Shown here: positions 1-64,000 of the stretch, one piece after another
Layout: the number at the start of each line of letters is the position of its first letter
Position numbering within the stretch: the first letter of the stretch is position 1
Source of the DNA: an uncultured archaeon
GTDB lineage: Archaea > Thermoproteota > Nitrososphaeria > Nitrososphaerales > Gagatemarchaeaceae
NCBI GenBank assembly: GCA_963799775.1
Contig: CAWCYD010000003.1
Location: forward strand, 1,376,001-1,440,000
Direction: 5' to 3'
DNA: 64,000 nt
Program-made: the position numbers and the translations under genes
The notes under the pieces: model-generated
Seen by the model: only the letters and a program-made list of their open reading frames with translations
Databases searched by the model: none
What the model was told of the DNA's origin: nothing

Positions 1-266
1 TCGCCCACGACGATCACCTCGAACTTCTCCTTCAGGCCGGCGTGCTCGCCTTCGGTGTCGACCATGGCGAACGGGACCTGGTTCTTGCAAAGCTCCTCGC
101 AGATCACACCCACCGCGTAGCTCTTGCCGCTGCCGCTCGCCCCGATTACGCACGTCCTCCCCGTCGCGATGATGTTGGCGTCGACCTCGAATGGCGTCTC
201 GCCATCCCAGCCGATGTGGAGGACGGGTTCGTGGGCGTCCGGCCCAATTTGCGTGGGCCTCTCCAT
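1..266 (-). CDS. HerA/DUF87-family P-loop ATPase, N-terminal part (runs off window)
   Basis: Manual translation from ATG at 266 gives MERPTQ...TCVIGASGSGKSYAVGVICEEL...MVDTEGEH: Walker A plus the DxxGE motif typical of HerA/DUF87. Confidence 0.8.
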   Translation of the reverse strand, partial: MERPTQIGPDAHEPVLHIGWDGETPFEVDANIIATGRTCVIGASGSGKSYAVGVICEELCKNQVPFAMVDTEGEHAGLKEKFEVIVVG

Positions 267-525
267 GGGAGCGTGAAGCGGGCCTGAAGGGATTTAACGG
301 TTCGCCTGTCACGAAGTTACTGCTTCTTGGCCGTGGAGAGCCGGATGTGCTTCATCCTCTGGTCCGGCTGCCCCTCCGATGCCTCCGCTTCTTGGTAGAG
401 AGAACGATTGCTATGTCGTAGGGGCTTAAGTATATGGTGAGCCTCCCCATGAAGAGACATCAGGAAATGCTCGCCCTTCTTCACGCCCGTCATCTCAGGA
501 TCACGGGCCGGCGCAGAGGCCGTCG

Positions 526-2307
526 ATGAGCGTCGACCACGCCGGAGGCGGCGCCTCGCTGGAAGCGTCTTCCCTTGAGGCCGGCCGCAACAACGAGACG
601 GCGCCCGCAAGAGCAAAGCCGAACCTTCCGATATTCTCCATCCTCGACTCAATAGACTTCTCGGACCACTTTGTGATCATCGGCGACGTCGGGACGGGAA
701 AGAGCACCGTCACCCCGATACACGAGTTCGAGTTGTCCGGGAGGCAGAGGCGCATCCTCATCCGGGAACCTTCGAGGGCGGCGTGCAACGCCCTGTTCTA
801 CTCCCTGGAGGCCCTCCATCCAGAGATAAAGCACGAGCTGTCGGTGATAACGAAGGACACGAAGATCAACGTGGGCGGAAGGGTAACGCTGGTCACGGAC
901 GGTGTCCTCCTGAGGATGCTCGCCGAGAACTCGGTTGTCAACTCCTCGATCTACTTCGACGAGAGCCACCAGATGTCCTCTCAGCTCGAGCTGTGCCTCT
1001 CTCTGGCGAATAGGGAGGAGTCGAAGGCGGGGAACCTCTTCCGGATAATGAGCGCGACCATCGACCCCCACGAGTTCCTCTCCTTCCTCGGCATCTCGAA
1101 GCTCTACACGCTCAGCGGCCGCAGGTTCCCGGTCTCGCTGGAGGTCGAGCTGGCCCGGGACGTCGACGACATGTTCAAGAAACTCTCGCTCTACCTCTTC
1201 AACCAGCCACACGACGAGTCGTGGCTCGTCTTCCTGCCGACGAGGCGGCTGGTGGAGAAATACGCGTCCAGCTACGGGGGCGTGTACATCCACGGCGGGC
1301 TCGAAGGCTCGGAGATCAACAAGATCCAGCTGCGTGCGGAGACGGACAAGAACCTGAGGATCTTCGCGACGAACGTCATCGCCTCTTCAGTGAACATCTA
1401 CGTCGACAACGTCCTGATCTTCAACGAGGTCATCGACGGCAAGGAGAAGGAAGGGCAGAAGACGCTCCACTACAAGAAGATAGACAACAACTCGCTCCTG
1501 CAGATGATGGGGAGGATAGGGCGCTTCAAGCCTGGCAGGGCCGTGATAATCAGCGACACGATGGTCCCGAAGAAGATCGAGGCCATCCCCGTGCGCAAGG
1601 CGCTTGAGACGGAGACGCCCTTCGACCTGGTCCTGCTCATGTCGAAGTACGGGCTGCGGCTCTCCGAGCTGGAGTTCATGTCGAAGGTGAACCACCGCGA
1701 GGTCGCGTTCGCCGACGACTGGCTCGTCCAGATAGGCGCGATCGACGGCCGCAGCCACGCGATAACCGAGAAGGGCCTGATCATGAGCGAGATCCCGTAC
1801 GACCCCGACTTCGCCCACATGATCTCCAGCGCCCTCATCTCCGGCGACTACGACATGGCCCGCTTCTTCCTGGCGAGCGGCGCCTTTGGAGACTCGCTCA
1901 ACCACGCGTGGAAGACCGAGCTGGAGGGCCTCGCCCGACACTTCCTCTACGGCTTCGACAAGTCGAACGAGCTGAACATCAAGGCCAACCTCCTCAAGAG
2001 GTGGTCGGAGGACACGCAGGGGTCGTTCAGGGCGAGGATGGTCACCCACGGGATCTACCCCGTCTTCGTCGAGGAGGCTTCGAAGAACTACTTCGCCGCG
2101 AGAGAGTCGCTCAACGACCTGCTGAGCTCGTCCGGAAGGGACCTGATCCCTCCCGAGATCGTGGCGAACCCAGAGGTCTCCAGGCTGAGGCCCTACCTCG
2201 ACGACTGCCTCTCGTTCCAGAGGTTCGAGCTCCACGAGAAGAACGCGCACAACCTCCACGAGATGGAGATCTATGGTCCAGTTCTACGCGATGAACCCTC
2301 ACGATAA
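526..2307 (+). CDS. DEAH/RHA (HrpA-like) superfamily 2 helicase
   Basis: Motifs I GDVGTGKST, Ia EPSRAA, Ib TDGVLLR, II DESH, III MSAT, V ATNVIASSVNI and VI QMMGRIGR. The extreme C-terminus may be frameshifted. Confidence 0.85.
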   Translation: MSVDHAGGGASLEASSLEAGRNNETAPARAKPNLPIFSILDSIDFSDHFVIIGDVGTGKSTVTPIHEFELSGRQRRILIREPSRAACNALFYSLEALHPEIKHELSVITKDTKINVGGRVTLVTDGVLLRMLAENSVVNSSIYFDESHQMSSQLELCLSLANREESKAGNLFRIMSATIDPHEFLSFLGISKLYTLSGRRFPVSLEVELARDVDDMFKKLSLYLFNQPHDESWLVFLPTRRLVEKYASSYGGVYIHGGLEGSEINKIQLRAETDKNLRIFATNVIASSVNIYVDNVLIFNEVIDGKEKEGQKTLHYKKIDNNSLLQMMGRIGRFKPGRAVIISDTMVPKKIEAIPVRKALETETPFDLVLLMSKYGLRLSELEFMSKVNHREVAFADDWLVQIGAIDGRSHAITEKGLIMSEIPYDPDFAHMISSALISGDYDMARFFLASGAFGDSLNHAWKTELEGLARHFLYGFDKSNELNIKANLLKRWSEDTQGSFRARMVTHGIYPVFVEEASKNYFAARESLNDLLSSSGRDLIPPEIVANPEVSRLRPYLDDCLSFQRFELHEKNAHNLHEMEIYGPVLRDEPSR

Positions 2308-2377
2308 ACTACAGGCAGATCCTCTTCGATGTCGTCGCGATGAACCCGCCTAGAGGGCGCCACAAGAGGAATCGGCG

Positions 2378-2809
2378 CTAGCCCGCGCCCGCCAGCACAG
2401 GCGCGACCTTGCTCGTGATCTCCTGCACGACGGTCGCGAGTTTCTCCCTGGCCAGTTCCAGGTCGGCGATCCCGACTCTCTCCAGACCTTTGGGGGCTTC
2501 GAGGGATGTCCGAGCGTGTTGGCTCCCCACTCGACTCAGCTCTTCCAGGACGTAGGCCACTTTCACTCCGAGGTTGGGCTCGAGTGCCCAGAGCCTCGCC
2601 CTTGACTTGTAGCGGCCTACGGAGCCGACCCGCATGACAACGAGTCCCGCCTCCTCGAGCTTCTGAAGCGAGCTGGCTGCGGTCCCCCAGTTGCTCACCC
2701 CGATAGCGTTCATGATGCGGTTCGTCGGCGCAGGCTCCCTGTTCCGGTGAAGGAAGAGAAGAATCTGAGGCGCGTGTGCGGCGCTCAGTACGTTGAAGAG
2801 TTCGACCAT
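2378..2809 (-). CDS. winged helix-turn-helix transcriptional regulator
   Basis: wHTH pattern (ILLFL...IMNAIGVSNWGT...LEEAGLV); paralog of 2947-3261. Confidence 0.7.
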   Translation of the reverse strand: MVELFNVLSAAHAPQILLFLHRNREPAPTNRIMNAIGVSNWGTAASSLQKLEEAGLVVMRVGSVGRYKSRARLWALEPNLGVKVAYVLEELSRVGSQHARTSLEAPKGLERVGIADLELAREKLATVVQEITSKVAPVLAGAG

Positions 2810-2946
2810 AATCGTGACACCTGAGAAAGATGTGTCGGACTAGTTACCGGTGATGGAAGAAACTATCTTATCGAACACGAGATGGATTCTTGATGAGAAA
2901 TGACCTTGAGCACTCAAGCAGCACTCGTAATACAAGGCATACGCCG

Positions 2947-3261
2947 TCATCTGCCGCGCATCGATTGGGCGTCCACGATGTTCCGCTCGATCTCTTTGAG
3001 TTCAGAAGCGACCTTGGAGCCGAGTTTGGGCTCGAGCTGCCAGAGATTCGCCTTCGAGTGATATCTACCCACCGTCCTCTCCCGGCGTAATATCAGGCCG
3101 GAGTCTTCTAGCATTGTCAGAGTCTTCCTGACAGTCGCCCAGTTCTGGACCCCTATGGCCGCCATGATCGATTTTGTCAGGACGGGTTCTTCCTTCTCCC
3201 TGAGGAACATGAGAATCATCGTGCAGTGCTTGGCTTCAAGGAGCGCGAGCGGTCGATTCAT
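2947..3261 (-). CDS. winged helix-turn-helix transcriptional regulator (tandem paralog)
   Basis: Shares AIGVxNW, LExxGL, VGRYxSxAxLW and LEPxLGxKVA with 2378-2809. Confidence 0.7.
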   Translation of the reverse strand: MNRPLALLEAKHCTMILMFLREKEEPVLTKSIMAAIGVQNWATVRKTLTMLEDSGLILRRERTVGRYHSKANLWQLEPKLGSKVASELKEIERNIVDAQSMRGR

Positions 3262-3646
3262 CGCGCAGGCCAGGCGCTAGAAGCGAGACGATGTCTTTCC
3301 AAGATTCGCGCATGCTTAGGACATTGCGAGGGCGATTTTAATATCAGGTAACGAACTACGTAGGTTGCATAGGGTTGTCCCGTATCGATCTTACGACAAT
3401 GAAAAAGAGAGCCAGATTGGGAGTCCCCCGGCTCCCAACCCGCTCACCTTGAATTTTCGGGACGCTGCCGAGTTCTGTGCACGCTCGGCAGGCCATGTAG
3501 ACCACGATTCCATATAATGAATGTCTCAAATCGTGCTAGTAGATTGTTCTAATGCCCAGAGATGGCCAATCGGAGGCATCAGAGGTCATTTTAGGCGCGG
3601 AACGGGTGCCATATGCCGTTTCTATCTCTGGGCCAGGTAGCTGGAA

Positions 3647-3988
3647 CTACTTGTAATATCTGAACTCGAGAATCAAGCAAGTCTTCAGACACTTGAAGGG
3701 GCCGTGCTCCTCTCCAGGTTCATGGAAGACATAGTCTCCGGCTCTAATTCTCTTCTTGGTCTTTGTGTTGAGCATCTCTCCTTCGAAGTAGAACGCTTCC
3801 TCGAAGAACTTGTGCGTGACGGGCTCGGAGAACTCCACTCCCTTCCTCACTCTGAGGACGTGGGTGTAGCTGCCGTCTTTGTGCCTGTGCAGCACCGCCT
3901 CGTCGACGCCGTCCGGCTCCCCGTCAGCATGTGACCAACTGAGGGTCGCTGACAGGAGGTTGGCGTATGCGCCAGCTTTGATGGCCAT
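3647..3988 (-). CDS. cupin domain protein (ChrR-like)
   Basis: Cupin motifs HKFFEEAFYFEG and GDYVFHEPGEEHGP. Confidence 0.75.
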   Translation of the reverse strand: MAIKAGAYANLLSATLSWSHADGEPDGVDEAVLHRHKDGSYTHVLRVRKGVEFSEPVTHKFFEEAFYFEGEMLNTKTKKRIRAGDYVFHEPGEEHGPFKCLKTCLILEFRYYK

Positions 3989-4111
3989 GGCTCATTGATG
4001 CTTCTCAACCGTAGAAAAAGGTGGCGCGATTACGGACCGATGCTCATGACGACACTTCTCTTCTTGCGCAAGGAAAATCAATGGGCAAGCCCGCGGGCAG
4101 CTGCGCCGAGA

Positions 4112-5023
4112 ATGACAGCGAAAGCCGAGCCCGACATCCCGACGAAGTGCCCCAACTGTGGGAAGGGGCCTTTCATCAGGGATCCGGATAGCGGAGAACT
4201 CGTCTGCTCCAATTGCGGCTACGTCCTCTTGGAGAAGGAGGAAGAAGAGGCGCCGGAGTTCGTCTCCGATGGGGAGGGTGGGTCGCGGCCGTCTGGCGCT
4301 CGGACCTCCATATCGCGGCCCACATGGGCCTGAGCACCGTGATCGGGCGGTCTGACAGCGACGCCAGAGGAGGGGCGATCAAGGGCCGCGCGAGGTCGAC
4401 CGTCGAGAGGATGAGAGTCTGGGATAGGAGGAGCCAGCCGAAGATCTCTGGCTACAGGGGGATGGGGAAGGCGTTCGACGAGATGAGAGCCCTTGCCGAG
4501 AAGCTCTCGGTGGGCGAGAACGTGGTGGACCAAGCCGCCTACATCTACAGGAAGGCCATCGAGCTGGGCATCAACAGGGGGCGGAGGACCGCCGACCTCG
4601 CCGCAGCCTCGTTCTACGCGGCGTGCAGGGAGCTGCAGATTCCCAGGAGCCTCAAGGACGTGGCTGCCGCGGTGAACATAGACAAGGGGGCCGTGTCGCG
4701 AGCGTATCGGGTCTTGCTCGGCAGGATGGACATCAGGATGCCGATCGAGTACACCGGCTAAGTCCCTACCGAAGATAGGCTCGGCGGTCGATGCATCTCC
4801 CGCGGCGATGAAGAGGGCCTACGAGATACTCGGCCAGGCGAACGCCAAGGGACTGTCCGCCGGCAAGGATCCCATGGCACAAGCCGGCGCGGCCTTGTAT
4901 CTGGCGGGCCGGTTGCAGGGAGAGAGGGGGATGAGCCAAAAGGAGATGGCGGCGGCCGCGGAGGTGACCGAGGTCACGCTCAGGAACCGATACAAGACGC
5001 TCAAGGCCGGACTGGGCCTGTAA
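4112..5023 (+). CDS. tfb: transcription initiation factor IIB (TFB), split by about two frameshifts
   Basis: Zn ribbon CPNCG...GELVCSNCGYVL, GLSTVIG, cyclin repeats (AAYIYRKA, GKDPMAQAGAALY, EVTEVTLRNRYK) spread over three ORFs. Confidence 0.9.
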
Positions 5024-5076
5024 GCCGCCTAAGCCTTCGACCAATCGCTAAATACCGAGCGACCTTATTCGGTCTT

Positions 5077-5598
5077 GTGTTCGAGACAGAAGCAGAGCTC
5101 GCCGAGCTCCAGCGACTACTGGATGAGAGCTACGAGAGGACTCGCGAAAGGATGTTGGTTGCATACAGCGCCGACCAGCGACTCTCCGCGGAGCAGCTCG
5201 CGGGCTTCAAAGGCGTCAAGCTCGTCGCCGTAGCATCCGTGAACAAGAAGGGGGAGCCCAGGGTGGCTCCGAGGAGCGCGGCCTTCCTCCACGGGAAGTT
5301 CTACCTCGCCGCCAACACAAAGTCGACCCTGGTGCGACGACTCTGGGTGAACCCGAAGGTCGCCACAACCTATTATGAGAATCGTCTCCTCGTGATGGGC
5401 CACGGACAGGTTGCCTTCCTTCGAAAGGGGGAAAAAGGATTCCGCGAGGTCCGCCCGGAATGGAAGAAAGCGTTTGGTGGAGGAGAGATGCACTGGGACG
5501 AGGTAGACCTATTCCTCAGGGTCGATGCGAATCAATTGGTGGCCTTCGCGAACCAGCCGAAGCGGTATCCCGGCGCGTGGGCCAAGACACATCCTTGA
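5077..5598 (+). CDS. pyridoxamine 5'-phosphate oxidase-like (split-barrel flavin/F420-binding) protein
   Basis: VASVNKKGEPRVAP...NPKVA pattern. Confidence 0.75.
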   Translation: MFETEAELAELQRLLDESYERTRERMLVAYSADQRLSAEQLAGFKGVKLVAVASVNKKGEPRVAPRSAAFLHGKFYLAANTKSTLVRRLWVNPKVATTYYENRLLVMGHGQVAFLRKGEKGFREVRPEWKKAFGGGEMHWDEVDLFLRVDANQLVAFANQPKRYPGAWAKTHP

Positions 5599-5655
5599 GA
5601 CTCGCTCGCCAGACATAAATCCGACTCTGACCTGTCGTTTGGGCCGCTTTCTGGT

Positions 5656-6519
5656 TTGAAGGGTAGGCGAAGCAAGACGATGTCGATGGAAGGCGCCGCG
5701 CCGGGTGGGCCGGTTCCGTTTCTCACGAAGGACAAGCTTGGGGCGGCGGTCGCGACCTTGCTCATCTCAGCGTCCATCCTGTCCTGGCTGGTCGTCGTCT
5801 ATGCCATGCCCCTAATGACGGTCATGTCAGGAGGAATGATGGGAGTCGCGTCCCTAGTCTCTTCACTCTCTGTGTCCGCTGTCGGGCTGTTCGAAGTCCT
5901 TTGGGTGGACGGAATGGCTGCGATGATGTTCCCTGCGATGATCCCCATCGTGCTCTTTTACAACCGATTCTCGACCAAGGCCGAGCCGAATCCGAGGGTT
6001 GCGAAGGTCGTGGGCACTCCCCTCTTCCTTGTCGGATACCTGGCGGTCTATGCTGGACTAGGCCTGATGGTCTATGTCGGCGTCTATCTGGCCGTGAGCC
6101 TGTCATCCGCAGCCCCGAGCCTCAGCCCTCTGGCTGCCATCGCGCCGGGGCTCCTGCTGGTGGTTGCGGGCCTATACCAACTGACTCCCCGCAAGTCAAG
6201 TTTCCTGATGCAGTGCGTCTCGCCGATAGCCTTCTTCACGCAGCACTCCCACGGTGGGTTGTTCGGAAGCCTGAGGATGGGGTTCGAGCATGGCAAATAC
6301 TGCGTCGGTTGCTGCTGGGCCTACATGCTCGTCATGTTCGCCGTGGCGTTGATGAGCATCCCGTTCATGGCCGTCCTTGCCGTGGTGATAGCGTTCGAGA
6401 AGGTCTTGCTGCGGGGTGCGGTCTGGCTGACGAGAGGGATCGCCGTGGGGTTCGTGGTCCTGGGGCTGGCGTCCATCCTCTACCCAGGCGTGCTTGGGCT
6501 TCTTTCCGTCGGCCTCTGA
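5656..6519 (+). CDS. DUF2182 metal-binding integral membrane protein
   Basis: MAAMMFP, AGLYQLTPRK, HGKYCVGCCWAYM and FEK motifs; multiple TM helices. Confidence 0.85.
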   Translation: MKGRRSKTMSMEGAAPGGPVPFLTKDKLGAAVATLLISASILSWLVVVYAMPLMTVMSGGMMGVASLVSSLSVSAVGLFEVLWVDGMAAMMFPAMIPIVLFYNRFSTKAEPNPRVAKVVGTPLFLVGYLAVYAGLGLMVYVGVYLAVSLSSAAPSLSPLAAIAPGLLLVVAGLYQLTPRKSSFLMQCVSPIAFFTQHSHGGLFGSLRMGFEHGKYCVGCCWAYMLVMFAVALMSIPFMAVLAVVIAFEKVLLRGAVWLTRGIAVGFVVLGLASILYPGVLGLLSVGL

Positions 6520-6523
6520 AGGG

Positions 6524-7195
6524 TCAGGGGCCTTTGAAGTTCAGCGTCTGACAGAAGAACGCGTTCTTTCCGGACTCGTCGAAGGTGAGGTTGGGGCTCA
6601 CCACCCGCATGACCTTGCTCTTGCAGGCCTTCGCGGTCTGCCAGATGAATCCCTTTGGGATGTGGACCTCCGTCTCCGACTCGACACCCGTGACAGGGTT
6701 CCTGAAGGGCTCTATCTTCACGTCGACCACCCCCGGCACGGAGAAGTGGCTGTTCTTCCCGTCGATCTTGTACCGGACCTCGACGAACCTGGGCTCGAGG
6801 AAGTACTTCATCGTGCCAGCGAAGACCGCGAAGTGCCCGTTGCCTTTCGCCTTCCCGCCGATGATGGCCGCGACCGCGTCCCTCTGTTTGCCCCTGGCGT
6901 TCTCCCCGATGTAGAGCTGCAAGTGCCCGTCGCCTTCGTGTATCGCCTTGGGCCAGGAGGCGACGTACACGACCGGGATGTTCTCGAGGGTGACGTCCCC
7001 ATAGTGCCCCTTTGTGATGTTGAACATGACTATCGCCCGGCAGAAGCCGTAGCTTGGGATTCCGCTGAAGTTGCAGGGACACCCATAGTCGCAGTTGCAT
7101 GTCTCGACGTAGTTGACGGTTATCTGCCAGTCTGGGATGTGCGTCTTGCCCTTGGCCGCCTCCTTTGCTTTGGCCGCCTGGGCCGTTATGGCCAA
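6524..7195 (-). CDS. DUF1326 domain protein
   Basis: ETCNCDYGCPC...GFC motif; usual genomic partner of DUF2182. Confidence 0.85.
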   Translation of the reverse strand: MAITAQAAKAKEAAKGKTHIPDWQITVNYVETCNCDYGCPCNFSGIPSYGFCRAIVMFNITKGHYGDVTLENIPVVYVASWPKAIHEGDGHLQLYIGENARGKQRDAVAAIIGGKAKGNGHFAVFAGTMKYFLEPRFVEVRYKIDGKNSHFSVPGVVDVKIEPFRNPVTGVESETEVHIPKGFIWQTAKACKSKVMRVVSPNLTFDESGKNAFFCQTLNFKGP

Positions 7196-7254
7196 CGCAG
7201 ACGCGCAAGTGGCCCGAAGATATTAGTGTTTGACAGCCCTTGCTGAGGGAGCGT

Positions 7255-7425
7255 ATGAAGAGTGAAGTCCTTCTTGGGGTCACCGTCCTCACCCCAGGAG
7301 GAACGACGATCGTCCCCACCTCTGTGACGAGGTTACTGAAGCTAGACTCGGCATCCCGGGGGAGAACAAAGATTCTGTGGACTCTGGAAGGCGACGCAGT
7401 GATCGTTTCGAAAGGGACACCCTGA
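7255..7425 (+). CDS. small AbrB-like DNA-binding protein
   Basis: GGTTIVPTSVTRLLKL...ILWTLEGDAVIVSK swapped-hairpin pattern. Confidence 0.55.
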   Translation: MKSEVLLGVTVLTPGGTTIVPTSVTRLLKLDSASRGRTKILWTLEGDAVIVSKGTP

Positions 7426-7762
7426 GTCGAGTTACAAGAAGACGATGTTGAGAAGAGGTGGCAGGACTGCGTTCCCCAAGCACATACTGAAGGCCTTGAG
7501 GCTCAGGCCCGCGGTCGAAGGGGGAGAGAGTCTGGTATGGGTCCGAAGGGGCGACCAGATTCTCGTCAGGAGGGCAACGCCTCGGACGACAAGGACCGGA
7601 TAGGTGTCTCGAGGTCAGAAAAGGGAAGGAATTTTCTAGGCAGCGCTCTTTGGCTGGTAGACGAACGAGGTCTCGCTTGCGCTGACTCCGTTCGTTGGTC
7701 AGTGCTGCGCGAGAAGGTTTATCAGAAAGTAGACCATTTGGTAAACCGAGGAAGCATGCGAC

Positions 7763-7993
7763 ATGTCGGTTGTAAGCGTAAAAATTCCAGATAAGACGAA
7801 AAGAGAGATGGAGGAATTCAAAGACAAGGTCGAGTGGCCGTCCGAAATCAGAGCCTTCATAGAGGCAAGGCTTGACCAGGCAAGAAGAGAGGATACTTTG
7901 GAGCGAGTCGAGAGAATGTTGAAGAATCAACCCAAAGTAAAGCGCGGGACAGCATCAAAGCTGGTGCGAGAAGATCGTGACAGCGGTCATTGA
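7763..7993 (+). CDS. vapB: VapB-type RHH antitoxin
   Basis: MSVVSVKIP...VEWPSEIRAFI...LVREDRD; overlaps the downstream PIN gene. Confidence 0.8.
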   Translation: MSVVSVKIPDKTKREMEEFKDKVEWPSEIRAFIEARLDQARREDTLERVERMLKNQPKVKRGTASKLVREDRDSGH

Positions 7994-8390
7994 TGCTTCT
8001 GCTCTTGTCGCATTCTGCCTCAATGAGGACGGCTTAGACAGACAGAGGCTCAAAGCGCATTTTCTGAAAGGCGTCATCAGCGTGGACATGATAAGAGTCG
8101 AGTCCGCCAATGCAATATTAGTCTCGAAAAGAAGAGGAGTGACGAAGGACGACGGGGTCAAGCTCGCCCTCTCGAGCATGCTCGAGCTTTCAAGGAATAA
8201 CATCAAACTGATTCCTCAAGACGACGAACTGATCTTTGACGCGTTTGAAGTGAGCGAGAGCACGACATTAGCAATTTACGACTCGCTTTATCTCTCTCTC
8301 GCGAAGAGGATGAGTGCGAGCCTCCTTTCGAAGGATGAAGGTCAGATGAACGCGGCGAGGAGTCTAGGAGTCAAGACAGAGAATATCTAA
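7977..8390 (+). CDS. vapC: VapC PIN-domain toxin
   Basis: VIDASAL, ESANAI, IYDSLYLSLA and LLSKD motifs. Confidence 0.9.
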   Translation: MTAVIDASALVAFCLNEDGLDRQRLKAHFLKGVISVDMIRVESANAILVSKRRGVTKDDGVKLALSSMLELSRNNIKLIPQDDELIFDAFEVSESTTLAIYDSLYLSLAKRMSASLLSKDEGQMNAARSLGVKTENI

Positions 8391-8400
8391 GACGGATGGA

Positions 8401-8411
8401 TGCGGTCGCCG
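8401..8411 (-). repeat. distal att-like copy of the tRNA-Gly 3' end
   Basis: tgcggtcgccg is identical to 40886-40896 and lies just upstream of the integrase. Confidence 0.6.
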
Positions 8412-8487
8412 CGATGCTTAGGCCGCGATGGCCAATCCGCGACTGCTGAGATACCCCGCGTTAAATGCGGTCCCGCCCACCTACCGC

Positions 8488-9776
8488 ATGACCCCGGACC
8501 AGATATACGACTACGGCTATGACATGAGGAACGCTGAGAAGAAGCTCGAAGAGGAACCCGAAGGTAAAGCCCCAGGACAGGAAGACAATCCAAGCCTTCA
8601 TGAAGCACATCAAGCCCCAGGGGATATCACTGGGGCGCCAGGCGAAGTACGTCAACCTGCTGCACCGCTGCGCTCAGCTGATCCGCGTGCCGTTCGGCAA
8701 GGCCCGGCGCCAGGACATCGATGGACCTAATCACGCGGCTCGCAGATTATGAATTCACTGTCAAGGGCCCGAACCGGAGCGAGACGCGGCGCCACTACTC
8801 CCCGGCGACCATGTCCGACTTCCGCATGGCGATCAAGAGGTTCCAGAAGTTCGTGAGATACGGGGACACCGACCTCACCACCCCCTTCCCGGACGAGGTG
8901 AGATGGCTGCGGGGGAGCATCAAGGTCAGCGAAAGGCGGGAGCCCGAGTTCTTCACCGACTGGGATGTGGAGGCCCTGCTAAAGGCTGCGGATGGCATCA
9001 GGGACAAGGCCATTATTGCGGTGGCGGCGGAGTTGGGGACGCGGGTCAGCGAACTCCTGCTAATCCGGCTCGGGGACGTCCAGTTCGACGACGCCGGGGC
9101 GATCCTGCACATCCGGCGCGGGAAGACGGGCTCCCGGACCCTGAGGTTGATTTCGTCGGTGGCGTATCTCGCAGACTACATGTCAATCCATCCGTTCAGG
9201 AACACTGACCCTGAGGCCCCGCTCTGGCTGTCAACGAGCACCAACCACCTCAACGAGCCTGTGAGCTGGGTGGCGTGCTCGAGGATGCTAAAGGACACGG
9301 CGAAGAAGGCCGGGATCAAGAAATCTCGCATCCACATGTACATGTTTCGTCACGGGAGCGCAACAAGGAATGCGAAGTATCTCTCGGACGCAGAGTTGCG
9401 TCTGATGTACGGCTGGTCGGCCTCCTCCAAGATGCCGGCTGTATACGTGCATCTCACCGGCGGGCACCTCGACGAGAAGTACCGGCAGGTCTACGGCTCG
9501 GGGCGGCCCGTCGAGCCTCCGAAGCCGAGCTTCTCCCCGGTGATTTGCCCGAGGTGTCAGGAGAAGGCCTCCCCAGGGATGCTCTACTGCCCCAGGTGTG
9601 CTTCGCCCTTGGACCAGGCGGAGAGGGCCAAGATTGCGGTTCAGCAGGAGAGCACCAAGAAGGAGGTGTCGGAGCTGAGGGGCCTTTTGGAAAGATACCT
9701 CAAGGCGCCGGCTTCCGAGCTGGAAAGCCACGCAGCAGGTGACACCACGGCGCAGAGGGGCACGGCTCCCGCCTGA
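8488..9776 (+). CDS. tyrosine recombinase/integrase with C-terminal Zn ribbon (frameshifted in the N-terminal region)
   Basis: GTRVSE (R), GKTG (K), MFRHGSA, YGWS and AVYVHL (Y); CPRC..YCPRC; TATA-like TTAAAT 22-27 nt upstream of ATG 8488. Confidence 0.9.
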
Positions 9777-9787
9777 GGGGCTCTGGT

Positions 9788-10250
9788 TTGACCCGAGACT
9801 TCTACGCGGTCCTGGGGGTGCCGAGGGCGGCTTCGATGGCCGAGATCAAGGAAGCCTTCAGGAGGCTCGCGTTGCAATACCACCCCGACAAGGACGCAGC
9901 GGAAGCCGAGAGGTTCAAGGAGATGAGCGAAGCCTATGCCGCCCTGTCGGACGCCGCGAAGAGGGCCCTGTACGATGCCCTTGGCCCCGACAAGTACGAT
10001 GACCCGCGTGAGGTTCATGTTTTACAGGCTGAACCAGGAAGCGGCCAACCGCGAGATGGAGAGGGAGTACGAAACGTCGAGGTCGGCGCAGAAGCACAGC
10101 GATGCGGAGGGCCTAGGATTTGTAATCTTCATCCTCCTCATCATGGATTTCCTGATTCCCTCGTGGGTCTTTGGGCCCTGGTTCTACGTGTTCAATGCCT
10201 TCCTCATCCTCGCCATAGCGGTCGGCGTCTACGATTCGTTGAAGCCCTGA
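9788..10250 (+). CDS. DnaJ (J-domain) protein with C-terminal TM helices (frameshift near 10010)
   Basis: DFYAVLGV...LQYHPDK...AYAALSD; second frame encodes hydrophobic [19 protein letters not shown]; paralog at 39144-39551. Confidence 0.8.
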
Positions 10251-10366
10251 TTACGCGCCTAGATTCCGAGAGAGCGATTTTTCGCCCGACCGGCCAGTCC
10301 CAAGGCCTCCGCCGGGTTGACATAAGCAGCCCTCTGTCTTCGATTTTATAAAGTTCTAAACTTTAA

Positions 10367-11656
10367 ATGGCTAGTCTGTTAAAAATTACTCGTATGCCAG
10401 AAGGCGAGAATGTATGGGAATGGTTCGGCTTCCGCAAGAACCCATACGATTTCCTCCCGCTAGCAGTAAACAAAGAAGACAGGACTCTGTTCGTTGGAAG
10501 GGAAGCAGAGCTTCCTAGGCTTGTCACGCCAATTGCAAGCGACTCCGGCGGGATTATTGTCGTCGAAGGGCGTGCGGGCGTAGGGAAAACAAGTTTCGTC
10601 AATGTAGTTCAGTACGACAGGTGGCAGGCCAAGTCATGTCTCCCGTCGTTTCAGGTACTCCAGGTCCAGCCAAATACTGACCCAATAGGCTTCATATTGT
10701 CTGCGTTTTCCACCTGCATAGGGCCCCTCGAGCTGTCGAAGTCCGGTGCGACCGACCACGACCCTGATTTGAAAGCTGGAAAGGCGATGGTAACACAGAT
10801 GTTGAATTCCGGATGGAGTTTCTCGGGCGGTCTCAATGTCGGCCTATTTGGCGGGCAGGCGGGAGCTGGGAAAGCAGCGGCGCCGTCTTCGCCACTCCTC
10901 CCTGCGATGCCAAGCATACTGAGCACAGCAGGGAAATGGTTCGACGCGGCAAGCCGGTTCGGCTGGGTGAAGTTCATCATACCGGTCAATAACCTCGACA
11001 TGCTGGATGAAGAATATGCCGTCGAGTTCATGAACGTGGTTCGCGATTACATGATAACCTTCGCTAAGAAAGGCGTCTGGTGGGTTCTGATCGCCAAGGA
11101 CGGATTTGTCCACACGCTGGAGAACAGAGCACATAGAGTCAGCGAAGTCCTGACCGGTCCACCTGTGAGGTTGAATCCGTTGTCGTTGGACGAGGTCAAA
11201 AAGGCGATAGATGTCCGCGTGAAAAAATATGGAAAGGAGGGTGTCAAAGCGCCGGCTCCGGACGAGATAGTGTCTTGGCTGTATAAATTGTCAGATGGAG
11301 AGGTGAGGGCAATCTTCAAGAAACTTACTGATATGATTTTCGAGTATCACGCGACCGTTCCCAGTGCGCAGACGATAACCGAAACCGCCGCAAGGAACAT
11401 CTTAGTGGGAGAAGCTAGGCGAAGAATTGAAGGGCTTGGCATACAGACAAACTGGATTAGAATTCTCGAAGGAACAGCAAAAAAGGGCATAGTCCACCAG
11501 GGAGGGTTCAAGGACTTCAATTTCAACAATCAGCCCGCATTTAGGAACGCGCTGGAGAAACTCTGCTACTTCGATTTGCTCAGACGTAAAGAGACTGGCA
11601 GGGAAGTGAAGTACTTGCCTACCGCAGATACAAACCTCGCATTTTCAAAGAGCTAG
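10367..11656 (+). CDS. AAA+/STAND-like P-loop ATPase with probable C-terminal wHTH
   Basis: FGFRKNPY, LFVGREAE, Walker A GRAGVGKTS, Walker B-like IIPVNNLD. Confidence 0.75.
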   Translation: MASLLKITRMPEGENVWEWFGFRKNPYDFLPLAVNKEDRTLFVGREAELPRLVTPIASDSGGIIVVEGRAGVGKTSFVNVVQYDRWQAKSCLPSFQVLQVQPNTDPIGFILSAFSTCIGPLELSKSGATDHDPDLKAGKAMVTQMLNSGWSFSGGLNVGLFGGQAGAGKAAAPSSPLLPAMPSILSTAGKWFDAASRFGWVKFIIPVNNLDMLDEEYAVEFMNVVRDYMITFAKKGVWWVLIAKDGFVHTLENRAHRVSEVLTGPPVRLNPLSLDEVKKAIDVRVKKYGKEGVKAPAPDEIVSWLYKLSDGEVRAIFKKLTDMIFEYHATVPSAQTITETAARNILVGEARRRIEGLGIQTNWIRILEGTAKKGIVHQGGFKDFNFNNQPAFRNALEKLCYFDLLRRKETGREVKYLPTADTNLAFSKS

Positions 11657-11882
11657 CACGTGACGTGTTGAGTGAAGGCTCGGCGGAGGCGCAATGAGAC
11701 CGCGGGATAACGGATTCCGCTACCTCAACTCGGAACGCTTCATGAGTCCAAACCTGGGTGACTACAACCCTCCGAAAAAAGTGTAGTCACCTTTTGAGAG
11801 CTGCAATGAACCGCCGGTACTCCTTCAGCATCAAATCGAGGGAAGGACGAAGGTTTCCGTTCGCCTGATATCCCTGAGCGCC

Positions 11883-12050
11883 TCATGATACTCTTTCCTG
11901 TTCTGCAGCTCGGCGTACAAAGGTGGCAATTCGCGCTTGATTAGGACGTTGATCTTCCAGCCTCGAAAGGAGGGCCATAATCCTCTCCAGGTCAGCTCTC
12001 CTGATCATTACGAACTCTCCTCTCTCGGCCTTGTGACGTTCCTCGACCAT
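11883..12050 (-). CDS. small hypothetical protein (55 aa)
   Basis: MVEERHKAERGEFVMIRRADLERIMALLSRLE...; TATA-like TTAAATA at 12071-12077; homologous remnant near 51756. Confidence 0.45.
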   Translation of the reverse strand: MVEERHKAERGEFVMIRRADLERIMALLSRLEDQRPNQARIATFVRRAAEQERVS

Positions 12051-12142
12051 GCTTGTACTCTGGCTCTGCCTATTTAACGCGGGATAGAATCAAGCTTTCG
12101 TCACTATCTGGTGGGAATATGGGCGCTTTGTCCCTTGGCCTA

Positions 12143-12544
12143 AGGGTGGACATGGCAACGGCTGGCATCTCCAGCCTTGTCCAGCTAGGGTGGACATCGA
12201 AGCTCAGGGTGGACATCGACGACGTCACCCTCCGACTTTCGAGTGTCGCCCATTCCCGATATGTCACCGTCTTGCGCAAATCGATGTCACCCTTCGGCGC
12301 TCGGATGTCACCCATCCGGCCGCGATGTCACCTTTTGGCGTGGAATGTCAACCCTGGACGGAAAAGTGTCAAGCCTCCACGTTAGGATGTCAAGCCTTTG
12401 GCTTTCAGGGTTGACATCAATGACCTTCGCGACTCGGTTTCGGCAGCCCTGCTGTCCACATTCGTCCTCAGACCCCTCCAAAGGTCACACTTTCGACCGC
12501 TCTGTCCACGTTGGCGCCGTCCTGATCTCCTAAAGATGTCCACT
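12143..12544. repeat. iteron-like array of (GA)TGTCACCC/TGTCAAGCC/TGTCCAC repeats
   Basis: Forward copies at 12223, 12244, 12262, 12285, 12306, 12326, 12346, 12367 and 12388 (about 20-21 bp period); inverted copies at 12143, 12187, 12206 and 12407. Confidence 0.75.
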
Positions 12545-12784
12545 TCCATCGGTTTAAAGGAAAACCCGACAGGAAGGTCTGCCCGCGTTAAATACTCCCG
12601 CCTACTTCTCCACTGCTAATTCATTAGCAAACCAACACCCCCCTAAAACAAAAAACAGAGGCCCGCTCCAGTAGGAACGTGCCGTCAAAGAGGCCTTGAG
12701 CGGTGGCTATGAACGAAGCGTAAGCATTCATTCTTGTCGGGACTCTGCGTCCGCGCGTTATATTGACAATGATTCTCAGTCCTC

Positions 12785-13387
12785 GTGACCGAGATTAGAG
12801 GCCTCAGCACGAGGCTCTGCGGCAACTGCGGGTCAGCGACCCCCCAGAGGACGCTTTACTTGAAGACCGAGACGGGCGGACGATCGAGATGGTCCCAGGT
12901 GTTCTGGGCCTGTACCGATTGCGATTCGCTGAATCGCGTCGTCCTCCCTCTCTACAGACTGGTCTCTCTTCCATCCGAACTGCCGTCACGGCTGGTCCAG
13001 CTGGTACTCGAGGCTCTGAAAGCCGGCCCGCGGGATGGGGACGAACTCTTGTCAGATCTCAGGCGGAGACGGCCCCATCGAACCCGGCACGTCCCCGACT
13101 TGGACGTCGGGATGGCCGTCGTCTACCTCAGGTCAAGAGGGGTCTTGGCTGAGGAGGCGGTCGACCGGACTGCGTCGGTAATAGATAGCCTGAGGGCGAG
13201 ACCCTGGAAGTCGAAGCACCTAGGCCCCTGTCCTTCCGAACTGCAGCAGGGTGTCGTAATGAAGAGCCTTGTCTCGGTGTACGCCCAAAGACAAGTGTCA
13301 GGGACTCATCTCAGGCGGCTAGGCTCTGTCGGCGTCCTCTGCCTTTCGTGCCTTCACTGCAGTGTCGACCACGAATCCATGAGGTAG
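12785..13387 (+). CDS. Zn-ribbon plus wHTH hypothetical protein
   Basis: CGNCG...CTDCD N-terminus, wHTH-like middle, CLSC near the C-terminus. Confidence 0.55.
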   Translation: MTEIRGLSTRLCGNCGSATPQRTLYLKTETGGRSRWSQVFWACTDCDSLNRVVLPLYRLVSLPSELPSRLVQLVLEALKAGPRDGDELLSDLRRRRPHRTRHVPDLDVGMAVVYLRSRGVLAEEAVDRTASVIDSLRARPWKSKHLGPCPSELQQGVVMKSLVSVYAQRQVSGTHLRRLGSVGVLCLSCLHCSVDHESMR

Positions 13388-13811
13388 GAAGCGAATGGCC
13401 AATCGGTAGAGAGTTGCGGCTTAGTTAGTAGCCTGCCCCTTGGGGGTTTTTTGAAAGTCTTCGACCTCTATACGGATGGCTTCCCATCCCCCGCTCGCTG
13501 TGGTGTTCGGAGGAAAATTGCGAGGATCGACCGCTTCTTAATACCGTGATCCCCGATGCCAGGTAGATCAGGAACCCGGGAGGACTAACGGTGTTCACCA
13601 TCGTGCTCCGTTCAGCCTAGTCGGACACTTTCAGGGGCTCTCCAGCCCACGGCTCCGAACTCTAGCTTTGACAGGTTCGAGGGTCGAGCAGATCTCCATT
13701 TCCGATTGTGCTCGAGAGTCGGACATCTGCTGTTTCGATGGTCGAACGTTGCCCTTCTGGTTAGCTATCAGATTTCATTGGCCGTTATAAGGCGTACATG
13801 ATTAGGAGTAC

Positions 13812-14741
13812 ATGGGCATAGCTGCGGAAAGCACGAAGCCTGATCAGGACATAGTCGCCAGCTCCTCATTCATGGCACAAGGCATCCCCACGCCCAAGCG
13901 CGCCAGGGTCGATTGGAACCCCATCATGAGATGGCTCCTCGAGGAGATCAATGCCCTAGACTACTCCCCCAGCACACGCTGGTGCTTCTACAGGGTGATG
14001 GACAAGTACAGGCTGCCAAAGTCGGCCTGGGGCACCTTCAAGCAGACCCAGAGCACCTGGAGGAAAGGGTTCCGGGAGGGCTGGGCCCCCAACACCCTGT
14101 CCGACTCGGTCAGGCAGGTGAACTACGCCGGGTACGGCGTCGCTTCGAAGAGGGAGTTCTATCTCCAGATGCTGGAAAAACCGCCGGCGGTAGGGATCTG
14201 GGACGACCTGCCGTTCTATCCGGAGGTCTGGTTCGAGGCGGAAGCCATGAACGGCCAGTTCGAGCACTATGTGAGAGGGCCGTGGAGGATCACGACTCGA
14301 CCCTTCAGGGGAGACTACTCGATAGAGAAGAAGTTTCAGGTCGCGAACGACCTTTTAGCCATGGCTAAGAGCGGCAAGTCGATCACCATCCTGTACTTCG
14401 GGGATTGCGACGCGAAGGGAAAGGCCATACCCTACAGCGCCCTCAAGGACGTCAAGCAATGGATGGACGAATCTCAAGATGTCCTCCAGTTCCACGTCGC
14501 AGGGCTGACCCTGGAGCAGGCGCATCGCTGCGGTCTTCCTGAGAACTTCGAGAGGCCGGGAGAGTGGCAGTGGGAAGCGCTCTCAGACGAGCAAGCGAGG
14601 GACATCATCCAAGCAGCTCTAGGACTCTACCTGGACCTGGATGCCCTGGGAGGGGCCATCGAAGGGGCGAAGAGGTTACGTTCAGAGTGGGTCAAGATGG
14701 CAGAGAGGCTCCTGTTGCCGCCGACAAATCGAGAAGAATAG
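13812..14741 (+). CDS. TOPRIM-domain protein (TopoVI-A/Spo11-like, DUF2399-type)
   Basis: RWCFYR, EVWFEAEAM, ILYFGDCDAKG and WQWEAL motifs typical of MGE-borne TOPRIM proteins. Confidence 0.7.
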   Translation: MGIAAESTKPDQDIVASSSFMAQGIPTPKRARVDWNPIMRWLLEEINALDYSPSTRWCFYRVMDKYRLPKSAWGTFKQTQSTWRKGFREGWAPNTLSDSVRQVNYAGYGVASKREFYLQMLEKPPAVGIWDDLPFYPEVWFEAEAMNGQFEHYVRGPWRITTRPFRGDYSIEKKFQVANDLLAMAKSGKSITILYFGDCDAKGKAIPYSALKDVKQWMDESQDVLQFHVAGLTLEQAHRCGLPENFERPGEWQWEALSDEQARDIIQAALGLYLDLDALGGAIEGAKRLRSEWVKMAERLLLPPTNREE

Positions 14742-14973
14742 CAATAGCCAGGGTGGGGCTAACTGTCAGGCTTCTACCGACAGACATCAAAACGACTGGC
14801 CTCAAAAGCTACGCACAGATTTCCATTCGAATCATCGGCTCCCGACGCCTGTTAACTGGGTGGATATCCGTAACGGCGTTCACTTTGAACTGGTGTCCAG
14901 CACGCGAAGGAACGCAGCATGGATCTCGAGATAATAAGTCAAAGCAGAGCGTATCGACTGTGATCCGGCGAAC

Positions 14974-15101
14974 GTTGCCACCCCATGTTGCAACGCCCTT
15001 GCCATTTGCAAGAGTTGAGGTTGCCAAATAAGGCCCAAGGTTGCCAAATCGGCCTCTCAGGGGTTGCCAATGACAAGAAGCTGTCTTGGAAAATGGCAAC
15101 C
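14974..15101. repeat. cluster of GGTTGCCAAA repeats
   Basis: Copies near 14974, 14999, 15019, 15039 and 15062, plus an inverted copy at 15094. Confidence 0.6.
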
Positions 15102-16122
15102 TCACTGACCCGCGTTAAATGCTGAACGAGTCTTCACACCTGTATTCCATCTTTTTCTCTCTGAATACCGACAAACCCGATACCTCAGGCCTAGCGTAGG
15201 CCTCGTACCTTTCAGTGTCTCCGGGAGAGAACGGGATGATCCTCGCCGGGGTTTACGGCAGGCATGCGGAAGGCTCCGGCTGGACCCTTACCTCAGGATA
15301 GGACGAAGAAGGTCTTTGACCTGATACATCCCGACTGCCCCCGACAATCCTTATCAGGACGCGGCAACTTCGGCAGCTCAAGGGCATGGAACCTAAGGCG
15401 CGAAAGGAAGGGGAGAAGGCGCCCACAAGGGCAGAGGCCGAGAGGCTCGTCTCCAAGCTGAGAGACCAGATAGGGGACGCGTTCAAGAACCACAGGGACG
15501 GGGACGCGGAAAAATACCTATTCACAGAGATTGTCCCCATGAAGAAGGGAGCAAGGCGGAAAAGGGGCGGTGGCAGTTCCCGTGCAGCTACAAATCATTA
15601 ACGCTGTCGAGGGGAGGCTCGAGGACCAGTCGAGGCTCCAGTGACTCATCATCCCCGGAAGCAGGGTTCTACTAATTACTCCTGGCGTGCTCACCCGTGC
15701 CACCCAGTTCTTCATGACGGCGGCGACATGGCGAGCCTCCTACTTCGACACTATGATTGCGGCGGCGGGCCTGGAGGTCGGCGCGAACTCAGCGGTCACT
15801 ACGGATTGGAAGTTGTCCAAGCTCGGAATCAGGCCCGTCGTCTGACGATTCTGGAGCTCCGTTGCGGATATGATTCGTATCCGCCTCTCTCTTTTTTTTG
15901 GACCATTTCATTGTCTGCTCACCCTCCCACCTTGTGTGTTCTTGGACCGTTTCTGGGTCTAAACAGCCATCTTCGGCCGGCGCAAAAGCGCTCCGGCCGT
16001 CTTTTTACGGGTGGCGTGTGACATAAGTGCCTGGACGAGCACAAGCCAAGCTTGGCCTCCCCGTTCCACTTGGGGGAAGGCGGCCGAATGAAGGCTACCG
16101 ATTTTTCCGTTCAGGTCGAGTC

Positions 16123-16151
16123 GTTCTTAGACCTGATTGCGTTCAAATCCA
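16123..16151. repeat. motif B core (third, diverged copy)
   Basis: gttcttagacctgattgcgttcaaatcca versus gttcttagacgcaattgagttcaaatcca at 23619. Confidence 0.65.
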
Positions 16152-16185
16152 GATTCGGTTAGCGAAAATTGCTGAACGTTCGAGA

Positions 16186-16220
16186 CGGAAGGGATGCAAT
16201 TAATTATTTAAGAGAATCCG
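16186..16220. repeat. motif A, recombination-site-like, copy 1
   Basis: cggaag-GGATGCAATTA-attatt-TAAGAGAATCC-g; the 11-bp arms match 8/11 as an inverted repeat; 2 bp from the partner stop codon. Confidence 0.8.
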
Positions 16221-16222
16221 CT

Positions 16223-17077
16223 CTACGAGCGCACATTGAAGTGTAATATCACAGCTTGTCCCCATTCGTCGGCAACGGCGATTGTGTAAACGCCGGCGAC
16301 AAAGGCAGTCACAGTAGGTGTAAGCTCGCTCTGTTGTCGGCCATAATCGATGAACGGAGGTTGTTGAATGGAGGTATTCGTTAGCGGGTTAAATCCTCCA
16401 ACACGAAGGGAATTGTTCAGAAGATCCCAGTATCCCCCAGTGGAGAAACTGTTGGCAATTTCGTACGAACCCAAGGACGTACCATTTGTAACACCAGACA
16501 TAAGACTAGCTTGTGAGCTATTTTGACCGAAGCTCAGTTGATTTACGTCCTGGACTTCATGGCAATTGACGCGCGGAATGTAGATATCGGCAGCATTCGT
16601 AATGTTACCCATAACGAAGTTTCCCTTCAACACGACAACCTCGGCAGCAGTCGTAAAGTTCTCAGGCGCATAGGGATGCGTGCTAACGTATGAAGGGTTT
16701 GAGACGTATGCATTGGTGTAGAAACAGTCCGGCCACATGGCGAGCGGAATCCCTTGGAAAAGCCAGTTATCCGATGTTGAAATTGTGTTGAGCTGAAGGT
16801 GAGTGTTGAAGAGGGACACATTGGCCTCCAGAAATTGTCCCTCAACCAGTTCTGTTGCATTGATGGACAAAGACAACTGAATTCCCTCTGAATTGATCGT
16901 AGATGATGTCGCGCTTGAATGAATTCCTGAGGAAGGCTGCGACATGCTCGTTGAGTCTACCAACCTGTTTGGTGCTGGGAGTTTGTTGAGCTCAACCGCA
17001 GTAACGCCTACGACTATAATGGCAATAATGACCCCTGCTAATATCGAGTGGAAACGTTTTGGCATCATCGAGAGCAC
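16223..17077 (-). CDS. membrane-anchored protease-partner protein 1
   Basis: N-terminal TM, Ser/Thr linker, GIQLSLSINAT...NVSLFNT, C-terminal GVYTIAVADEWGQAVILHF shared by four paralogs. Confidence 0.8.
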   Translation of the reverse strand: MLSMMPKRFHSILAGVIIAIIVVGVTAVELNKLPAPNRLVDSTSMSQPSSGIHSSATSSTINSEGIQLSLSINATELVEGQFLEANVSLFNTHLQLNTISTSDNWLFQGIPLAMWPDCFYTNAYVSNPSYVSTHPYAPENFTTAAEVVVLKGNFVMGNITNAADIYIPRVNCHEVQDVNQLSFGQNSSQASLMSGVTNGTSLGSYEIANSFSTGGYWDLLNNSLRVGGFNPLTNTSIQQPPFIDYGRQQSELTPTVTAFVAGVYTIAVADEWGQAVILHFNVRS

Positions 17078-17199
17078 TTCAAAGGGGGTCGCTCACTGTT
17101 ATCGTTAGTCTCTTGAATATGCTTGACTCCCAATTCCACATTGCGAGTTGATGAGTCAAGTCCTTTCTGCACCTCAGACTCTGGCACTCATGCTCTTTG

Positions 17200-18363
17200 T
17201 TATTCTCCCTGTGAGGTCTCGTACAGTTCGGTGAAATCACCGCCGGACGGGACACTGGGGCATACGTTCCAATAGTAGGTACTGCCTTGGCACGAGTAAG
17301 TAGATGTCGATTGGTTCATGACATCGATATAGGCATAGCCACTTCCGATGCTGTACTCATTATCAGAAGTGTCCTCGTAAAGTCCACTGAATACAGATAG
17401 CTCGCTGAATTGGGGCAGGCCGTAGTAATAGCCGCCACTTGCGTATGAGGGGCGCTCTCCCATGAAATCCGAATAGTGAGCAACTCCCAATCCATAGCTG
17501 CTCGACGAATCGCCTCCGCACGTTTGTTGAGAGGCGTAGTCGTAAATTGAGGCTTCATACTCATTGTCACCAATAGGGTTGACTTGGGCGGAGACATGGT
17601 CGCCTTCGGAAACGTCGTAACAGAGAGTTGGAGTGCCAGGATAGAATTCATACCACATTTGATAGTAGCCATAGGTGTAATCTGAGCACTCATCTTGGCA
17701 ATAGGAATCGGTGCCAGCCTGAGCTATGTATCCGGCATGATACGCTGCAGCGTCAGTCTCGCCGACCCAGAAGCTGAACTCACACTCATAATCGTAGTCA
17801 GGACTATCGCACAGGTTATAACCCGGACTTCCGCCCGAATATCCGGGCCCTTCGATTTCGGGGACATACCAATCTGCTGAATTGAAGGAAAATCCATGCG
17901 CCTCGAAGTATTCGTACCCGACGTAATTTTCGCTGTTTTCTGTCGTATGCATTGAGCCGTGATAAATAAAGGTGTTAAGAACGGTAGTTGCTGCTGGGTT
18001 CTCAATCATTTCAAGGGTATATTCTGATCCATTCTCGGCCCTGAGTGTATAAGCGACCCCTACATTCTGCAACGACACGACGCAGTTCGAATCCCAATGA
18101 CCGAGGAAAAAGATACTATTGAATGAGATGCTATAAATTGCCGCTGCATAAGATGCAACAACAGGGGATGCAGTGGTATTTGCGAGCTTCTGGTCGATTG
18201 ACGCTAGAACCTCTTGATTGCCCTGACTTAGGGCAGCGGTAGTGCAATTGGATGCCGAAGACGGCGTAGCGTTCAGTGATGGGATTCTTGAGACCATCAA
18301 AAGACCGAGAACTACAAGAATGAGAGCCGCACCGAAATTAGTCTTAGCCGCCTGCCTGAACAA
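17200..18363 (-). CDS. secreted G1-family (eqolisin-like) glutamic peptidase 1
   Basis: Signal peptide, pro-domain, NYVGY, WYVP, FWVG, IAQAGT (catalytic Q), WYEFYP, GDHVSAQV, FMGERP (catalytic E), LPQF. Confidence 0.8.
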   Translation of the reverse strand: MFRQAAKTNFGAALILVVLGLLMVSRIPSLNATPSSASNCTTAALSQGNQEVLASIDQKLANTTASPVVASYAAAIYSISFNSIFFLGHWDSNCVVSLQNVGVAYTLRAENGSEYTLEMIENPAATTVLNTFIYHGSMHTTENSENYVGYEYFEAHGFSFNSADWYVPEIEGPGYSGGSPGYNLCDSPDYDYECEFSFWVGETDAAAYHAGYIAQAGTDSYCQDECSDYTYGYYQMWYEFYPGTPTLCYDVSEGDHVSAQVNPIGDNEYEASIYDYASQQTCGGDSSSSYGLGVAHYSDFMGERPSYASGGYYYGLPQFSELSVFSGLYEDTSDNEYSIGSGYAYIDVMNQSTSTYSCQGSTYYWNVCPSVPSGGDFTELYETSQGE

Positions 18364-18713
18364 TTCTCTTCGGCGTTCTCACGATTAGAGATCTATAAAT
18401 TCGCAATGAAGCCGCGTTACGTAGGTATCGTCTAGCCAACCAGTAGAAATAGAAGATGCATCTTCCCGCTGCGCACGTCTGAAAGCTGGCCCATGCCTGA
18501 TTTAGCCGGTTGACTTGGGCTCTGCTTTGAGATTCGTCGTCATCTTCAGTAACCTCTATTTCGTTTTGCGCAATATCTCCACATCCCGCAGGCCGGACTG
18601 CACTGTAGCTGGAATTGTTCCCCCCTTGTGAGTCTGCTTCAGCTTGTGAAGCCTTGCAGATCGAGCCTCGCCCTAGAGGCCTCCCTCGTCCGCAGTTCCT
18701 ATGATAGCAGTAG

Positions 18714-18742
18714 GGGGCCGGAAGGGATGCAATTAATTATTT
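18714..18742. repeat. motif A copy 2 (right arm degenerate)
   Basis: ggggccggaagggatgcaattaattattt. Confidence 0.75.
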
Positions 18743-19049
18743 GAGACTTGAGCATAATTCTCGCCTGACATCATAGCCAATTCTGGTTGAGATGGCTTGC
18801 TAAGGGTCTCCTATCTCATGAGATTCATTGGTCAATGGCTCCCAAGAGTAGGACACTTCCTAGGAGGATGTTGCTCTCCGAGTCCTTCCTTATTGGGATT
18901 CTACGTCTAATCGAATTGATTCCTTGGCCAACAATACCCGCCAAGAAGAAGAGAGGCAGACGTATGTCTACCCGCATATCGTCATGCTCAGGTGCTTTAT
19001 AGTCAGGATCTGGATGAGGATTCCGAGCGACAATGCGCTCCATTCGTTC

Positions 19050-19493
19050 ATGGTTCCACTATCGGCGGATTTCATTACGGCGAACGTTGCTGACAGCAAG
19101 ACATACGGCAGGTCACCGCGTCACTTCGCGGCGTCAGGTACGTCGATGGGGACGAAAGGTACGACGTAGACGAACTCTACGAGCTCTCGAGGCATAGAGG
19201 ATTCGACCTGCCCCATAGCGAGGTATGAGAACACGCATCCACACAGGGTCGAGCTCGTGTTCTTCTACGAGTCAGAGCTCGGACAGCTTGTCTATCCGTG
19301 GAGGACCAAATCCGTCGAGCCATGGATAGAGCAGATCAAGGACGTCTTTGGCATCGACCCGCTCCCCGTGAGAAGATTCGACAAAACGAAGACATTCGTC
19401 CTCTTGTCGGTTCTGCTGTACCAGCACATGGTCTGCCACAATCATATCAGAGGGAGACCATTGAGAGCTCTCAAGCACATGCTTGGAAGCTGA
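19050..19493 (+). mobile_element. IS4/IS5-like DDE transposase remnant
   Basis: PLSADFITANVAD, YVDGDxxYD and RTKSVEPWIEQIKDVFG fragments in shifting frames. Confidence 0.6.
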
Positions 19494-19752
19494 ACCATCC
19501 TAATTGGATAAATTATGCCCACGTCTCAATAAGATGATCCCAATGAAAAGCTAGGTTAACATCCGTTGTAGGCCCGCTAACTGCGAGGGTTCAAACCCTT
19601 ATGCTCGAATGCGATGAAAGGTCAATCAAAGGTAGCCTGGTCTGGATCTGCGCACGGACCATGCACTTCGAGGGGGCGCACAACTGATTGGTAAGCTATT
19701 GCAGCAATCCGATTTTTTCTAGCTTAAATCCAACTTGAAACCGGCGTGGCTA

Positions 19753-20550
19753 TCAAGTGACTTGGAAATGCAGAATCACGGCTCGACCCCACTCGTCGCA
19801 TACTGCCACCGTGTATACTCCAGGAACGAAGGGAGTAGCAACAGGAGGTTCGATTGAAGGGGTATAACGCACGTATGCAATATATCCCATAATAGAGGAC
19901 GCATTCCAAGATCCGTCGGTGACATAGTAATTCGCCAGTCTGATTGGACCCAAAGTCTCGTTCGTTGGTGGCGGTGCAAGGCCATTCACGAGGCCCGTGA
20001 GGTTCGCAATAGAACTCGATGGTTGAAACACTACGTGATCTATCACCCCGTTGCCTTCCTCACAACTGAGCGTTGCGTGGAACGAGTTCGTTATGCTCGA
20101 AATATTGTCAAGGGTATAGTCTCCCTTGACCACGTCTGCGTAGACGGGCGCAGCAAAGATATTCTTCGAAGGGGTGGCCGTTCCAAAGCAATCTCCCCAT
20201 ACTGCGAATGAGACACCGCCGAATGGCCATTCCATTGCAGTGGGAATGGTATTTACAACAGGCAAAGTGTTGAATAGAGAGATGTTGAGTTCCAACGACT
20301 GCCCGACGGTCAACTGAGTGGCGTTAATCGAAAGGGTCAATTGAAGGCCACTTGGATTGGTCGCCGATTTTGTATCCTCCAACGCGCTCGAGAAATTCGT
20401 AGATGTAATTTGACTCGTTGAAGACTCTGATTTTGAAGATGACGGACTAGTTGCTGTTGGCGGAGAGTAGTCTCCCTTCAGTTTGACTACAAGTGATGTG
20501 ATGATGAGCACAACAAGTATTCCAACCGCAATTTCGCGCGAATACTTCAC
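19753..20550 (-). CDS. membrane-anchored protease-partner protein 2
   Basis: GLQLTLSINATQLTVGQ...PGVYTVAVCDEWGRAVILHF. Confidence 0.8.
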   Translation of the reverse strand: MKYSREIAVGILVVLIITSLVVKLKGDYSPPTATSPSSSKSESSTSQITSTNFSSALEDTKSATNPSGLQLTLSINATQLTVGQSLELNISLFNTLPVVNTIPTAMEWPFGGVSFAVWGDCFGTATPSKNIFAAPVYADVVKGDYTLDNISSITNSFHATLSCEEGNGVIDHVVFQPSSSIANLTGLVNGLAPPPTNETLGPIRLANYYVTDGSWNASSIMGYIAYVRYTPSIEPPVATPFVPGVYTVAVCDEWGRAVILHFQVT

Positions 20551-20614
20551 CGTACTCCACCAACAAACCCTTTCGAGAAGCAGGGACTTGTATTGCTACT
20601 TCTTACTGAACGTT

Positions 20615-21819
20615 TCAATAGCCATAGTCGTTCTCGTACGTCAATGTGAAGTCGCCGCTTGAGTCCACGCTGCTCGGGCAGACGTTCATATAATACGGGC
20701 TGCCACTTCCTCCACTACAGGACACTGTTTGGCTCTGGTCCAAGTCGATGTAGTCGAAGTAGTTGGGGCTATTAGTGATTGTGTAACAGTATTCCTCCCA
20801 ACTACAATAGTAACCTCCCGTCACACTAATCTGGCTGAAATCTGGGATCCCATACGAAGTGGAGGCCTCGCTTGACCCTACTCCAGGGACACTCAGCCTC
20901 GAATTTGGCGTAGTATGCTTCACCCATGGCAAAATTGCTCGGCTCGTAGCCGGTGCAGCCCTGTAGTGTCGTAGCGTCATAGATGCTTGCTTCGTAGTAT
21001 TCGCTGTCATACGTACTTTCGGTAACGTAGGCTTCAATTGTGTTGCCTGAGCCAATGTAATCACAAAGGTTGTAGTATTGAGTAGGGTAGAGGTCTTCCC
21101 AGAACTGATACCACATGACGTAGTAGTGACTGGAGCATGACCCATAGCAGTAAGAATCCGTGCCCGTCTGATCAAGGTATGCCCCGGTTTGCTCCCCGTA
21201 CGTGCTTTCGCCAACCCACATTGAAACCAGGCATGTAGAGTTCTCATAGTTGCTGCAATCGGCACCACCGCTACTTACCGACGGCACATTCCAGTCGGCC
21301 CCGTCATAATACATGCCATAACCATACGAATCCTTGTACTCTACCCCCGACCACATGCTGTTTGGATAAGAGGAATGAGCGATTTGTGGGTAGACACTAG
21401 CCCCCAGAACCGTCGTAAGGCTTGGATTCAAGGTTACTTCAAGCACGTAGGTGCCCCTTTGTCGCCATGAGGTTGTAGTCAACGCTGACATTCTCAATGG
21501 AAATGCTGCATGAAGAGTCCCAGGTTGTCCGATAGAATATGCTGTCGAAAGAACTACTGCTGTAGTTTATTGCGTACGCGGCCAGAACTGGGGCGGCCAG
21601 CTGTTTGGCTACATCTTGATTGATGTTGACCGCTGCCTGTTGAGTACTCTCCGAGAGTACTTTGGCAGAACAGGTGGATGCAGAGGTGGACCCACCGCTT
21701 GTCGCAGTTGCCAATACGGGTTCAAATCTGGCCGCGATGAGAACTGCGAAAAGACAAAGAACCGTCGAAATTTCCAGCCAGGAGTTTCCACCGATTGTTC
21801 CGCTACGTGAGAAAATCAC
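20615..21819 (-). CDS. secreted G1-family glutamic peptidase 2 (two frameshifts)
   Basis: Three overlapping ORFs give the signal/pro-domain, WSGVEY, WNVP, MWVG, LDQTGT, FEAE, YGIPDF and NVCPSSV. Confidence 0.75.
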
Positions 21820-21979
21820 TCTAGTCCCTCGGTTACAGGTAGCGCTCCTCCGACCTACGATTTTGACAATGCCTGGACCAGACGTTCATGATTGCGGTAA
21901 TGCTACGGATTGGTGTTCCATATATTCATTATGTAACATTCTTCTGGGTGTTTTATGTCACGACCTGTAGGACGCTCGT

Positions 21980-22330
21980 CCCATGGCGTCCTGTGAGTGT
22001 CTGGTAGTCGACTGATTGGTATCGTCTGATTTAGTTGTAGCATTGGATGAAGCCGTCCAGTGTGTTGTACCTCCATGGCTCTACGGAACATGTTACGAAG
22101 AACCTCTCGATCTTCCTGGTCGTCCTAGGCTTGCCTATACCCGACATGATGTGGCTGATTCCAGCTCGTTGAGCTTCCTGTCGAAAGATGACTCCCCTCT
22201 CGTCACCCAGTAAAACTGGGTCCCTGGTCTGTGAGTATCTTCGATGTTCCACACATCCTGATGCAATCGAGAAGGCAGTCGATGGTGTTCTCGGTGATCG
22301 CGTTCTCGTACATCAGAAGCCTTCGGGCCG
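21980..22330 (-). mobile_element. IS481-like integrase-core transposase remnant
   Basis: Fragments ENAITENT, TQFY, GISHIMSGIGKPRTTRKIERFF and FIQCYN. Confidence 0.55.
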
Positions 22331-22386
22331 ACTTCCATAGACACCTCGAGAACAGGGTATATCTTGAAACACGCTGTGTTTATGAT

Positions 22387-22441
22387 AAATAGCTGATTTC
22401 ATCGTGTCCTTTCCCTCCCGCCTTCTCGCGAGCCCATAGCA
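22387..22441. repeat. motif C copy 1
   Basis: Pyrimidine tract followed by GCGAGCCCATAGCA. Confidence 0.75.
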
Positions 22442-22633
22442 GCCCAACGGATATTCCCCCAGTCTAGGACTAGTCAATGTCTGTTCGGAGGGCGCGCAAT
22501 CGACGAATTTTTTCCCTAGATGACCCTACTCACTTGGGCGGCGTCCGCAACATCGCATCTACGGCGTGATCACGAGGTCAGTGCTGGGGCCCTAAAGTTC
22601 GCTATCTACTGAAATTGAGGCCTGCATCATTCT

Positions 22634-23069
22634 TCATTGGCTAGGAGGGGCGTCTGGGCTAATGATAGGCGAGGAGATCAGGAAAGCACCTACAACCCGC
22701 GTGGCATTCACGTCCTCCTCTACGCCAATGGGTTGATTGCCCACGTTGAACGCAAGATTGAGTTCTTGCTCCACGATCGTGCCATTCGAACGGCTCTTAT
22801 AGGCAATCTGATATCCATTGTAGCACACTGACCCTCCTGTGGCAAGGCTCTGGAACTGTGATGAACTTATTGCCAGCTGGATGCCTTTGGGATGACGCTG
22901 GTTGAAATTACGGCGATGAGATTGCCTGGACAGTTCGCGACGGTGGCAACTGGAAAGCTGGGTGCTGAAGAGTTGGCAGAAACTCTTGAAAGGCCAAGAA
23001 CCCTAAGCTTGCCAGAAGCAAGAACAGCATCAGCGTTACCATTGGCAGGAGTTTCGACCGCGGAAACAT
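22634..23069 (-). pseudogene. frameshifted TM-anchored protein resembling a stand-alone protease pro-domain
   Basis: MFPRSKLLPMVTLMLFLLL... then IQLAISSSQFQSLATGGSVCYNGY...; similar to the pro-region of 32159-33355. Confidence 0.45.
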
Positions 23070-23181
23070 GGGAACCTTTTCAGAATCGCTTCTCATAAAT
23101 CCTTGGCTACAAAGTTCAACGAGGAAAAATTGCCGTAATCTACGTTTCCCCATACTCACCATACGGCCCGATCCTGTTGGA

Positions 23182-23430
23182 TCAAACACTTTGGTCGTAG
23201 TATTCAGTGAAGGTGTTGGAACTCGTGCTGTAATCTGGATAGGCTTCTGTGTATTCGTCCAACGCCATGTGATAGGTGTTGAATGAGCCGTCGGAGAACA
23301 GGGTGGCATCACCATCATTAGTCGTTGTGCTAAATGTAAACGCTTCCCGTGATTCCGAAGTCGTAATTGGAACCATAGCTGAATCCAGGCATGCCGTAGT
23401 AAGCGGTTACATCGGCCATCTGGGGCGCAT
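23182..23430 (-). pseudogene. C-terminal remnant of a G1-type peptidase
   Basis: AYYGMPGFSY and ...SNTFTEYYDQSV match the C-termini of the intact paralogs (YYGLPQFS, FTELYE). Confidence 0.55.
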
Positions 23431-23606
23431 AATACGATATTCCTTGTTCTTGACAGGGTTTGAGACGACCACGTTTGCGCCAAGGTTACTCCCAGGGCTT
23501 TCAGTCTCCCCGACGCGGGCTTCAGGAGTTCTGTGCCGCAATCCAATGTGTTACGGATTCCAACTCCCGCTTTGAACCCGATGCTGTCTTGGACGCGAAG
23601 AGTTAA

Positions 23607-23648
23607 GTGCGGTCGCCGGTTCTTAGACGCAATTGAGTTCAAATCCAC
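23607..23648. repeat. motif B / att-like repeat 1
   Basis: gtgcggtcgccggttcttagacgcaattgagttcaaatccac; the first 13 nt equal the tRNA-Gly 3' end. Confidence 0.85.
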
Positions 23649-23739
23649 GGGTACAAACCGTCAGTTACGGAAGCGGACAACGTTAGCGGACGAAGGCCGA
23701 AGCCAGTTCAGATTTTCTTCTAGCAAGTGCACTGCGTCT

Positions 23740-24141
23740 CTAAGTCTGATTCAAGGCCTCAGACACAGATAGGATTCTGATCTTCTTGAACCTCTTCAGG
23801 CGAAGGAGAGCCCTGTCGCCTGTGACAATGAAATCTGCATGTCCATCGTAAGCTGTGTTGAGAATCATGTTGTCGGAAGGATCACTCTCAATCGCTCGGA
23901 AATCTGACTCGACTCTCACCATGTCGCCAGACTGCATTAGTGCAAGAACGACTCTTTGAATCTCGTCTTCGCCGGTCTTGAATTTCGGTCTGCGCAGCAC
24001 AGTTTCGGTTTCTTTCAGGATGAATTCAGATATCACAAGAGAGAATCGGTTCTCTATTCCGCGGTCAAGCAATTCTCTAGGTTTGCCCTTAGAGATTGCA
24101 GCACTAACAATTACGTTGGTGTCGAGGACAACCCGATACAT
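23740..24141 (-). CDS. vapC: PIN-domain toxin (PIN_3-type VapC)
   Basis: VVLDTNVIVSA, DPSDNMILNTA and IVTGD motifs. Confidence 0.9.
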   Translation of the reverse strand: MYRVVLDTNVIVSAAISKGKPRELLDRGIENRFSLVISEFILKETETVLRRPKFKTGEDEIQRVVLALMQSGDMVRVESDFRAIESDPSDNMILNTAYDGHADFIVTGDRALLRLKRFKKIRILSVSEALNQT

Positions 24142-24145
24142 CCAA

Positions 24146-24427
24146 TCACTTGATTCTGTGCTTTTCTCTCCGAATTGTGGCTACCTCTTCTTGGACTTGT
24201 CTCTCTGAGAGTTTCAATCCCTTCTTATCCATCATCTTGAATATATCCTCCCACTCCCTCCTGACATCAGGGAGTTCGAGCTTCTTCATCACAACGGTAT
24301 CGCCTCTTCCAAAGACCAGGAATTTCGTTCCAGGCTTTAGCCTCAATGCGTTTCTTAGAGATTGGGGAATTACAACCTGTCCTTTCCCACTGATTGTGGT
24401 AATCTGCAGTTCTTCTTCCTGGGCCAT
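24146..24427 (-). CDS. vapB: AbrB/MazE-family antitoxin
   Basis: ISGKGQVVIPQSLRNALRLKPG; directly upstream of the PIN gene. Confidence 0.9.
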   Translation of the reverse strand: MAQEEELQITTISGKGQVVIPQSLRNALRLKPGTKFLVFGRGDTVVMKKLELPDVRREWEDIFKMMDKKGLKLSERQVQEEVATIRREKHRIK

Positions 24428-24525
24428 ACTTACTCGTATGAGCGCTTTACTTTCTTACTATTAATAGGTTTTCAGTCACCGTGTTCCAATGTCCTGATGA
24501 AGAGTGCGGTCTAGGAATTTGAACT

Positions 24526-24567
24526 GTGCGGTCGCCGGTTCTTAAACGCAATTGGGTTCAAATCCAC
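24526..24567. repeat. motif B / att-like repeat 2
   Basis: 42-bp direct repeat of 23607-23648 with 2 mismatches; preceded by a degenerate tRNA-end copy gtgcggtctaggaatttgaac (24504-24524). Confidence 0.85.
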
Positions 24568-24818
24568 ATAGTCGAACATTAAGCGAATCCTTCTGAATAA
24601 CCACTCCATCACAATTCAAAAAGCCCCCAACTGCCGAGCACAACTGAGCCCCTTCGTGTGCGGATTAGAAACAGAGCCGCCTGTTTAGCCCAACATACGC
24701 TCAGGTCAGATTTGGGTTAGGTGACTGGGCGTAAGGTCACCAAAGGCATTTTCGATGTGCCTGAATAGGATTTGGGTTCTTGCGAGTGAATTTGCGTGGG
24801 TTCTGACTTCGTTTTTCG

Positions 24819-25694
24819 CTAGCCTGTCACTTCGAAATGCAGGATCACGGCCTGCCCCCAGCAATCTGCGACGGCTATCGTGTATGTCCCAGGAACGAAG
24901 GATGTCGCGACAGGACTCTGGTTACTATTGAGCTCACTCGGGTTGCTATAGACCTCAGGCGGTTCCAACAGCTGCGAATTGGCGCCCAGATCCCAATAAC
25001 CATTGGTCGTGAAACTCGTCGAAAGAGAATATGGACCGGAAGTTTGGTTCACCGGTTCCTTGGCCAGTCCACAGCAATAGCTGACTAGATCGACTCGCGA
25101 ACTGCTTGGCAGGAAGATCACGTGGTTTACGGGACTAGGTTCGTGGCACGTGCCTCCGGAAACCGTGCTGTTTGCCACCCGCGATATATTCGCTATCGTA
25201 TAGAAGCCTTGGAGAACCACCGCCTGCGCTGCCCCCACGAGGCTATCGTTCACCGGATTACAATCCGGCCAGAAGCTTATCGCGATGCCTTGCAGCGCCC
25301 AATCGTCGCTCGCAGCAATGCTGTTGGCTTGGGGCAGAGTATTGTACAGCGAGACGTTGGCCCAAATGGACTGTCCTACCGTCAGTCGGGTAGCGTTGAT
25401 AGAGAGCGAGAGTTCGAGTCCATTCACGTTCACAGTCGAATTGAAGTCCGCCACTAGTGGACCAGCGGCGGAACTCCGACTGAAGGATTGTATGGTATTG
25501 ATGCTTGCGCTCGCGTTAGAAGAAGTTGCGCTAACGGCTTTGGTCGTGGTGTTCGCAAGGCTCCCCAGCGAACTGGTGGATTGAGTGGTGACGCCATTTG
25601 ATGGGTAGAGGGTACTGATTTCGACCGCCACCAACGTCGTAGCGAGCACTACAGCTATGACTCCCGCAATGATCCGATGCGAATATTCAGACAT
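24819..25694 (-). CDS. membrane-anchored protease-partner protein 3
   Basis: GLELSLSINATRLTVGQ...PGTYTIAVADCWGQAVILHF. Confidence 0.8.
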   Translation of the reverse strand: MSEYSHRIIAGVIAVVLATTLVAVEISTLYPSNGVTTQSTSSLGSLANTTTKAVSATSSNASASINTIQSFSRSSAAGPLVADFNSTVNVNGLELSLSINATRLTVGQSIWANVSLYNTLPQANSIAASDDWALQGIAISFWPDCNPVNDSLVGAAQAVVLQGFYTIANISRVANSTVSGGTCHEPSPVNHVIFLPSSSRVDLVSYCCGLAKEPVNQTSGPYSLSTSFTTNGYWDLGANSQLLEPPEVYSNPSELNSNQSPVATSFVPGTYTIAVADCWGQAVILHFEVTG

Positions 25695-25846
25695 CGCAAC
25701 TACGTAGAATGGCCGGAACTATATTGCTACGCATTAGCAAATTGATTGCTAGTAGATATATCAAAATCTTATGTAATAATGGCAAATTCTTGTATCACCT
25801 TCAAAGCGCCTGAGCGGATCTATCAGTTCAGCGTCCATGATTTTTG

Positions 25847-26260
25847 CTAGATTCTTCGGCTCGACACGGTGAGGGATTCATAAACAGAAACAAGTAGTGA
25901 TGAAGTAATCGTAAACAGAGAGAAGAGGTATGACGGAGTACCGAACACGGATGGTCGAAGAAGCGTCAGAAGCAAAGTCAACGATGTGGCCAAAAATGCT
26001 GAAAAGGCCGCCCACAATGGAATAACGGTTCTTCTTATTCTTATCATGTTCTCGAAGACAACGCTGTTAGCGACGTATCCATCGCCCACTTCATTGACCA
26101 ACCCCATTCGGACCAGTTTTTGGAGATGATATTCGGCGACCGATGATGAACTCATCTTCAATTCTCGTTGAATATCCGACAAACGGGTTGGACCTCGTCT
26201 ATAGACGAACCGATAGACCCCGAGAGAAGTTCCCGTCAAGCCGTCAGCCCGTTGCTTCAA
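25847..26260 (-). CDS. wHTH regulator with two C-terminal TM helices
   Basis: VYRFVYRRGP...IQRELKMSSSSVAEYHLQKL plus a hydrophobic tail. Confidence 0.75.
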   Translation of the reverse strand: MKQRADGLTGTSLGVYRFVYRRGPTRLSDIQRELKMSSSSVAEYHLQKLVRMGLVNEVGDGYVANSVVFENMIRIRRTVIPLWAAFSAFLATSLTLLLTLLRPSVFGTPSYLFSLFTITSSLLVSVYESLTVSSRRI

Positions 26261-26329
26261 GCGAATCGGAATCTAATATCGATACCGAAGAAGTGACTTT
26301 TAGCAGTTTCCTATGAAGGCGTCCATCTG

Positions 26330-27548
26330 TCAGATGCCATCGGACGTCTCCCAGGTCTCATCGAAGGCCCCACTGCTTACCTCGGTAGGGCAAACGTTGA
26401 CTGGTAGGGAGCTGAGGGTATTGCAGGAGTACGTATAGTTGTTGTTGTTTGTGGTTGCATCGATGTAGTCAAAGATGGATGATGATGTTGATGAAACGGG
26501 GCTATTGTCGATTTCGATCGCGTTCCCCCCACTGTAATAGTATCCATCGAATACCTCCATACCTGAGCCAGAGCCACCTGTACCATAAAAGTCAGGCAGG
26601 CCGTACTCACCCGGGTTTGCTTCACCCATGAAGTCCGCATAGGTTGCCGTGTTCATGTAACCGCTGGACGAGTTTGCTGTACAGCCCTGAGTCGGGGTTA
26701 CAGAGTAGTCGTAGACGCTGTCTTCCCAGTAGTAGTACTCGCCATCATTCAGCTGAGTCACTTCACCGCCCATCTCGTCACCGGGGCTCACATTGTGGCA
26801 GGAGACTGCACCGTCAGGAAGGAACTCGGTCCAATCGTTATAAGTGTAAGGAGATGAACAAGAACTGTTGCACTTGGAGTCCGTACCGGTCTGGGGCAAG
26901 TTGTCGTCATTCGCGCCAGTTGCGTCCTCAGTCCCAACCCAGAATGAAAACCTACAACCATTGCCCGAACAAATTGCTGGGACCTCCAGAGCCGCCGATG
27001 TAAGGCACGTACCAAGATGAAGAAGCCTCGGTGATTCCACCGCTTTCGTAGTATTCGTAACCCGACCAAGCGACGTGGTCAGTTGTGTCATCGTTCCCGT
27101 GCACGTAATGGTATTCAGGAAGGTACAATTGAACACTGATGATGCTGGTCAGGGAAGGAGACTCTGTGATCTCAAGCGTGTAAGCCGTTGTTCCATTTGC
27201 CGCCTTCAGATCGTAGGCGACAACAACGCTCTCGATTGAGACAACGCAATTCGAGGTCCAGGTCGTATGGTACACGATGCTGTTGAATAGAGGCGTGTAT
27301 TCCATAGCGTATTGTGCCAAAGTCTGAGCCGCCGCATCCTTGGCCGCCACCTGGCTTATCGATGTCTCGGCGGCTCGAGTCCCCTTCGCGAGATCATTAA
27401 CGGAACATGTCGGGGCTGAAAGACCCGAAGTCGTATCGGCAAAGACTGGCACTAATCTTCCCAGTACTAACAGTGCAAGAACTGCCAGTATTATGGAGGC
27501 GCTTAAGCTAGGCTTCACCGCAAGAACTTTCCGATTTGAGAACTCCAT
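26330..27548 (-). CDS. secreted G1-family glutamic peptidase 3 (one frameshift near 26960-27000)
   Basis: WSGYEY and WYVP in one frame; FWVG, LPQTGT, WTEFLP, FMGE, YGLPDF and NVCPT in the next. Confidence 0.75.
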
Positions 27549-27597
27549 CTCTATCGCGTTCGTCTCTAACATAGCTTTTCTATATAACACAGTAAGA

Positions 27598-27620
27598 ACC
27601 TATGGTCCAGGACCATAGGT
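27598..27620. promoter_or_regulatory. perfect 11-1-11 palindrome, candidate operator
   Basis: ACCTATGGTCC-A-GGACCATAGGT lies about 10 bp upstream of the minus-strand TATA (TTATATAG, 27580-27587) of protease 3. Confidence 0.65.
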
Positions 27621-27710
27621 CCGCCTCATTCTTCTAGAACGCTATTCTTTTGTCAGCTCTCAAAATTAACAGAGGATTCAAGCTTGGATTCTGCAAAACT
27701 GTGGCGATTT

Positions 27711-27992
27711 TCAGCCCTGGCTTTCCGCTCGAGTCGAGCCCTGTTTGTACCACTTTAGCCACCTCAATCCCTTTTTGCTTATTGAGTATTTCAGGAACCT
27801 CCCGGATCTCTTTGCGGCGATCAGCCCTTGAGCTTCCATCGAGTCCAGGTAGCGTCTTATTCGCTCTGTGTTTAGGTTGGTTACCCTCATCAACCTTGTG
27901 CGAGTGGCGTCCTCAAAAACCAATTCATCTAGGATAGCAGCCTGTATGTCGTAGTCGTTCCTTCTCCTTCGGGGACGGTCCTCCGAATTCAG
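27711..27992 (-). CDS. winged-HTH regulator (Nitrososphaera-type, HTH_45-like); start uncertain
   Basis: RRNDYDIQAAIL...TRTRLMRVTNLN...YSISKKG. Confidence 0.7.
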   Translation of the reverse strand: MNSEDRPRRRRNDYDIQAAILDELVFEDATRTRLMRVTNLNTERIRRYLDSMEAQGLIAAKRSGRFLKYSISKKGLRWLKWYKQGSTRAESQG

Positions 27993-28326
27993 GAAGTATC
28001 AACCGGGGGGCCATAGTTAAGAATACTCATATATTTATGAGTTGTCGATTGTGAATTCGCTATTTGCATTCTTTTGCAACAATATCATAGGAAATAGAAC
28101 TCAAACTTGAGGCTGCTCGCTCCAAGATGACCTGGGATAGGCAACAAGAAGTCCAAAAATTCCGAAGATGCGGATCAGTGGCTCGCAGCCAGGCTTCATG
28201 CGCCACCGCACTGTAGCATGGAACTCTTCTCCAAGGATGCAGCAAATCACTATAAGCCCTGCCGGAGGACTGCCTCTTCTTTGCACCGCTCATTGGAGTT
28301 TATCCCAAAAACAGTCTTTCTTGCTC

Positions 28327-28376
28327 AGAACAGCCCAATTCTCCCCCTTTCTTCCCCTCCCTTGCGAGCCCATAGC
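28327..28376. repeat. motif C copy 2
   Basis: agaacagcccaattctccccctttcttcccctcccttGCGAGCCCATAGC. Confidence 0.8.
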
Positions 28377-28434
28377 TGCGAATTGCGCTTGCGATTTAGT
28401 GGCGCTCGCAGGCGATCTTCGGGATTCTCCTAGG

Positions 28435-28473
28435 TGGGCTGGAAGGGATGCAATTAATTATTTAGGCGAATCC
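28435..28473. repeat. motif A copy 3
   Basis: tgggctggaag-ggatgcaatta-attatt-taggcgaatcc. Confidence 0.8.
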
Positions 28474-28590
28474 TCTTGCGTAGTAAACATTTTGCCCCTG
28501 TTCATTTCCGGCGCTTGAGGAACCGCTCTGCTTTCGCCGTCAGGGCATGGAATGTGAGGGAGCAAAGTGGAAATACTGGTTGCCGTACTC

Positions 28591-29403
28591 TCAGCCGGTG
28601 GCCTTGACTTCGAAATGAAGCACGACCGCTTGACCCCATTCGTCGCACACACCAACTGTATAGACACCTGGCTCGAAGGACGAATAACGAGGAACATTTG
28701 TTGAGTTGACATAGACGGCTTCGTATGGTACTCTCGACAAAGATGGTGATGATTCGTTTGCCTGGGCGAGAAGAGCTGTCGTATTCCAAACGCCTCCGAC
28801 TGCAAAGTGAGATGAAATGTGAAAAGGCCCTGCGGTTAATGGTCCTTGGATGTCAGCATCAAGATAGAGGCTGACCTCACTGTCTTGCGGTTCGAATTTG
28901 TAGGTTAGGTCGTTCACCAATCCATAATCTATAGGTGGGCAGGAGGGGAGCTTTGGGTTCCCTGGCGTTGTTGCAAGCTGTGCTACTGAGAGGTTACCAG
29001 AGACGATGATCACCTCGATTGGAGATGGCCAGAATGCATAGGTGCCTCTGCACAATGGATCCCATATGGCAACTGGAACCCCGTGAAATAGCCAGTTCGA
29101 ATTCGCTGAAATGTTAGCGTCAGTGGGTAATGTGTTGAAGAGCGATAGTGACACATTTAACTCCTGTCCGACTTGGAATTTCGTTGAATTTAGAGATGCC
29201 TCGAGTCTTAGACCATTCGCTAGACTAGTCGAGTCGTTGACAGTCGATTCGGCAGCGAAGGATGATGTTGGGGTGAGTGAAGAAGTTGTTTGCGGCCAAA
29301 ATGGGCCAACTCGGAAAATCAAGATTGCCGAAACGAGGATAGTTATGACGAAGAGCGCTGTCAAGGAAATGAATATGCCCTTGTGTCGAAAAGTTACTCG
29401 CAT
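28591..29403 (-). CDS. membrane-anchored protease-partner protein 4
   Basis: GLRLEASLNST...VGQELNVSLSLFNTLP...PGVYTVGVCDEWGQAVVLHF. Confidence 0.8.
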   Translation of the reverse strand: MRVTFRHKGIFISLTALFVITILVSAILIFRVGPFWPQTTSSLTPTSSFAAESTVNDSTSLANGLRLEASLNSTKFQVGQELNVSLSLFNTLPTDANISANSNWLFHGVPVAIWDPLCRGTYAFWPSPIEVIIVSGNLSVAQLATTPGNPKLPSCPPIDYGLVNDLTYKFEPQDSEVSLYLDADIQGPLTAGPFHISSHFAVGGVWNTTALLAQANESSPSLSRVPYEAVYVNSTNVPRYSSFEPGVYTVGVCDEWGQAVVLHFEVKATG

Positions 29404-29441
29404 GGATCAGGACAAGCGCCCCAAACTTGTTCTCACTGGTG

Positions 29442-30638
29442 CTAGTATCCATCAGTAGCTTCGAGGGTTTCCGTAAAACTCTGGCTCGAAACGCTGCTAG
29501 GGCAAACGTTGACATGAATTGTGGTTCCCAAGCATGAAGTGGTTGTTGAGGTTAGGTCTGTGTAGTCGGCCGTATTCCAGTTATTGTCAATGCCGTAATA
29601 GTTGTTTGCCGAGTCATAGTAATAGCCATCCCAAGGGCTCAAGCCGTAGAAACCTGGCAGTGCTGTATTGCCCGGAGTTTCAGCCATGAATTGTGCGTAG
29701 TATGAGCCCCACGAAGAAAGGTCGAAACCCGATGGTGAGTAGCTAGAACAGCCTATCGAAAGAGTATAGTCATCCACAGTGACGTAGTATTCTGTACTGG
29801 ATGCCTTCTCGACTTCGCCGGCCACTTCGTCGCCGTATTGGGTGCCGCCACACACGTTCTGGTTAGCTGTTGGGTACCATTCATACCAATAGTTGGCCTT
29901 GTAGTTTGATGTGCAGGTAAATTTGCAGTAAGAATCAGTTCCAGTCTGCGCCAAATAACCGGCACCATTACAACCTGAAAGTGACTGATTTCCTCCCTGG
30001 CAATATGTTTCGCCAACCCAAAACGAGATGTCGCACTCGTAGTTATGAGAACTTTGGTCGCAGTTGTTCGTAGAGCCGTCGTATCCAGCACCATCGACAT
30101 ATGGTACGTCCCAGTATGCTCCGTTTTGTTCCACTTGATCGCCATTGGTGGGGGAGTACTCATACCCACTCCAGCCGTATTTGCCGGTAGGATTGAGGTT
30201 CCCGCTGTGAGTGAGACTCAAGTACACCATGCTGTTCAGGACACTCGCGAGGTTTGGACTGACTGCGACTTCGAGGGTGTATGATGATCCATTGAGTGCC
30301 CTCATGTCAAAGTCCACACTTACATCTTTCAGAGAAAGATTGCAGTTCGAGTTCCAAGAATAGCTGTAGAAGGTGCTATCATAATGGATCCCGGTATACA
30401 TAGAGTTGTATCCTGCCAAGACAGGAATGGCCGTTGCGTTAGCGGTTGCTTCGTTCAATGTTCCGTGTATCGCTTGAACCTGTTGGTCCAGCACACTTGG
30501 CGCACAAGTGGAGCTTGACAGTCCATTGGCTCCAGCCGGGAGTCCTCGGGACAAGAGAAGAAGAGCGAGAATGCCGAAGATGATGACAGCGTTCAAGTGA
30601 CGCCCTGTGCCGAGCACAGTGCGATTTGAGAAGAGCAA
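29442..30638 (-). CDS. secreted G1-family glutamic peptidase 4
   Basis: GWSGYEY, WDVP, FWVG, LAQTGT, WYEWYP, FMAETP, LPGF and NVCPSSV. Confidence 0.8.
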   Translation of the reverse strand: MLFSNRTVLGTGRHLNAVIIFGILALLLLSRGLPAGANGLSSSTCAPSVLDQQVQAIHGTLNEATANATAIPVLAGYNSMYTGIHYDSTFYSYSWNSNCNLSLKDVSVDFDMRALNGSSYTLEVAVSPNLASVLNSMVYLSLTHSGNLNPTGKYGWSGYEYSPTNGDQVEQNGAYWDVPYVDGAGYDGSTNNCDQSSHNYECDISFWVGETYCQGGNQSLSGCNGAGYLAQTGTDSYCKFTCTSNYKANYWYEWYPTANQNVCGGTQYGDEVAGEVEKASSTEYYVTVDDYTLSIGCSSYSPSGFDLSSWGSYYAQFMAETPGNTALPGFYGLSPWDGYYYDSANNYYGIDNNWNTADYTDLTSTTTSCLGTTIHVNVCPSSVSSQSFTETLEATDGY

Positions 30639-30818
30639 ACGTTCGGAGGATTCTTCTGGCTTGCCTAAATTTCTTATGAAGAAAGTCTATGTAGGCTTCT
30701 TCCGAGACGACAAAAATGGACGAGAAACTGGTTTCGCCCATTACCGTTGGCGCGGGTATACTGGTAGATTGACTGGATGCCCCAAAGGTATAGCCTCTAA
30801 TGATTCGGAATTCGTCAT

Positions 30819-30858
30819 AGAAGCCCAATTTCCCCTTCTCTCCCCCTCCTCGCGAGCC
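30819..30858. repeat. motif C copy 3 (truncated)
   Basis: agaagcccaatttccccttctctccccctcctcGCGAGCC. Confidence 0.7.
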
Positions 30859-30880
30859 AAGGTCCGAAGGATTAGTTTAA

Positions 30881-30921
30881 GTGGGCCGGAAGGTATGCAA
30901 TTAATGTTTTAAGAGAATCCG
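30881..30921. repeat. motif A copy 4
   Basis: gtgggccggaag-gtatgcaatta-atgttt-taagagaatcc-g. Confidence 0.8.
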
Positions 30922-31035
30922 TCGGGCTGAGTTGCCATATTTACGGCGGGATTTAGTATTGCCGTGCTGCCATCACTCCATTACTACTCCCCGAGATTTT
31001 AATCCCACATGCTCTTTAAGCCGGTGAGGCGTCCA

Positions 31036-31185
31036 TTATGGTCCTATTTCGAAGTGATCAATTGCCGTTTGGTTCCAAGCGTCGATTGCCACAGCTGTAT
31101 ATCTGCCCGGCGGCAAGCTCACAAACGTCGCATTTTCGGGGGTGGATGAGTAAGAGCCAATATCGGGAGTATTAGCCGCTACAGG
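31036..31185 (-). pseudogene. C-terminal remnant of a partner-family gene
   Basis: Manual translation ...FVSLPPGRYTAVAIDAWNQTAIDHFEIGP* matches the partner C-terminal motif; no start codon. Confidence 0.65.
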
Positions 31186-31423
31186 TTGCCTGCATCATTG
31201 ATCCTTGGACACATGTAGGTGCATCTGGCGGGTAAGCTAGCGTCACCATGTCACTCCTCGGTGCGAACGTATAGCTAGAGGGATGGACTTGCATACTCAG
31301 GATTTCCGTTATTTGGCAAAGGAGCCTGTAGGAGGAGAGGCGACGCGAGGGTCATGTTGTGAAAATGAAATCACGCTGGATTGTGTCGCAGGCAATTCGA
31401 AGGAACGGGAATCTGAAACGGTA

Positions 31424-32095
31424 TCAGAAACCCTCGTTGGCCGGGTACTCCGTGTTGAACTGCTTGAACAGCGTTACCTCTCGAGAAATTAGCCACTGTC
31501 CTGTCTGATACATGTACGTATACGTTCCCGAAGTAGTGACGTTGTAATACCCGATTGTCTTCCCATACCCCTGAAAGGACAATTCTGCTTGAACAATCAC
31601 AGTCGCATTGAGCAATCGGGTCGCGTTCACAGAATTAATTGAATAGGTGACATTCTGGACAGACAAGAATGTCTCCCACGCGAATTCGATCGACGAGGAG
31701 CTGTTATAGATTCCACCCAGACCCTGCGTATTCCCCACCCACTTCATCGTCGCATTCGACGCATAGCCAGCAGCCACCCCAGTGGCATTCCGCTCACTTA
31801 CAGGTGAGAGATGCGACTCGAATGCCTGGATTACAACGCTCACGTTACTCTCCTCAAGGTATGATGATTCGAGGTTCGTGTATGCGTTTGCCTGCGAACT
31901 AAGGCTCGAAGCGAGAACTGCACTTTCTGAGATGAGACTCGAATTCCGACTCTGCAGAGAGCCTGCTATAGTGTATTCGTAAGCCCCTAACGAAGAGATG
32001 ACAACAATAAGGACAACCAGTGGCACGACAATCTTTGACCATGGCTTGCGCCCTTTACTTGTCTCTGGAAGCAAAACGCTCGCTGAAAAATCCAT
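31424..32095 (-). CDS. membrane-anchored protein with NTF2/SnoaL-like domain (alternative partner)
   Basis: N-terminal TM and coiled segment, then YASNATMKWVG...GQWLISRE (NTF2-like end). Confidence 0.6.
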   Translation of the reverse strand: MDFSASVLLPETSKGRKPWSKIVVPLVVLIVVISSLGAYEYTIAGSLQSRNSSLISESAVLASSLSSQANAYTNLESSYLEESNVSVVIQAFESHLSPVSERNATGVAAGYASNATMKWVGNTQGLGGIYNSSSSIEFAWETFLSVQNVTYSINSVNATRLLNATVIVQAELSFQGYGKTIGYYNVTTSGTYTYMYQTGQWLISREVTLFKQFNTEYPANEGF

Positions 32096-32158
32096 GGCGC
32101 TATCAGAAAAGTCGTAGCCTCGCCCTAGAAATGTATCATCGCTGATGTCCGCTTAGAG

Positions 32159-33355
32159 TTAACAGCTGTACTCGACAGCGAAGAAGCCGGTGCAACTGCT
32201 ACTGTTGTAATATTCTGTGAAAGTGCCATAGCTGTAACCCATCGGCTCGCTCATCGAAGATGTTGCTGTGTTCTGGTAACCACCATTGACCATTTCAGTA
32301 CCGTGCCCCCAATCACTAAGATAATTAGGGTACTGGTCGAACTTGGTTCCAGTTCCAGTTCCCATTTCGAGGTCCGTAAAAGTAACCGTCGAGAATTTTG
32401 CCAGTATATAGGTACCTTCTGTCCCTGCAGGCTCCTCGACCACGGTATCCGCATAGTGCGGGACAGCAGCTAAGCTATAATCATCAGTGCAGGCTTGATT
32501 ATTGTACTCGTTGATGACGTCCACGAAGTAGTCGCTTCCTGACATGCTAAATTGGGCATTAGATCCGGTCTGTGCGTAGATGTGATTCCCCGCGCTCACC
32601 GTTATCCCACAGTAATTGATACTCGGTTGCTGGCCAGCACCGTTATCACCGCCGTAGAAGTACTCGGTAAGGGCTGTATCTTGTGTTGTACCTGTGCTAG
32701 AAGTATAGTTCCCTTGAATCCCTCCCCGAACCAGTACATTGGTCCCTCGCCAAAGATAGTCTGTGCCAAAGTATGTGCCATTTTGTAACCCGGTCCATTC
32801 GTCAACCAGGCACTCGGTAACATTATCCTGTACCTTTGACCAGTAGCAGCCGCTCGAAATCGAAGAAAGTGTAGGAGTGCTCCAATATGCCGCTGAGTAA
32901 GTCACTGTTACGCTAGAAGGGGTAGAGGCATTGGCCACATAAAATCCTCCTTGATAATCTACATCGCTTACAGGTATGCCCGAGGCGGATGCATACCCGT
33001 GCCTTATGACATTGTATACCACTCCCGACGTGGGATTCACCGTCATTGTTAGAATGTATACATCTTGTCCATCCTTTTGAAGCAAGAAGTTCGCGGCGGC
33101 ATCGTGCCAAGTGACGGTGCAGTTTGTAGGATTAAGGTTCCAGTCGTTGTCGAAGCCCATAAATGTAGAGTTGTAGCCGGAGACCGCGTTCTGGTATTGG
33201 GGTGACTGAGCCGCAAAAGTCTGCACTGCTGCGAAACTGACGATGTTATTCTCGGATCCCATCTCAGACGCAAGCTTCAGCGGTGTGCATACGGCAAATG
33301 TGTCCGCCATAGCTGTTCCGGCAGTTAACAGCATCGCGATGGGAGAAATCACCAA
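32159..33355 (-). CDS. divergent G1-family peptidase 5 (true start possibly 33408 via frameshift)
   Basis: YQGG, YWSTP, EWTGL, LVRGG (R at the usual Q position), AGNHIYA, VVEEP and LAKFSTVTF. Confidence 0.65.
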   Translation of the reverse strand: MVISPIAMLLTAGTAMADTFAVCTPLKLASEMGSENNIVSFAAVQTFAAQSPQYQNAVSGYNSTFMGFDNDWNLNPTNCTVTWHDAAANFLLQKDGQDVYILTMTVNPTSGVVYNVIRHGYASASGIPVSDVDYQGGFYVANASTPSSVTVTYSAAYWSTPTLSSISSGCYWSKVQDNVTECLVDEWTGLQNGTYFGTDYLWRGTNVLVRGGIQGNYTSSTGTTQDTALTEYFYGGDNGAGQQPSINYCGITVSAGNHIYAQTGSNAQFSMSGSDYFVDVINEYNNQACTDDYSLAAVPHYADTVVEEPAGTEGTYILAKFSTVTFTDLEMGTGTGTKFDQYPNYLSDWGHGTEMVNGGYQNTATSSMSEPMGYSYGTFTEYYNSSSCTGFFAVEYSC

Positions 33356-33763
33356 CAGAAAGAGAAGCGGGATGCTGGCAGGCGGATGAAGGAACCGATG
33401 ACTTTCATGGATAACTCTTGCTGGAGACTCTTCTATTAAAAGTTAGTGTTTACACTGTAATACAGTACAATAATTCATGCGGAGTCGAAATATATTTCCT
33501 TCTAATCGTCTTCGACGATCGTCGTCACGCGAAATGATCCTTCAGCATAAACTCGGAATCAGGTGGTCGACCTACCTGCGGAGCTTTCTCTCGGGAGCTT
33601 ACGAGTTAGAGTCGCATGGACGACTCACCGTACACATCACAGGCACGTTCATAACAGGCTGAGCAGCCAGCAGCCAAGGAGACACTTTTGAATAACATCG
33701 GCCAAAGCCATGAAAAAAGATACCCCTCCAATGGGTGTATCCTGTTGTAGGCCTGTTTTCTTC

Positions 33764-33816
33764 AGAATAGCTCAATTTATCCCCTTTCCCTCCCCCCTTC
33801 ACGCGAGCCCATAGCA
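33764..33816. repeat. motif C copy 4
   Basis: agaatagctcaatttatcccctttccctccccccttcacGCGAGCCCATAGCA. Confidence 0.8.
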
Positions 33817-33896
33817 GTAATACGTGTACACACCCGGGCATCCGCTCCGTATTGGGGAGAAGCACGCCGCAATCGGGTGTTAAGGACACTCGAGCG

Positions 33897-34733
33897 TTAG
33901 CATTGGACGGAGCTTGAATAACTGAATGATTGGTCCCAGTAAGTGGCAATACCGGAGCTGTATTCGCTCCAGCAGCCGTAATACATGTTAGAACTTTCAG
34001 CCGTTCCCACGTAGCTCGGAGAGCCCCAATAGTTGGTGAGGTCGTTTGAACTTCCAGCATACATGGTGCCGCTTCCGGAACTGAAGTCGGCAGTAAGGTT
34101 GTTCATCCCGCACCAACACGGATTAGATCGGAGCCAGTACCAGTCGCCATATGTCTCAGGATAGAACGAGCCGCTCGTACCTCCAGCGCCGCTTCCGCCT
34201 CCGTTGACCGACCACGTTATCTCGTCGACATAGCCGCTTGAGTCTGTCCATTCGTCGATATTGTATGGAGCTCCGCTTGTGAGAGCGCCGGTAACCTGGG
34301 TCCCGGAACCAGAGTCGTCCTTCTCAGCTACAAGGGCGCCAGTGTTCGTGTTGGCTACGTAGAAATAGTATATGATTGCCGGCGGGGAAACCTGGAAGTC
34401 TTCAGCGATCGAGAATTGCAGCCAGTCTGCGTTTGTCTGGTACGAATTGGATTCGGACACGTCTGGATTATATTGTAAGGTGAATGTATCATACCCAGTT
34501 TCGCCCGAGCTTCCTACAGTCCCAGCCATGTTTGAGGACAAATCCGAGCTAATGTAAGCATCGCCACTTGTTATGATGCAATCATTCGTCGATGAGCAGT
34601 CAAACTCACCGTCGCCATTCCCATAATAGAACCCATCTGAAGCTGGCCATGCCATCGCTTTGGCTACAAAGGCTGATGAAACGAGCAGCAGCCCAATAGC
34701 GCACGCGCCGACCAAGACAAGACTATGCCGCAA
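33897..34733 (-). CDS. secreted acidic thermopsin-like (putative glutamic) peptidase
   Basis: Signal peptide; FTLQYN, DWLQF and GTAESSN resemble the thermopsin SLQLN/WxQN/TxEx motifs. Confidence 0.5.
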   Translation of the reverse strand: MRHSLVLVGACAIGLLLVSSAFVAKAMAWPASDGFYYGNGDGEFDCSSTNDCIITSGDAYISSDLSSNMAGTVGSSGETGYDTFTLQYNPDVSESNSYQTNADWLQFSIAEDFQVSPPAIIYYFYVANTNTGALVAEKDDSGSGTQVTGALTSGAPYNIDEWTDSSGYVDEITWSVNGGGSGAGGTSGSFYPETYGDWYWLRSNPCWCGMNNLTADFSSGSGTMYAGSSNDLTNYWGSPSYVGTAESSNMYYGCWSEYSSGIATYWDQSFSYSSSVQC

Positions 34734-35550
34734 CTTTGATCCCCTGGCCCTGGATGTACAGTTGAACCGGCACCTGGGTGGCATTCGCCAACAGATTGCT
34801 CGGAAGCGAAGTGGATATGGCGGCAGCTCCCGTTGTTTCGTAGGACTTGAGCGTCCCGATAGGAGCAACCTGGACCCAGATTGGAGAGTTCGTGTATGCG
34901 GTGAAAGTTATCACAGAACCCGCGGCAAGAGAATTACCCAATTGTACCGCGACACCCGGGGTTTCGTTATCGGCGGTAAAGTTGGCCATCAGTTGATTCC
35001 CTGATATCACGGATGGTTCGCCGATCATTGTTGCCGCTTGGGCGTGGCTGTTTCCCAAGCGCTGGGTCATATGGGCCACAAGATTGCCATTCACATACAG
35101 CCCCATGTAGAGAGTGGTATTCGCACTCACGTCGTAGGGAAGGACATTGATGTTGACCGATAGTTCACCGGTGATACCTTGCGTTGTATTATGACTAGAG
35201 GAGACAAGCACGTTCGCAGGCATCTGCCATCCCTGAAAGCCCGCCGATGACAAAGTCATGCCAGGGGTGTTTCCGAAAAAGTAGAAGTCGCTTGGAGGAG
35301 GCAGAGCGAAGCCAGTGGATAAACTGCTACCGTTACTGGGAATACCATTAGGCGTACCTATCTCGGTTCCTCCAGACTGGCTGGCAGTCGAAGTAGCTGC
35401 GCTGGCATTCGTATTAGTTGCGATCCCATCTCCCTTGGACCCAGAGTACAGAAGATACGAGGAGGATCCAATCGCTGCAGCGGCGACCAAGAGAATTGAA
35501 AGTAGCGCGGACCTCGCTACTCCGGGTCTAGATGCCGCTACTAGCTTCAA
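34723..35550 (-). CDS. membrane-anchored Ser/Thr-rich hypothetical protein
   Basis: N-terminal hydrophobic helix, S/T linker and beta-rich domain; stop overlaps the next gene. Confidence 0.65.
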   Translation of the reverse strand: MKLVAASRPGVARSALLSILLVAAAAIGSSSYLLYSGSKGDGIATNTNASAATSTASQSGGTEIGTPNGIPSNGSSLSTGFALPPPSDFYFFGNTPGMTLSSAGFQGWQMPANVLVSSSHNTTQGITGELSVNINVLPYDVSANTTLYMGLYVNGNLVAHMTQRLGNSHAQAATMIGEPSVISGNQLMANFTADNETPGVAVQLGNSLAAGSVITFTAYTNSPIWVQVAPIGTLKSYETTGAAAISTSLPSNLLANATQVPVQLYIQGQGIKVAA

Positions 35551-35699
35551 TCACCCATGCTTAGCTCATAATAGTATATAATGTCAGGAGAATGTGACAT
35601 CCGGGATTTATTATCACGGTAGATTGTTACAGAAATGCGTTCCAGGCTTGGAGTCTTGAATCCAATGCCTTCTTCCGATGAGGGGTTAAGCCACTCTTC

Positions 35700-35999
35700 T
35701 TACTCTTCAATGGTAGACTTCTCTTCGTCTAGAAGGTCCTGGTATTTCTTTAGCCATCTCCTTCCTTTTGCAGTTATTGCGAATGTCTTCCGCCCTTCGC
35801 TTGAGGTAACGAGACGTATGTACCTGCCAGCCGCCAGCCTCGCCAAGTAGACTCCTTCAGCATCTCTATTCAGGTTGCAAGAAACCATTAGTCTGTGGGC
35901 CGTTGCGTTCCCCTTAACCAAGCATTGTAAAACGTCAGCTTGGATTTCTCTCCATACTCGCTTCTTGCGCTTCCCGGCCACCAACGCAATAATTGCCAA
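35700..35999 (-). CDS. winged-HTH regulator (HTH_45-like)
   Basis: KRVWREIQADVL...AHRLMVSCNLN...FAITAKG. Confidence 0.7.
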   Translation of the reverse strand: MAIIALVAGKRKKRVWREIQADVLQCLVKGNATAHRLMVSCNLNRDAEGVYLARLAAGRYIRLVTSSEGRKTFAITAKGRRWLKKYQDLLDEEKSTIEE

Positions 36000-36092
36000 A
36001 TACGTGAATCAAGGCGGCGATGTTTAAGGTTATTCCGTACGTTCACCCCAGCAACGCGACGGGTAGTCCGAGAAGCTACCTTCTTTTCGTCA

Positions 36093-36337
36093 AGAAGGCC
36101 CGATTTCTCTTCGTTTTCTCTCCCCCCTCTGGCGAGCCCATAGCAAGCAACACCCCTGCGAATCGAGCGAAGCGAGAATGAGCGGCCCCGCCCCGAAGCG
36201 GGGCGAAGGCGAAGTCCGAGCGGAGCGGCGAAGAGGGGGAAGCGAAGCGAGCGCAGCGAGCGGTGCCGAAGGCATCGCGGGGGGTGAATTCGCCGCGGGG
36301 CGAAGGACGAGCCTGAAGGGAGTTGCTTGCTATGGGC
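36093..36337. other. hairpin-rich origin-like element (full-length motif C)
   Basis: Perfect 16-bp IR GCCCATAGCAAGCAAC (36136-36151 and 36322-36337) encloses small hairpins and GCGAAGCGAG repeats. Confidence 0.65.
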
Positions 36338-36359
36338 GAGCCATGAGCTGGCGCCCACG

Positions 36360-38285
36360 TCAGCGTTGAGGCGTCCCTGCCGGTCCTTTGAGGAACTCCG
36401 CGAGCGTTGTCACCGTAACCCTGGGACTCTTCAGAGAGCTGTATCTGCCGCTCGCCGCCAAGTCCGAGTTTGGAACGACGACGAAGAAGGGTTTGGTAGA
36501 ACTGAGTCTTGAGATGCGCTCCTCAAGGTCGCTCGTCCTCGTCTTCAGCCCCGTCTCGATCTCGAAGTACGCGCTCTCCGTCTCGACATCGGGCAGGCTC
36601 TGCCCCGGGTCTGCAATGCTGAGAACCTGGTCGCTGTTCTCCCGCAGCCTATCGACGAGCTGCCTTACCATGTACTTGTGAAGGTTGCTGACCTTCTCGT
36701 CCCCGCCCTTTGGGAAGTACAGGACGACCGTTCCTCCAGGTTCCGTGCCGTCGTACTTCATCCGCTGAAGCTCATCAGCGTTGACCAGCCTCTCTAGGGC
36801 GTCTCTGACCTTCAGTTTCGCGGAGTCCTTGTCCACTCTCCCGTCCTTGCTGAGCTGGCTTGCAAGGGCAGACACCCAGACGACGCCTTCCTTGGCCAGC
36901 GCTTGCTTGACCGCTTTATCGTAGTCCAGGGCCTCGGCTTCCTGGGGGAGCGTTACCGCTAGAAGTTCGCACAAAGCGGTGGGTCGGGTCTCCTTCTCGC
37001 TTTCCGGAACGAATGTGTAGACCTCGATCTCTTTGTGAATAATCTTGGATTTTGCGTCCACGCAGTGGTGCTTCAAGAGCCCAGACACAGTCCAGGAGAG
37101 CATGGGGTCGATTGTCCTCAGCGCCTCAAGGTCTGACTTGGACGAGGTGTTGAAGACGAACTGGGTGGCGAACTGGTTCCTGATCCTGTCCTCGATGTCG
37201 GTGTAGTTCTGGGTAGAGGTCCAGAGGGCTCCTCGCGTCCTTATCTCCCTCGCCATCTCGACGAGGACCGAGTGGTACTTCTCGAAAGTGCCCCGGGTAA
37301 GGCGGTGCGCCTCGTCCACGTATAGGATAATCTTCTTCGCTCCCGTCGTCTGCCCTTGCATCTCGTTCCATATCCCTCTGAGGAGCAACTCCGCGTAGAA
37401 TGTCTTCGCGGGGTCCGATAATCTGGAGAAGTCGAGCACGACGTCCATGCCCATGCGGATGGCCTGGTTGATCGCGTCGGGCCTAGTCCCACCATCTTCA
37501 AGCCGAACAGATTTGGCCTGCGCCTGGATGAAGAAGAGCGCCGAGAGCTGCACCCTGTCCTTGGTCTCGCCTATCCTGCGTTCGGCGTTTCGGCTGAAGT
37601 CCTTCCAGGACGTGCATCCGTAAGCGAGTTCTTGGACGAGGGAAGGGATCTGGCTCGCCGTCACCCCGATGGTGCTGACCGGAAAGGCAATCGCGAAGGC
37701 GCTCACGAAGGCCTCGATGTCCGTGAACGGGTTGGGGACAAGCTCGCTTACGTCGGCGACAGGATACCCGATCTTGAGGTGCGTGTCGTTCACCTTGAAC
37801 GAGAAGACGACCTTCTGCTGCCCCTCGAACTTTCGGAGGAGGAGCCTGACCAAGCTGCTCTTCCCAGCCCCTGAGGCCCCGCTCGTGAAGACGTTCGCGT
37901 TCTCCTTGCCCTCGATCCTCTTGACCTCGTTTATCCACTTGAACCTGAATTCCTCGTTCCGGTATGGCTCCGACTGGGACTTTTCGCCGGAGTTCCTGTG
38001 GACGAGCCTGAGTATTCCGACGTGCCCTGGAGTCGGCTTCTGCTCCTCATGGTGAAGGGGGTTCCAATAAAGCAGGCCCGACGTTGACTGGTATCCTATC
38101 TCGTCTCTGTCTACCCCGTACTTGGCCTCAAGCCCCTTCCAGCGCTTCTCCTGTTCTTGCGCTCTCCTCGCCTCCTCGTCCTGTTCACGTTGCCATCTCC
38201 GCTGCTCCTCCTGCTCCTCTTCCCTCCTCTTCTTTGACTTCCAGAGGTTCAATTCGTAGACTCCTCTCTGAGAATCGTGAGCCAC
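36360..38285 (-). CDS. FtsK/HerA/VirB4-like ATPase fused to wHTH and a PD-(D/E)xK-like C-terminal domain
   Basis: Walker A GASGAGKS, Walker B LYVDEAHR, REIRTRG, TSTQ; C-terminal LHKYMV...LPDVET...YFEIETG. Confidence 0.8.
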   Translation of the reverse strand: MAHDSQRGVYELNLWKSKKRREEEQEEQRRWQREQDEEARRAQEQEKRWKGLEAKYGVDRDEIGYQSTSGLLYWNPLHHEEQKPTPGHVGILRLVHRNSGEKSQSEPYRNEEFRFKWINEVKRIEGKENANVFTSGASGAGKSSLVRLLLRKFEGQQKVVFSFKVNDTHLKIGYPVADVSELVPNPFTDIEAFVSAFAIAFPVSTIGVTASQIPSLVQELAYGCTSWKDFSRNAERRIGETKDRVQLSALFFIQAQAKSVRLEDGGTRPDAINQAIRMGMDVVLDFSRLSDPAKTFYAELLLRGIWNEMQGQTTGAKKIILYVDEAHRLTRGTFEKYHSVLVEMAREIRTRGALWTSTQNYTDIEDRIRNQFATQFVFNTSSKSDLEALRTIDPMLSWTVSGLLKHHCVDAKSKIIHKEIEVYTFVPESEKETRPTALCELLAVTLPQEAEALDYDKAVKQALAKEGVVWVSALASQLSKDGRVDKDSAKLKVRDALERLVNADELQRMKYDGTEPGGTVVLYFPKGGDEKVSNLHKYMVRQLVDRLRENSDQVLSIADPGQSLPDVETESAYFEIETGLKTRTSDLEERISRLSSTKPFFVVVPNSDLAASGRYSSLKSPRVTVTTLAEFLKGPAGTPQR

Positions 38286-38431
38286 GTCGCGAGCTTCGGG
38301 GGGTAGTCCCTGGCCTCCAGCGAATCAGGCTCTGACAGCAGCACCTTGCGCAGAATCGAATCACTCGGCAGAATTTTCTCTGCCAGCCTTTTGAGCGGTT
38401 GGAGGTCCAGTACCACGACTTTCTGCTGCAT
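38249..38431 (-). CDS. small hypothetical protein (60 aa)
   Basis: MQQKVVVLDLQPLKRLA...VLLSEPD...; overlaps the ATPase start. Confidence 0.55.
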   Translation of the reverse strand: MQQKVVVLDLQPLKRLAEKILPSDSILRKVLLSEPDSLEARDYPPKLATWLTILREESTN

Positions 38432-38525
38432 GGTATGTAGTATGGTGGGCCGCGATGATAGACGCAGAGAATGAATCTGAAAGCGCAGATTCTGAGCCCT
38501 TTGATTCCTTACAATTTCTTCAGAA

Positions 38526-39059
38526 TCAGTTGGGCTTTTGAAGCATAATTGAGAGAACTTCTCTCCTTCGCTGCCTGGCCATCCAAACAAACACGGAGAG
38601 GAAGAACGCCTCGATTGCCCCAGCTGAGACCGTGAGGACAAGGACCGTGAAGAGGTACGACGGGTACTGTGCGTAGGCAGGATATAGCGAAATGCCGATA
38701 ACCGCTCCGACAATCAGGCTTATCCCGACCATGATACCCATCTCGACCAGCCCCACGGCATTGAAGAAGTTCCCCAGAGCCCTCCTGCCTTTTTGAGTCA
38801 GCGCGTAGGAGTTGGCGTCCCTATCAGGCAGATTGTCTCCAAGCAATCTGATGTAACCATAGTTGAGAAGGGCGGGATACGCATAATTCGTGATCGTGTT
38901 CTCGGGGATTCCTAACTCCTTTCCCAGCTTCTCGGCGGACGATTCCCTGTTTCCTCTCTTCGAGTTATCGAGGTAGGCCAGGACCTTGATCCAATTCAGA
39001 GTGAGGTCTCCCATCCTCTCAACGCGAAACCGTCTCTTCAGAGATTCGAGTGCCATCAC
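38526..39059 (-). CDS. wHTH protein with two C-terminal TM helices
   Basis: LGKELGIPENTI...YALTQKGR plus hydrophobic segments. Confidence 0.7.
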   Translation of the reverse strand: MMALESLKRRFRVERMGDLTLNWIKVLAYLDNSKRGNRESSAEKLGKELGIPENTITNYAYPALLNYGYIRLLGDNLPDRDANSYALTQKGRRALGNFFNAVGLVEMGIMVGISLIVGAVIGISLYPAYAQYPSYLFTVLVLTVSAGAIEAFFLSVFVWMARQRRREVLSIMLQKPN

Positions 39060-39143
39060 AAGCCAGTCTCCTCTTGTTGAATCAAGCCCTGGACCAGCTG
39101 TAGACTCGCTGACGAGGGCAAGGAGGAGGAACGCGTTGAAAAC

Positions 39144-39551
39144 CTAGAACCACGGGCCAAAGACCCACGTAGGGATTACGAAGTCTATCACGAGAAGGCC
39201 GAAGAGGATCACTATCATCGACTCGATGATGCCGGTCTGCTCAATCGACTTGGACGCCTCGTACTCCCGCTTTATCTCGCGCGCAGACACTTCGCGCTCG
39301 ACGTAGTATTGGAAGACCTCCCGAGGGTCGTCGTATTTGTCGGGGCCTAAAGCATCGTAAAGGGTCCTCTTCTCGGCGTCTGACAAGACGAGATAGGCCT
39401 GAGAGACTTCCTGGAACTTCTCCTCTGCATCCGGAGACTTGTTCCTGTCGGGGTGATACCTGACGGCCAGCCTCCTGTAGGCTTCCTTGATTGTTTCTCT
39501 CGATGCCGTCCTCGCAACACCAAGGACATCGTACAAGTCGTGCCTTTGCAT
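39144..39551 (-). CDS. DnaJ (J-domain) membrane protein (premature TAG relative to its paralog)
   Basis: DLYDVLGV...RYHPDRN; [14 protein letters not shown] and WVFGPWF are shared with 9788-10250. Confidence 0.8.
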
Positions 39552-39561
39552 GCTTTCGCCC

Positions 39562-40839
39562 TCAGAACGGCACCTTCACTATCGCCCCGCCGTCAGGGAG
39601 CGACGCCACGTACTCGTATCCCTGCCCTATGTAGGAACTGACCTCCTGCACCGGGATTACCTTCTGCCTGGAGCCGTTGCCCGTCATCATGCCGACCAGC
39701 CTCTGCCTCACAGTGTTCTGCAGCTCCTCGTCGGTCATCTCTTCGAGGTTCATCCTCTCGACCTCCTCCTTCTTGAATCCCGCGACAACGAGAAACTGCT
39801 CCCGCAGCGCCTTCTTGATCTGCTCCTGGCTCGAAGAATCGGCTTTGGTGCTAGAAAGAAGGGACTCGCATCTCTTGTAGGCAGCACGCATCTCCTCTAT
39901 CATGTCCGGCGGTAGTCTGCCCTTGTTGGTCGAATACCTTGCTTCGATATCGCCTTTGTGCCCCATGAAGAACTGGCGCCACGGATGGGAGATGGATCCC
40001 TTCGACTCTGCGATGTCGAAGGCCGTGCCGCAGTAGGATCTCAGCACGTACGGCCTCCAGGTGAACCCTGCCTCCTTCATAGCGAGCTTGACCTCCCACG
40101 AGAGCTTCGTCGTCCGCAGGAAAGCGAGCTTGCTCCCCTCCCTCACATGGGTGATTACGGGGGTTTCTGCGTCCAGCTTCTCCCCACTCCTCATCCTTGC
40201 CTCGAAGTATTCCTTGAGGTACTGGCATCCTTCCTCAGGCAGGAACGAGAAGTACTGGTGCCGGGCCTTGCTGAGCGTCTTCCTCACCATCACGATGGTA
40301 GGAACCTTGGTGAACTCCACGGTACGCTTCTTGATTTCGAGCTCACGCAAATCGCCGAGCCTCAAGCCGTCAGTGCCCAAGTAATTAGCGAGGCTCTCTG
40401 GTCTCAACCCCGAAAACGCCATGAACGCGGCAATCGTCCTCGCCCTCGGGTCGCAGTGCCTGAATATCTGGGCGAGCTGCTCCTTCGTCGGCACGACCTC
40501 GTCAACGTAATCCGAGGTGGGGAGCTTGATCTTCTTGGTTATCTCGAAGCCGTGGTGCCCCAGCCAAGACTTTATCGTCGTTAGGTTGTTCCTGGCCTGG
40601 GCGGGCTTCTCCCCCTTTGCAAGCGACCTGTCGACATAGTCCATGATGAAGTCGTCGAAGCCGTCAGGCGAGGCGCGCTTCTTCTCGATTATCTCCCTCG
40701 GGCCGAGCTCCGTCACAATGCAGAACCTACCCAACCGCCTGAGTCTCTCTTCCGCTGTGATGATGCTTCCCCTTGCGAGGTTGTCATACCATCTCTTGAC
40801 GTCCGGTTCATTCAGCAGGTGCTTGTGCCTCGGTTTCAT
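39562..40839 (-). CDS. tyrosine recombinase/site-specific integrase
   Basis: GLRPES (R), LSK (K), YVLRSY, FMGH and ARY (Y); starts 47 bp downstream of tRNA-Gly. Confidence 0.9.
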
Positions 40840-40885
40840 GCCCCAGCGAGGTAGGGCAACGAATGAATTTAAACTTAGTTAAAGG

Positions 40886-40977
40886 TGCGGTCGCCGGGAT
40901 TTGAACCCGGGCTACCAGCTTGGCAAGCCTACACGCCCATTGAGGCTTGATGTCCTACCAGGCTAGACAACGACCGC
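40886..40977 (-). tRNA. tRNA-Gly(GCC) with a ~19-nt intron in the anticodon stem (about 29/30)
   Basis: GCGGTCG TT GTCTAGCCTGGTAGGAC A TCA[AGCCTCAATGGGCGTGTAG]GC TT GCC AA GCTGG TAGC CCGGG TTCAAAT CCCGG CGACCGC A. Confidence 0.9.
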
Positions 40978-41022
40978 GCAGTCGCGCTTCATGAGTGAAC
41001 CCGATAAAAGCTTGACGAGTGG

Positions 41023-41437
41023 TCAGGCGACCTTTGTGCCCGGGGGCATCTCTTTGTCGGGGCGAAGAAGGGCCAGGTCGCTCTCGGTGAAAGACGCGAG
41101 CATCATGCATTCGGAGACGACGCCCGCGATGGGCTTGGGCTCGAGGTTCATCACGGCGACCACCTGCTTTCCTACAAGCTGCTCCTTCGTGTAGTAGGCC
41201 TTGATCCCTCCCGCGCACTGCTTGATTCCCTCGGGACCGAAATCGATTGTGAGCTTGTAGATGGGCTTCCTCGCCGTGGGTATGTCCTCGACCGTCAATA
41301 TCTTTCCAACCCTGAATTCGAGCTGGGCGAAACCCTGGAACGGGGACCTTTGGTGCCTTTGGAGGCCCTGCTACTGGAGTCTCGGCCGGTTGTGCTCCCG
41401 GCGCTGGAGTTGGGGCCGGTGCGGGTGCATTGGACAT
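41023..41437 (-). CDS. tRNA-binding OB-fold protein (CsaA/Trbp111-like), frameshift near 41340
   Basis: FAQLEFRVGKI...LVGKQVVAVMNLEPK...SECMMLA...PGTKV. Confidence 0.85.
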
Positions 41438-41555
41438 GCAAAGACCCTTTTGCCGTTCTGCAAATAAAGCATTGGGCCCCCCTCAGATTGCATGACGCTT
41501 TCCTAACAAACCCTCGCTAGTCATATATTCACCAGGGAAACGACGTTTGAAAGGA

Positions 41556-41726
41556 ATGCCTGGAAAGAAGCATCTTCGCGGCGTAGGTCCCAAGGAGCAG
41601 AGGGAGTACGAGCACATCAAGGAGAGCGCGGAAAAGTCGGGCCGCTATGGCTCAAGGGCGGCGGAGGTCGCTGCTCGGACAGTGATGAAGCAGCACAAGC
41701 AAAAGGGCCACGCGACCGGCAAGTAG
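41556..41726 (+). CDS. small basic protein (EYEHIKES...AARTV family)
   Basis: Manual translation MPGKKHLRGVGPKEQREYEHIKESAEKSGRYGSRAAEVAARTVMKQ. Confidence 0.65.
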   Translation: MPGKKHLRGVGPKEQREYEHIKESAEKSGRYGSRAAEVAARTVMKQHKQKGHATGK

Positions 41727-41773
41727 CCGCTCAAATCAGATAACGAGCGCGGTCCGACCCATCGGATTTTCTT

Positions 41774-42838
41774 TTAGGCTATCCCGATGGAGGTGAGGTC
41801 AGGCTTCTCGCCCCTTAGGGCCGGAATGACCCGGCGGCCATAGAAGTCGATCGCTCGCGACTGGTCCTCTACCGGGGCGTGGACCACGACGTGCGTGGCC
41901 CCCAGGCGCCCCAGCTCCTTGATGGCGTCGGCGTGGTCTCTTGGGTCTGAGCTCACCGTCCACGTCCTAAGAACCTCTTCGAGCTTGACCTCCTTCTCCG
42001 CGCGCCGCTGGATAGAGGCCGGGCTCACGTTGTCGTGGTATCCCTTCTCCCAGGCCTTCGGGATGAAGCGCCACTTTTGAGCGGCCTTCTTCGCTTCATC
42101 CGTCTCGCCGGGGATGGCCCAGTGCTCGACGACTATTGGCATCGAGGAGGCGTCCTTCCCTTCCGCACGCGCTCCTTCCTCGAAGGCGGCCTTGAGCTTC
42201 GGCTCCCTCAGGCTCTCCGCCCCCGTTATCATCCCGTCTCCGTATAGGCCTGCCAGACGCGCGGACTTTGGTCCGCCCGCTGCGATGTAGAGGGGAATCG
42301 GAGCAGGAGGAGGGTCGTAGAGCTTCCCCTCGACGCTCCAATGCTCGCTGTCTATCTTGACGTCGTCGCCCGTCCATAGGGCGCGGATTATCTTGACAGC
42401 CTCCACGAGGCGCGATGCGCGTTCCTCGTAAGGTGCCCAGCCACCTCCGGCGGCCCCTTCGTTGAGCTTCTCGCCTGTGCCTACCCCTAGGAAGAGCCGA
42501 CCCGGGGCCAGAGATGCGAGGCTGGCCCAGACCTGGGCGACGACCGCCGGTCGATAGCGAAACGTCGGGCAGGTCACTCCGGTGCCCATCATCACCGCTG
42601 AGGTTCTCTGCGTCAGGGCTGCGAGCGTAGGCCATGCGGCTGCGGCATGACTCTCGTTGGGCTGCCAGGGCTGGAAGTGGTCGCTGGTCCAGACGCCGTC
42701 GAACCCGGCGCCCTCAGCTTCGACGCCGAACTGGACGAGCGAGGGAGGCGGGAACTGTTCGCATGCGAGGACGTAGTAGACTTTGGGGATGCCCATGTTC
42801 GACCGAGAGCGCTTCCCAGCCTTCGACTTCATCTGCAT
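41774..42838 (-). CDS. F420-dependent LLM-class oxidoreductase (G6PDH family)
   Basis: EQF, SDHFQPW, GTGVTCP and GVGTGEKLNE motifs. Confidence 0.9.
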   Translation of the reverse strand: MQMKSKAGKRSRSNMGIPKVYYVLACEQFPPPSLVQFGVEAEGAGFDGVWTSDHFQPWQPNESHAAAAWPTLAALTQRTSAVMMGTGVTCPTFRYRPAVVAQVWASLASLAPGRLFLGVGTGEKLNEGAAGGGWAPYEERASRLVEAVKIIRALWTGDDVKIDSEHWSVEGKLYDPPPAPIPLYIAAGGPKSARLAGLYGDGMITGAESLREPKLKAAFEEGARAEGKDASSMPIVVEHWAIPGETDEAKKAAQKWRFIPKAWEKGYHDNVSPASIQRRAEKEVKLEEVLRTWTVSSDPRDHADAIKELGRLGATHVVVHAPVEDQSRAIDFYGRRVIPALRGEKPDLTSIGIA

Positions 42839-42928
42839 CCGCTCATCTGGGAGACTCCGCTCTTAAGAACGCGTGGTCAGATTCATCTGAATCAAATCTG
42901 CTGAGTAGGCCCTGGAGTTCCCGCGGAG

Positions 42929-45199
42929 TCACAGACCTAGTCGCAGAAGCTTGTCGGGCGTTATCGGAAGCTCCCTGACCCTGATCCCTGTCGCGTTGTA
43001 GACGGCGTTCGCGATCGCCGCGGCGGCCCCCGTGATCCCGATCTCGCCAATCCCCCTTGCTCCCAGGGAGTTGAAGCGCGTGTCAGGCTTGTCGAGGAAC
43101 TTCACCTCGATGTGGGGCACGTCGCCGTTCACCGGGACCAGGTAGTCGGCGAGGTTCGAGTTCACCACCCTGCCGTGATGGGGGTCGTAGTGCGTTTCTT
43201 CCGTCAGCGCCATCCCAATGCCCCAGACGATGCCTCCGATGAACTGGCTCCGGCCGGTGATCGGGTTAAGGACCTTGCCCGTGTCGAAGACGCCGAGGAA
43301 ACGCGAGACCCTGACCTCCCCAAGGTCTTTGTCGACCCTCACTTCCGCGAATTGCGCCCCGAACGAGTGGAAAGAGAACTTGTCCTCCTCCTCGCCCGGG
43401 CTGGACCTCGCCTCCCCTTGGACGGAGGGGAGGTTGTGCCGCAACATGACGTGCGAGAGGGACCCCTGGCGACCTTGAGCCCTTTGCTACGAGGCTGCCG
43501 TCCTTCATTCGGATGTCTCCGAGCGGGACTCCGCGCATCTCCGCCGACTTGCCCGTCCTCGAGAGCTTCGCCAGCTTGTGGATGGCGTCTTGACAGGCCT
43601 CCTTCACAGCGGGCATGACGCTCGCGGTCGTGGTCGACCCTGCGGACCTTGGGGCGGGCGGGAGGTCGGAGTCGCCAAGCCCTACTCTCACTTTCCCGAT
43701 TGGCACACCTAGAGTCTCAGCCGCGACCTGGGCGGCGATGGTGTACGTCCCGGTGCCCAGGCCCTGGGACGCCGTAGAGACCACAACGCTACCGTCGGGG
43801 AAGACGGAGACCCGGGCGGAGGCCGAGAAGCGACCTGCGTGATAGACCGCGGTGGCCATCCCCATCCCGACGAGGCTGTTGCCATCCTGCACGGAGCGCG
43901 GCGTGGCTTTCCTCTCGCGCCAGCGGAAGGCCTTCGCCCCTATCTCGTAGCATTCGTCGAGGTGTTTTCCCGACCAGGGCTTCCTCTTCTGAGGGCTCCC
44001 CTCCGGGCGTAATTGACCATCCTGAGCTCTATGGGGTCCATCTCGAGCTCGCATGCCAGCTCGTCCATCGCAGACTCGAGCGCGAGGGTCCCGCTCGCCT
44101 CGCCTGGACCCCTCATGTAGGTCGGGGGGGCGATGTGGACGGGTACTGCCTTGTGCGAGATCCACATGTTGGGGGAAGCGTAGAGCATCGCGGTGACTGC
44201 CCCGGCGGGTTCGAAGAACTCCCCCACGAAGGTGGTCTGGCTTACGACGTCGTGCCCGGTCGCGACCAGTCTTCCGTCCTTCCTCGCGAGGAGCGAGAGC
44301 CTCTGCAGCGTGGATGCCCTGTGGCCCGTGGAGGAGAACAGGTACACTTCCGGCTGAGCATCAGCTTCACAGGCCTGCCGACGACCTTGGACGCCATCGC
44401 GGCGAGTATCGGATGGTGCCCCAAGCTGCCCTTGGAGCCGAAGCCGCCGCCGATGTAGTGCGAGACGACCCTGACGTTCTCCTTACCTATCCCGAAGACC
44501 TGGGAGAGGGTGTCCCTCGCGCTGACGACGGCCTGAGAGGAGTCGTAGACCGTGAGGTTCCTTCCCTGCCATGTGGCGGTCGACGCCGAGGTCTCCATGG
44601 GGTTGTGGTGCTCCACCGGGATGACGTAGGTTCATCTCGATGGAGACAGTGTCGGGCGACTTTGAGCCGAAGGCCTTTGCGCCCTTGCCTCTGGTTGTCT
44701 GCATCGGGACGTCAGTGTGGTTGTGACGGAGAGGAGACGAGGCTCTGAGGATGTCCTCGACCATGTCGAGAGACGGCTCCTTCTCCTCGTACTCTACTCG
44801 AAGGAGCGAGGCGGCGTAGGCTGCCTGCTCGAGCGTCTCCGCCACCACGACAGCGACGTGCTGACCCGCGTACTGGATGACGTTGTCCTGGAGAGGGAGC
44901 TTGGTCTCTATCGTGAGCGCGTAGGGGCTCTTCTCAGGGTTGTGCAGGCGAGGGCGGTTCTCGTGCGTGATTATCGAGAGGACGCCGTCCGCTCTGCCGG
45001 CCTCATCCTGGTCGATCTTCTTGATCTTTCCGTTGGCTATCGTGCTCTGCACGACGCACGCGTAGGCCACGTTCTCCAGGTCGATCTCCGCGGAGTAGTG
45101 CGCCCTGCCGGTGACCTTGGCTGGGCCGTCGATGCGCGGGATGGGCGCGCCTACAGGAGATCTGGCTTCGCCACGCCGCTCGACAAGGACTGTGCCCAC
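42929..45199 (-). CDS. xanthine dehydrogenase family molybdopterin-binding subunit (PaoC/YagR-like), several frameshifts
   Basis: RIDGPAKVTG, HNPME, GGGFGSK, MRGPG, GLGTG and GIGEIG spread over five ORFs. Confidence 0.85.
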
Positions 45200-45204
45200 G
45201 GCTT

Positions 45205-46218
45205 TCAGCTCCCCGACCCCGTCTTGCCACCCTGCGACGACGTGACGAGCAAGGCCCGCACCATGGCCCTCTTGCAAAGTTCGACCTTGAAGCCGTTGTC
45301 TTCATGGGGCCGGGCGTCCCTGAGAGCTATCTCTGCGGCGCCCCGAAACTGCGGCTCGGTAGCAGGCCCTCCGATGAGCGACTCTTCCGCCTCTCTTGCT
45401 CTCCAAGGGACGGTCCCGACGCCCCCGAGCGCGATCTTCGCCGCCCGGATGACCCCTTCGCGCACGTCCAGAGCCGATGCCACCGAGACGAGAGCGAAGT
45501 CGAACGAGGCTCTGTCCCTCACCTTGAGGTAGTGGGAGCTCGGAGGTGAGGGCGCCCTCATCTCTACCCCCGTGATGAGTTCGGATGGGAGAAGAGCGTT
45601 CTCGATGTGCGGGGTCTGGCCCGGAAGCTTGTAGAAGTCACCTATGGGGATGGACCGCTCCGCCCCGTCGACCGTCCTCGTCAACACGGTCGCGTCGAGG
45701 GCGGCCAGTGCGACGCAAAGGTCAGAAGGATGGGTCGCGATGCAGCTCTCGCTCGTCCCCAGGACCGCGTGGGCCCTGTTGAGACTCCCCATCGCGGAGC
45801 AACCCGAACCGGGAGACCGCTTGTTGCAGGCGAAGGAGGTGTCCCGGAAGTAGTAGCAGCGCGTGCGCTGGAGGAGGTTCCCGCCGATCGTGGCCATGTT
45901 CCTAAGCTGGTGCGAGGCGCCGGACTTGAGCGCCTGCGAGACGAGGGGGTAGCGTTCCTTGACCAGGGAGTCCTCGGCCACCACGCTGTTTCGCGCCATC
46001 GCCCCTATCCTCAGGCCCGAGTCCTGCCCGGGGATCGGCTCTATGCGATCCAGGGCGAGACGGCTGATGTCGATGAGGAGGGCAGGTTCCTCCACTCCGA
46101 GCTTCATCAGGTCGATCATCGACGTCCCTCCGGCGACGAAAGAGGCCCCAGCCTGGGTGTGGGCCGCATCCAGGGCCTGCTCTTCGCTCTCTGCACGGAG
46201 GTAGCGGAAGGGTTTCAT
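45205..46218 (-). CDS. xanthine dehydrogenase family FAD-binding subunit (PaoB/YagS-like)
   Basis: AGGT, RNMATIGGNLLQRTRCYYFRD, CNKR and CIATHPSD motifs. Confidence 0.9.
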   Translation of the reverse strand: MKPFRYLRAESEEQALDAAHTQAGASFVAGGTSMIDLMKLGVEEPALLIDISRLALDRIEPIPGQDSGLRIGAMARNSVVAEDSLVKERYPLVSQALKSGASHQLRNMATIGGNLLQRTRCYYFRDTSFACNKRSPGSGCSAMGSLNRAHAVLGTSESCIATHPSDLCVALAALDATVLTRTVDGAERSIPIGDFYKLPGQTPHIENALLPSELITGVEMRAPSPPSSHYLKVRDRASFDFALVSVASALDVREGVIRAAKIALGGVGTVPWRAREAEESLIGGPATEPQFRGAAEIALRDARPHEDNGFKVELCKRAMVRALLVTSSQGGKTGSGS

Positions 46219-46766
46219 CGGCCCCGAGACCTCCGCTTATCCGAGTCTTCGCGTACCTCCGCGACGTCCATTATTGCGTCCACTATGTTCGGGTAGGCGC
46301 CGCAGCGACAGATGTTCCCGCTCATCATCTCCCTCACTTGGGCCTCCGTCACTCCCTTGCGCTCCCAAAGGAGCCCCACGGCGGACATTATCTGCCCTGG
46401 CGTGCAGTAGCCGCACTGGAACGCGTCATGCTCGATGAACGCCTCCTGCATTCGGCTGAGCGTGCCTCCCTTCTCTAGGCCCTCTATCGTCGTGATCGAC
46501 CTTCCCTCGCACATCACGGCGAGCATCATGCATGAATCGACCGGGATGCCGTCGACCAGTACCGTGCAGGAGCCGCATTGTCCGTGGTCACAACCTTTCT
46601 TCGTCCCCGTCAGCTTCAGCTTCTCGCGGAGGGCGTCCAGGAGCGTCAGCCTCTCGTCAATGAGCATGTCATGGACGGTCGCGTTCACGTTCAGCTTCAG
46701 AGGAACACCCTTGTGGTGCGCGTCGCCGGCCTGCTTCCTGCTCAACGCGGGTCTATCGGGAGCCAT
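46215..46766 (-). CDS. xanthine dehydrogenase family 2Fe-2S subunit (PaoA/YagT-like)
   Basis: GCDHGQCGSC, QCGYCTPG and NICRCGAY motifs. Confidence 0.9.
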   Translation of the reverse strand: MAPDRPALSRKQAGDAHHKGVPLKLNVNATVHDMLIDERLTLLDALREKLKLTGTKKGCDHGQCGSCTVLVDGIPVDSCMMLAVMCEGRSITTIEGLEKGGTLSRMQEAFIEHDAFQCGYCTPGQIMSAVGLLWERKGVTEAQVREMMSGNICRCGAYPNIVDAIMDVAEVREDSDKRRSRGR

Positions 46767-46986
46767 CGATAAAAAACTGCCAGCGTCGTTACTATTAGTG
46801 GGCTCATAGCCTACCGCGTGGATTCCTAAGAAGCGGTCTCGCCTCGGAGTCCTACAGGCCCTTGCACGCAGTGATACGTGAACTGCGCGATGCGGGGGGA
46901 CCGCCAGAAAGTGACGTCACGACAGCATCGCCGTACATGTGGGATCAGACCGGAATGCGACCACCCTTTGGTGGCCGCGCGTCTCG

Positions 46987-47154
46987 CTAGAGCGATTCGC
47001 CGAATAGCAACGCCAGGAGGAAGAGGGCCACGAAGACGACGATGAGTATCTCCGCGATCTCCATGGAAAGTCCGGCGAGTCCTCTCGCGCCGAAGATGTA
47101 TGCCACGAAGGCGATTATCAAGAACAGGACTGCGAGCCCGATTAGGTCGACCAT
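46987..47154 (-). CDS. DUF1328 family small membrane protein
   Basis: MVDLIGLAVLFLIIAFVAYIFGARGLAGLSMEIAEIL (manual translation). Confidence 0.75.
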   Translation of the reverse strand: MVDLIGLAVLFLIIAFVAYIFGARGLAGLSMEIAEILIVVFVALFLLALLFGESL

Positions 47155-47279
47155 TCTGTTTTCACCACGTTACACAGGCTTCTACCTTTATCTTGAGATA
47201 CGCAGGCGTCTCCATAAGATAGTTAGCAAAGAAAACCACCGGATTGGTGGTCCCAAGTTGGCCCCCGACCACCTAAATA

Positions 47280-47992
47280 ATGAGGTCGGCTTTTGACACC
47301 GCGCGCAGCAGGTTGGAAGAGGGAGAAGAAAGCAGGAGCGCTTCAGGTCCGCCGCCTCGCATCAAGCTAAGGATAGAATCGCTCTCGGACCTTGTCTTCG
47401 GGCTCGCCCTCTCGATTGGGGCGCTCATCCTCGCGGGGAGCTTGCCGTCGAATGGGAGCGTCCTGGCAATCAGGGTCATCGAGTTCGGGTTCGGCTTTCT
47501 CATAGTGATTATGACGTGGCTCGGATATTCGAGGATCATGGCCGTCCTTCCTGTCGAGGTGCCTTTTGCACTGGTTGCGAACATCCTACTCCTCTTTCTG
47601 GTCGTTCTCGAGCCATACCTTCTCTACGTGCTTTTTTCGGCGCAGACCGACGCTCTGGCAAGCACGTTCTCTATCGCATATGGCCTCGACGTCGGCGGGT
47701 TGTTCTTCATGCAGGCCCTGCTGGCGTATCTGGTGCTCAAAGAGGCCGGGTCGGGCGAGCATGGGCAGGCCAGCCTGCATCCCGTGGTGCTGAAGAGGTT
47801 CAAGAGGATAGCGAGGGCCGACGCGGTGATAGCGATCGTCTTCGTCGTCTCCACGCTCCCGATTTTTTGGATCGACACGCCGATAGATACCTCCGATTCT
47901 AGATGTGGTACTCTTCCTTCATCATCTTGTTCGCCGCTATACCGGTTCGAAGGCGTGACGAGGGAGCAGCGCCTAGAGCGCCAAAGCAATGA
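47280..47992 (+). CDS. TMEM175/DUF1211-like membrane protein (3' end disrupted)
   Basis: RIESLSDLVFGLAL motif followed by several TM helices. Confidence 0.7.
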
Positions 47993-48043
47993 CATCGGCT
48001 ACACAATTTCCATATACCGTATATGGCCTACATCACGGGGTCG

Positions 48044-48589
48044 ATGGGTTTGCGGGGCCGCTTGCACGCTGGAGACGACGTCCCGAACGAGGTCAACGTC
48101 GTGATAGAGATTCCAAGGGGGAGCGACGTAAAGTACGAGATGGACGAGAAGACGGGGTTCGTGTTCGTCGACAGGTTCCTCTACACCTCGACGCACTATC
48201 CGTTCAACTACGGGTTCATCCCGCGGACCCTGAGCCAGGACGGGGCACCGCTCGACGTCCTCGTGATAACCGAGGGCCCCGTCTACCCGATGTCCGTCAT
48301 CCGCTCGAGGCCGATCGGGGTGTTGCTCATGGAGGACGAGGGCGGACCGGACGCGAAGCTGGTCGCTGTCCCGGCGAAGCACATCGACCCGACATACTCT
48401 GACGTCGAGCACATCATGCAGATACCCGCGTTCACGCGGAAGCAGATCGAGCACTTCTTCAGCCACTACAAGGAAGGCGAGCCAGACAAGTTCGTCAAGG
48501 TGGACAAGTGGGAGGACCAGAAGGCGGCGAAGGCCCTGATCAGGGCGGCGGTGAAGCGGGCCGAACGAGCGGAGTCGAGAAGGCGCTAG
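48044..48589 (+). CDS. ppa: inorganic pyrophosphatase (family I)
   Basis: IEIP, KYEMD, YPFNYGFIP, DGAPLDV, DAKL and HFFSHYK motifs. Confidence 0.92.
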   Translation: MGLRGRLHAGDDVPNEVNVVIEIPRGSDVKYEMDEKTGFVFVDRFLYTSTHYPFNYGFIPRTLSQDGAPLDVLVITEGPVYPMSVIRSRPIGVLLMEDEGGPDAKLVAVPAKHIDPTYSDVEHIMQIPAFTRKQIEHFFSHYKEGEPDKFVKVDKWEDQKAAKALIRAAVKRAERAESRRR

Positions 48590-48630
48590 ACCCGTGACTT
48601 ATTTAGCCCCCAAATTTTAGACGCCCCTGC

Positions 48631-48720
48631 GGGCCGGTCGTCTAGTTTGGTAGGATAGCCCCTTGGCAAAGAAATCCAAACTGGGGCAGGTCGGGGGTCC
48701 GAGTCCCCCCCGGTCCACCA
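48631..48720 (+). tRNA. tRNA-Ala(GGC) with a 13-nt intron at 37/38
   Basis: G3:U70 acceptor pair; GCCCC TT GGC A[AAGAAATCCAAAC]T GGGGC; encoded CCA; atypical T-loop TCCGAGT. Confidence 0.85.
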
Positions 48721-48786
48721 CTTTTCGTTAACTATCGAGTTTTAATTCGTCAGGATGCTCTTATGTGAAGCGCTAAGGAAACGCCG

Positions 48787-49152
48787 ATGATCAACTGGGC
48801 CTACGTCGCGGGCTTCTTTGATGGTGAAGGCAGTTTGCACATGGACCGATACGAGTCGACAGTCCAACTTCGAATCGATAATACCTTCCGGAGAGCGATT
48901 GTAGAAATAAAGTCGTTCGTCAAGTGCGGAACCATCTCTAACCGGGGAAGAGCGAAGCCCTATCACAAAGATCGCATTAGATTGACAGTGTCAAATCACT
49001 CGGATGTCCTAAGGATTCTCGAAGGAATGCTCCCATACCTGATTGTTAAGAGGGAACGGGCGGAGGCCATGATTGGATACATCAGGGGAAGGAAATGGAG
49101 AACCTTTCCGACGGAGATGACATCAATCATAACCCCGGTCCACATCAAATAA
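48787..49152 (+). CDS. single-motif LAGLIDADG homing endonuclease-like protein
   Basis: WAYVAGFFDGEGSL, GTI and LPYLIVKRERA motifs. Confidence 0.85.
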   Translation: MINWAYVAGFFDGEGSLHMDRYESTVQLRIDNTFRRAIVEIKSFVKCGTISNRGRAKPYHKDRIRLTVSNHSDVLRILEGMLPYLIVKRERAEAMIGYIRGRKWRTFPTEMTSIITPVHIK

Positions 49153-49304
49153 GCTTATTTTCACCTCTATTTGGCAATCAAAGCTTGAAATATGGCGCCA
49201 TGACCACCGCCAGCGCAGCGCGAGCCCAAGAAAAATCAGGAGGAAAGACACGATCAGAAGGCCGTTGTCAGGCGGCCTGGACGCTTCGTGCTATGGCGCC
49301 GTGC

Positions 49305-49595
49305 TTAACCGAGGAGGCTTGGCAAGACCTTGTCTGAGCTCTTGCTGCCGTCCAGCGAGACTATCCCGCTTATCTCGTCGTAGACTCTCAGGAAATGAAG
49401 GCCCTGCTCGGTGAGCTTGTATTGTGCGCTTTCTGCTTCGAAGCTGATCAGTTTCCTTTCCGTCAGGAACTGGATGTATTCCTGGACCTGGGCATATGAG
49501 AGAAACGCGCTGTACATCAACCTCGTCTTCGACGCGCCATTCATCGCCGCTTGCAGAATCATTGAGATTATGTCGGTCCTGCTTCTGTACTTCAT
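49305..49595 (-). CDS. winged-HTH regulator (HTH_45)
   Basis: MKYRSRTDII...KTRLMYSAFLSYAQ...YKLTEQG. Confidence 0.85.
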   Translation of the reverse strand: MKYRSRTDIISMILQAAMNGASKTRLMYSAFLSYAQVQEYIQFLTERKLISFEAESAQYKLTEQGLHFLRVYDEISGIVSLDGSKSSDKVLPSLLG

Positions 49596-49692
49596 GCAGC
49601 CATGTTATGCTATCGTTCTCTATATTAAGTCTGTGGAACAATCTTCAGGCACCGTCTCATGAGTCGTTGGTCCGAGTCCATCGACTTTGAAG

Positions 49693-49968
49693 CTAACCTA
49701 CTTCGACGAGTTCCTTGACTCTCTTCACCTTGGCCACAGCGTATGACCAAAGCACCCCGTTTTCCTTCATTCCCTTCATGTCGATGAGCTTGTCCGACCT
49801 GAAGGTCACCCTCCTGCCCCCTTCATCGCGAAGTGCCACTTCGTATCCCCGCAAGATATTGCTGAACGTCTCCCACGCCTTCACATCGGCGGCGTATTCG
49901 TACCCCTCTAGTTCCTCTTCTACGAATGGAGAGCCTTCGCGATCGGGATACACATTATCCTGTGACAA
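49693..49968 (-). CDS. hypothetical protein
   Basis: 91-aa ORF with plausible composition. Confidence 0.4.
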   Translation of the reverse strand: MSQDNVYPDREGSPFVEEELEGYEYAADVKAWETFSNILRGYEVALRDEGGRRVTFRSDKLIDMKGMKENGVLWSYAVAKVKRVKELVEVG

Positions 49969-50162
49969 GAGGGATACAGCCTTGTTGGTTCGATGCGCTC
50001 TATAAAACAGATTTCGACAATGTTATGTTCTCTTTCTTGAGTCTCTCCTGGCAACATTCAGGCTTATCCGGCCGCCACGGCGGGCGCGAAAATCAAGGAC
50101 CCGCCCGATTTTATTCACGCTCACCTAGGTTCCTCAGAGAATGAGGTTGAGAATCTTAGGCT

Positions 50163-50486
50163 TCATCGGTCAGCGGGAAATCGATCGTTGGCTTCGGGGA
50201 GTTCCGTCGACGCCTTCCCGACGTTAGTTGTGACCACTGCGTTTCGCCCCTTGTTTGTGAGGAAGTAGTGCACGACGAATCCGTCTCCCTTGCCCTCGAT
50301 GAGGCCCTCTGACACGAGCTGGTTCACCGCGCCGATAAAATGCCCCCACGGATACTTTGGATTGGTACGATACAAGTCGCGCAGCGTCATTGGGAGGGCG
50401 TCCCCACCAAATGCAGAGAGAACGTACTTCAGAACTTCGTCTTGTGGATAGCCGTCAGGTTCCATGAAAGCTCCCCCGGAGGTCAT
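50163..50486 (-). CDS. wHTH-like hypothetical protein
   Basis: LVSEGLI...YFLTNKG wing motif. Confidence 0.5.
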   Translation of the reverse strand: MTSGGAFMEPDGYPQDEVLKYVLSAFGGDALPMTLRDLYRTNPKYPWGHFIGAVNQLVSEGLIEGKGDGFVVHYFLTNKGRNAVVTTNVGKASTELPEANDRFPADR

Positions 50487-50640
50487 AGAAAGTCCTCCTA
50501 CACCTTTTCATGTGTAATACGACGTGACTATATACGCCTTCTTCGCTCCCTAAAATGGCTCCTCCAACCATATTATGCGAGCATTTGGGGGAAATGTTTA
50601 ATTTATCCAAGCTCTATGGGACTGGTAAGACTGAGAACGT

Positions 50641-51120
50641 ATGAGCGGCAGGCATGGAAAGTTAACTCAAGTCGATAGGAAGCTGTTGAAGATACTGCTG
50701 AATCCAGATGGGCATCCCTCATCAGCGCAAATCTCTAAGAAGCTAGGCATACCTGCGACGACGGTCCAAAGGAGGCGCAAGAGGCTGGAGAAGGACTTTC
50801 TGACTCTGACTTACTCTTTCAACCTGGAGAGGTTTGGGTGGCGCAAGGTCGAGTTCCTTCTCGCGACTGAGCGCGGCAAGACTACCCAGGTAGCACACGA
50901 GCTTCTGAAGCGAGATGATGTCGTCTATGTCGGCAGAAGCATTGGGCAACAGACGATCGACCTGAGGGTGGAGACGGTATTGAAAGGTAACTCTGAGATC
51001 CTCCAGATGCAGGAAATCCTGAAGGCGATGGACGGCGTTAGGGAGGTCGTCTGGACGGAGATCGTCGAGGTGATCGGAAGGAAGTCTTCCATACCATCCC
51101 GAATCATCGACGAGCTCTGA
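50641..51120 (+). CDS. Lrp/AsnC family regulator
   Basis: DRKLLKIL...ISKKLGIPATTVQRR plus a RAM-like C-terminus. Confidence 0.85.
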   Translation: MSGRHGKLTQVDRKLLKILLNPDGHPSSAQISKKLGIPATTVQRRRKRLEKDFLTLTYSFNLERFGWRKVEFLLATERGKTTQVAHELLKRDDVVYVGRSIGQQTIDLRVETVLKGNSEILQMQEILKAMDGVREVVWTEIVEVIGRKSSIPSRIIDEL

Positions 51121-51370
51121 TTTCTCGAGACACCTGTGCGACGCAGTGTGACGCTATTTCCTCTTCCGCAGCGGCCCCCGGCAAACACGGTCCAACAAGT
51201 GCAGCATGGGATGAAGGTGCAACGGGTCTTTGGGCATCTAAGGCCGAAGACTCAGACGAATAATCGGCTGACTCCCCCCGGTCCACAACCTTCGAGCCCA
51301 TTTGCGACTAGGATATGCGTCGCATTCTGTTGATGATAGTTTCTGACTGCATAAGGCTTAAAGCCAGATA

Positions 51371-51667
51371 ATGCAAAATTTGCAACCCAGTGAAGGGCCT
51401 CGCTTGGCAACCTTAGACCGGGTGATGTATCCGAGGCCGGTAAGATGGCTCAAAGGGGCCTTCTATTTTGGCGCCTTGGTAATCGGCCTTTCCGCAATTC
51501 CGTTTGAGTTTTACCTTGCCACTTCGCCATCCACAACGCCACAGTTCCTGATAAACGACATGGTAGTGGTTGCGGCCGCGCTGTTGCTTCTGATGACGTT
51601 AAGCTCCTTCACAGAGCCGATCTATGATAGGCTGTGGGCGCGCCGTTTAAACAGGGAGCCGGGCTGA
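51371..51667 (+). CDS. small membrane protein
   Basis: Two hydrophobic helices; TATA-like TTAAA upstream. Confidence 0.5.
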   Translation: MQNLQPSEGPRLATLDRVMYPRPVRWLKGAFYFGALVIGLSAIPFEFYLATSPSTTPQFLINDMVVVAAALLLLMTLSSFTEPIYDRLWARRLNREPG

Positions 51668-51922
51668 TTCGAGGCTCGTACGAATAATCGTCCGAGCGGC
51701 TACGATTCCCCTCTTGTTCTTCGTGGACTCGGCTGCCGCCGAAGACAAGTAGCGCGAATTCGTAATGGCCAAGAAGTCAGACCTTGAGAGGATCTTGGCT
51801 CTCCTCTGCCGCTTGGAGCCCGAATATGGTTCTCGGCCTTCTTAGTTTCTCTACTTCCTCCGCTTCCATCCTCGCAGCTCAGAACGCTTTACTATCCCGA
51901 CCACGTTTTTCCAATTGGTGAG

Positions 51923-52253
51923 ATGAGCAATAGCTAGAGCCCCGAAATCGGTCAAGTTTGGAGAAGCGCTCCAGGCTCACCTCGACAGCCTTCCGCAGAA
52001 CGACGCAGAGCGGAAGTGGCTTGATGACACGAAGTCGGTCCTTCGGGAAAACATGTTCGCTGGCGAGAGCATCCGAAAGAACCTAATTCCCCAGCACTAC
52101 ATCAGAAAGTTCGGGGTCAACAACCTGTTCCGCTACCATCTTCCAAAGGGCTTCAGGGCGGTTTACACTCTCGTTCGGGAAGATGACGAGATTTCCGCGG
52201 TTGTGCTCGAAGTCCTGGATCACAAGAGCTACGAAGAGAGATTCGGCTATTGA
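51923..52253 (+). CDS. RelE-like toxin family protein (5' frameshift)
   Basis: LRENMFAGESI...NNLFRYHLPKGFRAVYTL...LDHKSYEERFGY. Confidence 0.6.
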
Positions 52254-52257
52254 ACTG

Positions 52258-52554
52258 TTAGGCCGGGACGCTCGCTGCGAGCAGCTTCCTGAGCTTCGGG
52301 TTGTTGACCCCCGTGTAGAAAATCCGTCCCTCGTCGTTGATGGCGATGGTGCCGTGACTCTCGAGGTACTGGAGCGCCCTCTGGAAGGTCTGATACTGGA
52401 CCTTCTTCGGGAGGGAGTTCCAGAGCTCCGTCCTCGTTGGATAATCCTCATGGTCGAGTATTGACTTTTCTATCATCATCACCGTCGATATCTTCGGCTC
52501 GTGCAACACTCTCTTAATCGAGATGCCGCTGTGGCGTGCGGACTGAAGCGTCAT
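52258..52554 (-). CDS. wHTH protein, putative antitoxin partner
   Basis: PKISTVMMIE...TELWNSLPKKVQYQTF...LQYLE. Confidence 0.55.
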   Translation of the reverse strand: MTLQSARHSGISIKRVLHEPKISTVMMIEKSILDHEDYPTRTELWNSLPKKVQYQTFQRALQYLESHGTIAINDEGRIFYTGVNNPKLRKLLAASVPA

Positions 52555-52931
52555 ACCTGTGTAACTGCGACCCGGCTGTCTATATAAGTTTATACAAGTC
52601 AAATGATGCTCCCCAATTCTGGAGATAGGCGCGTAAATACGACTCGTTCTTTGTATACTCAATGATTATGGACGAGGAACGCGAAGGGTTCCGGACTCAC
52701 TCAGAGGTTGGCCAGGGACTCGCCCCTTGTAAGGGGCGGAACCCCCCCCCCCCCGGTCCACATAATTATTCATGTAGAACCTGGCCCGGCTAGCTCATGA
52801 CGCTCACCAACAATAAGAAATCGGTGAGAAATGGGAAAATGAGAGGCCTCAGCCTGATACCCTGCCACACCACGACGTTGAGAAGTCGAGCACTGCTCAA
52901 GGCGGGCCTAGGCCCCGAGCACAAGCCGATC

Positions 52932-53450
52932 TCACATCTGCTCGATGATTCCTGGCGGTATTGATTTCTTGGAGCCGACAATTTCGACGATTTCGCTCCA
53001 TATCACGTCTCTCACTTTTGGCATGGCTTTTACCAGTTCGAGGAGTCCGAGCAGCTCCGAATTGTCCTTGATTATCACCTCTGCCCTCAAGTCGATCGTG
53101 TGCTCTCCGATGGACCTGCCGACAGATACCACCTCGTCACGTTTCAGCAGCTCGTGCGCAATTGGGAGAGTCGCCCCCCCTCCCGTGTAGATCAAAAGGT
53201 CAACGCGCCTGAAACCCAGGTTTTTGAGATCGAGCGAGTACGCGAGATCGAGATAGTTCTTTTCCAGGTACCGGCGCCTTCGCTGGATGGTGCTCCGAGG
53301 AATGCCAAGCTTCTGCTCCAACTCCCGTGAAGTGACCGAGCCCTTGGGTTCAAGGAGGATCTTCAGTATCTTCCTGTCCAAATCAGAGAAAATGTGCTGA
53401 AGCGCCACGCCTTTGCCCTCCATCAGCCCGCTTCCCTCATCCCTCTTCAC
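52932..53450 (-). CDS. Lrp/AsnC family regulator (paralog of 50641-51120)
   Basis: Shares AHELLKRD, VGRSIG, TIDLR and WxEIVE. Confidence 0.85.
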   Translation of the reverse strand: MKRDEGSGLMEGKGVALQHIFSDLDRKILKILLEPKGSVTSRELEQKLGIPRSTIQRRRRYLEKNYLDLAYSLDLKNLGFRRVDLLIYTGGGATLPIAHELLKRDEVVSVGRSIGEHTIDLRAEVIIKDNSELLGLLELVKAMPKVRDVIWSEIVEIVGSKKSIPPGIIEQM

Positions 53451-53733
53451 AACAGGATGGCTCTTGGACCGCGCCAGCTAGGGGCGTGATCGAAGGAGTT
53501 CGTTCTGCTTGCGTTGAATAGTCCCTTGCATGCTATCTCTTCGAGAATCTGCGAGTTCTCTGCAAGACTTAGTCCAGCAACGAGCTGGAGGTGCCTAATG
53601 CCCTTGGGAATGGCCTTGATGTCGTTCAGGATATTTGCTCGAATCGAATCGAGTGAGCTGCAACGCAATTCCACCTTCTTGTCTCTTGGAGGCTCCTGCG
53701 AATAATTAAATCGTGTGTAAACAGTGCAGCTAA

Positions 53734-54624
53734 TTGCAATACAGCTATAACGTCCAATCCGTGAATCTCGCCTCGTTGCCTGACCAAAGCCGGCGTCTGA
53801 CGGAGTCCGTGAGCTTTAGACTCGACGAGGGCGACCTCGCTCAATTGAGAGATATGGCGAGGCTGAGGAAAATGAGTCTCAACTCTCTGGTCTCGCAGGT
53901 ATTCGATAGGTACCTCAAGCTTTGGGTCTATAACGCGTCGTACGGATTCATTCCTGTAAACGAAGAGATCCTCCGGCAAGGTCTCTCCAAGATGAACGAC
54001 AGGGAAATCGAAAAGACCGCGCACAGCAACGCCGTGAGAACCCACGTCGAGATGATCAGGTACATCCATGGTGAGCTCACCCCTGAGGCAGTCGTAGACT
54101 ACCTTGACATCTTTGGCCAGAGATTCCGCACATACAAACACTTCACCAAGGGATCGCGGCACACGGTCACAATATTTCACGGCGTCAGTCTTCAATTCTC
54201 GAAGCTCTACTACACAATCCTAAAGGAAATACTTCGAAGTGCGAACTTCAAGATAATTGAAAGCAAGGAGGACGTCAGGGAGACAGGTTTCTCAATTACA
54301 TTTGAGCCGAGGACACTGACTTCTTCATACCTCCGTCTCGCCTCAAACACCATGAAAGAGGATGACGAGGGACAACCAATTCCTTCTTTCAACGACAAAC
54401 AACTCCCTGATGGCGCGATAGACTGCTTCCGTCGAGCTTCACAGCTTGTCGAAGACATCGCGGCTTTCGCGACCGCTCAGCTAATCCGCGTCATCCCCTC
54501 TACGGGGAAGAGCCCTGCGAGGACGCCGGAGTACGGGGCGATCCCGCATTTGTCGCATTGCGGCTGCAGCGCGCCCTCGTTCGCGCTTCCCATGCAGCAG
54601 GGCGTCTTGATGTTGCCCCTGTAG
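53734..54624 (+). CDS. RHH/CopG-domain hypothetical protein (3' end uncertain)
   Basis: SVSFRLD...SLNSLVSQVFDRY; the tail overlaps the next gene, so the real end is probably earlier. Confidence 0.55.
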   Translation: MQYSYNVQSVNLASLPDQSRRLTESVSFRLDEGDLAQLRDMARLRKMSLNSLVSQVFDRYLKLWVYNASYGFIPVNEEILRQGLSKMNDREIEKTAHSNAVRTHVEMIRYIHGELTPEAVVDYLDIFGQRFRTYKHFTKGSRHTVTIFHGVSLQFSKLYYTILKEILRSANFKIIESKEDVRETGFSITFEPRTLTSSYLRLASNTMKEDDEGQPIPSFNDKQLPDGAIDCFRRASQLVEDIAAFATAQLIRVIPSTGKSPARTPEYGAIPHLSHCGCSAPSFALPMQQGVLMLPL

Positions 54625-55643
54625 TCCAAAGGAAGGATCATCCAGTTGGGGCACATTGAGCCCCAGTTTCCGCGCATGAGCTCGAACTGCTCCTTCGAGT
54701 TCACCACGAAGTGCTTGTTCTCCTTGCTGCTGAACTCCATGATGCTGTTGATGGTCCTGTCCCTCTCCTCTCCGAAGGGCAGCCATAGCGGGTCGTTCTC
54801 TATGAACGGCGTGTGGAACTGGATGCTTAGCCTCCCCACGATGTCATCCCACTCGCGAAGGACGTCGATCACGGTCTTGTAGTTCAGGGTGTTCAACGTC
54901 ATGTTGGCGTCTACCCTCCCGCCGGTGCTTACGAAGTTCTTGATGTTGGTTTTCATCTTGGCATAGGTGTTCGGGCCGCGGATGCGGTTGTGGGTCTCCT
55001 CGGTCCCGTCGACTGACACGAAGAAGAGCCCGTTGATGTGTATCATCGGGTGCGTCCCGTTGGTGACCACGCTCATCCTGTTCCTCATCTCCTCCGAGAA
55101 GACCTGGACGACATCCTTCCTCAGCATCGGCTCGCCGCCGACGACCGTGACGTTCGCTATCTTCATCTTCTTGAAGGAGTTTTGGATGACGGTCCTCCAC
55201 TGCTCGGGGGTCAGCTCACCTGCCGTCGGCTGCCTGTTGGTCCACCAGTAGCAGTGGACGCACTTGAGGTTGCAGACGTTGATTATGTCGGCGGAGCCGA
55301 AGAGTGGGGTCTTGGTCCCAGCTCTCATCTTCCTCCACCAGTGGAAGAGGTCGCCGCCCTTGTTGTCCTTGAAGAAGCCGTTGACTGACCTGACGTAGTC
55401 CGCTGGCGTCGGGTTCGAAGCGAGCCCGGGGAGCAGCTTTACCAGGCTCGGGAGGTTGACCGCGTCCTTGTAGGCCGCCTTCACTTTCTGCGTCGTGGAC
55501 TTTTTCTCCAGCTTCAGGTCGATGTAGGCCTCGTTCTGCTTGAGCCTCCCCGCAGAGATCTTCTCGACGAACCTTTCCGCGAACTCCTCCTCAGACCAAC
55601 CGAAGTACTCCCGCGAAAAAATGTCGGGAGACTGCAATGCCAT
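54477..55643 (-). CDS. radical SAM protein
   Basis: CNLKCVHC, GGEP, TNG and VSVDG motifs; C-terminal Cys cluster. Confidence 0.9.
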   Translation of the reverse strand: MALQSPDIFSREYFGWSEEEFAERFVEKISAGRLKQNEAYIDLKLEKKSTTQKVKAAYKDAVNLPSLVKLLPGLASNPTPADYVRSVNGFFKDNKGGDLFHWWRKMRAGTKTPLFGSADIINVCNLKCVHCYWWTNRQPTAGELTPEQWRTVIQNSFKKMKIANVTVVGGEPMLRKDVVQVFSEEMRNRMSVVTNGTHPMIHINGLFFVSVDGTEETHNRIRGPNTYAKMKTNIKNFVSTGGRVDANMTLNTLNYKTVIDVLREWDDIVGRLSIQFHTPFIENDPLWLPFGEERDRTINSIMEFSSKENKHFVVNSKEQFELMRGNWGSMCPNWMILPLDYRGNIKTPCCMGSANEGALQPQCDKCGIAPYSGVLAGLFPVEGMTRIS

Positions 55644-55688
55644 GATGCGCTGAAACCTCCTTGCTCGCTTGTCGAGAGCCGAGTCGGA

Positions 55689-55865
55689 CTAATAGTCTTT
55701 TCCGGACTTTCTCTGGGCCTTTCCGAGGCTCTCTCTAGCCTTTCCCTCGACCTGTTCGATCTTTCCCTTGGCTTGCTCTTTCTTGTTGCCCCTCAGCTTG
55801 CCCACCCCTTCACGGACCTTCCCCTTGATCTGCTTGCCCTTGCCTTCCATCTCGTTCTTGTTCAT
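55689..55865 (-). CDS. csbD: CsbD family stress protein
   Basis: MNKNEMEGKGKQIKGKVREGVGKL...GKIEQVEGK. Confidence 0.8.
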   Translation of the reverse strand: MNKNEMEGKGKQIKGKVREGVGKLRGNKKEQAKGKIEQVEGKARESLGKAQRKSGKDY

Positions 55866-56103
55866 GATGGCTAGCCACGCGACAGCGCGTAATAAGTTGC
55901 AGGAGAGCATCCACTGGAACTTTCATCCAGAGCTTATTCGGGAACCGAAGAGGCACAGCGTCAGCCGACCCGTGTACAGGATGTAGCAATTATCATGAAC
56001 ACCGGAAAGATTGTCCCCGTCGAGGGAAGGGCCGCGTACCTTCAATCTGTTAACGCAGTAATCTATTGCAAGCCCTAGCCCATGTCAGAGCGTAGATTTT
56101 CCG

Positions 56104-56340
56104 TCATTTCTCGTCGCTCATCATCCCGTCTTCCCTGTCTTCGATCTCTTCGGACTCGTGCTCTTCAGACTCCTCTTCGGTCTCGAGTTCCATCTCCTTT
56201 GACTCAGCTTGGTCCTCAGCCTCGACATCGGGTTCCGCTGCTGCCTCGCGCTCTTGCACGACTGCCTCGGTCTCTTGCTCAGCTTCCTTTGTGTCCTTGC
56301 TGCTCAGCCAAATCACTGTCCAGCCCACGTTCGCATGCAA
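56104..56340 (-). CDS. small highly acidic protein
   Basis: Glu-rich low-complexity ORF. Confidence 0.4.
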   Translation of the reverse strand: MHANVGWTVIWLSSKDTKEAEQETEAVVQEREAAAEPDVEAEDQAESKEMELETEEESEEHESEEIEDREDGMMSDEK

Positions 56341-56355
56341 GTCGTCCGGATCGGT

Positions 56356-56640
56356 TCACTTTGAGACCAAAGCATCCGGGATCTCTTCGTCGAGCGGTAC
56401 GAGCTTGCTGAGCTCCTCGTAGATGTGTAGGAAGCGGACTCCCTTCTCGGTCAGCGCGTAGATGTGCGTCTCCTCGTCCCTCGTTATCAGCGAGTTGGCC
56501 GTCAAGAAGCCGAGGTACTCGTTGATCTGTGCGAAGGAGAGGAACGAGCCGTACATCAGCCTCGTCTTCGTCGCGTTGCCCGCACGTGCGACGTGGAGGA
56601 TGTTGGATGCGATCGCAAACCTAGACCGGTATTTCATCAT
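56356..56640 (-). CDS. winged-HTH regulator (HTH_45), paralog of 49305-49595
   Basis: MKYRSR...KTRLMYGSFLSFAQ...YALTEKG. Confidence 0.85.
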   Translation of the reverse strand: MMKYRSRFAIASNILHVARAGNATKTRLMYGSFLSFAQINEYLGFLTANSLITRDEETHIYALTEKGVRFLHIYEELSKLVPLDEEIPDALVSK

Positions 56641-57332
56641 TATAGGACGCCCTGCCCGGTTGCTGCCCGTGGATTCTCGAAGAACTGGAGACCCTTGCTG
56701 GTCAATGAGGGCCTGTCGACTACCTCTTGCGCTGACGCGTTCTTCCGCCCGAGACGAATCATTTCGTCGGATCCCTTGTTCTGGTTAACCGTGCCCTCCT
56801 CTGTTTTCATAGGAGTACTAGTGAGGGGGCTGCTATATACGACGAGCCTTCGAAACCGGCGGAAAAAAACCAAGAATGTTCAAATTGTGTTGTCGAGGAA
56901 ACGAATCAACCCCAATTCCAGTCCAATTCTGAGCCAGATGCATTTCTTGCGATAATCGCGCGGTTCGTCCTGCGTTGATGCAACAAAAAACGTTTCAAAG
57001 CTTGCCGATGATCCTAGCGGGAACCGACTTCTTGCCCACAAGGTCGTATTTTGTATTTTATGTTACCAATTGTTATCCCCATCGCACCAAGCCGGTCACT
57101 TCGACTAGAGTAATCCATCCGAGTCCAATAGATGGATGCTGCAGTAACAAACCGATGCACTTGAGTAAGAACAAAGAGGAGAGAGACCGAATGGTCAGGT
57201 TCATTCTTGACAACGCGATTGCCGACGATGTCCCTGGACACAGTCTCGTGCTGACCCCTAAAGGTCACGCGCTTCTGACCATGCTAACGAACTTGAAAGC
57301 TGGAATCGACAACAAGGCCAAGGCGACGTAGT

Positions 57333-57581
57333 TTGTTCCCTGGAAAAGGAACAACGTTCGGCGATGAGACAATTGATCCTAGGCCGGCTTCGAGCTGCAG
57401 TTATTGCGAAAAACCTGTCCTGCCAACGGACCACCTAGACGCCATGGGATACACGTTCCACACGAAGTGCGCTTCTGTCCTCGCTACCCTGATGCGGGAA
57501 ATAGACGCACTACAGGTCTACGAGAAGCGTCAGTTGGATTTCCAAGAGGAAGTAGAAAGTTACACACACGAGAAGCAATAG
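57333..57581 (+). CDS. small Zn-finger protein
   Basis: CSYC...FHTKC LIM-like pattern. Confidence 0.4.
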   Translation: MFPGKGTTFGDETIDPRPASSCSYCEKPVLPTDHLDAMGYTFHTKCASVLATLMREIDALQVYEKRQLDFQEEVESYTHEKQ

Positions 57582-57944
57582 CCCGAGCCAGGGAAGACTG
57601 ACACGAGGTCGAGCCTTTTCCTGATGGGCATTGACCTTCCTTAGGGTCGGGGTTAGGTTTGCGCGCCTTCGGCTGCAATCTCCCCGCCACCTATCTCAAG
57701 CTACGGAAGACAGCTTGAAATGCGGAACGCGAGGAAGAAATTCAGAGATGACTCTTTGTTAGCCCTCCACGGGGATTCGACGCCCATGGTTTGAGTTCTT
57801 GGACGCCAAGGGTCACGTCTTAGTGATTCGTAACCATGCTGCGGCATGAGAATCGCGCTCGGAGAAGCGCCAATTCAAACAGACGAAGAAGAGGCTCGCC
57901 GAACCCCTGGACCTAACCCCGGGCGATATCTTCTGCTCGAAGCC

Positions 57945-58106
57945 CTACTTGCCTGTGACCGGGTTTCTGCCTTGATACAGTCTGTAGGCGACCACAACAA
58001 CGGCGATGATAACTAGAAGGTTGATCAGTTCTCCCCCGATCCCTCCTATCACCCCGAGGAGCCACAGGAGCACAAGAACCAGGGCTACGGTCCAGAAGAG
58101 ATCCAT
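57945..58106 (-). CDS. lmo0937/DUF5670-like small membrane protein
   Basis: MDLFWTVALVLVLLWLLGVIGGIGGELINLLVIIAVVVV (manual translation). Confidence 0.7.
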   Translation of the reverse strand: MDLFWTVALVLVLLWLLGVIGGIGGELINLLVIIAVVVVAYRLYQGRNPVTGK

Positions 58107-58766
58107 CCGCGTTCGACTCCTAGATGTGGAAGTTGAGGGTTATGAATCCGAAGAATGCGAGGGCCGCGACAACGATGACTGCAAAAATGATCATGTCTCC
58201 GCCGTCTGCCTTTCTCTTCGTTCTGAGGAACTTCATGCTTATTGACATGCTATCGTTGCACGACGCCTGAATATGTGCGTGACGATGCATCGCACCAGTG
58301 GTTGGATTCATAGAAAGCAACGGCTTACTCCCCCAGCCTTCCTCTCTCCGTCCTGCCGTATCTCTCGGCCTTGCGAATCGTCCTGACCATGTCGCCGCTC
58401 TTTCTCTTGCCTGGGACGTAAGTACGCGGCCTAGCGGAGCCCCTCGAGGGAAAGCCTCTCGCCGTTGCATCGACCACGTACGGGGATGTGCTCTCGCCGA
58501 GGCTCTTTAGATGAGAAGCGCAGACTGCGACCTTTCTTGGCTCTCCACCCGACCTGGGCGTGATCGTAACCATGTCGCGGGCCGTCTCGTTGGGCCTGCC
58601 TTGCTCTTTGCAGAGGACGCAGTGCCTTTCGTTCACTCCGCCTTCGCTGCGGACTGGGTGCGGCTTCTCATCCAGTTCTTGCTTAAGCAAGCCGAGTGGC
58701 CCGCCGGAGAGATCCGCCTGCCTGCGGCGAGATTTGGTGTCCAAGTGCTAAGCGCCAAACCGAGGG

Positions 58767-59189
58767 CTACTTTGCCTTCGAGTCGCTCGCTGGGACGGTG
58801 ACTGCCGCTGCGACAGCCGCGGGAGCGGCTGCAGTTTGAGGACCCTGACTGGAAACCGAGTTTTGCCTTATTATCCCATATGCCTTCTCCGCCTCCGAGT
58901 TGGGCAGGTCGCCCAGCGATAGAGGTTCTCCTCCGAGCCGGAGCGTCATCTTGATCTTGGAACGCAAGACCCCCTTCTCCAGGACCGCGTTCGAGATGTC
59001 CTTGTAGTTGAAGTCGGTGTAGTCCTTCTTCAGGCCTAGCGCATGTGGATGCCGCAGGATGATGCGCTCATTGGTCACGACCACGGAGTCTACGTTGATC
59101 TTTGGGTGGTAGATCTTCTGCTTTATGTAGAGCTCGACTCGCTCGTTGGATCCGAGTATCCGTTTTAGGTCGTCGGGGGTGTCTTCCAT
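58767..59189 (-). CDS. bacterial PH-domain protein
   Basis: VVVTNERII...DFNYKDI pattern. Confidence 0.7.
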   Translation of the reverse strand: MEDTPDDLKRILGSNERVELYIKQKIYHPKINVDSVVVTNERIILRHPHALGLKKDYTDFNYKDISNAVLEKGVLRSKIKMTLRLGGEPLSLGDLPNSEAEKAYGIIRQNSVSSQGPQTAAAPAAVAAAVTVPASDSKAK

Positions 59190-59481
59190 TGCTATCGTTG
59201 TTTCATCTTGTCCGTGGCTGATATGCTGCGCGATGCATTGCACTAGAGGATGATTGGACCGGCTCCAAATCCTCGCCGGGCATCCCTCAGGGCGTAGCAA
59301 GGTCGAACGGCGCGGAAGCTACCCTCCAAGAAACGGGGTCTTGAATGTGGGCTAGTCCGCCGTCGCCTGGGAGACAGGGTTCTTCGGCGACAAATGAGAC
59401 GCTTCTGGAGCGGTCTTCTGGCGGGATTCACAGAAGCGTTCAATCTCAAGTGATTAGAGCGCCCAGCAGCATAGTGGTTCG

Positions 59482-60144
59482 TTGTCAGGGTCGATTGTCT
59501 CGAACAAAACCCCCGACTCGCCGCCGAGCGGCCTGAGGCTGAAGATAATCAGCCTGGACAAGAAGTACGGGGTCTTCAAGCTGGCAAAGTTCGCCATCGC
59601 AGCGGGCACCGGGTTCCTACTTGCAGAAGGGATATTGACGTTCGGCGTCTTCCTACTCTATGGGAAGTTGAGCGCCCCGAGCGATGCCTACTCCTCGCCG
59701 AGGTTCTTGGCGCTCGATGTCACGGCGCTCGCGTTGGGGGTCGCTCTCTCCTTCTTCCTAAACGAGCATTATACGGTCCGCGCTCAGCGGACGCGCAACG
59801 GCGTTGGGTGGAGCAGCCCCCCTATCAGATTGCTAAAGTTCGAGGGGGTGAACGCGATGGGGAATTTGACCATAATAGCGGTCCAGTTCGCCCTCTTGTT
59901 GACGCTAGCCATCACGCCGGTGATCGGCAATGCAGTGGGCGCGATTGTCTCTTATCCCGTCACGTATCTAATCTCGATGCGGTTTGTCTGGAAACCTTCT
60001 GCACGCGCTCATGGGGTCGAGAATCGCGCGAATCACCGAAACCAACCGCCGAAGAGTGTCGACCCTCTGCCTCCCACCATCGCGATGATCCTCCTCATTT
60101 CGCTCTATGCGATCACTCGAGCCCTGCTGGGAAGGAAGAGCTAG
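59482..60144 (+). CDS. GtrA family membrane protein
   Basis: KFAIAAGTG, SFFLNEHYT and YLISMRFVW motifs. Confidence 0.7.
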   Translation: MSGSIVSNKTPDSPPSGLRLKIISLDKKYGVFKLAKFAIAAGTGFLLAEGILTFGVFLLYGKLSAPSDAYSSPRFLALDVTALALGVALSFFLNEHYTVRAQRTRNGVGWSSPPIRLLKFEGVNAMGNLTIIAVQFALLLTLAITPVIGNAVGAIVSYPVTYLISMRFVWKPSARAHGVENRANHRNQPPKSVDPLPPTIAMILLISLYAITRALLGRKS

Positions 60145-60178
60145 CCGCTTTATCGCTGCATGCACCTAGCATTCAGTC

Positions 60179-60742
60179 TCAGGCGATAAGGGCGCGCACT
60201 GCGCCAAAAGACCTGGGATCTTGGTCGCCTAGCTTACCTTCTCGCCCACTGCAGCCAGAATCTTGCTCGCTGCTTCCTCCGGTGAGTGTCCCTCGAGAGT
60301 CTATCACAAGGGCGTCCTTGGGCGGCTCGAACGAGCGGGCGAGCTTCATGAAGTCCTCGCGGCGGACCATCGGGTTCCTCTGGGAGTACCTGTGGAATGC
60401 CAGCACGGGGTCGCACCAGGCCCAGACGACGAGCCAGCCGTCCGTGAGGCTCTCCAACTTGGAGATCGCCTCGCGCCTCAGCTCCTCCGTGGGGAACGTG
60501 GCGACGAGGACCACGTCGTATCGATTCCTGAGCGCTTCCGCAGCCATTGATATCGCGGCCCGGTAGACGAACCTGGACTCGGCCGACTGGTATTGCGGCT
60601 TTGCGATCATCCCCCTCACCACGTCTGTCTCGATGTGGACGCACCTCTCCAGCTTGGCCCCGATCGCCAAGGCTATGGTCGTCTTGCCGCTGCCAGCGAT
60701 CCCGCTGAAGAGGATCAAGTGTCCATGACGAGGGGCAGGCAT
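60179..60742 (-). CDS. P-loop kinase (AAA_33 family)
   Basis: SGIAGSGKTT and HIETDVVR motifs. Confidence 0.75.
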   Translation of the reverse strand: MPAPRHGHLILFSGIAGSGKTTIALAIGAKLERCVHIETDVVRGMIAKPQYQSAESRFVYRAAISMAAEALRNRYDVVLVATFPTEELRREAISKLESLTDGWLVVWAWCDPVLAFHRYSQRNPMVRREDFMKLARSFEPPKDALVIDSRGTLTGGSSEQDSGCSGREGKLGDQDPRSFGAVRALIA

Positions 60743-60841
60743 CTGCCCAGAGGCTTCATCTTGCAGCCGAAAAACCCTTGTGTGGGACGGTAGAGGCGGC
60801 CTCGCCGCGTTTACTGGAGAATTCTTCTCGAACGCTGTCTT

Positions 60842-61135
60842 GTGTTCGATATAAGCCAGGTCGAGAGATGGATTCGAGCGCAGATGAAGTTAAGCACTGA
60901 GCAAAGGGAAGAGCTGTCAAGCTCTTCGTATGCATGCCCGATCGACAAGAAGCTGCCCATAAACGACGCAGCCCACGTTCGAAACGCCATGGCGCGGTTC
61001 GACCAGGTCATCACGGCCAAATGCCACCCCGAGGAAGCGAGGAGGCGGATCTTGGCCGCCGCCAAGAAATATGGCGTGGACGTCAGGGAATTCAGGGACG
61101 TCAAGCACTTCAAGAGCACAAAGAGAGGAGCCTAA
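60842..61135 (+). CDS. DUF6582-like small protein
   Basis: KLPINDAAHVRNAMARFDQV...ARRRILAAAKKYG. Confidence 0.7.
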   Translation: MFDISQVERWIRAQMKLSTEQREELSSSSYACPIDKKLPINDAAHVRNAMARFDQVITAKCHPEEARRRILAAAKKYGVDVREFRDVKHFKSTKRGA

Positions 61136-61256
61136 GGGCGGCCACGGAAAGCGAGGGCGGAGCTCGCCGAGGGCGCAGGCTGGACCCGGGAAGGTCAAGC
61201 TGCCGTCGTAGGCCGGCACAAGAGTCAATACTCGACCGTGGCAAGGGGTTGGTACT

Positions 61257-62099
61257 TTGGGCACCCCCATTACGACGGTGGACGCGTTCACTGACGTCCG
61301 ATACTCGGGAAATCCCGCCGGTGTCTGCATCCTCCCCAAAGGCGAGCATGGGGCTGACTGGATGCAAAAGGTCGCGCGCGAGATGAACCTCCCCGAGACA
61401 GCTTACTTGGTCAAGAGAAAGGGAGAAGGCTCGGGCAACGGCGTCGCCAGCTATGACCTGCGTTGGTTCTCACCATTGGTCGAGATCGATCTCTGCGGGC
61501 ACGCGACCTTGGCGAGCGCCCACGTCCTGTATGAGGACGGGCAGGTCAAGGAGGACGCGGGGATACACTTTCACACGCGCAGCGGGGTCTTGAAGGCCGA
61601 GAAGGCGTCCAGGGGCAAGGAGGGATGGATCGAGCTCGACTTCCCTGCGTTGCCTGAGAAGCGCTTCAATGGGCCCACCGAGAAGCTGGCGAAGGCGCTC
61701 GGGGCGAACCCCAGGCACGTGGGAGCGTATGGCTCCGACTACTTGGTCGAGCTGCAGAGCGAGAAGGAGGTCAGAGGGCTCTCGCCAGACTTTGGCCTTC
61801 TCAAGGAGCTCCCCGCCCGCGGGGTCGCCGTGACCGCGCCTCCAGGCGCCTCCACGAAGGCCAAGGGCTTTGATTTTGTGTCGAGGTTCTTCGCCCCAGC
61901 CGTCGGGATAGACGAAGACCCGGTCACGGGCTCGGCACACTGCGCCCTGGGCCCCTTCTGGGGGAGGCGCCTCGGGAAGGAGAAGGTGACAGGATACCAA
62001 GCATCAGCTCGCGGAGGGACCGTTAGGGTGAGGATGCGAGGGGATAGAGTAATTCTCGGAGGGAAGGCCGTCACTGTGATGCGTGGGGAACTGCAGTAG
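61257..62099 (+). CDS. PhzF family isomerase
   Basis: VDAFT, GNPAGV, NLPETA, LCGHATL and EDPVTGSAH motifs. Confidence 0.9.
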   Translation: MGTPITTVDAFTDVRYSGNPAGVCILPKGEHGADWMQKVAREMNLPETAYLVKRKGEGSGNGVASYDLRWFSPLVEIDLCGHATLASAHVLYEDGQVKEDAGIHFHTRSGVLKAEKASRGKEGWIELDFPALPEKRFNGPTEKLAKALGANPRHVGAYGSDYLVELQSEKEVRGLSPDFGLLKELPARGVAVTAPPGASTKAKGFDFVSRFFAPAVGIDEDPVTGSAHCALGPFWGRRLGKEKVTGYQASARGGTVRVRMRGDRVILGGKAVTVMRGELQ

Positions 62100-62108
62100 C
62101 CTAGGTTC

Positions 62109-62733
62109 CTACGCCGTGTTGCAGTCTACAGAAAGTTCTCCGTTGTAGCCAGCAGTTGGAGGGGCCACTGTGATCACGACAACAAAACTCTCCAATGCCC
62201 CATGAGTCCCGTTATCAGTTCCAGACATTGGGATAGTGGGAGTGCTTCCGATTACAGAGAAGCCAGGCGTGCTAATTGTAAGATTTGTAATCTTGGTTGG
62301 GCAATCGGCCCCGGATGCTGTGCAGGTATTGAAGACCACAGTGATGAGCAGCGTGAACGTTGAGTAGGGGTCACCCACATATTGTTGCGAACCTGAAAAG
62401 GCCCCATCATTCACCACTGTCTGGTTCGTGATGAGATGTGCAAGATTTTGTGCATACACCTCAGTGTCCATGTCCGAAATGATGACTTGGGGTCCGGTAA
62501 TCGTTGAGGATGATTCTGAAATTAACTGAGTTGAGTTAAAGCTGGAACTCGAACTAATTGACGCGGTCGCGGATGAGGTCGTTTGGGTGCTTGAGATGCT
62601 GCTTGACTTGGCCCCCAAGAAGGTTCCCGCTCGACAAGACTATGCCTATCCCAACTATTGCAATGATGACGACGCCTACGACAGCGCCGAGAGCGTTGCT
62701 TATTCCGTGTCTGGACGTCGGTCTATGCTGCAT
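62109..62733 (-). CDS. membrane-anchored Ser/Thr-rich protein (frameshift near 62612)
   Basis: N-terminal GISNALGAVVGVVIIAIV in one frame; S/T-rich linker and Ig-like tail in another. Confidence 0.5.
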
Positions 62734-62833
62734 TCAGACCGCCACATCAAGGGATTCCGTAAGATAAAAGTCTCCAGTTAGAATAATGCGAACCCAAGGG
62801 ATAAGTAATCAAGAGCGGATTTCCTGAACTAAG

Positions 62834-64000
62834 ATGTTCAGACGGCAGCCAGGTGTTTCCCAAGGGATAATCGCCCTGGTTGTGATAGTTGTCATTGCTG
62901 CAGCCGCAGCTAGTTATGTGCTACTTCGTCCCAACGGAGGAGGCGGAACACCGTTCACGAACTCTACGAATTCAACGAATTCAACGACCACGGCTAGCTC
63001 TGTCGCGTCGACATCGGCTCCCCCTCAGGAATTGGTGACGGCGGCACAAAACGAATGTCAAGCTGCAGGTTCCAATTGCCTGACGATAATGACAACTCAA
63101 GCCGCTTCTAATTGGGACGATTGCTACGGGCCCGCGTTCTATTCTGAATATCCTTGGGCAACGAATAAGGTGACCTATACGAGTGAGTCTACTGCTGCAG
63201 AGACCATACAACTGATATCGAACTATCAGGCCCATTCCATCCAGGTTGATGTCGCGACAGGCACTCTTGCAGGCCTTGCCCCCGCCCTTTCAGCTGGTGT
63301 GATGATCAATTATACCAGCCCCATGGTGAAGACCATGAACTACACCGCGGATGCATACGGGACTAATTGGATCACGACGAACCTCGCCATTGTACACATG
63401 ATCTACAATCCATCCGTTTTGACTGCCAACAACATGCCCGTTCCAAAGACTTGGGCCGACTTGGCGAATCCTGCTTACAAGAATCAGATAGCCTTCCAAA
63501 CAGCGACAGCTCTAGGAATCAGTACAGCTGAATTCTACTACCTCTCGACGCAGATGAGCAACTCGAGCTGGACTACCCTCATGCAGGGCATCGCAGCGAA
63601 CAACCCAATAATAACGCAGACGGCCGTGAACGCAGAGCAAGACGTCATCAGCGGCCAGGTCGCGGTAGGGATAGCTACTTTTGATGACTATGTCGGAGAT
63701 GTGAAAGAAGGAATCGGCCCGAGCGTCTTGGCGTTTGCCGATATCGAGCCCATAGTCTACACGCCAGGCGTTGTTACCATCACCAGTGGCGCCCCGCACC
63801 CTAACATGGCGAAATTATTCGAAGCCTGGTACATTTCGAACTCCGGTCAAGAAGCCGTTCTCTGCACCAATCATGACCCCTACACTCCTGTCACAGGCGG
63901 GCTGCTCAACTACCTTCCATCCGATTACAGACTCGTAAACGCCTACGCCAACACAGCGCTTCTAGCTGATACGGGCTCTTGGAGCTCATTGTTCAAGAAC
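62834..64000 (+). CDS. ABC transporter substrate-binding protein (Fe/thiamine-type), frameshifted, runs off window
   Basis: N-terminal TM plus TNS repeats; later IVYNP, PKTWADLANPAYK and APHPNMAKLF motifs. Confidence 0.65.
   Translation, partial: MFRRQPGVSQGIIALVVIVVIAAAAASYVLLRPNGGGGTPFTNSTNSTNSTTTASSVASTSAPPQELVTAAQNECQAAGSNCLTIMTTQAASNWDDCYGPAFYSEYPWATNKVTYTSESTAAETIQLISNYQAHSIQVDVATGTLAGLAPALSAGVMINYTSPMVKTMNYTADAYGTNWITTNLAIVHMIYNPSVLTANNMPVPKTWADLANPAYKNQIAFQTATALGISTAEFYYLSTQMSNSSWTTLMQGIAANNPIITQTAVNAEQDVISGQVAVGIATFDDYVGDVKEGIGPSVLAFADIEPIVYTPGVVTITSGAPHPNMAKLFEAWYISNSGQEAVLCTNHDPYTPVTGGLLNYLPSDYRLVNAYANTALLADTGSWSSLFKN

What the first reader, a model, noticed from the sequence alone, without database searches (positions are those of the whole stretch)
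16123..36337. Cassette array of polymorphic secreted glutamic protease-partner modules delimited by two recurring DNA motifs
Seen: six co-oriented modules plus two remnants. Reading the minus strand, the typical unit is motif C (36093, 33764, 30819, 28327, 22387), an optional wHTH regulator, a protease, a membrane partner, then motif A (30881, 28435, 18714, 16186) or motif B. Boundary motifs are conserved at nucleotide level while the cargo proteins are strongly diverged. Known: integrons and dif modules stack cassettes at recombination sites. Inference: an undescribed archaeal cassette-capture system of non-autonomous mini-elements mobilised in trans by the island integrase and ATPase, stockpiling protease variants.
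Basis: partly seen in the sequence, partly recalled or inferred. Interest (0 to 1): 0.9.

Follow-up and report, generated by a model that had tools for sequence, protein, structure and literature searches.

The report
Stacked integrative elements carrying protease operons
The recurring DNA motifs mark where mobile elements, some with no integrase of their own, inserted one behind another next to a tRNA gene of an uncultured soil archaeon, each bringing a secreted protease-like gene pair; this is a known way of building genomic islands, seen here in a new element family.

Summary
Motif A (4 copies) and motif C (5 copies) are real, are not expected by chance, and bound co-oriented modules.

**Motif A is an attachment site.** Its last 15 nt (ATCCCTTCCGGCCCA) are the 3' end of tRNA-Ile(GAU). 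In the same genome and in relatives, tRNA-Ile plus this core on one side and motif A on the other flank 4-8 kb elements that carry a tyrosine integrase.

**A second att type** ("D6" plus CCGGCGACCGCAC) copies the 3' end of the tRNA at 40884-40977 and occurs at 24526, 23607 and, degenerate, at about 16111.

**The island** (16.1-40.9 kb) is therefore a tandem accretion: one autonomous element (integrase, DnaJ, 177-aa protein, FtsK/HerA-like ATPase) plus integrase-less cassettes.

**Motif C** is not an att site or a core promoter. In full elements it is the 3' strand of the closing helix of a conserved structured block of about 260 nt. Similarity between related elements drops sharply about 60 nt past the start of C.

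The integron analogy is not. The closest known kinds are cis-mobilizable elements formed by accretion, Dehalococcoides ssrA islands and tycheposons. The window's att cores are slightly decayed, and no activity was shown.

The parts
40884..40977 (-). tRNA whose 3' end (CCGGCGACCGCAC) is the core of the D6-type att site. It is the integration target of the island.
   Evidence: ARAGORN, (type undetermined). Sequence. Core repeats. The orthologous tRNA in G008 has only a 0.93-kb stub behind it.
39562..40839 (-). Tyrosine integrase (425 aa) of the autonomous element, 44 nt downstream of the tRNA.
   Evidence: PHROG phrog_1 integrase, E 1.9e-11. No Pfam hit at 1e-3. 56% identical to the L001 integrase. 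Its first 290 aa are 23-63% and its last 135 aa 83-92% identical to the integrases beside motif-A sites.
36360..39551 (-). Backbone genes: DnaJ-domain protein (39144-39551), 177-aa protein (38526-39059) and AAA ATPase of 641 aa (36360-38285).
   Evidence: Pfam DnaJ 5.5e-27. AAA_22 5e-6, with weak HerA_C and FtsK hits. PHROG 'terminase large subunit', 3.9e-11. 84% amino-acid identity to the G017 copy.
36130..36345 (-). Conserved structured block (C' ... C). A long-range closing helix of about 22 bp encloses hairpins capped C(TTCG)G.
   Evidence: 56 pairs, 96% of cells paired, 13 pairs with compensatory change against 5.7 +/- 1.5 in shuffles (0 of 500 shuffles reached it); slid controls gave 0-3. 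13 copies in 9 of 41 genomes. No Rfam hit.
36083..36144 (-). Motif C copy 1: 3' strand of the closing helix plus a purine-rich tail.
   Evidence: Nucleotide similarity to five related elements ends at 36080-36083.
33897..35999 (-). Cassette 1: wHTH regulator (35700-35999) and two predicted secreted proteins (34723-35550 and 33897-34868).
   Evidence: Pfam HTH_45 5e-9. No family found for the other two. Unrelated to the cassette-1 cargo of G017.
33754..33815 (-). Motif C copy 2. No C' lies upstream of it.
31424..33355 (-). Cassette 2: divergent protease-like protein (32159-33355) and a 223-aa partner of a different family (31424-32095).
   Evidence: hhalign of group A6 against group A5: 99.8%, E 5.8e-29. 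Genomic paralogs listed.
30869..30920 (-). A-type att junction: left arm (30897-30920), core ATACCTTCCGGCCCA (30882-30896) and shortened right arm CTTAAACTAATCC (30869-30881).
   Evidence: The right arm was read by eye; the script did not flag it.
30803..30864 (-). Motif C copy 3, truncated at its 5' end and starting 5 nt after the att right arm.
28591..30638 (-). Cassette 3: protease-like protein (29442-30638) and partner (28591-29403). A-type att junctions bound it on both sides.
28422..28474 (-). A-type att junction: left arm, core ATCCCTTCCAGCCCA (28435-28449) and shortened right arm CCTAGGAGAATCC.
   Evidence: Other metagenome contigs share only these roughly 35 nt (loose ends).
28315..28376 (-). 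Motif C copy 4.
24819..28293 (-). Cassette 4: 77-aa ORF, wHTH (27744-27971), protease-like gene with one apparent frameshift (26330-27590), wHTH of 137 aa (25847-26260) and partner (24819-25694).
   Evidence: Run X1 has no cover at the frameshift.
24526..24565 (-). D6 arm plus att core CCGGCGACCGCAC: the distal end of the autonomous element E1.
23740..24427 (-). Toxin-antitoxin stub: MazE-like (24146-24427) and PIN (23740-24141), between two att cores.
   Evidence: Pfam PIN_3 4.3e-23 and MazE_antitoxin 3.3e-6. A similar 0.93-kb stub flanked by core repeats sits directly at the tRNA in G008; it has an ORF that looks PIN-like by eye only.
23607..23646 (-). D6 arm plus att core: start of the distal composite E3.
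   Evidence: 89% identical over 93 nt to the A-D6-att-C junction of G017.
22379..22440 (-). Motif C copy 5.
19753..21819 (-). Protease-like gene 2 (20615-21819, two apparent frameshifts) and partner 2 (19753-20550).
   Evidence: Short-read contigs lack one base at 20891 and one at 21453.
18714..18746 (-). A-type att: variant left arm plus core ATCCCTTCCGGCCCC, followed by a degenerate C-like stretch.
16223..18363 (-). Protease 1 (17200-18363, Peptidase_A4) and partner 1 (16223-17077).
   Evidence: Pfam PF01828, 44.2 bits against a cut-off of 22.3.
16111..16219 (-). Outer end of the island: A-type att (left arm 16196-16219, decayed core ATCCCTTCCGtctcg 16181-16195), a spacer, then a degenerate D6 and core (16111-16150).

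Best explanation
Region 16.1-40.9 kb is a composite genomic island. It was built by repeated site-specific integration (accretion) of one family of tyrosine-recombinase elements at a tRNA gene of an uncultured archaeon.

**The basic element.** A basic element reads: att, integrase, then optionally a DnaJ protein, a 177-aa protein and an FtsK/HerA-like ATPase, then a structured block ending in motif C, then a cargo operon of secreted or membrane proteins, then att.

**Motif A** is the cargo-side att site. It has a 24-nt arm (GGATTCTCTTAAATAATTAATTGC) followed by a 15-nt copy of the 3' end of tRNA-Ile(GAU). Where a shortened right arm follows it (30869-30920 and 28422-28474), it resembles the attP-like junction between two units integrated in tandem.

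**A second, homologously built att type** (D6 arm plus CCGGCGACCGCAC) copies the 3' end of the tRNA at 40884-40977. It bounds E1 (40.9 to 24.5 kb), a toxin-antitoxin stub, and E3 (23.6 to 16.1 kb).

**The cassettes.** Some units have no integrase: cassette 3 is the clear case, and the G017 second cassette and E3 are similar. They keep only att, motif C and cargo. By sequence they are non-autonomous, att-flanked elements that related integrases encoded elsewhere in the genome could move in trans.

**Motif C.** Its own role is open. It marks the backbone/cargo junction, where cargo is exchanged between otherwise near-identical elements. The likely route is homologous recombination between C copies of tandem units, working together with the att site at the other end.

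**Shown versus inferred.** Shown: the identity of the sites, the layout, the breakpoints and the distribution. Inferred: the order of events, mobilisation in trans, the role of C, and protease function.

**Confidence by part.** Motif A is an att site: about 0.9. The island arose by accretion: about 0.7. Any specific role for C: below 0.4.
For: 1. **Core identity.** The last 15 nt of motif A are identical to the 3' end of tRNA-Ile(GAU) in L027, L028 and L033, and at G000 C3:1349007.
2. **Same-genome element.** In G000, tRNA-Ile plus core plus right arm plus integrase (C3:1349007 downwards) and motif A (C3:1342050) flank an element of about 7 kb with an exact 15-nt repeat.
3. **Site classes over the 14 sequences scanned (window plus 13 loci).** One search flagged 4 attL-type sites (tRNA T-loop, core, right arm); 13 sites with left arm and core that the script did not flag for a right arm (four in the window, nine elsewhere, of which L027 and L031 run on into similar sequence, read by eye as native tRNA-downstream flank); and 2 sites followed by a full right arm (L024 5850 with a left arm; L025 10301, whose left arm is degenerate and was not flagged). 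One search adds a fifth attL at C3:1349007. By eye I read a shortened right arm (13 nt) at window 30896 and 28449.
4. **Arms.** The left and right arms are inverted repeats of 12-20 nt around the core (read by eye).
5. **D6-type core.** The 13-nt core is exact at the tRNA (40885), at 24526 and 23607, and in L003 and L024.
6. **Integrase types.** Integrases beside A-type sites are mostly 82-99% identical to each other, block by block, among the four full-length ones; two more are cut short by apparent frameshifts, L027 to 317 aa (79-89% over the blocks it covers) and L028 to 99 aa (uninformative). The window's integrase, which sits beside the D6-type site, shares only 23-63% over its first 290 aa.
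7. **Breakpoints.** The G017 backbone is 82% identical at nucleotide level over 4385 nt and stops at 36082. Four more elements stop at 36080-36083. The cargo beyond that point is unrelated.
8. **Relative with a nearly empty site.** In G008 the same tRNA is followed only by a 0.93-kb stub flanked by core repeats, with an ORF that looks PIN-like by eye, then by the ortholog of window 613-2280.
9. **Distribution.** Motif A is in 9 of 24 other genomes of the family and 0 of 16 genomes of other families. Motif C is in 7 of 22 genomes of the genus. Reversed-pattern controls gave 0.
10. **Other contexts.** Other contigs of the metagenome run share only motif A or only C and then diverge.
Against: - No tRNA-Ile or A-type attL heads the window array. 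The A-type sites lie inside an element whose own ends are D6-type, so their arrival needs an extra step, such as a secondary-site insertion or recombination between elements of the two types.
- The right arms at 30869-30881 and 28422-28434 are shortened to 13 nt and were read by eye.
- Every A-type core in the window has at least one mismatch to the tRNA-Ile core (1, 1, 1 and 3). Six of the nine non-window left-arm-plus-core sites are exact. The array may therefore be a fossil.
- The cassette 1/2 junction has no att. Cassette 4 ends in D6, not A.
- No excision circle was seen. The single joint 23648->16178 comes from one contig at depth 3 with 38 nt on its shorter side, and it does not sit at the att cores.
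- None of 22 metagenome contigs with an exact motif-A core showed a right arm or a C within 400 nt downstream. 17 of the 22 had at least 371 nt to look at.
- Protease-partner pairs also occur at six other places in the chromosome with no motif A left arm, no motif C and no D6 arm within 8 kb.
Confidence: 0.72

Rival explanations
1. The integrase-less cassettes never moved as mini-circles. Full elements integrated in tandem, and their integrase-to-ATPase backbones were later deleted, leaving att-C junctions. Cargo differences come from homologous exchange at C and att between resident elements.
For: Full elements carry the same att and C parts in the same order. The G017 junction A-D6-att-60 nt-C still looks like a collapsed element boundary. 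Pre-C sequences of the cassettes keep a faint likeness to the 3' end of the structured block (read by eye). Module exchange between tandem integrated archaeal elements by homologous recombination is described in PMC8371274 (passage read).
Against: At least four independent junctions (30864, 28376, G017 14078, and window 23607 with its leader) would need deletions ending at nearly the same two points, with no direct repeat there to drive them. C' and C are inverted, not direct, repeats.
Confidence: 0.25
2. This is the first reader's model: a dedicated, integron-like capture platform in which motifs A and C are the paired recombination sites of cassettes stockpiled by the island's own integrase and ATPase.
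For: Cassettes are short (2.4-3.8 kb), co-oriented and bounded by conserved sites. Cassette number varies between genomes.
Against: Motif A is an ordinary tRNA-derived att, also found singly at tRNA-Ile in at least 5 genomes. C shows no likeness to att and is one strand of a structured block. The island's integrase sits beside the other att type. Several cargo genes have AT-rich boxes 24-37 nt upstream of their starts (by eye). 0 of 22 further motif-A sites are stacked.
Confidence: 0.08
3. The array arose in place by tandem duplication of one protease-partner operon. Motifs A and C are conserved only because they are a terminator, a promoter or an operator.
For: The family is large in this genome: about 10 protease-like and about 20 partner-like loci by tblastn. 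wHTH regulators sit in several cassettes.
Against: Motif A's core equals a tRNA 3' end and flanks integrase elements in other genomes. The same motifs bound unrelated cargo (L001 and L002). The paralogs are only 30-46% identical while the motifs are 75-100% identical. C lies about 200 nt upstream of the promoter-like box of 29442-30638.
Confidence: 0.04

Closest known systems
Cis-mobilizable elements (CIMEs) and site-specific accretion of ICEs/IMEs in streptococci (recalled; the reviews PMC5704250 and PMC7563491 were seen only in the listing)
   Same: Att-flanked units without an integrase lie in tandem with an autonomous element of the same att type. The junctions between units look like attP.
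   Different: This is an archaeal host with a different integrase family and no conjugation genes. The units are very small (2.4-3.8 kb) and share a second conserved non-coding element (C). Mobilisation has not been shown.
Dehalococcoides ssrA-specific genomic islands (PMC3146451; passages read)
   Same: Multiple tandem islands lie behind one small-RNA gene, each bounded by a short direct repeat of its 3' end. Some lack the integration module. Together they stockpile paralogous enzyme-plus-membrane-partner operons (rdhAB there, protease-like plus partner here).
   Different: There the integrase is a serine recombinase and the target is tmRNA. Here it is a tyrosine recombinase, with two tRNA-derived att types mixed in one island.
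Tycheposons of Prochlorococcus (bioRxiv 10.1101/2020.12.28.424599; passages read)
   Same: tRNA-targeting tyrosine-recombinase elements with small integration and replication modules plus exchangeable cargo. Later arrivals push earlier ones further into the island. Partial tRNAs act as scars.
   Different: Those are bacterial, and no homology to them was tested here. No helicase or primase module was recognised in these elements.
Classical (pNOB8-type, lambda-paradigm) archaeal integrases and tandem integrated archaeal elements (PMC8371274 and PMC6563490; passages read)
   Same: The integrase gene stays intact, the att site lies in a tRNA 3' end, and arrays form by re-use of the site.
   Different: The family assignment of this integrase was not tested: there is no Pfam hit at 1e-3, and the supplementary tables of the review were not available. 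The att core here is short (13-15 nt).
Integrons
   Same: Co-oriented short cassettes separated by recombination sites.
   Different: There is no IntI/attI/Pc platform. The sites are not attC-type imperfect palindromes; each is an arm plus a tRNA-derived core. The cassettes appear to carry their own promoters.

Membership tests
tRNA-integrating tyrosine-recombinase element (lambda paradigm) | A tyrosine recombinase gene, intact, lies next to one att site. | tested here: met
   PHROG phrog_1 integrase, 1.9e-11. The gene starts 44 nt after the tRNA. Pfam Phage_integrase was not hit at 1e-3. The catalytic residues were not checked.
tRNA-integrating tyrosine-recombinase element (lambda paradigm) | The element is flanked by a tRNA gene and a direct repeat of its 3' end. 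| tested here: met
   Exact 15-nt repeat at C3:1349007 and C3:1342050. The same arrangement holds in L025, L027 and L028. Exact 13-nt repeat at 40885, 24526 and 23607.
tRNA-integrating tyrosine-recombinase element (lambda paradigm) | The site is unoccupied in a relative. | tested here: met
   In G008 the orthologous tRNA is followed by a 0.93-kb stub and then the ortholog of window 613-2280. In L033 the tRNA-Ile lacks the right arm.
tRNA-integrating tyrosine-recombinase element (lambda paradigm) | Excision to a circle, and integration activity. | not testable with these tools
   Only one DNA run, held as contigs, was available. It gave one ambiguous joint.
Cis-mobilizable (non-autonomous, att-flanked) element | Att sites on both sides and no recombinase or transfer gene inside. 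| tested here: met
   Cassette 3 (28422-30920) holds two genes between two A-type junctions. The G017 second cassette lies between a D6-att and an A site. The right arms are shortened and the cores have 1 mismatch each.
Cis-mobilizable (non-autonomous, att-flanked) element | Moved by a related integrase in trans. | not testable with these tools
   Two integrases of the type that sits beside A-type sites are encoded in the genome, at C3:47929-49200 and C3:1347668-1348939. No assay was possible.
Integron | An IntI-type integrase with adjacent attI and a promoter Pc driving promoterless cassettes. | tested here: not met
   The integrase sits at a tRNA-derived att. The cassettes have AT-rich boxes upstream of their first genes (by eye). 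No attI-like platform was found.
Integron | attC sites: imperfect palindromes, one per cassette, recombined as folded single strands. | tested here: not met
   Motif A is an arm plus a tRNA-derived core. Motif C alone has no consensus fold (-3 kcal/mol).
Peptidase family A4/G1 (glutamic peptidases) | Match to Pfam PF01828 above its gathering score. | tested here: met
   17200-18363 scores 44.2 bits against a cut-off of 22.3. 2 of 8 aligned members match at E <= 0.1. The remaining members are linked by homology: 23-47% identity in A5 (L029 only 17%), and hhalign 99.8% between A5 and A6.
Peptidase family A4/G1 (glutamic peptidases) | The catalytic Gln/Glu dyad is present. | not tested
   No reference alignment was on hand. 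PDB sequence searches with both profiles found nothing at E <= 1.
Peptidase family A4/G1 (glutamic peptidases) | Beta-sandwich eqolisin fold. | tested here: inconclusive
   The model has mean pLDDT 44.9, too poor to search with.
BsuPI-like / macroglobulin-domain protease inhibitor (considered for the partner) | Fold match clearly above background. | tested here: inconclusive
   Model pLDDT 63.9. VIA-align gave alpha2-macroglobulin MG domain Z 6.2 and Bacillus Ipi (3isy) Z 5.8, both below the roughly Z 8 noise level stated by the tool. Foldseek found nothing at E <= 0.001. The Atlas lead to BsuPI scored 0.86. No Pfam hit.

The most novel reading that the evidence does not exclude
The integrase-less cassettes are true hitchhikers that keep exactly the two cis-acting parts they need. 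One is an att site for a helper integrase. The other is the 60-nt C element, which in helpers is the closing strand of a structured RNA of about 260 nt, and which might be recognised by helper proteins (ATPase, 177-aa protein or wHTH) for replication, packaging or transfer, or might act as a recombination hotspot for cargo swapping. On this reading the lineage has an archaeal satellite-like cassette system that collects fast-diverging secreted protease/inhibitor-like pairs.
Probability: 0.18. Interest if true: 0.8.

Novelty: new variant of a known kind. Interest (0 to 1): 0.5.

Why it matters
- It gives a concrete, testable account of how an uncultured soil archaeon enlarges a family of secreted acid-protease-like enzymes and their membrane partners: by tandem capture of small att-bounded modules.
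- It defines a new integrative-element family found in 9 of 24 other genomes of the family searched. The family has two tRNA specificities, and these track a swap of the integrase's first 290 residues. That makes it a natural experiment on how archaeal integrases change targets.
- It turns up a conserved structured element of about 260 nt, with no Rfam family, at the backbone/cargo boundary.
- It also shows that conserved 'boundary motifs' around diverged genes should first be compared with tRNA 3' ends.

Tried and rejected
- **Motif A as promoter or terminator.** I first read its AT-rich part as a TATA box. I rejected this once the tRNA-Ile identity and the flanking of whole elements were seen.
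- **D6 as a tRNA fragment.** It has no proper T-arm. It is an att arm plus a 13-nt tRNA-derived core.
- **Motif C as core promoter, small ORF or stand-alone RNA.** The short ATG-led frames are not conserved; L002 has a stop at codon 3. Fifteen copies give no consensus fold. The promoter-like box of 29442-30638 lies about 200 nt downstream of C.
- **KOPS-like or G-quadruplex readings of the purine run in C.** These are only my recollection of motifs and were not tested.
- **Rfam.** No hit in the window at gathering scores, and none at E <= 1 for 15500-37000.
- **Viral origin.** The integrase has no relative in IMG/VR by this tool. The ATPase found only the G017 locus in genome contigs.
- **Protease fold.** The model was too poor (pLDDT 44.9), so no fold search was run. 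PDB sequence searches were blank. The homolog search found 6 proteins at E <= 1e-5, none with a Pfam family.
- **Partner fold.** Only weak beta-sandwich matches.
- **Low G+C as a sign of foreign cargo.** Cargo is 47-52% G+C against 53-59% for backbones. However, protease-partner pairs without motifs elsewhere in the chromosome are also 49-50%, so composition may reflect the protein family.
- **Expression.** No RNA holder was listed for 27000-36900.
- **Reads.** Only Logan contigs of one DNA run (X1, share 0.28) could be laid. Parts without cover say nothing.
- **Empty-site comparison.** In G007, G014 and G001 only the tRNA-side gene matched, so these were uninformative.
- **Supplements.** Supplementary tables of PMC8371274 (integrase families) and PMC6563490 could bear on whether this integrase family is already catalogued. 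They were not available.
- **Literature.** Searches for a prior description of this element family gave reviews and analogues only: (0 papers).

Full report
**Observation**

Both motifs are real. Motif A occurs four times in the window (16187, 18720, 28441, 30888; up to 3 mismatches in 24 nt). The 23-nt core of motif C occurs four times (22418, 28354, 33793, 36122). Each was expected 0.00 times in 100 shuffles. A fifth C copy, truncated at its 5' end, lies at 30842-30864.

All copies are oriented with the genes on the minus strand. There are five protease-like plus partner pairs and one module of other secreted proteins. The motifs are 75-100% identical, while the paralogous proteins are 30-46% identical.

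In the whole 2.47-Mb genome, motif A has only two further copies (C3:1342056 and C3:51430). Motif C has three (C3:49448, 96194, 1343869). Each of these again lies next to a pair of secreted-protein genes.

**What motif A is**

Reading the element strand, motif A is GGATTCTCTTAAATAATTAATTGC followed by ATCCCTTCCGGCCCA. These last 15 nt are exactly the 3' end of tRNA-Ile(GAU), covering the T-stem, the acceptor stem and the discriminator. This holds in three relatives and in this genome.

At G000 C3:1349007 the tRNA-Ile is followed by a right arm (CTTAAACTCTTAAGAGAATCC), an AT-rich box and an integrase gene. About 7 kb further on, the element ends in motif A at C3:1342050, with the 15-nt core repeated exactly.

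I scanned the window and 13 loci with a script:
- **attL type** (tRNA, core, right arm): 4 sites, plus a fifth at C3:1349007.
- **Left arm plus core, no right arm flagged by the script:** 13 sites. Four are in the window and nine elsewhere. Two of the nine (L027, L031) run on into similar sequence, which I read by eye as the native flank downstream of the tRNA. Six of the nine have exact cores.
- **Followed by a full right arm:** 2 sites. L024 5850 also has a left arm. At L025 10301 the left arm is degenerate and was not flagged.

The two arms are inverted repeats of each other (by eye). Motif A is therefore an att site: attR where it ends an element, and attP-like where two units abut.

In the window, the sites at 30869-30920 and 28422-28474 have left arm, core and a shortened 13-nt right arm. 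I read the right arms by eye; the script did not flag them. The site at 18714-18746 has a variant left arm. The site at 16181-16219 has a core that decays after ATCCCTTCCG, as expected at the outermost junction.

**The second att type and the island**

The repeat I call D6 (element strand GGATTTGAAC.CAATTGCGT.TAAGAA) is followed by CCGGCGACCGCAC. That 13-mer is the 3' end of the tRNA at 40884-40977. It is exact at 40885, 24526 and 23607, and also in L003 and in G017. A degenerate copy lies at 16111-16150. D6 plus core is built like motif A: a GGATT...AATTGC arm, then a tRNA-derived core (by eye).

The layout on the minus strand is:
- tRNA
- E1, running to att at 24526: integrase 39562-40839, DnaJ, 177-aa protein, ATPase 36360-38285, structured block and C, then four cassettes
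- a 0.92-kb MazE/PIN stub, running to att at 23607
- E3, running to the degenerate D6/att at 16111: leader, C at 22440, protease 2 and partner 2, A at 18714, protease 1 and partner 1, A at 16187

In the same-genus genome G008 the orthologous tRNA is followed only by a 0.93-kb stub flanked by the core repeat. The stub has an ORF that looks PIN-like by eye, which I did not test. Then comes about 2 kb, then the ortholog of window 613-2280. So roughly 2.3-40.9 kb of the window is extra relative to G008. E1 sits between the tRNA and the older stub, as expected if newcomers integrate at the tRNA.

**The element family**

Related elements with the same order of parts occur in G017, G015, G014, G022, G012, G008 and G004, and twice more in G000.
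- The integrase family is in 20 of 22 genomes of the genus and in 7 of 16 genomes from other families of the order, at E <= 1e-20.
- Motif A is in 9 of 24 other genomes of the family and in 0 of 16 from other families.
- Motif C is in 7 of 22 genomes of the genus.
- Reversed-pattern controls gave 0.

The organism is an uncultured archaeon. This rests on the record title of the same-genus genome G017 and on Atlas neighbours of the partner protein being 92-100% archaeal.

Integrases that sit beside A-type sites are mostly 82-99% identical to each other, block by block, among the four full-length ones. Two more are cut short by apparent frameshifts: L027 to 317 aa (79-89% over the blocks it covers) and L028 to 99 aa (uninformative). 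The window's integrase sits beside the D6-type site. It is 83-92% identical to them in its last 135 residues but only 23-63% in its first 290. That fits a swap of the DNA-recognition part together with the change of target; this is inference. The ATPase matches AAA_22, weakly HerA_C and FtsK, and a PHROG annotated as terminase large subunit.

**Motif C**

In full elements, C is preceded about 240 nt upstream by its inverted complement C', which lies right after the stop codon of the ATPase or, in L001 and L025, of the integrase. Between C' and C lies a G+C-rich stretch with hairpins capped C(TTCG)G.

Ten copies were aligned. They give a consensus structure of 56 pairs with 96% of cells paired. 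Thirteen pairs show compensatory change, against 5.7 +/- 1.5 in shuffles (0 of 500 shuffles reached it) and 0-3 in slid controls. In two copies (L026, L030) the variable part of the closing helix is mismatched. The block occurs 13 times in 9 of 41 genomes and has no Rfam match.

The inner cassettes (33815, 30864, 28376, 22440; L003; G017 14078) have only C and no C'. C alone has no consensus fold.

C is not the core promoter. The start of 29442-30638 has its own AAATTTAG box about 28 nt upstream, and that box lies about 200 nt downstream of C (by eye, using the recalled archaeal promoter geometry).

Nucleotide similarity between the window and five related elements ends at 36080-36083, about 62 nt after C begins. 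Beyond that point the G017 cargo is unrelated apart from a 46% identical wHTH. C therefore marks the point where cargo is exchanged. Its own biochemical role is unknown.

**Cargo**

- **Protease 1.** 17200-18363 meets Pfam Peptidase_A4 (44.2 bits against a cut-off of 22.3). Two of eight aligned relatives match.
- **Divergent group.** The group around 32159-33355 is homologous to these (hhalign 99.8%).
- **Not established.** Catalytic residues and fold could not be checked.
- **Partners.** Each has an N-terminal helix, a Ser/Thr-rich linker and a beta-sandwich. The best structural matches are a macroglobulin MG domain (Z 6.2) and the Bacillus intracellular protease inhibitor (Z 5.8). Both lie within the tool's stated noise. 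With the Atlas lead (0.86), this makes an inhibitor-like role a lead only.
- **Copy numbers.** tblastn finds about 10 protease-like and about 20 partner-like loci in the genome. Six protease-partner loci lie elsewhere with no motif A left arm, no motif C and no D6 arm within 8 kb.
- **Other cargo.** Other elements carry unrelated secreted proteins between C and A.

**How it most likely works**

- **Shown:** the sites, their tRNA origin, their positions at element ends and unit junctions, the breakpoints, and the near-empty site in a relative.
- **Inferred:** elements integrate at the tRNA through their integrase. Later arrivals push earlier ones outward. Units without an integrase but with att sites on both sides (cassette 3 is the clearest) either integrated as small circles with the help of an integrase encoded elsewhere, or are what remains of full elements after loss of the backbone. 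Homologous recombination between C copies of neighbouring units, together with att at the other end, would swap or stack cargo.

**Against current activity**

- Every A-type core in the window has at least one mismatch.
- The right arms are shortened.
- One junction has no att.
- The A-type sites lie inside a D6-type element with no tRNA-Ile at its head.
- None of 22 further metagenome motif-A sites is stacked.
- The one read-level joint (23648->16178; one contig, depth 3, 38 nt on its shorter side) has the topology of a circle or tandem copy of E3 but does not fall at the cores, so I leave it unexplained.

**Comparison and novelty**

The closest known kinds are:
- accretion of integrative elements with cis-mobilizable, att-flanked derivatives
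- the tandem ssrA islands of Dehalococcoides that stockpile rdhAB operons (PMC3146451, passages read)
- tycheposons (bioRxiv 10.1101/2020.12.28.424599, passages read)
- arrays of tyrosine-recombinase elements in archaea (PMC6563490 and PMC8371274, passages read)

It is not an integron.

New here are the element family itself, its two att specificities with a chimeric integrase, the very small cassettes that keep att plus C, the structured block, and the cargo. My literature searches found no description of this family. They cover only the open-access library, and supplements were closed.

Noticed in passing
window 36130-36345 (minus strand); also L001 3205-3470, L024 10400-10650 and eight further aligned copies: A conserved structured block of about 260 nt sits between the last backbone gene and the cargo. 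It has a closing helix of about 22 bp (C'/C) and inner hairpins with C(TTCG)G loops. 13 pairs show compensatory change. It has no Rfam family and is a candidate new non-coding RNA of integrative elements.
   Followed up: partly
window 20891 and 21453 (protease-like gene 20615-21819): Short-read contigs of run X1 lack one base at each of the two apparent frameshift places, so this 'pseudogene' is probably intact and the window has single-base assembly errors. The frameshift in 26330-27590 has no cover.
   Followed up: partly
window 23648 joined to 16178 (run X1): One contig (depth 3, 38 nt on its shorter side) goes back 7471 nt and joins the D6 arm at 23619-23648 to the sequence just before motif A at 16187. 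This has the topology of a circle or tandem copy of E3, but the join is not at the att cores. It could come from a related element in the same sample.
   Followed up: no
window 23607-24565 and L055 (G008:C11) 2545-3490: A stub of about 0.9 kb flanked by the 13-nt att core is present in both genomes. In G008 it lies directly at the tRNA. In the window it carries a PIN/MazE pair by Pfam; in G008 the ORF looks PIN-like by eye only. It looks like a tiny att-bounded toxin-antitoxin element that persists at the site.
   Followed up: partly
window about 2300-16100: This stretch is also absent between the tRNA and the helicase ortholog in G008. It holds a second integrase (8721-9776, Phage_integrase plus zinc ribbon), followed by a DnaJ protein (9788-10351) and a STAND NTPase (10367-11656). 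That is the same integrase-DnaJ-NTPase order as E1 but in the opposite orientation. A 49% identical integrase lies upstream of the G017 element.
   Followed up: no
window 39562-40839 compared with C3:47929-49200 and C3:1347668-1348939: The integrase is chimeric: its last 135 aa are 83-92% identical to the integrases beside tRNA-Ile-type sites, but its first 290 aa are only 23-63% identical. This coincides with the different att core.
   Followed up: partly
window 33523-33811 and L003 (C3:96199-96501): About 300 nt downstream of motif C, with no long ORF, are 74.6% identical between two cassettes with different cargo. A short frame of 17-20 codons is shared.
   Followed up: no
window about 21950-22330: Downstream of motif C at 22440, the frames read like fragments of a DDE (rve-type) transposase; the motifs are recalled from memory. 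The 73-aa ORF 22031-22252 gave no Pfam hit.
   Followed up: no
G000 C3:1740070-1743945 (L039): A protease-like plus partner-like pair lies directly downstream of a tRNA whose 3' end differs by one base from the A-type core, and a near-copy of the D6-type core follows it. This may be an old, decayed cassette.
   Followed up: no
L065, L074, window 18729-18760, L024 13840-13865: A variant left arm (GAATTATGC...TCTCAAATAATT) recurs in four places in front of the tRNA-Ile core. This suggests a sub-lineage of the att arm.
   Followed up: no

Follow-up and report, generated by a model that had tools for sequence, protein, structure and literature searches.

A conserved structured element and an ATPase, winged helix and nuclease-like fusion protein in a tRNA-integrated archaeal mobile element

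RESULTS

Organization of the mobile element

The window, i.e. the whole 64,000-nucleotide stretch of DNA analysed here, carries at 24.5-41.0 kb a tRNA-integrated, plasmid-like mobile element of an archaeon, with its genes in the order integrase, DnaJ, membrane protein, ATPase, structured element, wHTH gene and secreted-protein operons. The integration target is an intron-bearing tRNA gene (40884..40977, minus strand; ARAGORN and sequence), and comparison of repeat family D3 with this tRNA identified a copy of its 3' end, CCGGCGACCGCAC, as the far attachment site of the ~16.4-kb element (24526..24567, minus strand); a second copy appeared at 23607-23648, and the same fragment is also present at the related locus L013. 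The tyrosine integrase (425 aa; 39562..40839, minus strand; PHROG phrog_1 integrase, E 1.9e-11) is 56% identical to the integrase of locus L053 and has homologues at 23 compared loci, its relative at L030 matching Phage_integrase. It is followed by a DnaJ-domain protein with a C-terminal membrane helix (39144..39551, minus strand; Pfam DnaJ E 5.5e-27, hydropathy) and, upstream of the ATPase gene, by a small protein with two predicted membrane helices (38526..39059, minus strand; hydropathy), which has a homologue in L013 and whose equivalent place in Thermoplasmata is occupied by a 4-helix membrane protein. The block from DnaJ to ATPase fits exactly between the integrase stop and one arm of the folded element, the other arm of which begins a conserved tail; downstream of the tail lies the gene for a small wHTH protein (35700..35999, minus strand; HTH_45, Sso10a-like, Pfam E 5e-9; NCBIfam Sso10a_fam E 1.1e-6, under its cut-off), again with a homologue in L013. 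Profile searches of the 32 ORFs neighbouring the ATPase gene found no VirB6, VirD4 or pilin families, and no Orc1/Cdc6 was detectable with Pfam and NCBIfam in the Nitrososphaerota elements, that of the window included.

A HerA/VirB4-like ATPase with a winged helix and a nuclease-like domain in one chain

The ORF at 36360..38285 (minus strand; P0001) translates into 641 aa and ends ...PDVETESAYFEIETGLK..., as an earlier sequence-only reading of this DNA had claimed; a database copy of 630 aa (P0002) matches it over 98% of its length, and translation may therefore really begin some codons further downstream. Homologues numbered 52 in a 90%-identity database, and 205 clusters were matched at 50% identity. 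The fusion of ATPase, winged helix and nuclease-like domain proposed by the same reading is borne out by confident models (pLDDT 92.7 for the C-terminal part and 91.4 for the full protein). A long charged helix (residues 4-56; 38118..38276, minus strand; model secondary structure and alignment), preceded in some homologues by a transmembrane helix, leads to a HerA/VirB4-like P-loop ATPase core (residues 89-445; 36951..38021, minus strand) recognized by Foldseek and by its motifs, a Walker A GASGAGKS at 37857-37880 and a DEAHR motif around 37302-37319. Both motifs (Walker A as GxSGxGKS) are invariant, as are residues G136, G139, G141, K142, D324 and E325. Foldseek matched the core to HerA (9x1m and 4d2i, E about 3e-11), DndH-C and VirB4 (4ag5), with E-values of 2.5e-11 to 2e-10 and probability 1.00, and the top matches in a viral library were HerA-like and conjugal-transfer proteins, packaging ATPases being weaker (1e-7 or worse). 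At fold level, the predicted structure places the ATPase in the HerA/VirB4 branch of the FtsK-HerA superfamily. Sequence scores fell short of the Pfam gathering cut-offs for FtsK_SpoIIIE (12.8 bits versus 24), HerA_C (13.7 versus 22) and DUF87 (11.7 versus 23.2), AAA_22 alone reaching its own (27.3 versus 27), and the best VirB4/TraC match in NCBIfam scored 30.4 bits against a cut-off of 590.

In the C-terminal model, residues 455-525 form a winged helix-turn-helix domain (36711..36923, minus strand; pLDDT 92.7), many wHTH regulators matching residues 12-92 of that model at Z 8-9.3 by structure comparison. Residues 534-633 (36387..36686, minus strand) appear as a PD-(D/E)xK-like domain on the basis of structural matches and of a helix-strand-strand-strand-helix-strand topology (H534-549, E554-557, E567-569, E573-576, H585-593, E600-604). 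Comparison of residues 522-641 (VIA-align) returned BstEII (Z 9.3 over 109 residues), the Can2 nuclease domain (Z 8.0) and VRR_NUC (Z 7.7), middling values which agree with the nuclease domain proposed earlier and support the assignment at the level of fold. The motif reads H536...G561xxxxD566...E575-x-E577-T-G-x-K581; H536, D566, E575, E577 and K581 are invariant or nearly so in the alignments, the last four being retained by at least 90% of 68 sequences. We therefore predict a PD-(D/E)xK nuclease fold with putative nuclease activity. Those protein-atlas neighbours that have a Pfam family carry PD-(D/E)xK-type nuclease families, at scores (0.81-0.84) that make them leads only. The suggested kinship with Replic_Relax found no counterpart in sequence: the whole protein matched neither PF13814 nor any other nuclease Pfam family at E up to 1, Replic_Relax was not matched at E up to 10 in 26 C-terminal domains, and in the protein atlas it appeared as a rank-30 lead only, carried by 12% of one cluster's members. 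Weak ACT-domain matches in 13 of 26 C-terminal domains (best E 6.1e-5) were taken as compositional. Overall, the protein is modelled as a hexameric-translocase fold of the HerA/VirB4 type to which a winged helix and a PD-(D/E)xK-like domain are joined.

A conserved structured element downstream of the ATPase gene

Covariance model R1 (219 bits), together with RNAalifold on six copies, delimits a conserved structured element at 36122..36351 (minus strand). Its closing stem of 22 bp is accompanied by two more long-range helices and a side hairpin, and its apical part is variable; across the family its length ranges from 164 to 272 nt. The inverted repeat described before is real, with arms of 26 nt each (36130-36155 and 36318-36343) that are 88% complementary, a perfect core of 16 nt, GCCCATAGCAAGCAAC, and about 170 bp inside, and it closes a multi-helix fold of ~215 nt. 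On the gene's strand, the 5' arm (36318..36343, minus strand; repeat search, alignment and RNAalifold) carries an inverted copy of the 13-mer discussed below, and the outer 13 nt of the 3' arm (36130..36155, minus strand), GCTATGGGCTCGC at 36132-36144, begin the tail. A direct repeat, GGCGAGCC, at 36131 and 36335 (family D8) flanks the terminal inverted repeats.

The two hairpins singled out earlier, CGCCCCG-AAG-CGGGGCG at 36189-36205 and TGCC-GAA-GGCA at 36264-36274, are present, as are three copies of the GCGAAGCGAG-type repeats (repeat family D1), but all of them sit in the variable apical part and are common only to the closest relative, L013. The local hairpin conserved in the alignments is instead CCCCGC-N6-GCGGGG (36186..36203, minus strand; helix 9), with compensatory changes in 4/6 pairs. 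Two unpaired motifs are also conserved: m1, AATTCACCCCC (36280..36290, minus strand), which is invariant in the alignments, and m2, CTTCCCCCTCTTC (consensus CCCCCCTCTT; 36230..36242, minus strand). In the window's genome m1 occurs only within its three elements, and in one Thermoplasmata genome four of its five copies lie inside the two elements.

Folded as RNA, the minus strand reaches -100.6 kcal/mol (z -5.2), and as DNA the plus strand gives z -3.7, each beating 200/200 shuffles. Compensatory changes were found in 34 of 62 pairs, long-range helices 1, 3 and 5 among them, a count made on an alignment fitted to the model and reached by none of 500 shuffles; paired cells in that alignment amounted to 96.7%, compared with 79.1% in shuffles and 40-46% in slid controls, and an independent MAFFT/RNAalifold run on six copies gave 17/62 compensatory pairs. 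The element thus has helices kept by compensatory changes beyond controls, as a structured RNA or single-strand element in the generic sense. RNAalifold energies of -77.6 kcal/mol for the gene's strand versus -88.6 for the opposite one mean that the strand is not callable from the pairs, and since the gene's strand served to define the structure, the count there of 42 G-U versus 5 A-C pairs is biased. Rfam gave no match at gathering scores in the window and chance-level matches only (E >= 0.35) at 35900-36450 and at 9700-10500 of locus L029; the element matches no family in that library.

The 13-mer and its stand-alone tails

Exact copies of the 13-mer GCGAGCCCATAGC occur at 22428, 28364, 33803 and 36132. 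With up to two mismatches there are 8 matches versus 2.0 expected, a number reached in 0/100 shuffles, and genome-wide the 13-mer has five exact copies, compared with none for the reversed control. The shared breakpoint reported from the sequence is genuine: the copies are alike for ~100 nt leftward (plus strand) and similarity ends at the 13-mer. The tail joined to the full element (36058..36144, minus strand; nhmmer E 4.9e-17) consists of the 13-mer, the G-rich run AGAGGGGGGAGAG and a weak terminal hairpin, and runs into the wHTH gene. Stand-alone tails lie at 33716..33815 (minus strand; E 7e-23), heading an operon of 398-aa and 223-aa secreted proteins; at 28282..28376 (minus strand; E 8.5e-17), with a TATA-like 36-nt repeat 65 nt upstream (28441-28476); and at 22337..22440 (minus strand; E 3.6e-19), in a neighbouring tandem element remnant. 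A fifth, degenerate tail (30784..30858, minus strand; E 2.3e-5), with a TATA-like repeat just upstream (30888-30923), breaks off a few bases earlier than the others, as had been noticed. At L013 a stand-alone tail lies 70 nt from an att fragment, and in Thermoplasmata no stand-alone tails were found, the 3' arm being present in one copy per locus.

As read from the alignment, the tail contains reverse complements of m2 and m1 in tandem. The duplex energy of m2 with the G-rich tail was reached by at most 6/200 shuffles in 6/6 Nitrososphaerota copies and in plasmid pPO1, and was not above shuffles in 3/3 Thermoplasmata integrated elements (z -0.8 to -1.8); complementarity of m1 to the tail was weak in most copies by the same kind of test. 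The breakpoint falls where the sequence-conserved part of the stem ends; it need not be the nick site that had been proposed.

Distribution of the element, the integrase and the ATPase

The element recurs in related plasmids of two archaeal phyla. Model R1 gave 16 full-length matches among 48 sources, nine of which are Thermoplasmata loci outside the training set (E 1e-11 to 1e-13). Three copies are found in the window's genome (2.47 Mb), for three integrase-bearing elements, and two in a complete Thermoplasmata genome with two mobile elements. Each intact mobile element of the family holds one copy, nearly always on the strand of the upstream integrase or ATPase gene (15/16 R1 matches, and also L069 and L072), one copy, at L012, being inverted relative to the ATPase. 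The 5' arm begins about 20 nt (window) or 5 nt (L053) past the stop codon of the upstream gene.

The expectation that similar inverted repeats would lie downstream of ATPase homologues held in the window, L013 and L054, where they follow directly, and in L014 and L007 after one small ORF, but failed in Thermoplasmata, where they lie 5-15 kb away. Nor is the link to the ATPase specific, since in L053, L069 and L063, which lack the ATPase, the element directly follows the integrase. It likewise follows integrase remnants in L072 and L070, and four genomes (G118, G090, G097 and G104; 88-90% complete) have the element and no ATPase match. Among loci with both integrase and ATPase the element was present in 12/15, versus 0/8 (within 10 kb) for ATPase loci without this integrase. 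The folded element is a conserved structured element of this mobile-element family and is not tied to the ATPase.

In Thermoplasmata the element lies within a roughly 1-kb non-coding region with A/T-rich stretches, and an A/T-rich TATA-like box was observed about 17-25 nt upstream of the first unit in 7/7 distinct contexts. In L029 and L031 this region comes right after an Orc1/Cdc6-family gene (TIGR02928 E 7e-29, below its cut-off; PDB 2v1u and 2qby); in L030 and G201, restriction-modification genes separate the orc1 gene from the element.

The family also takes in plasmid pPO1 of Picrophilus oshimae, which resembles the other members in its ATPase homologue (ORF1, 'FtsK-related protein'; 31.9% identity over 78% of the query), in cdc6, methylase and resolvase genes that match those of the Thermoplasmata integrated elements, and in two short core units with m1 and m2, plus G-rich runs, in its intergenic region IG2 (E 3.8e-6 and 1.6e-4), which spans 3709-4262. 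It differs in being a free plasmid with no annotated tyrosine integrase, and its units lack the long closing stem and are located upstream, not downstream, of the ATPase gene. The matches in IG2 have 44-66% G+C in a plasmid of 30.5% G+C, and IG2 was described by the authors as a region of deviating G+C without Tn5 insertions and possibly structured (PMC3177234). The presumed pPO1 origin is the AT-rich, repeat-rich IG1 directly upstream of cdc6, and no single-stranded DNA intermediates were detected, which argues against a rolling-circle dso there (PMC3177234). Starts were mapped by 5' RACE for ORFs only, and are therefore silent on a transcript from IG2 (PMC3177234).

DISCUSSION

We tentatively prefer to see in the folded element a structured, transcribed RNA belonging to the plasmid backbone rather than a site of replication or transfer. 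The RNA would be read through from the integrase/ATPase operon in Nitrososphaerota and made from its own promoter in Thermoplasmata; the C-rich motifs that it keeps conserved and unpaired, AAUUCACCCC and CCCCCCUCUU, would base-pair with the G-rich stretch of its own 3' tail and, in the window's genome, also with the stand-alone tails heading cargo operons. It might thus act as a cis- and trans-acting riboregulator or processing signal, and the shared breakpoint would then be the 5' boundary of a leader module roughly 100 nt long rather than a nick site. Consistent with such an RNA are the conserved fold with its compensatory changes, the single copy per mobile element, kept in every backbone variant (integrase without ATPase, or ATPase without annotated tyrosine integrase), the strand shared with the upstream gene, whose stop codon the 5' arm closely follows, the TATA-like boxes of the Thermoplasmata contexts, the near confinement of the unpaired motifs to these elements, and the complementarity of m2 to the downstream G-rich tail in Nitrososphaerota copies and pPO1. 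In the A+T-rich genomes of thermophiles, islands of high G+C are known to signal structural RNA genes, and in pPO1 it is the G+C-deviant IG2 that houses the units rather than IG1, the presumed origin. Against this, the strand is not callable from the pairs and the L012 copy has the opposite orientation to the ATPase; in the Thermoplasmata integrated elements m2 matches the tail no better than shuffles do, and m1 complementarity is mostly weak; in the commonest context, the TATA-like boxes could belong to the divergent gene next to them; and a DNA origin or transfer site would be suited just as well by a single copy per replicon, retention in minimal derivatives and a position within the largest non-coding region. 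Any regulation in trans would be lineage-specific, since Thermoplasmata lack stand-alone tails.

Phages offer parallels to such an RNA, having leader or regulatory modules at operon heads and structured RNA downstream of int, as in lambda nut and sib and in T4-type promoter-stem-loop repeats. By analogy, the roughly 100-nt module repeated here in one orientation at several operon heads may recall phage leaders, and the structured element just downstream of the integrase gene may recall sib. There is, however, no sequence or structural similarity to any of these, the archaeal element being far larger than sib or nut, and we know of no processing or antitermination factor for it.

A less likely alternative is that the folded region, with its C-rich motifs and their inverted G-rich copies, is a plasmid replication origin or part of one, offering either double-stranded repeats to an initiator or a folded single strand or primer transcript. 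Its single copy per mobile element would suit an origin, as would its retention in minimal elements without a recognizable replication protein, such as L053, the tandem reverse complements of m2 and m1 in the tail and, in Thermoplasmata, a non-coding region with A/T-rich stretches that follows an Orc1/Cdc6-family gene in L029 and L031. Origins of the Orc1/Cdc6 type are intergenic, adjoin orc1/cdc6 and have inverted ORB repeats flanking an A/T-rich unwinding element; the available text of PMC3528665 describes archaeal origins as repeat-bearing intergenic regions beside orc1/cdc6, with inverted ORB repeats and, in halophiles, G-strings. Yet in pPO1 the proposed oriC is IG1, and the element units are located in IG2, the intergenic region opposite to it (PMC3177234); m1 and m2 do not differ between phyla, though Nitrososphaerota elements show no Orc1/Cdc6; and restriction-modification genes separate orc1 from the element in L030 and G201. 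Outside the elements the host chromosome lacks the motif, which is therefore not the host's ORB. Moreover, a double-stranded protein-binding origin would not be expected to show compensatory changes in helices with arms separated by 100-250 nt.

It is decidedly unlikely, in our view, that the element is the oriT- or dso-like site of the sequence-only reading, bound by the ATPase fusion, nicked at the edge of the 13-mer and pumped by a coupling protein and relaxase in one. The domain architecture would fit, and MOBC relaxases are related to PD-(D/E)xK restriction enzymes according to the accessible part of PMC8152469. In the portion of PMC6563490 available, no relaxase candidates were detected in thaumarchaeal ICEs and the Sulfolobus conjugative plasmids also lack typical relaxases, so a new type is conceivable. 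The element lies at or near the 3' side of the ATPase gene in the window, L013, L054, L014 and L007, an arrangement recalling Streptomyces TraB and its nearby clt locus (PMC3429521, in its available part). A small membrane protein gene precedes the ATPase gene in both phyla, the five tail copies have a sharp common 5' boundary while the DnaJ-to-ATPase block abuts the other arm, and the covariation is compatible with a folded single strand. The distribution argues otherwise: the element occurs without the ATPase in L053, L069, L063, G118, G090, G097 and G104, is missing from the 10-kb flanks of all eight integrase-less ATPase loci, and is 5-15 kb from the ATPase in Thermoplasmata. In addition, VirB6, pilins and VirD4 were not found in the window's element, pPO1 had no detected ssDNA intermediates (PMC3177234), the protein has no Replic_Relax membership by sequence, and the breakpoint is the end of the sequence-conserved stem part.

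Tyrosine recombinases acting on folded single strands are exemplified by integron attC and CTX phage attP. A single-strand recombination or processing site, with the 13-mer edges cut and rejoined by the element's own integrase or by the ATPase-linked nuclease, is improbable here; such a site would explain why modules, the DnaJ-to-ATPase block included, fit exactly between arm and neighbour, and the integrase-proximal element and tail-headed operons would, if it existed, form an archaeal cassette-capture platform, integron-like from different parts. In integrons proper, each cassette ends in attC, an imperfectly palindromic site of 57-141 nt that has conserved cores of 7 nt, and an IntI-type integrase lies alongside. 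The present element is not an attC: it measures 164-272 nt, each mobile element has a single full palindrome, and what heads the other cassettes is a one-sided tail of 100 nt. Still more doubtful is a folded recombination site in the narrower sense, with the inverted 13-mers as crossover points, modules gained and lost at the arms and the tails as leftover half-sites at cassette heads. The element does directly follow the tyrosine integrase in three loci and integrase remnants in L072 and L070, its presence tracks the integrase (12/15 versus 0/8), the breakpoints are sharp and common, the L012 copy is inverted, the L013 tail lies 70 nt from the att fragment and, according to the part of PMC8152469 available, relaxases resembling tyrosine recombinases exist. 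But each mobile element has a single full site, the tails show about 100 nt of one-sided conservation rather than short cores, the attachment site of the integrase is the tRNA 3' end, on the gene's other side, pPO1 has units and no annotated tyrosine integrase, Thermoplasmata lack tails, and the association with the integrase may reflect shared descent only.

That the element is a MITE-like selfish insertion, with terminal inverted repeats, an 8-bp target duplication (GGCTCGCC) on both sides and a chance landing beside the ATPase, is very improbable: its inverted repeats are indeed flanked by the direct repeat GGCGAGCC, but the genome of 2.47 Mb holds just three copies, all in integrase-bearing elements and not many dispersed ones as in a MITE or insertion sequence, the element is conserved in two phyla with compensatory changes in its internal helices and invariant unpaired motifs, and the stand-alone tails, which take in 6 nt of the inverted repeat itself, are thus not empty target sites.

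The ATPase probably serves as the mobile element's own DNA-handling motor. A translocase coupled to a nuclease is also found in HerA-nuclease pairs, namely HerA-NurA and, in defence, HerA with Sir2 or DUF4297, and the top Foldseek matches were HerA-NurA (9x1m), HerA (4d2i) and the Sir2-HerA and DUF4297-HerA complexes. In contrast to those pairs, a single polypeptide here carries the winged helix and nuclease-like domain at the C-terminal end of its ATPase, no partner of the NurA, Sir2 or DUF4297 kind is present, the gene resides in integrative plasmids beside an integrase, and sequence matches to HerA models stay below their cut-offs. The layout of a wHTH followed by a PD-(D/E)xK domain is that of Replic_Relax, as the earlier reading described, although neither the 26 C-terminal domains nor the whole protein matches it in sequence; MOBC (TraX of pAD1) likewise uses a PD-(D/E)xK-type fold for plasmid DNA processing, according to the available sections of PMC8152469. 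VirB4 (4ag5) is among the top fold matches, alongside weak VirB4/TraC matches in NCBIfam. Scores for conjugation ATPases are all far below the family cut-offs, and no other type IV secretion genes were found. The candidate site differs from clt in being a multi-helix fold, not a set of 8-bp direct repeats, and in occurring separately from the ATPase; it nonetheless adjoins the ATPase gene in Nitrososphaerota copies, and one translocase could recognize a cis site on its own element in the manner of TraB, as described in the available part of PMC3429521.

Host element and its relatives

Little is understood of archaeal plasmids and integrated elements. Window 24.5-41.0 kb holds an integrated element ~16.4 kb long, with remnants of others behind it. 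Upstream (5') of the ATPase gene and on the same strand lie genes for a membrane protein, a DnaJ-domain protein and a 425-aa tyrosine integrase, together with an intron-bearing tRNA gene; that the element is integrated is indicated by the recurrence of the 3' end of this tRNA at 24526-24567 and 23607-23648. The cargo consists mainly of secreted or membrane-anchored proteins without family matches. Homologues of the ATPase carry the names of Nitrososphaerota, Thermoplasmata and Micrarchaeota assemblies, and the gene has a scattered distribution, occurring in 5 of 201 genomes of the order; among the loci examined it co-occurs with the integrase, 22 of the 23 loci with an integrase homologue holding both. 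The Thermoplasmata backbone additionally includes ParA, a serine resolvase, an Orc1/Cdc6-family gene and methylases, and in the complete Thermoplasmata genome a tRNA-Ala gene marks one end and a 21-nt repeat of the tRNA-Ala 3' end the other. The plasmid database contained a single ATPase match, on pPO1 of Picrophilus oshimae; this free plasmid of 7.6 kb encodes Cdc6, a methylase, the ATPase and a resolvase. The viral contig collection scanned with the ATPase alignment yielded no relative. The window element, the Thermoplasmata elements and pPO1 are members of one family of integrative plasmids. A search for sequencing runs brought up three DNA runs of one soil study and no RNA run; contigs from the DNA runs provided short pieces and two low-support joints (23648>28441 and 36341>36535), which are indistinguishable from relatives.

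The attachment fragment from the tRNA 3' end occurs twice at 23607-24567, and between its copies lies a PIN_3-domain gene (23740-24141, minus strand), accompanied by a small ORF (24146-24427, minus strand) whose relatives adjoin relatives of the PIN gene in another locus; the pair resembles a miniature integrated unit, 0.9 kb in size.

A conserved folded structure beside the ATPase gene

An inverted repeat with hairpins and short repeats had been noticed next to the ATPase gene, and all of these features are present: the arms (36130-36155 and 36318-36343) share a 16-nt perfect core and enclose ~170 bp, the hairpins lie at 36189-36205 and 36264-36274, and GCGAAGCGAG-like repeats occur in the region. 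The region spans ~250 bases 3' of the ATPase stop codon (ORF 36360-38285, minus strand) and its fold is better than that of every one of 200 shuffles, with z -5.2 for RNA of the gene's strand and z -3.7 for plus-strand DNA. For six copies of the element (36122-36351, minus strand, in the window), RNAalifold returned a fold closed by a 22-bp stem, with two additional long-range helices, an apical part that varies and a hairpin at the side; 17 of 62 pairs are conserved through changes on both sides. The covariance model R1, built on the same six copies, gave 16 full-length matches in the 48 sources searched, nine of them Thermoplasmata loci with E-values of 1e-11 to 1e-13. Matches to R1 occur in 7 of 151 genomes of the order and in three of four Thermoplasmata genomes, the complete one having two copies in two elements. 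In the alignment of the 16 sequences, whose fit to R1 biases it toward the structure, 96.7% of the cells are paired versus 79.1% after shuffling and 40-46% with partners slid, and 34 of the 62 pairs are compensatory, a number reached by none of 500 shuffles. The closing stem differs wholly in sequence between phyla and keeps its complementarity; the unpaired motifs AATTCACCCC and CCCCCCTCTT are near-invariant and almost absent elsewhere in the genomes. These long-range compensatory helices point to a single strand that would be folded, either RNA or ssDNA.

We regard the element as a new structured plasmid element. It had no match in Rfam, and a non-exhaustive literature search found no description of it or of the fused protein family. 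In the pPO1 paper the ATPase homologue is listed as 'FtsK-related' and intergenic region IG2 is merely an odd region (PMC3177234). For the thaumarchaeal elements, according to an excerpt of PMC6563490, neither relaxase candidates nor origins of transfer nor RNAs for plasmid control have been reported.

In pPO1, IG2 holds two short units, each composed of a helix and the conserved unpaired C-rich motifs m1 and m2. An extra mini unit of this kind (short helix, m1, m2) lies ~100 nt upstream of the main element in L029 (9880-9940), L030 (11572-11620) and L082 (3716-3766), as a duplicated core motif of Thermoplasmata elements and pPO1. Metagenome stretches with the pattern TTCACCCC-N(0-30)-CCCCTCTT (120 in number) were set aside as chance matches, because none of the 80 fetched matches R1. 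Two ORFs across the element (35888-36358 and 36178-36369) were likewise rejected as genes, since indels among the copies are not multiples of three.

Stand-alone copies of the tail

The 13-mer GCGAGCCCATAGC occurs exactly at 22428, 28364, 33803 and 36132, and with up to two mismatches eight times versus 2.0 expected; the whole genome (2.47 Mb) holds five exact copies and none of the reversed control. The shared breakpoint reported earlier is real, in that ~100 nt on one side, the tail, are alike among the copies and the likeness ends at the 13-mer. An nhmmer profile added two tail copies, a degenerate one at 30784-30858 and another in a different part of the genome. That the tails might be att sites of tandem integrations was ruled out, since the att repeat is the tRNA 3' end and lies at other places. 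A 36-nt A/T-rich repeat (GGAAGGGATGCAATTAATTATTTA...) at 16187-16222, 18720-18755, 28441-28476 and 30888-30923 resembles an archaeal BRE/TATA promoter when read on the minus strand, and two of its copies sit 25-65 nt upstream of tail copies. Two 398-aa proteins of the window (29442-30638 and 32159-33355) are rich in Asn, Ser, Thr and Tyr and are distant paralogues (26% identity over 113 residues), one with a predicted N-terminal membrane helix; in L013, relatives come after a stand-alone tail.

The element belongs to the plasmid backbone

A search for similar structures 3' of ATPase homologues, as had been proposed, found them at the closest homologues (L013, L014 and L007) and after a second, broken copy of the gene in the window's own genome, but the structure is not confined to ATPase loci. 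In Nitrososphaerota it adjoins the 3' end of either the ATPase gene or the integrase gene, and the block from DnaJ to ATPase is either there or missing, precisely between the stop codon of the integrase gene and the element. At C3:49209-49460 of the same genome, for instance, an element without ATPase comes straight after the stop codon of an integrase gene whose product shares 56% identity with the integrase of the window. The integrase is directly followed by the element in L053, L069 and L063, and integrase remnants precede it in L072 and L070; four genomes, 88-90% complete, have the element without any ATPase match. Among loci with 10 kb of sequence after the ATPase, the element was found in 12 of 15 that bear an integrase (in one only further out) and in none of the eight without. 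In Thermoplasmata it lies 5-15 kb from the ATPase, inside a non-coding region of ~1 kb, and the L012 copy runs opposite to the ATPase. The element is part of the plasmid backbone, not of the ATPase, and constitutes a backbone feature common to integrative plasmids of Thermoplasmatota and Nitrososphaerota and to pPO1, the plasmid of a cultivable host.

Individual loci show further variation. The second ATPase copy (G000:C3:1344127-1345707; L054 8109-10025) is 42% identical and contains an in-frame TAG, with a full structured element after it and an integrase upstream. In L012 (3110-3277), from the same genus, the element lies directly after the ATPase stop codon in opposite orientation and without a tail, and L023 (9268-9400) retains a remnant 3' of a 58-59% identical ATPase homologue, consisting of an GGGGTGTCGGCTG-like 3' arm and a partial tail (nhmmer E 0.0055).

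Possible functions of the element

Our leading, though tentative, reading is that the element is a transcribed structured RNA of the plasmid backbone, whose transcription, strand and pairing in vivo we infer. RNA is favoured because the element lies on the same strand as the upstream gene in 15 of 16 R1 matches, because the 5' arm begins ~20 nt (window) or 5 nt (L053) past the upstream stop codon, because an A/T-rich box starts ~17-25 nt upstream in all seven distinct Thermoplasmata contexts, and because the units of pPO1, a plasmid of 30.5% G+C, lie in IG2. This region deviates in G+C, received no Tn5 insertions and may be structured, and ssDNA intermediates of pPO1 were not found (PMC3177234). 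A strand call from wobble pairs (42 G-U versus 5 A-C) was not used, since the structure had been defined on the counted strand and folding energy is lower for the opposite one.

At its G-rich start the tail carries the reverse complement of m2 and, after it, that of m1. The m2-tail duplex is matched by at most 6 of 200 shuffles in all six Nitrososphaerota copies and in pPO1; in the three Thermoplasmata integrated elements it does not exceed shuffles. The C-rich loops of a backbone RNA might then pair with G-rich leaders, which would be the RNA's own tail and, in the window's genome, also the tails heading cargo operons. Should it prove to be an RNA, the element may belong to a small number of structured non-coding RNA families linked to plasmids of archaea; as a DNA site it would be a candidate for the cis site that is still missing from the transfer or replication of archaeal plasmids.

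A plasmid replication site would fit the single copy per replicon and the retention of the element in minimal elements; we consider this unlikely, as it is weakened by pPO1, whose origin was proposed to be the AT-rich IG1 beside cdc6 (PMC3177234), and by Nitrososphaerota elements without orc1. Less probable still is the proposal of the sequence-only reading, an oriT served by the ATPase protein as relaxase: the protein architecture fits, an excerpt on MOBC relaxases offers a PD-(D/E)xK precedent (PMC8152469) and relaxase candidates are reported as lacking in thaumarchaeal ICEs in the part of PMC6563490 concerned, but the element is only loosely linked with the ATPase. A folded recombination site for the integrase would account for the sharp shared junctions at both 13-mers and seems improbable even beside the oriT, and a MITE is scarcely credible. 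Given a usable covariance model and clear invariant motifs, the function of the element is directly testable in Picrophilus oshimae.

The fused ATPase protein

The ATPase-wHTH-nuclease fusion postulated for the 641-aa ATPase protein is supported at the fold level by confident models, but no nuclease family was recognized by sequence and the nuclease activity is putative; Z values are middling, so the support is confined to the fold. AlphaFold2 models, built with alignments of 68 and 82 homologues, reached a pLDDT of 91.4 over the full length and of 92.7 over residues 440-641. For the ATPase part, the matches are HerA (9x1m, 4d2i), DndH-C and VirB4 (4ag5) with E-values of ~1e-10 to 1e-11, and in the viral structure library HerA-like and conjugal-transfer proteins resemble it more closely than capsid-packaging ATPases do. 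Structural matches place a winged helix at residues 455-525, and the model shows a PD-(D/E)xK-like domain at residues 534-633 (helix, three strands, helix, strand). The structural comparison suggested for this C-terminal domain gave BstEII as best match (Z 9.3 over 109 residues), followed by the Can2 nuclease domain (Z 8.0) and VRR_NUC (Z 7.7), all middling values. Residues H536, D566, E575, E577, T578, G579 and K581 are kept in at least 90% of the aligned sequences.

Sequence profiles of the protein produced generic P-loop matches alone, and PDB sequence searches with the protein and with a nuclease-domain profile returned nothing meaningful. The relation to Replic_Relax did not hold at the sequence level, with no match to it or to any other nuclease family. 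A Pfam scan of 26 nuclease domains showed nothing beyond weak ACT matches in 13, which we take as compositional. PADLOC yielded just a weak mad8 ATPase match (E 6.9e-9), and a defence-system assignment was discarded. The PHROG 'terminase large subunit' match covers 74 residues of the ATPase core only; a terminase was dismissed because HerA/VirB4-like proteins come out ahead of packaging ATPases in the viral fold search and a capsid gene was not found. At the fold level, the family would combine a HerA/VirB4 motor of known kind with a fused nuclease-like domain in a new form. This newly defined, uncharacterised family, with motor, winged helix and restriction-enzyme-like domain predicted in one chain, is a compact arrangement that may serve archaeal mobile elements in DNA export, processing or defence.

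Other observations

At 42929-45277 of the window, a molybdenum hydroxylase large subunit (MoCoBD_2 twice and Ald_Xan_dh_C) is split across three overlapping ORFs, which points to frameshifts or assembly errors. In L053 (13799-15679), a NuoB-like (Oxidored_q6) gene is broken by an intein with a LAGLIDADG homing-endonuclease domain.
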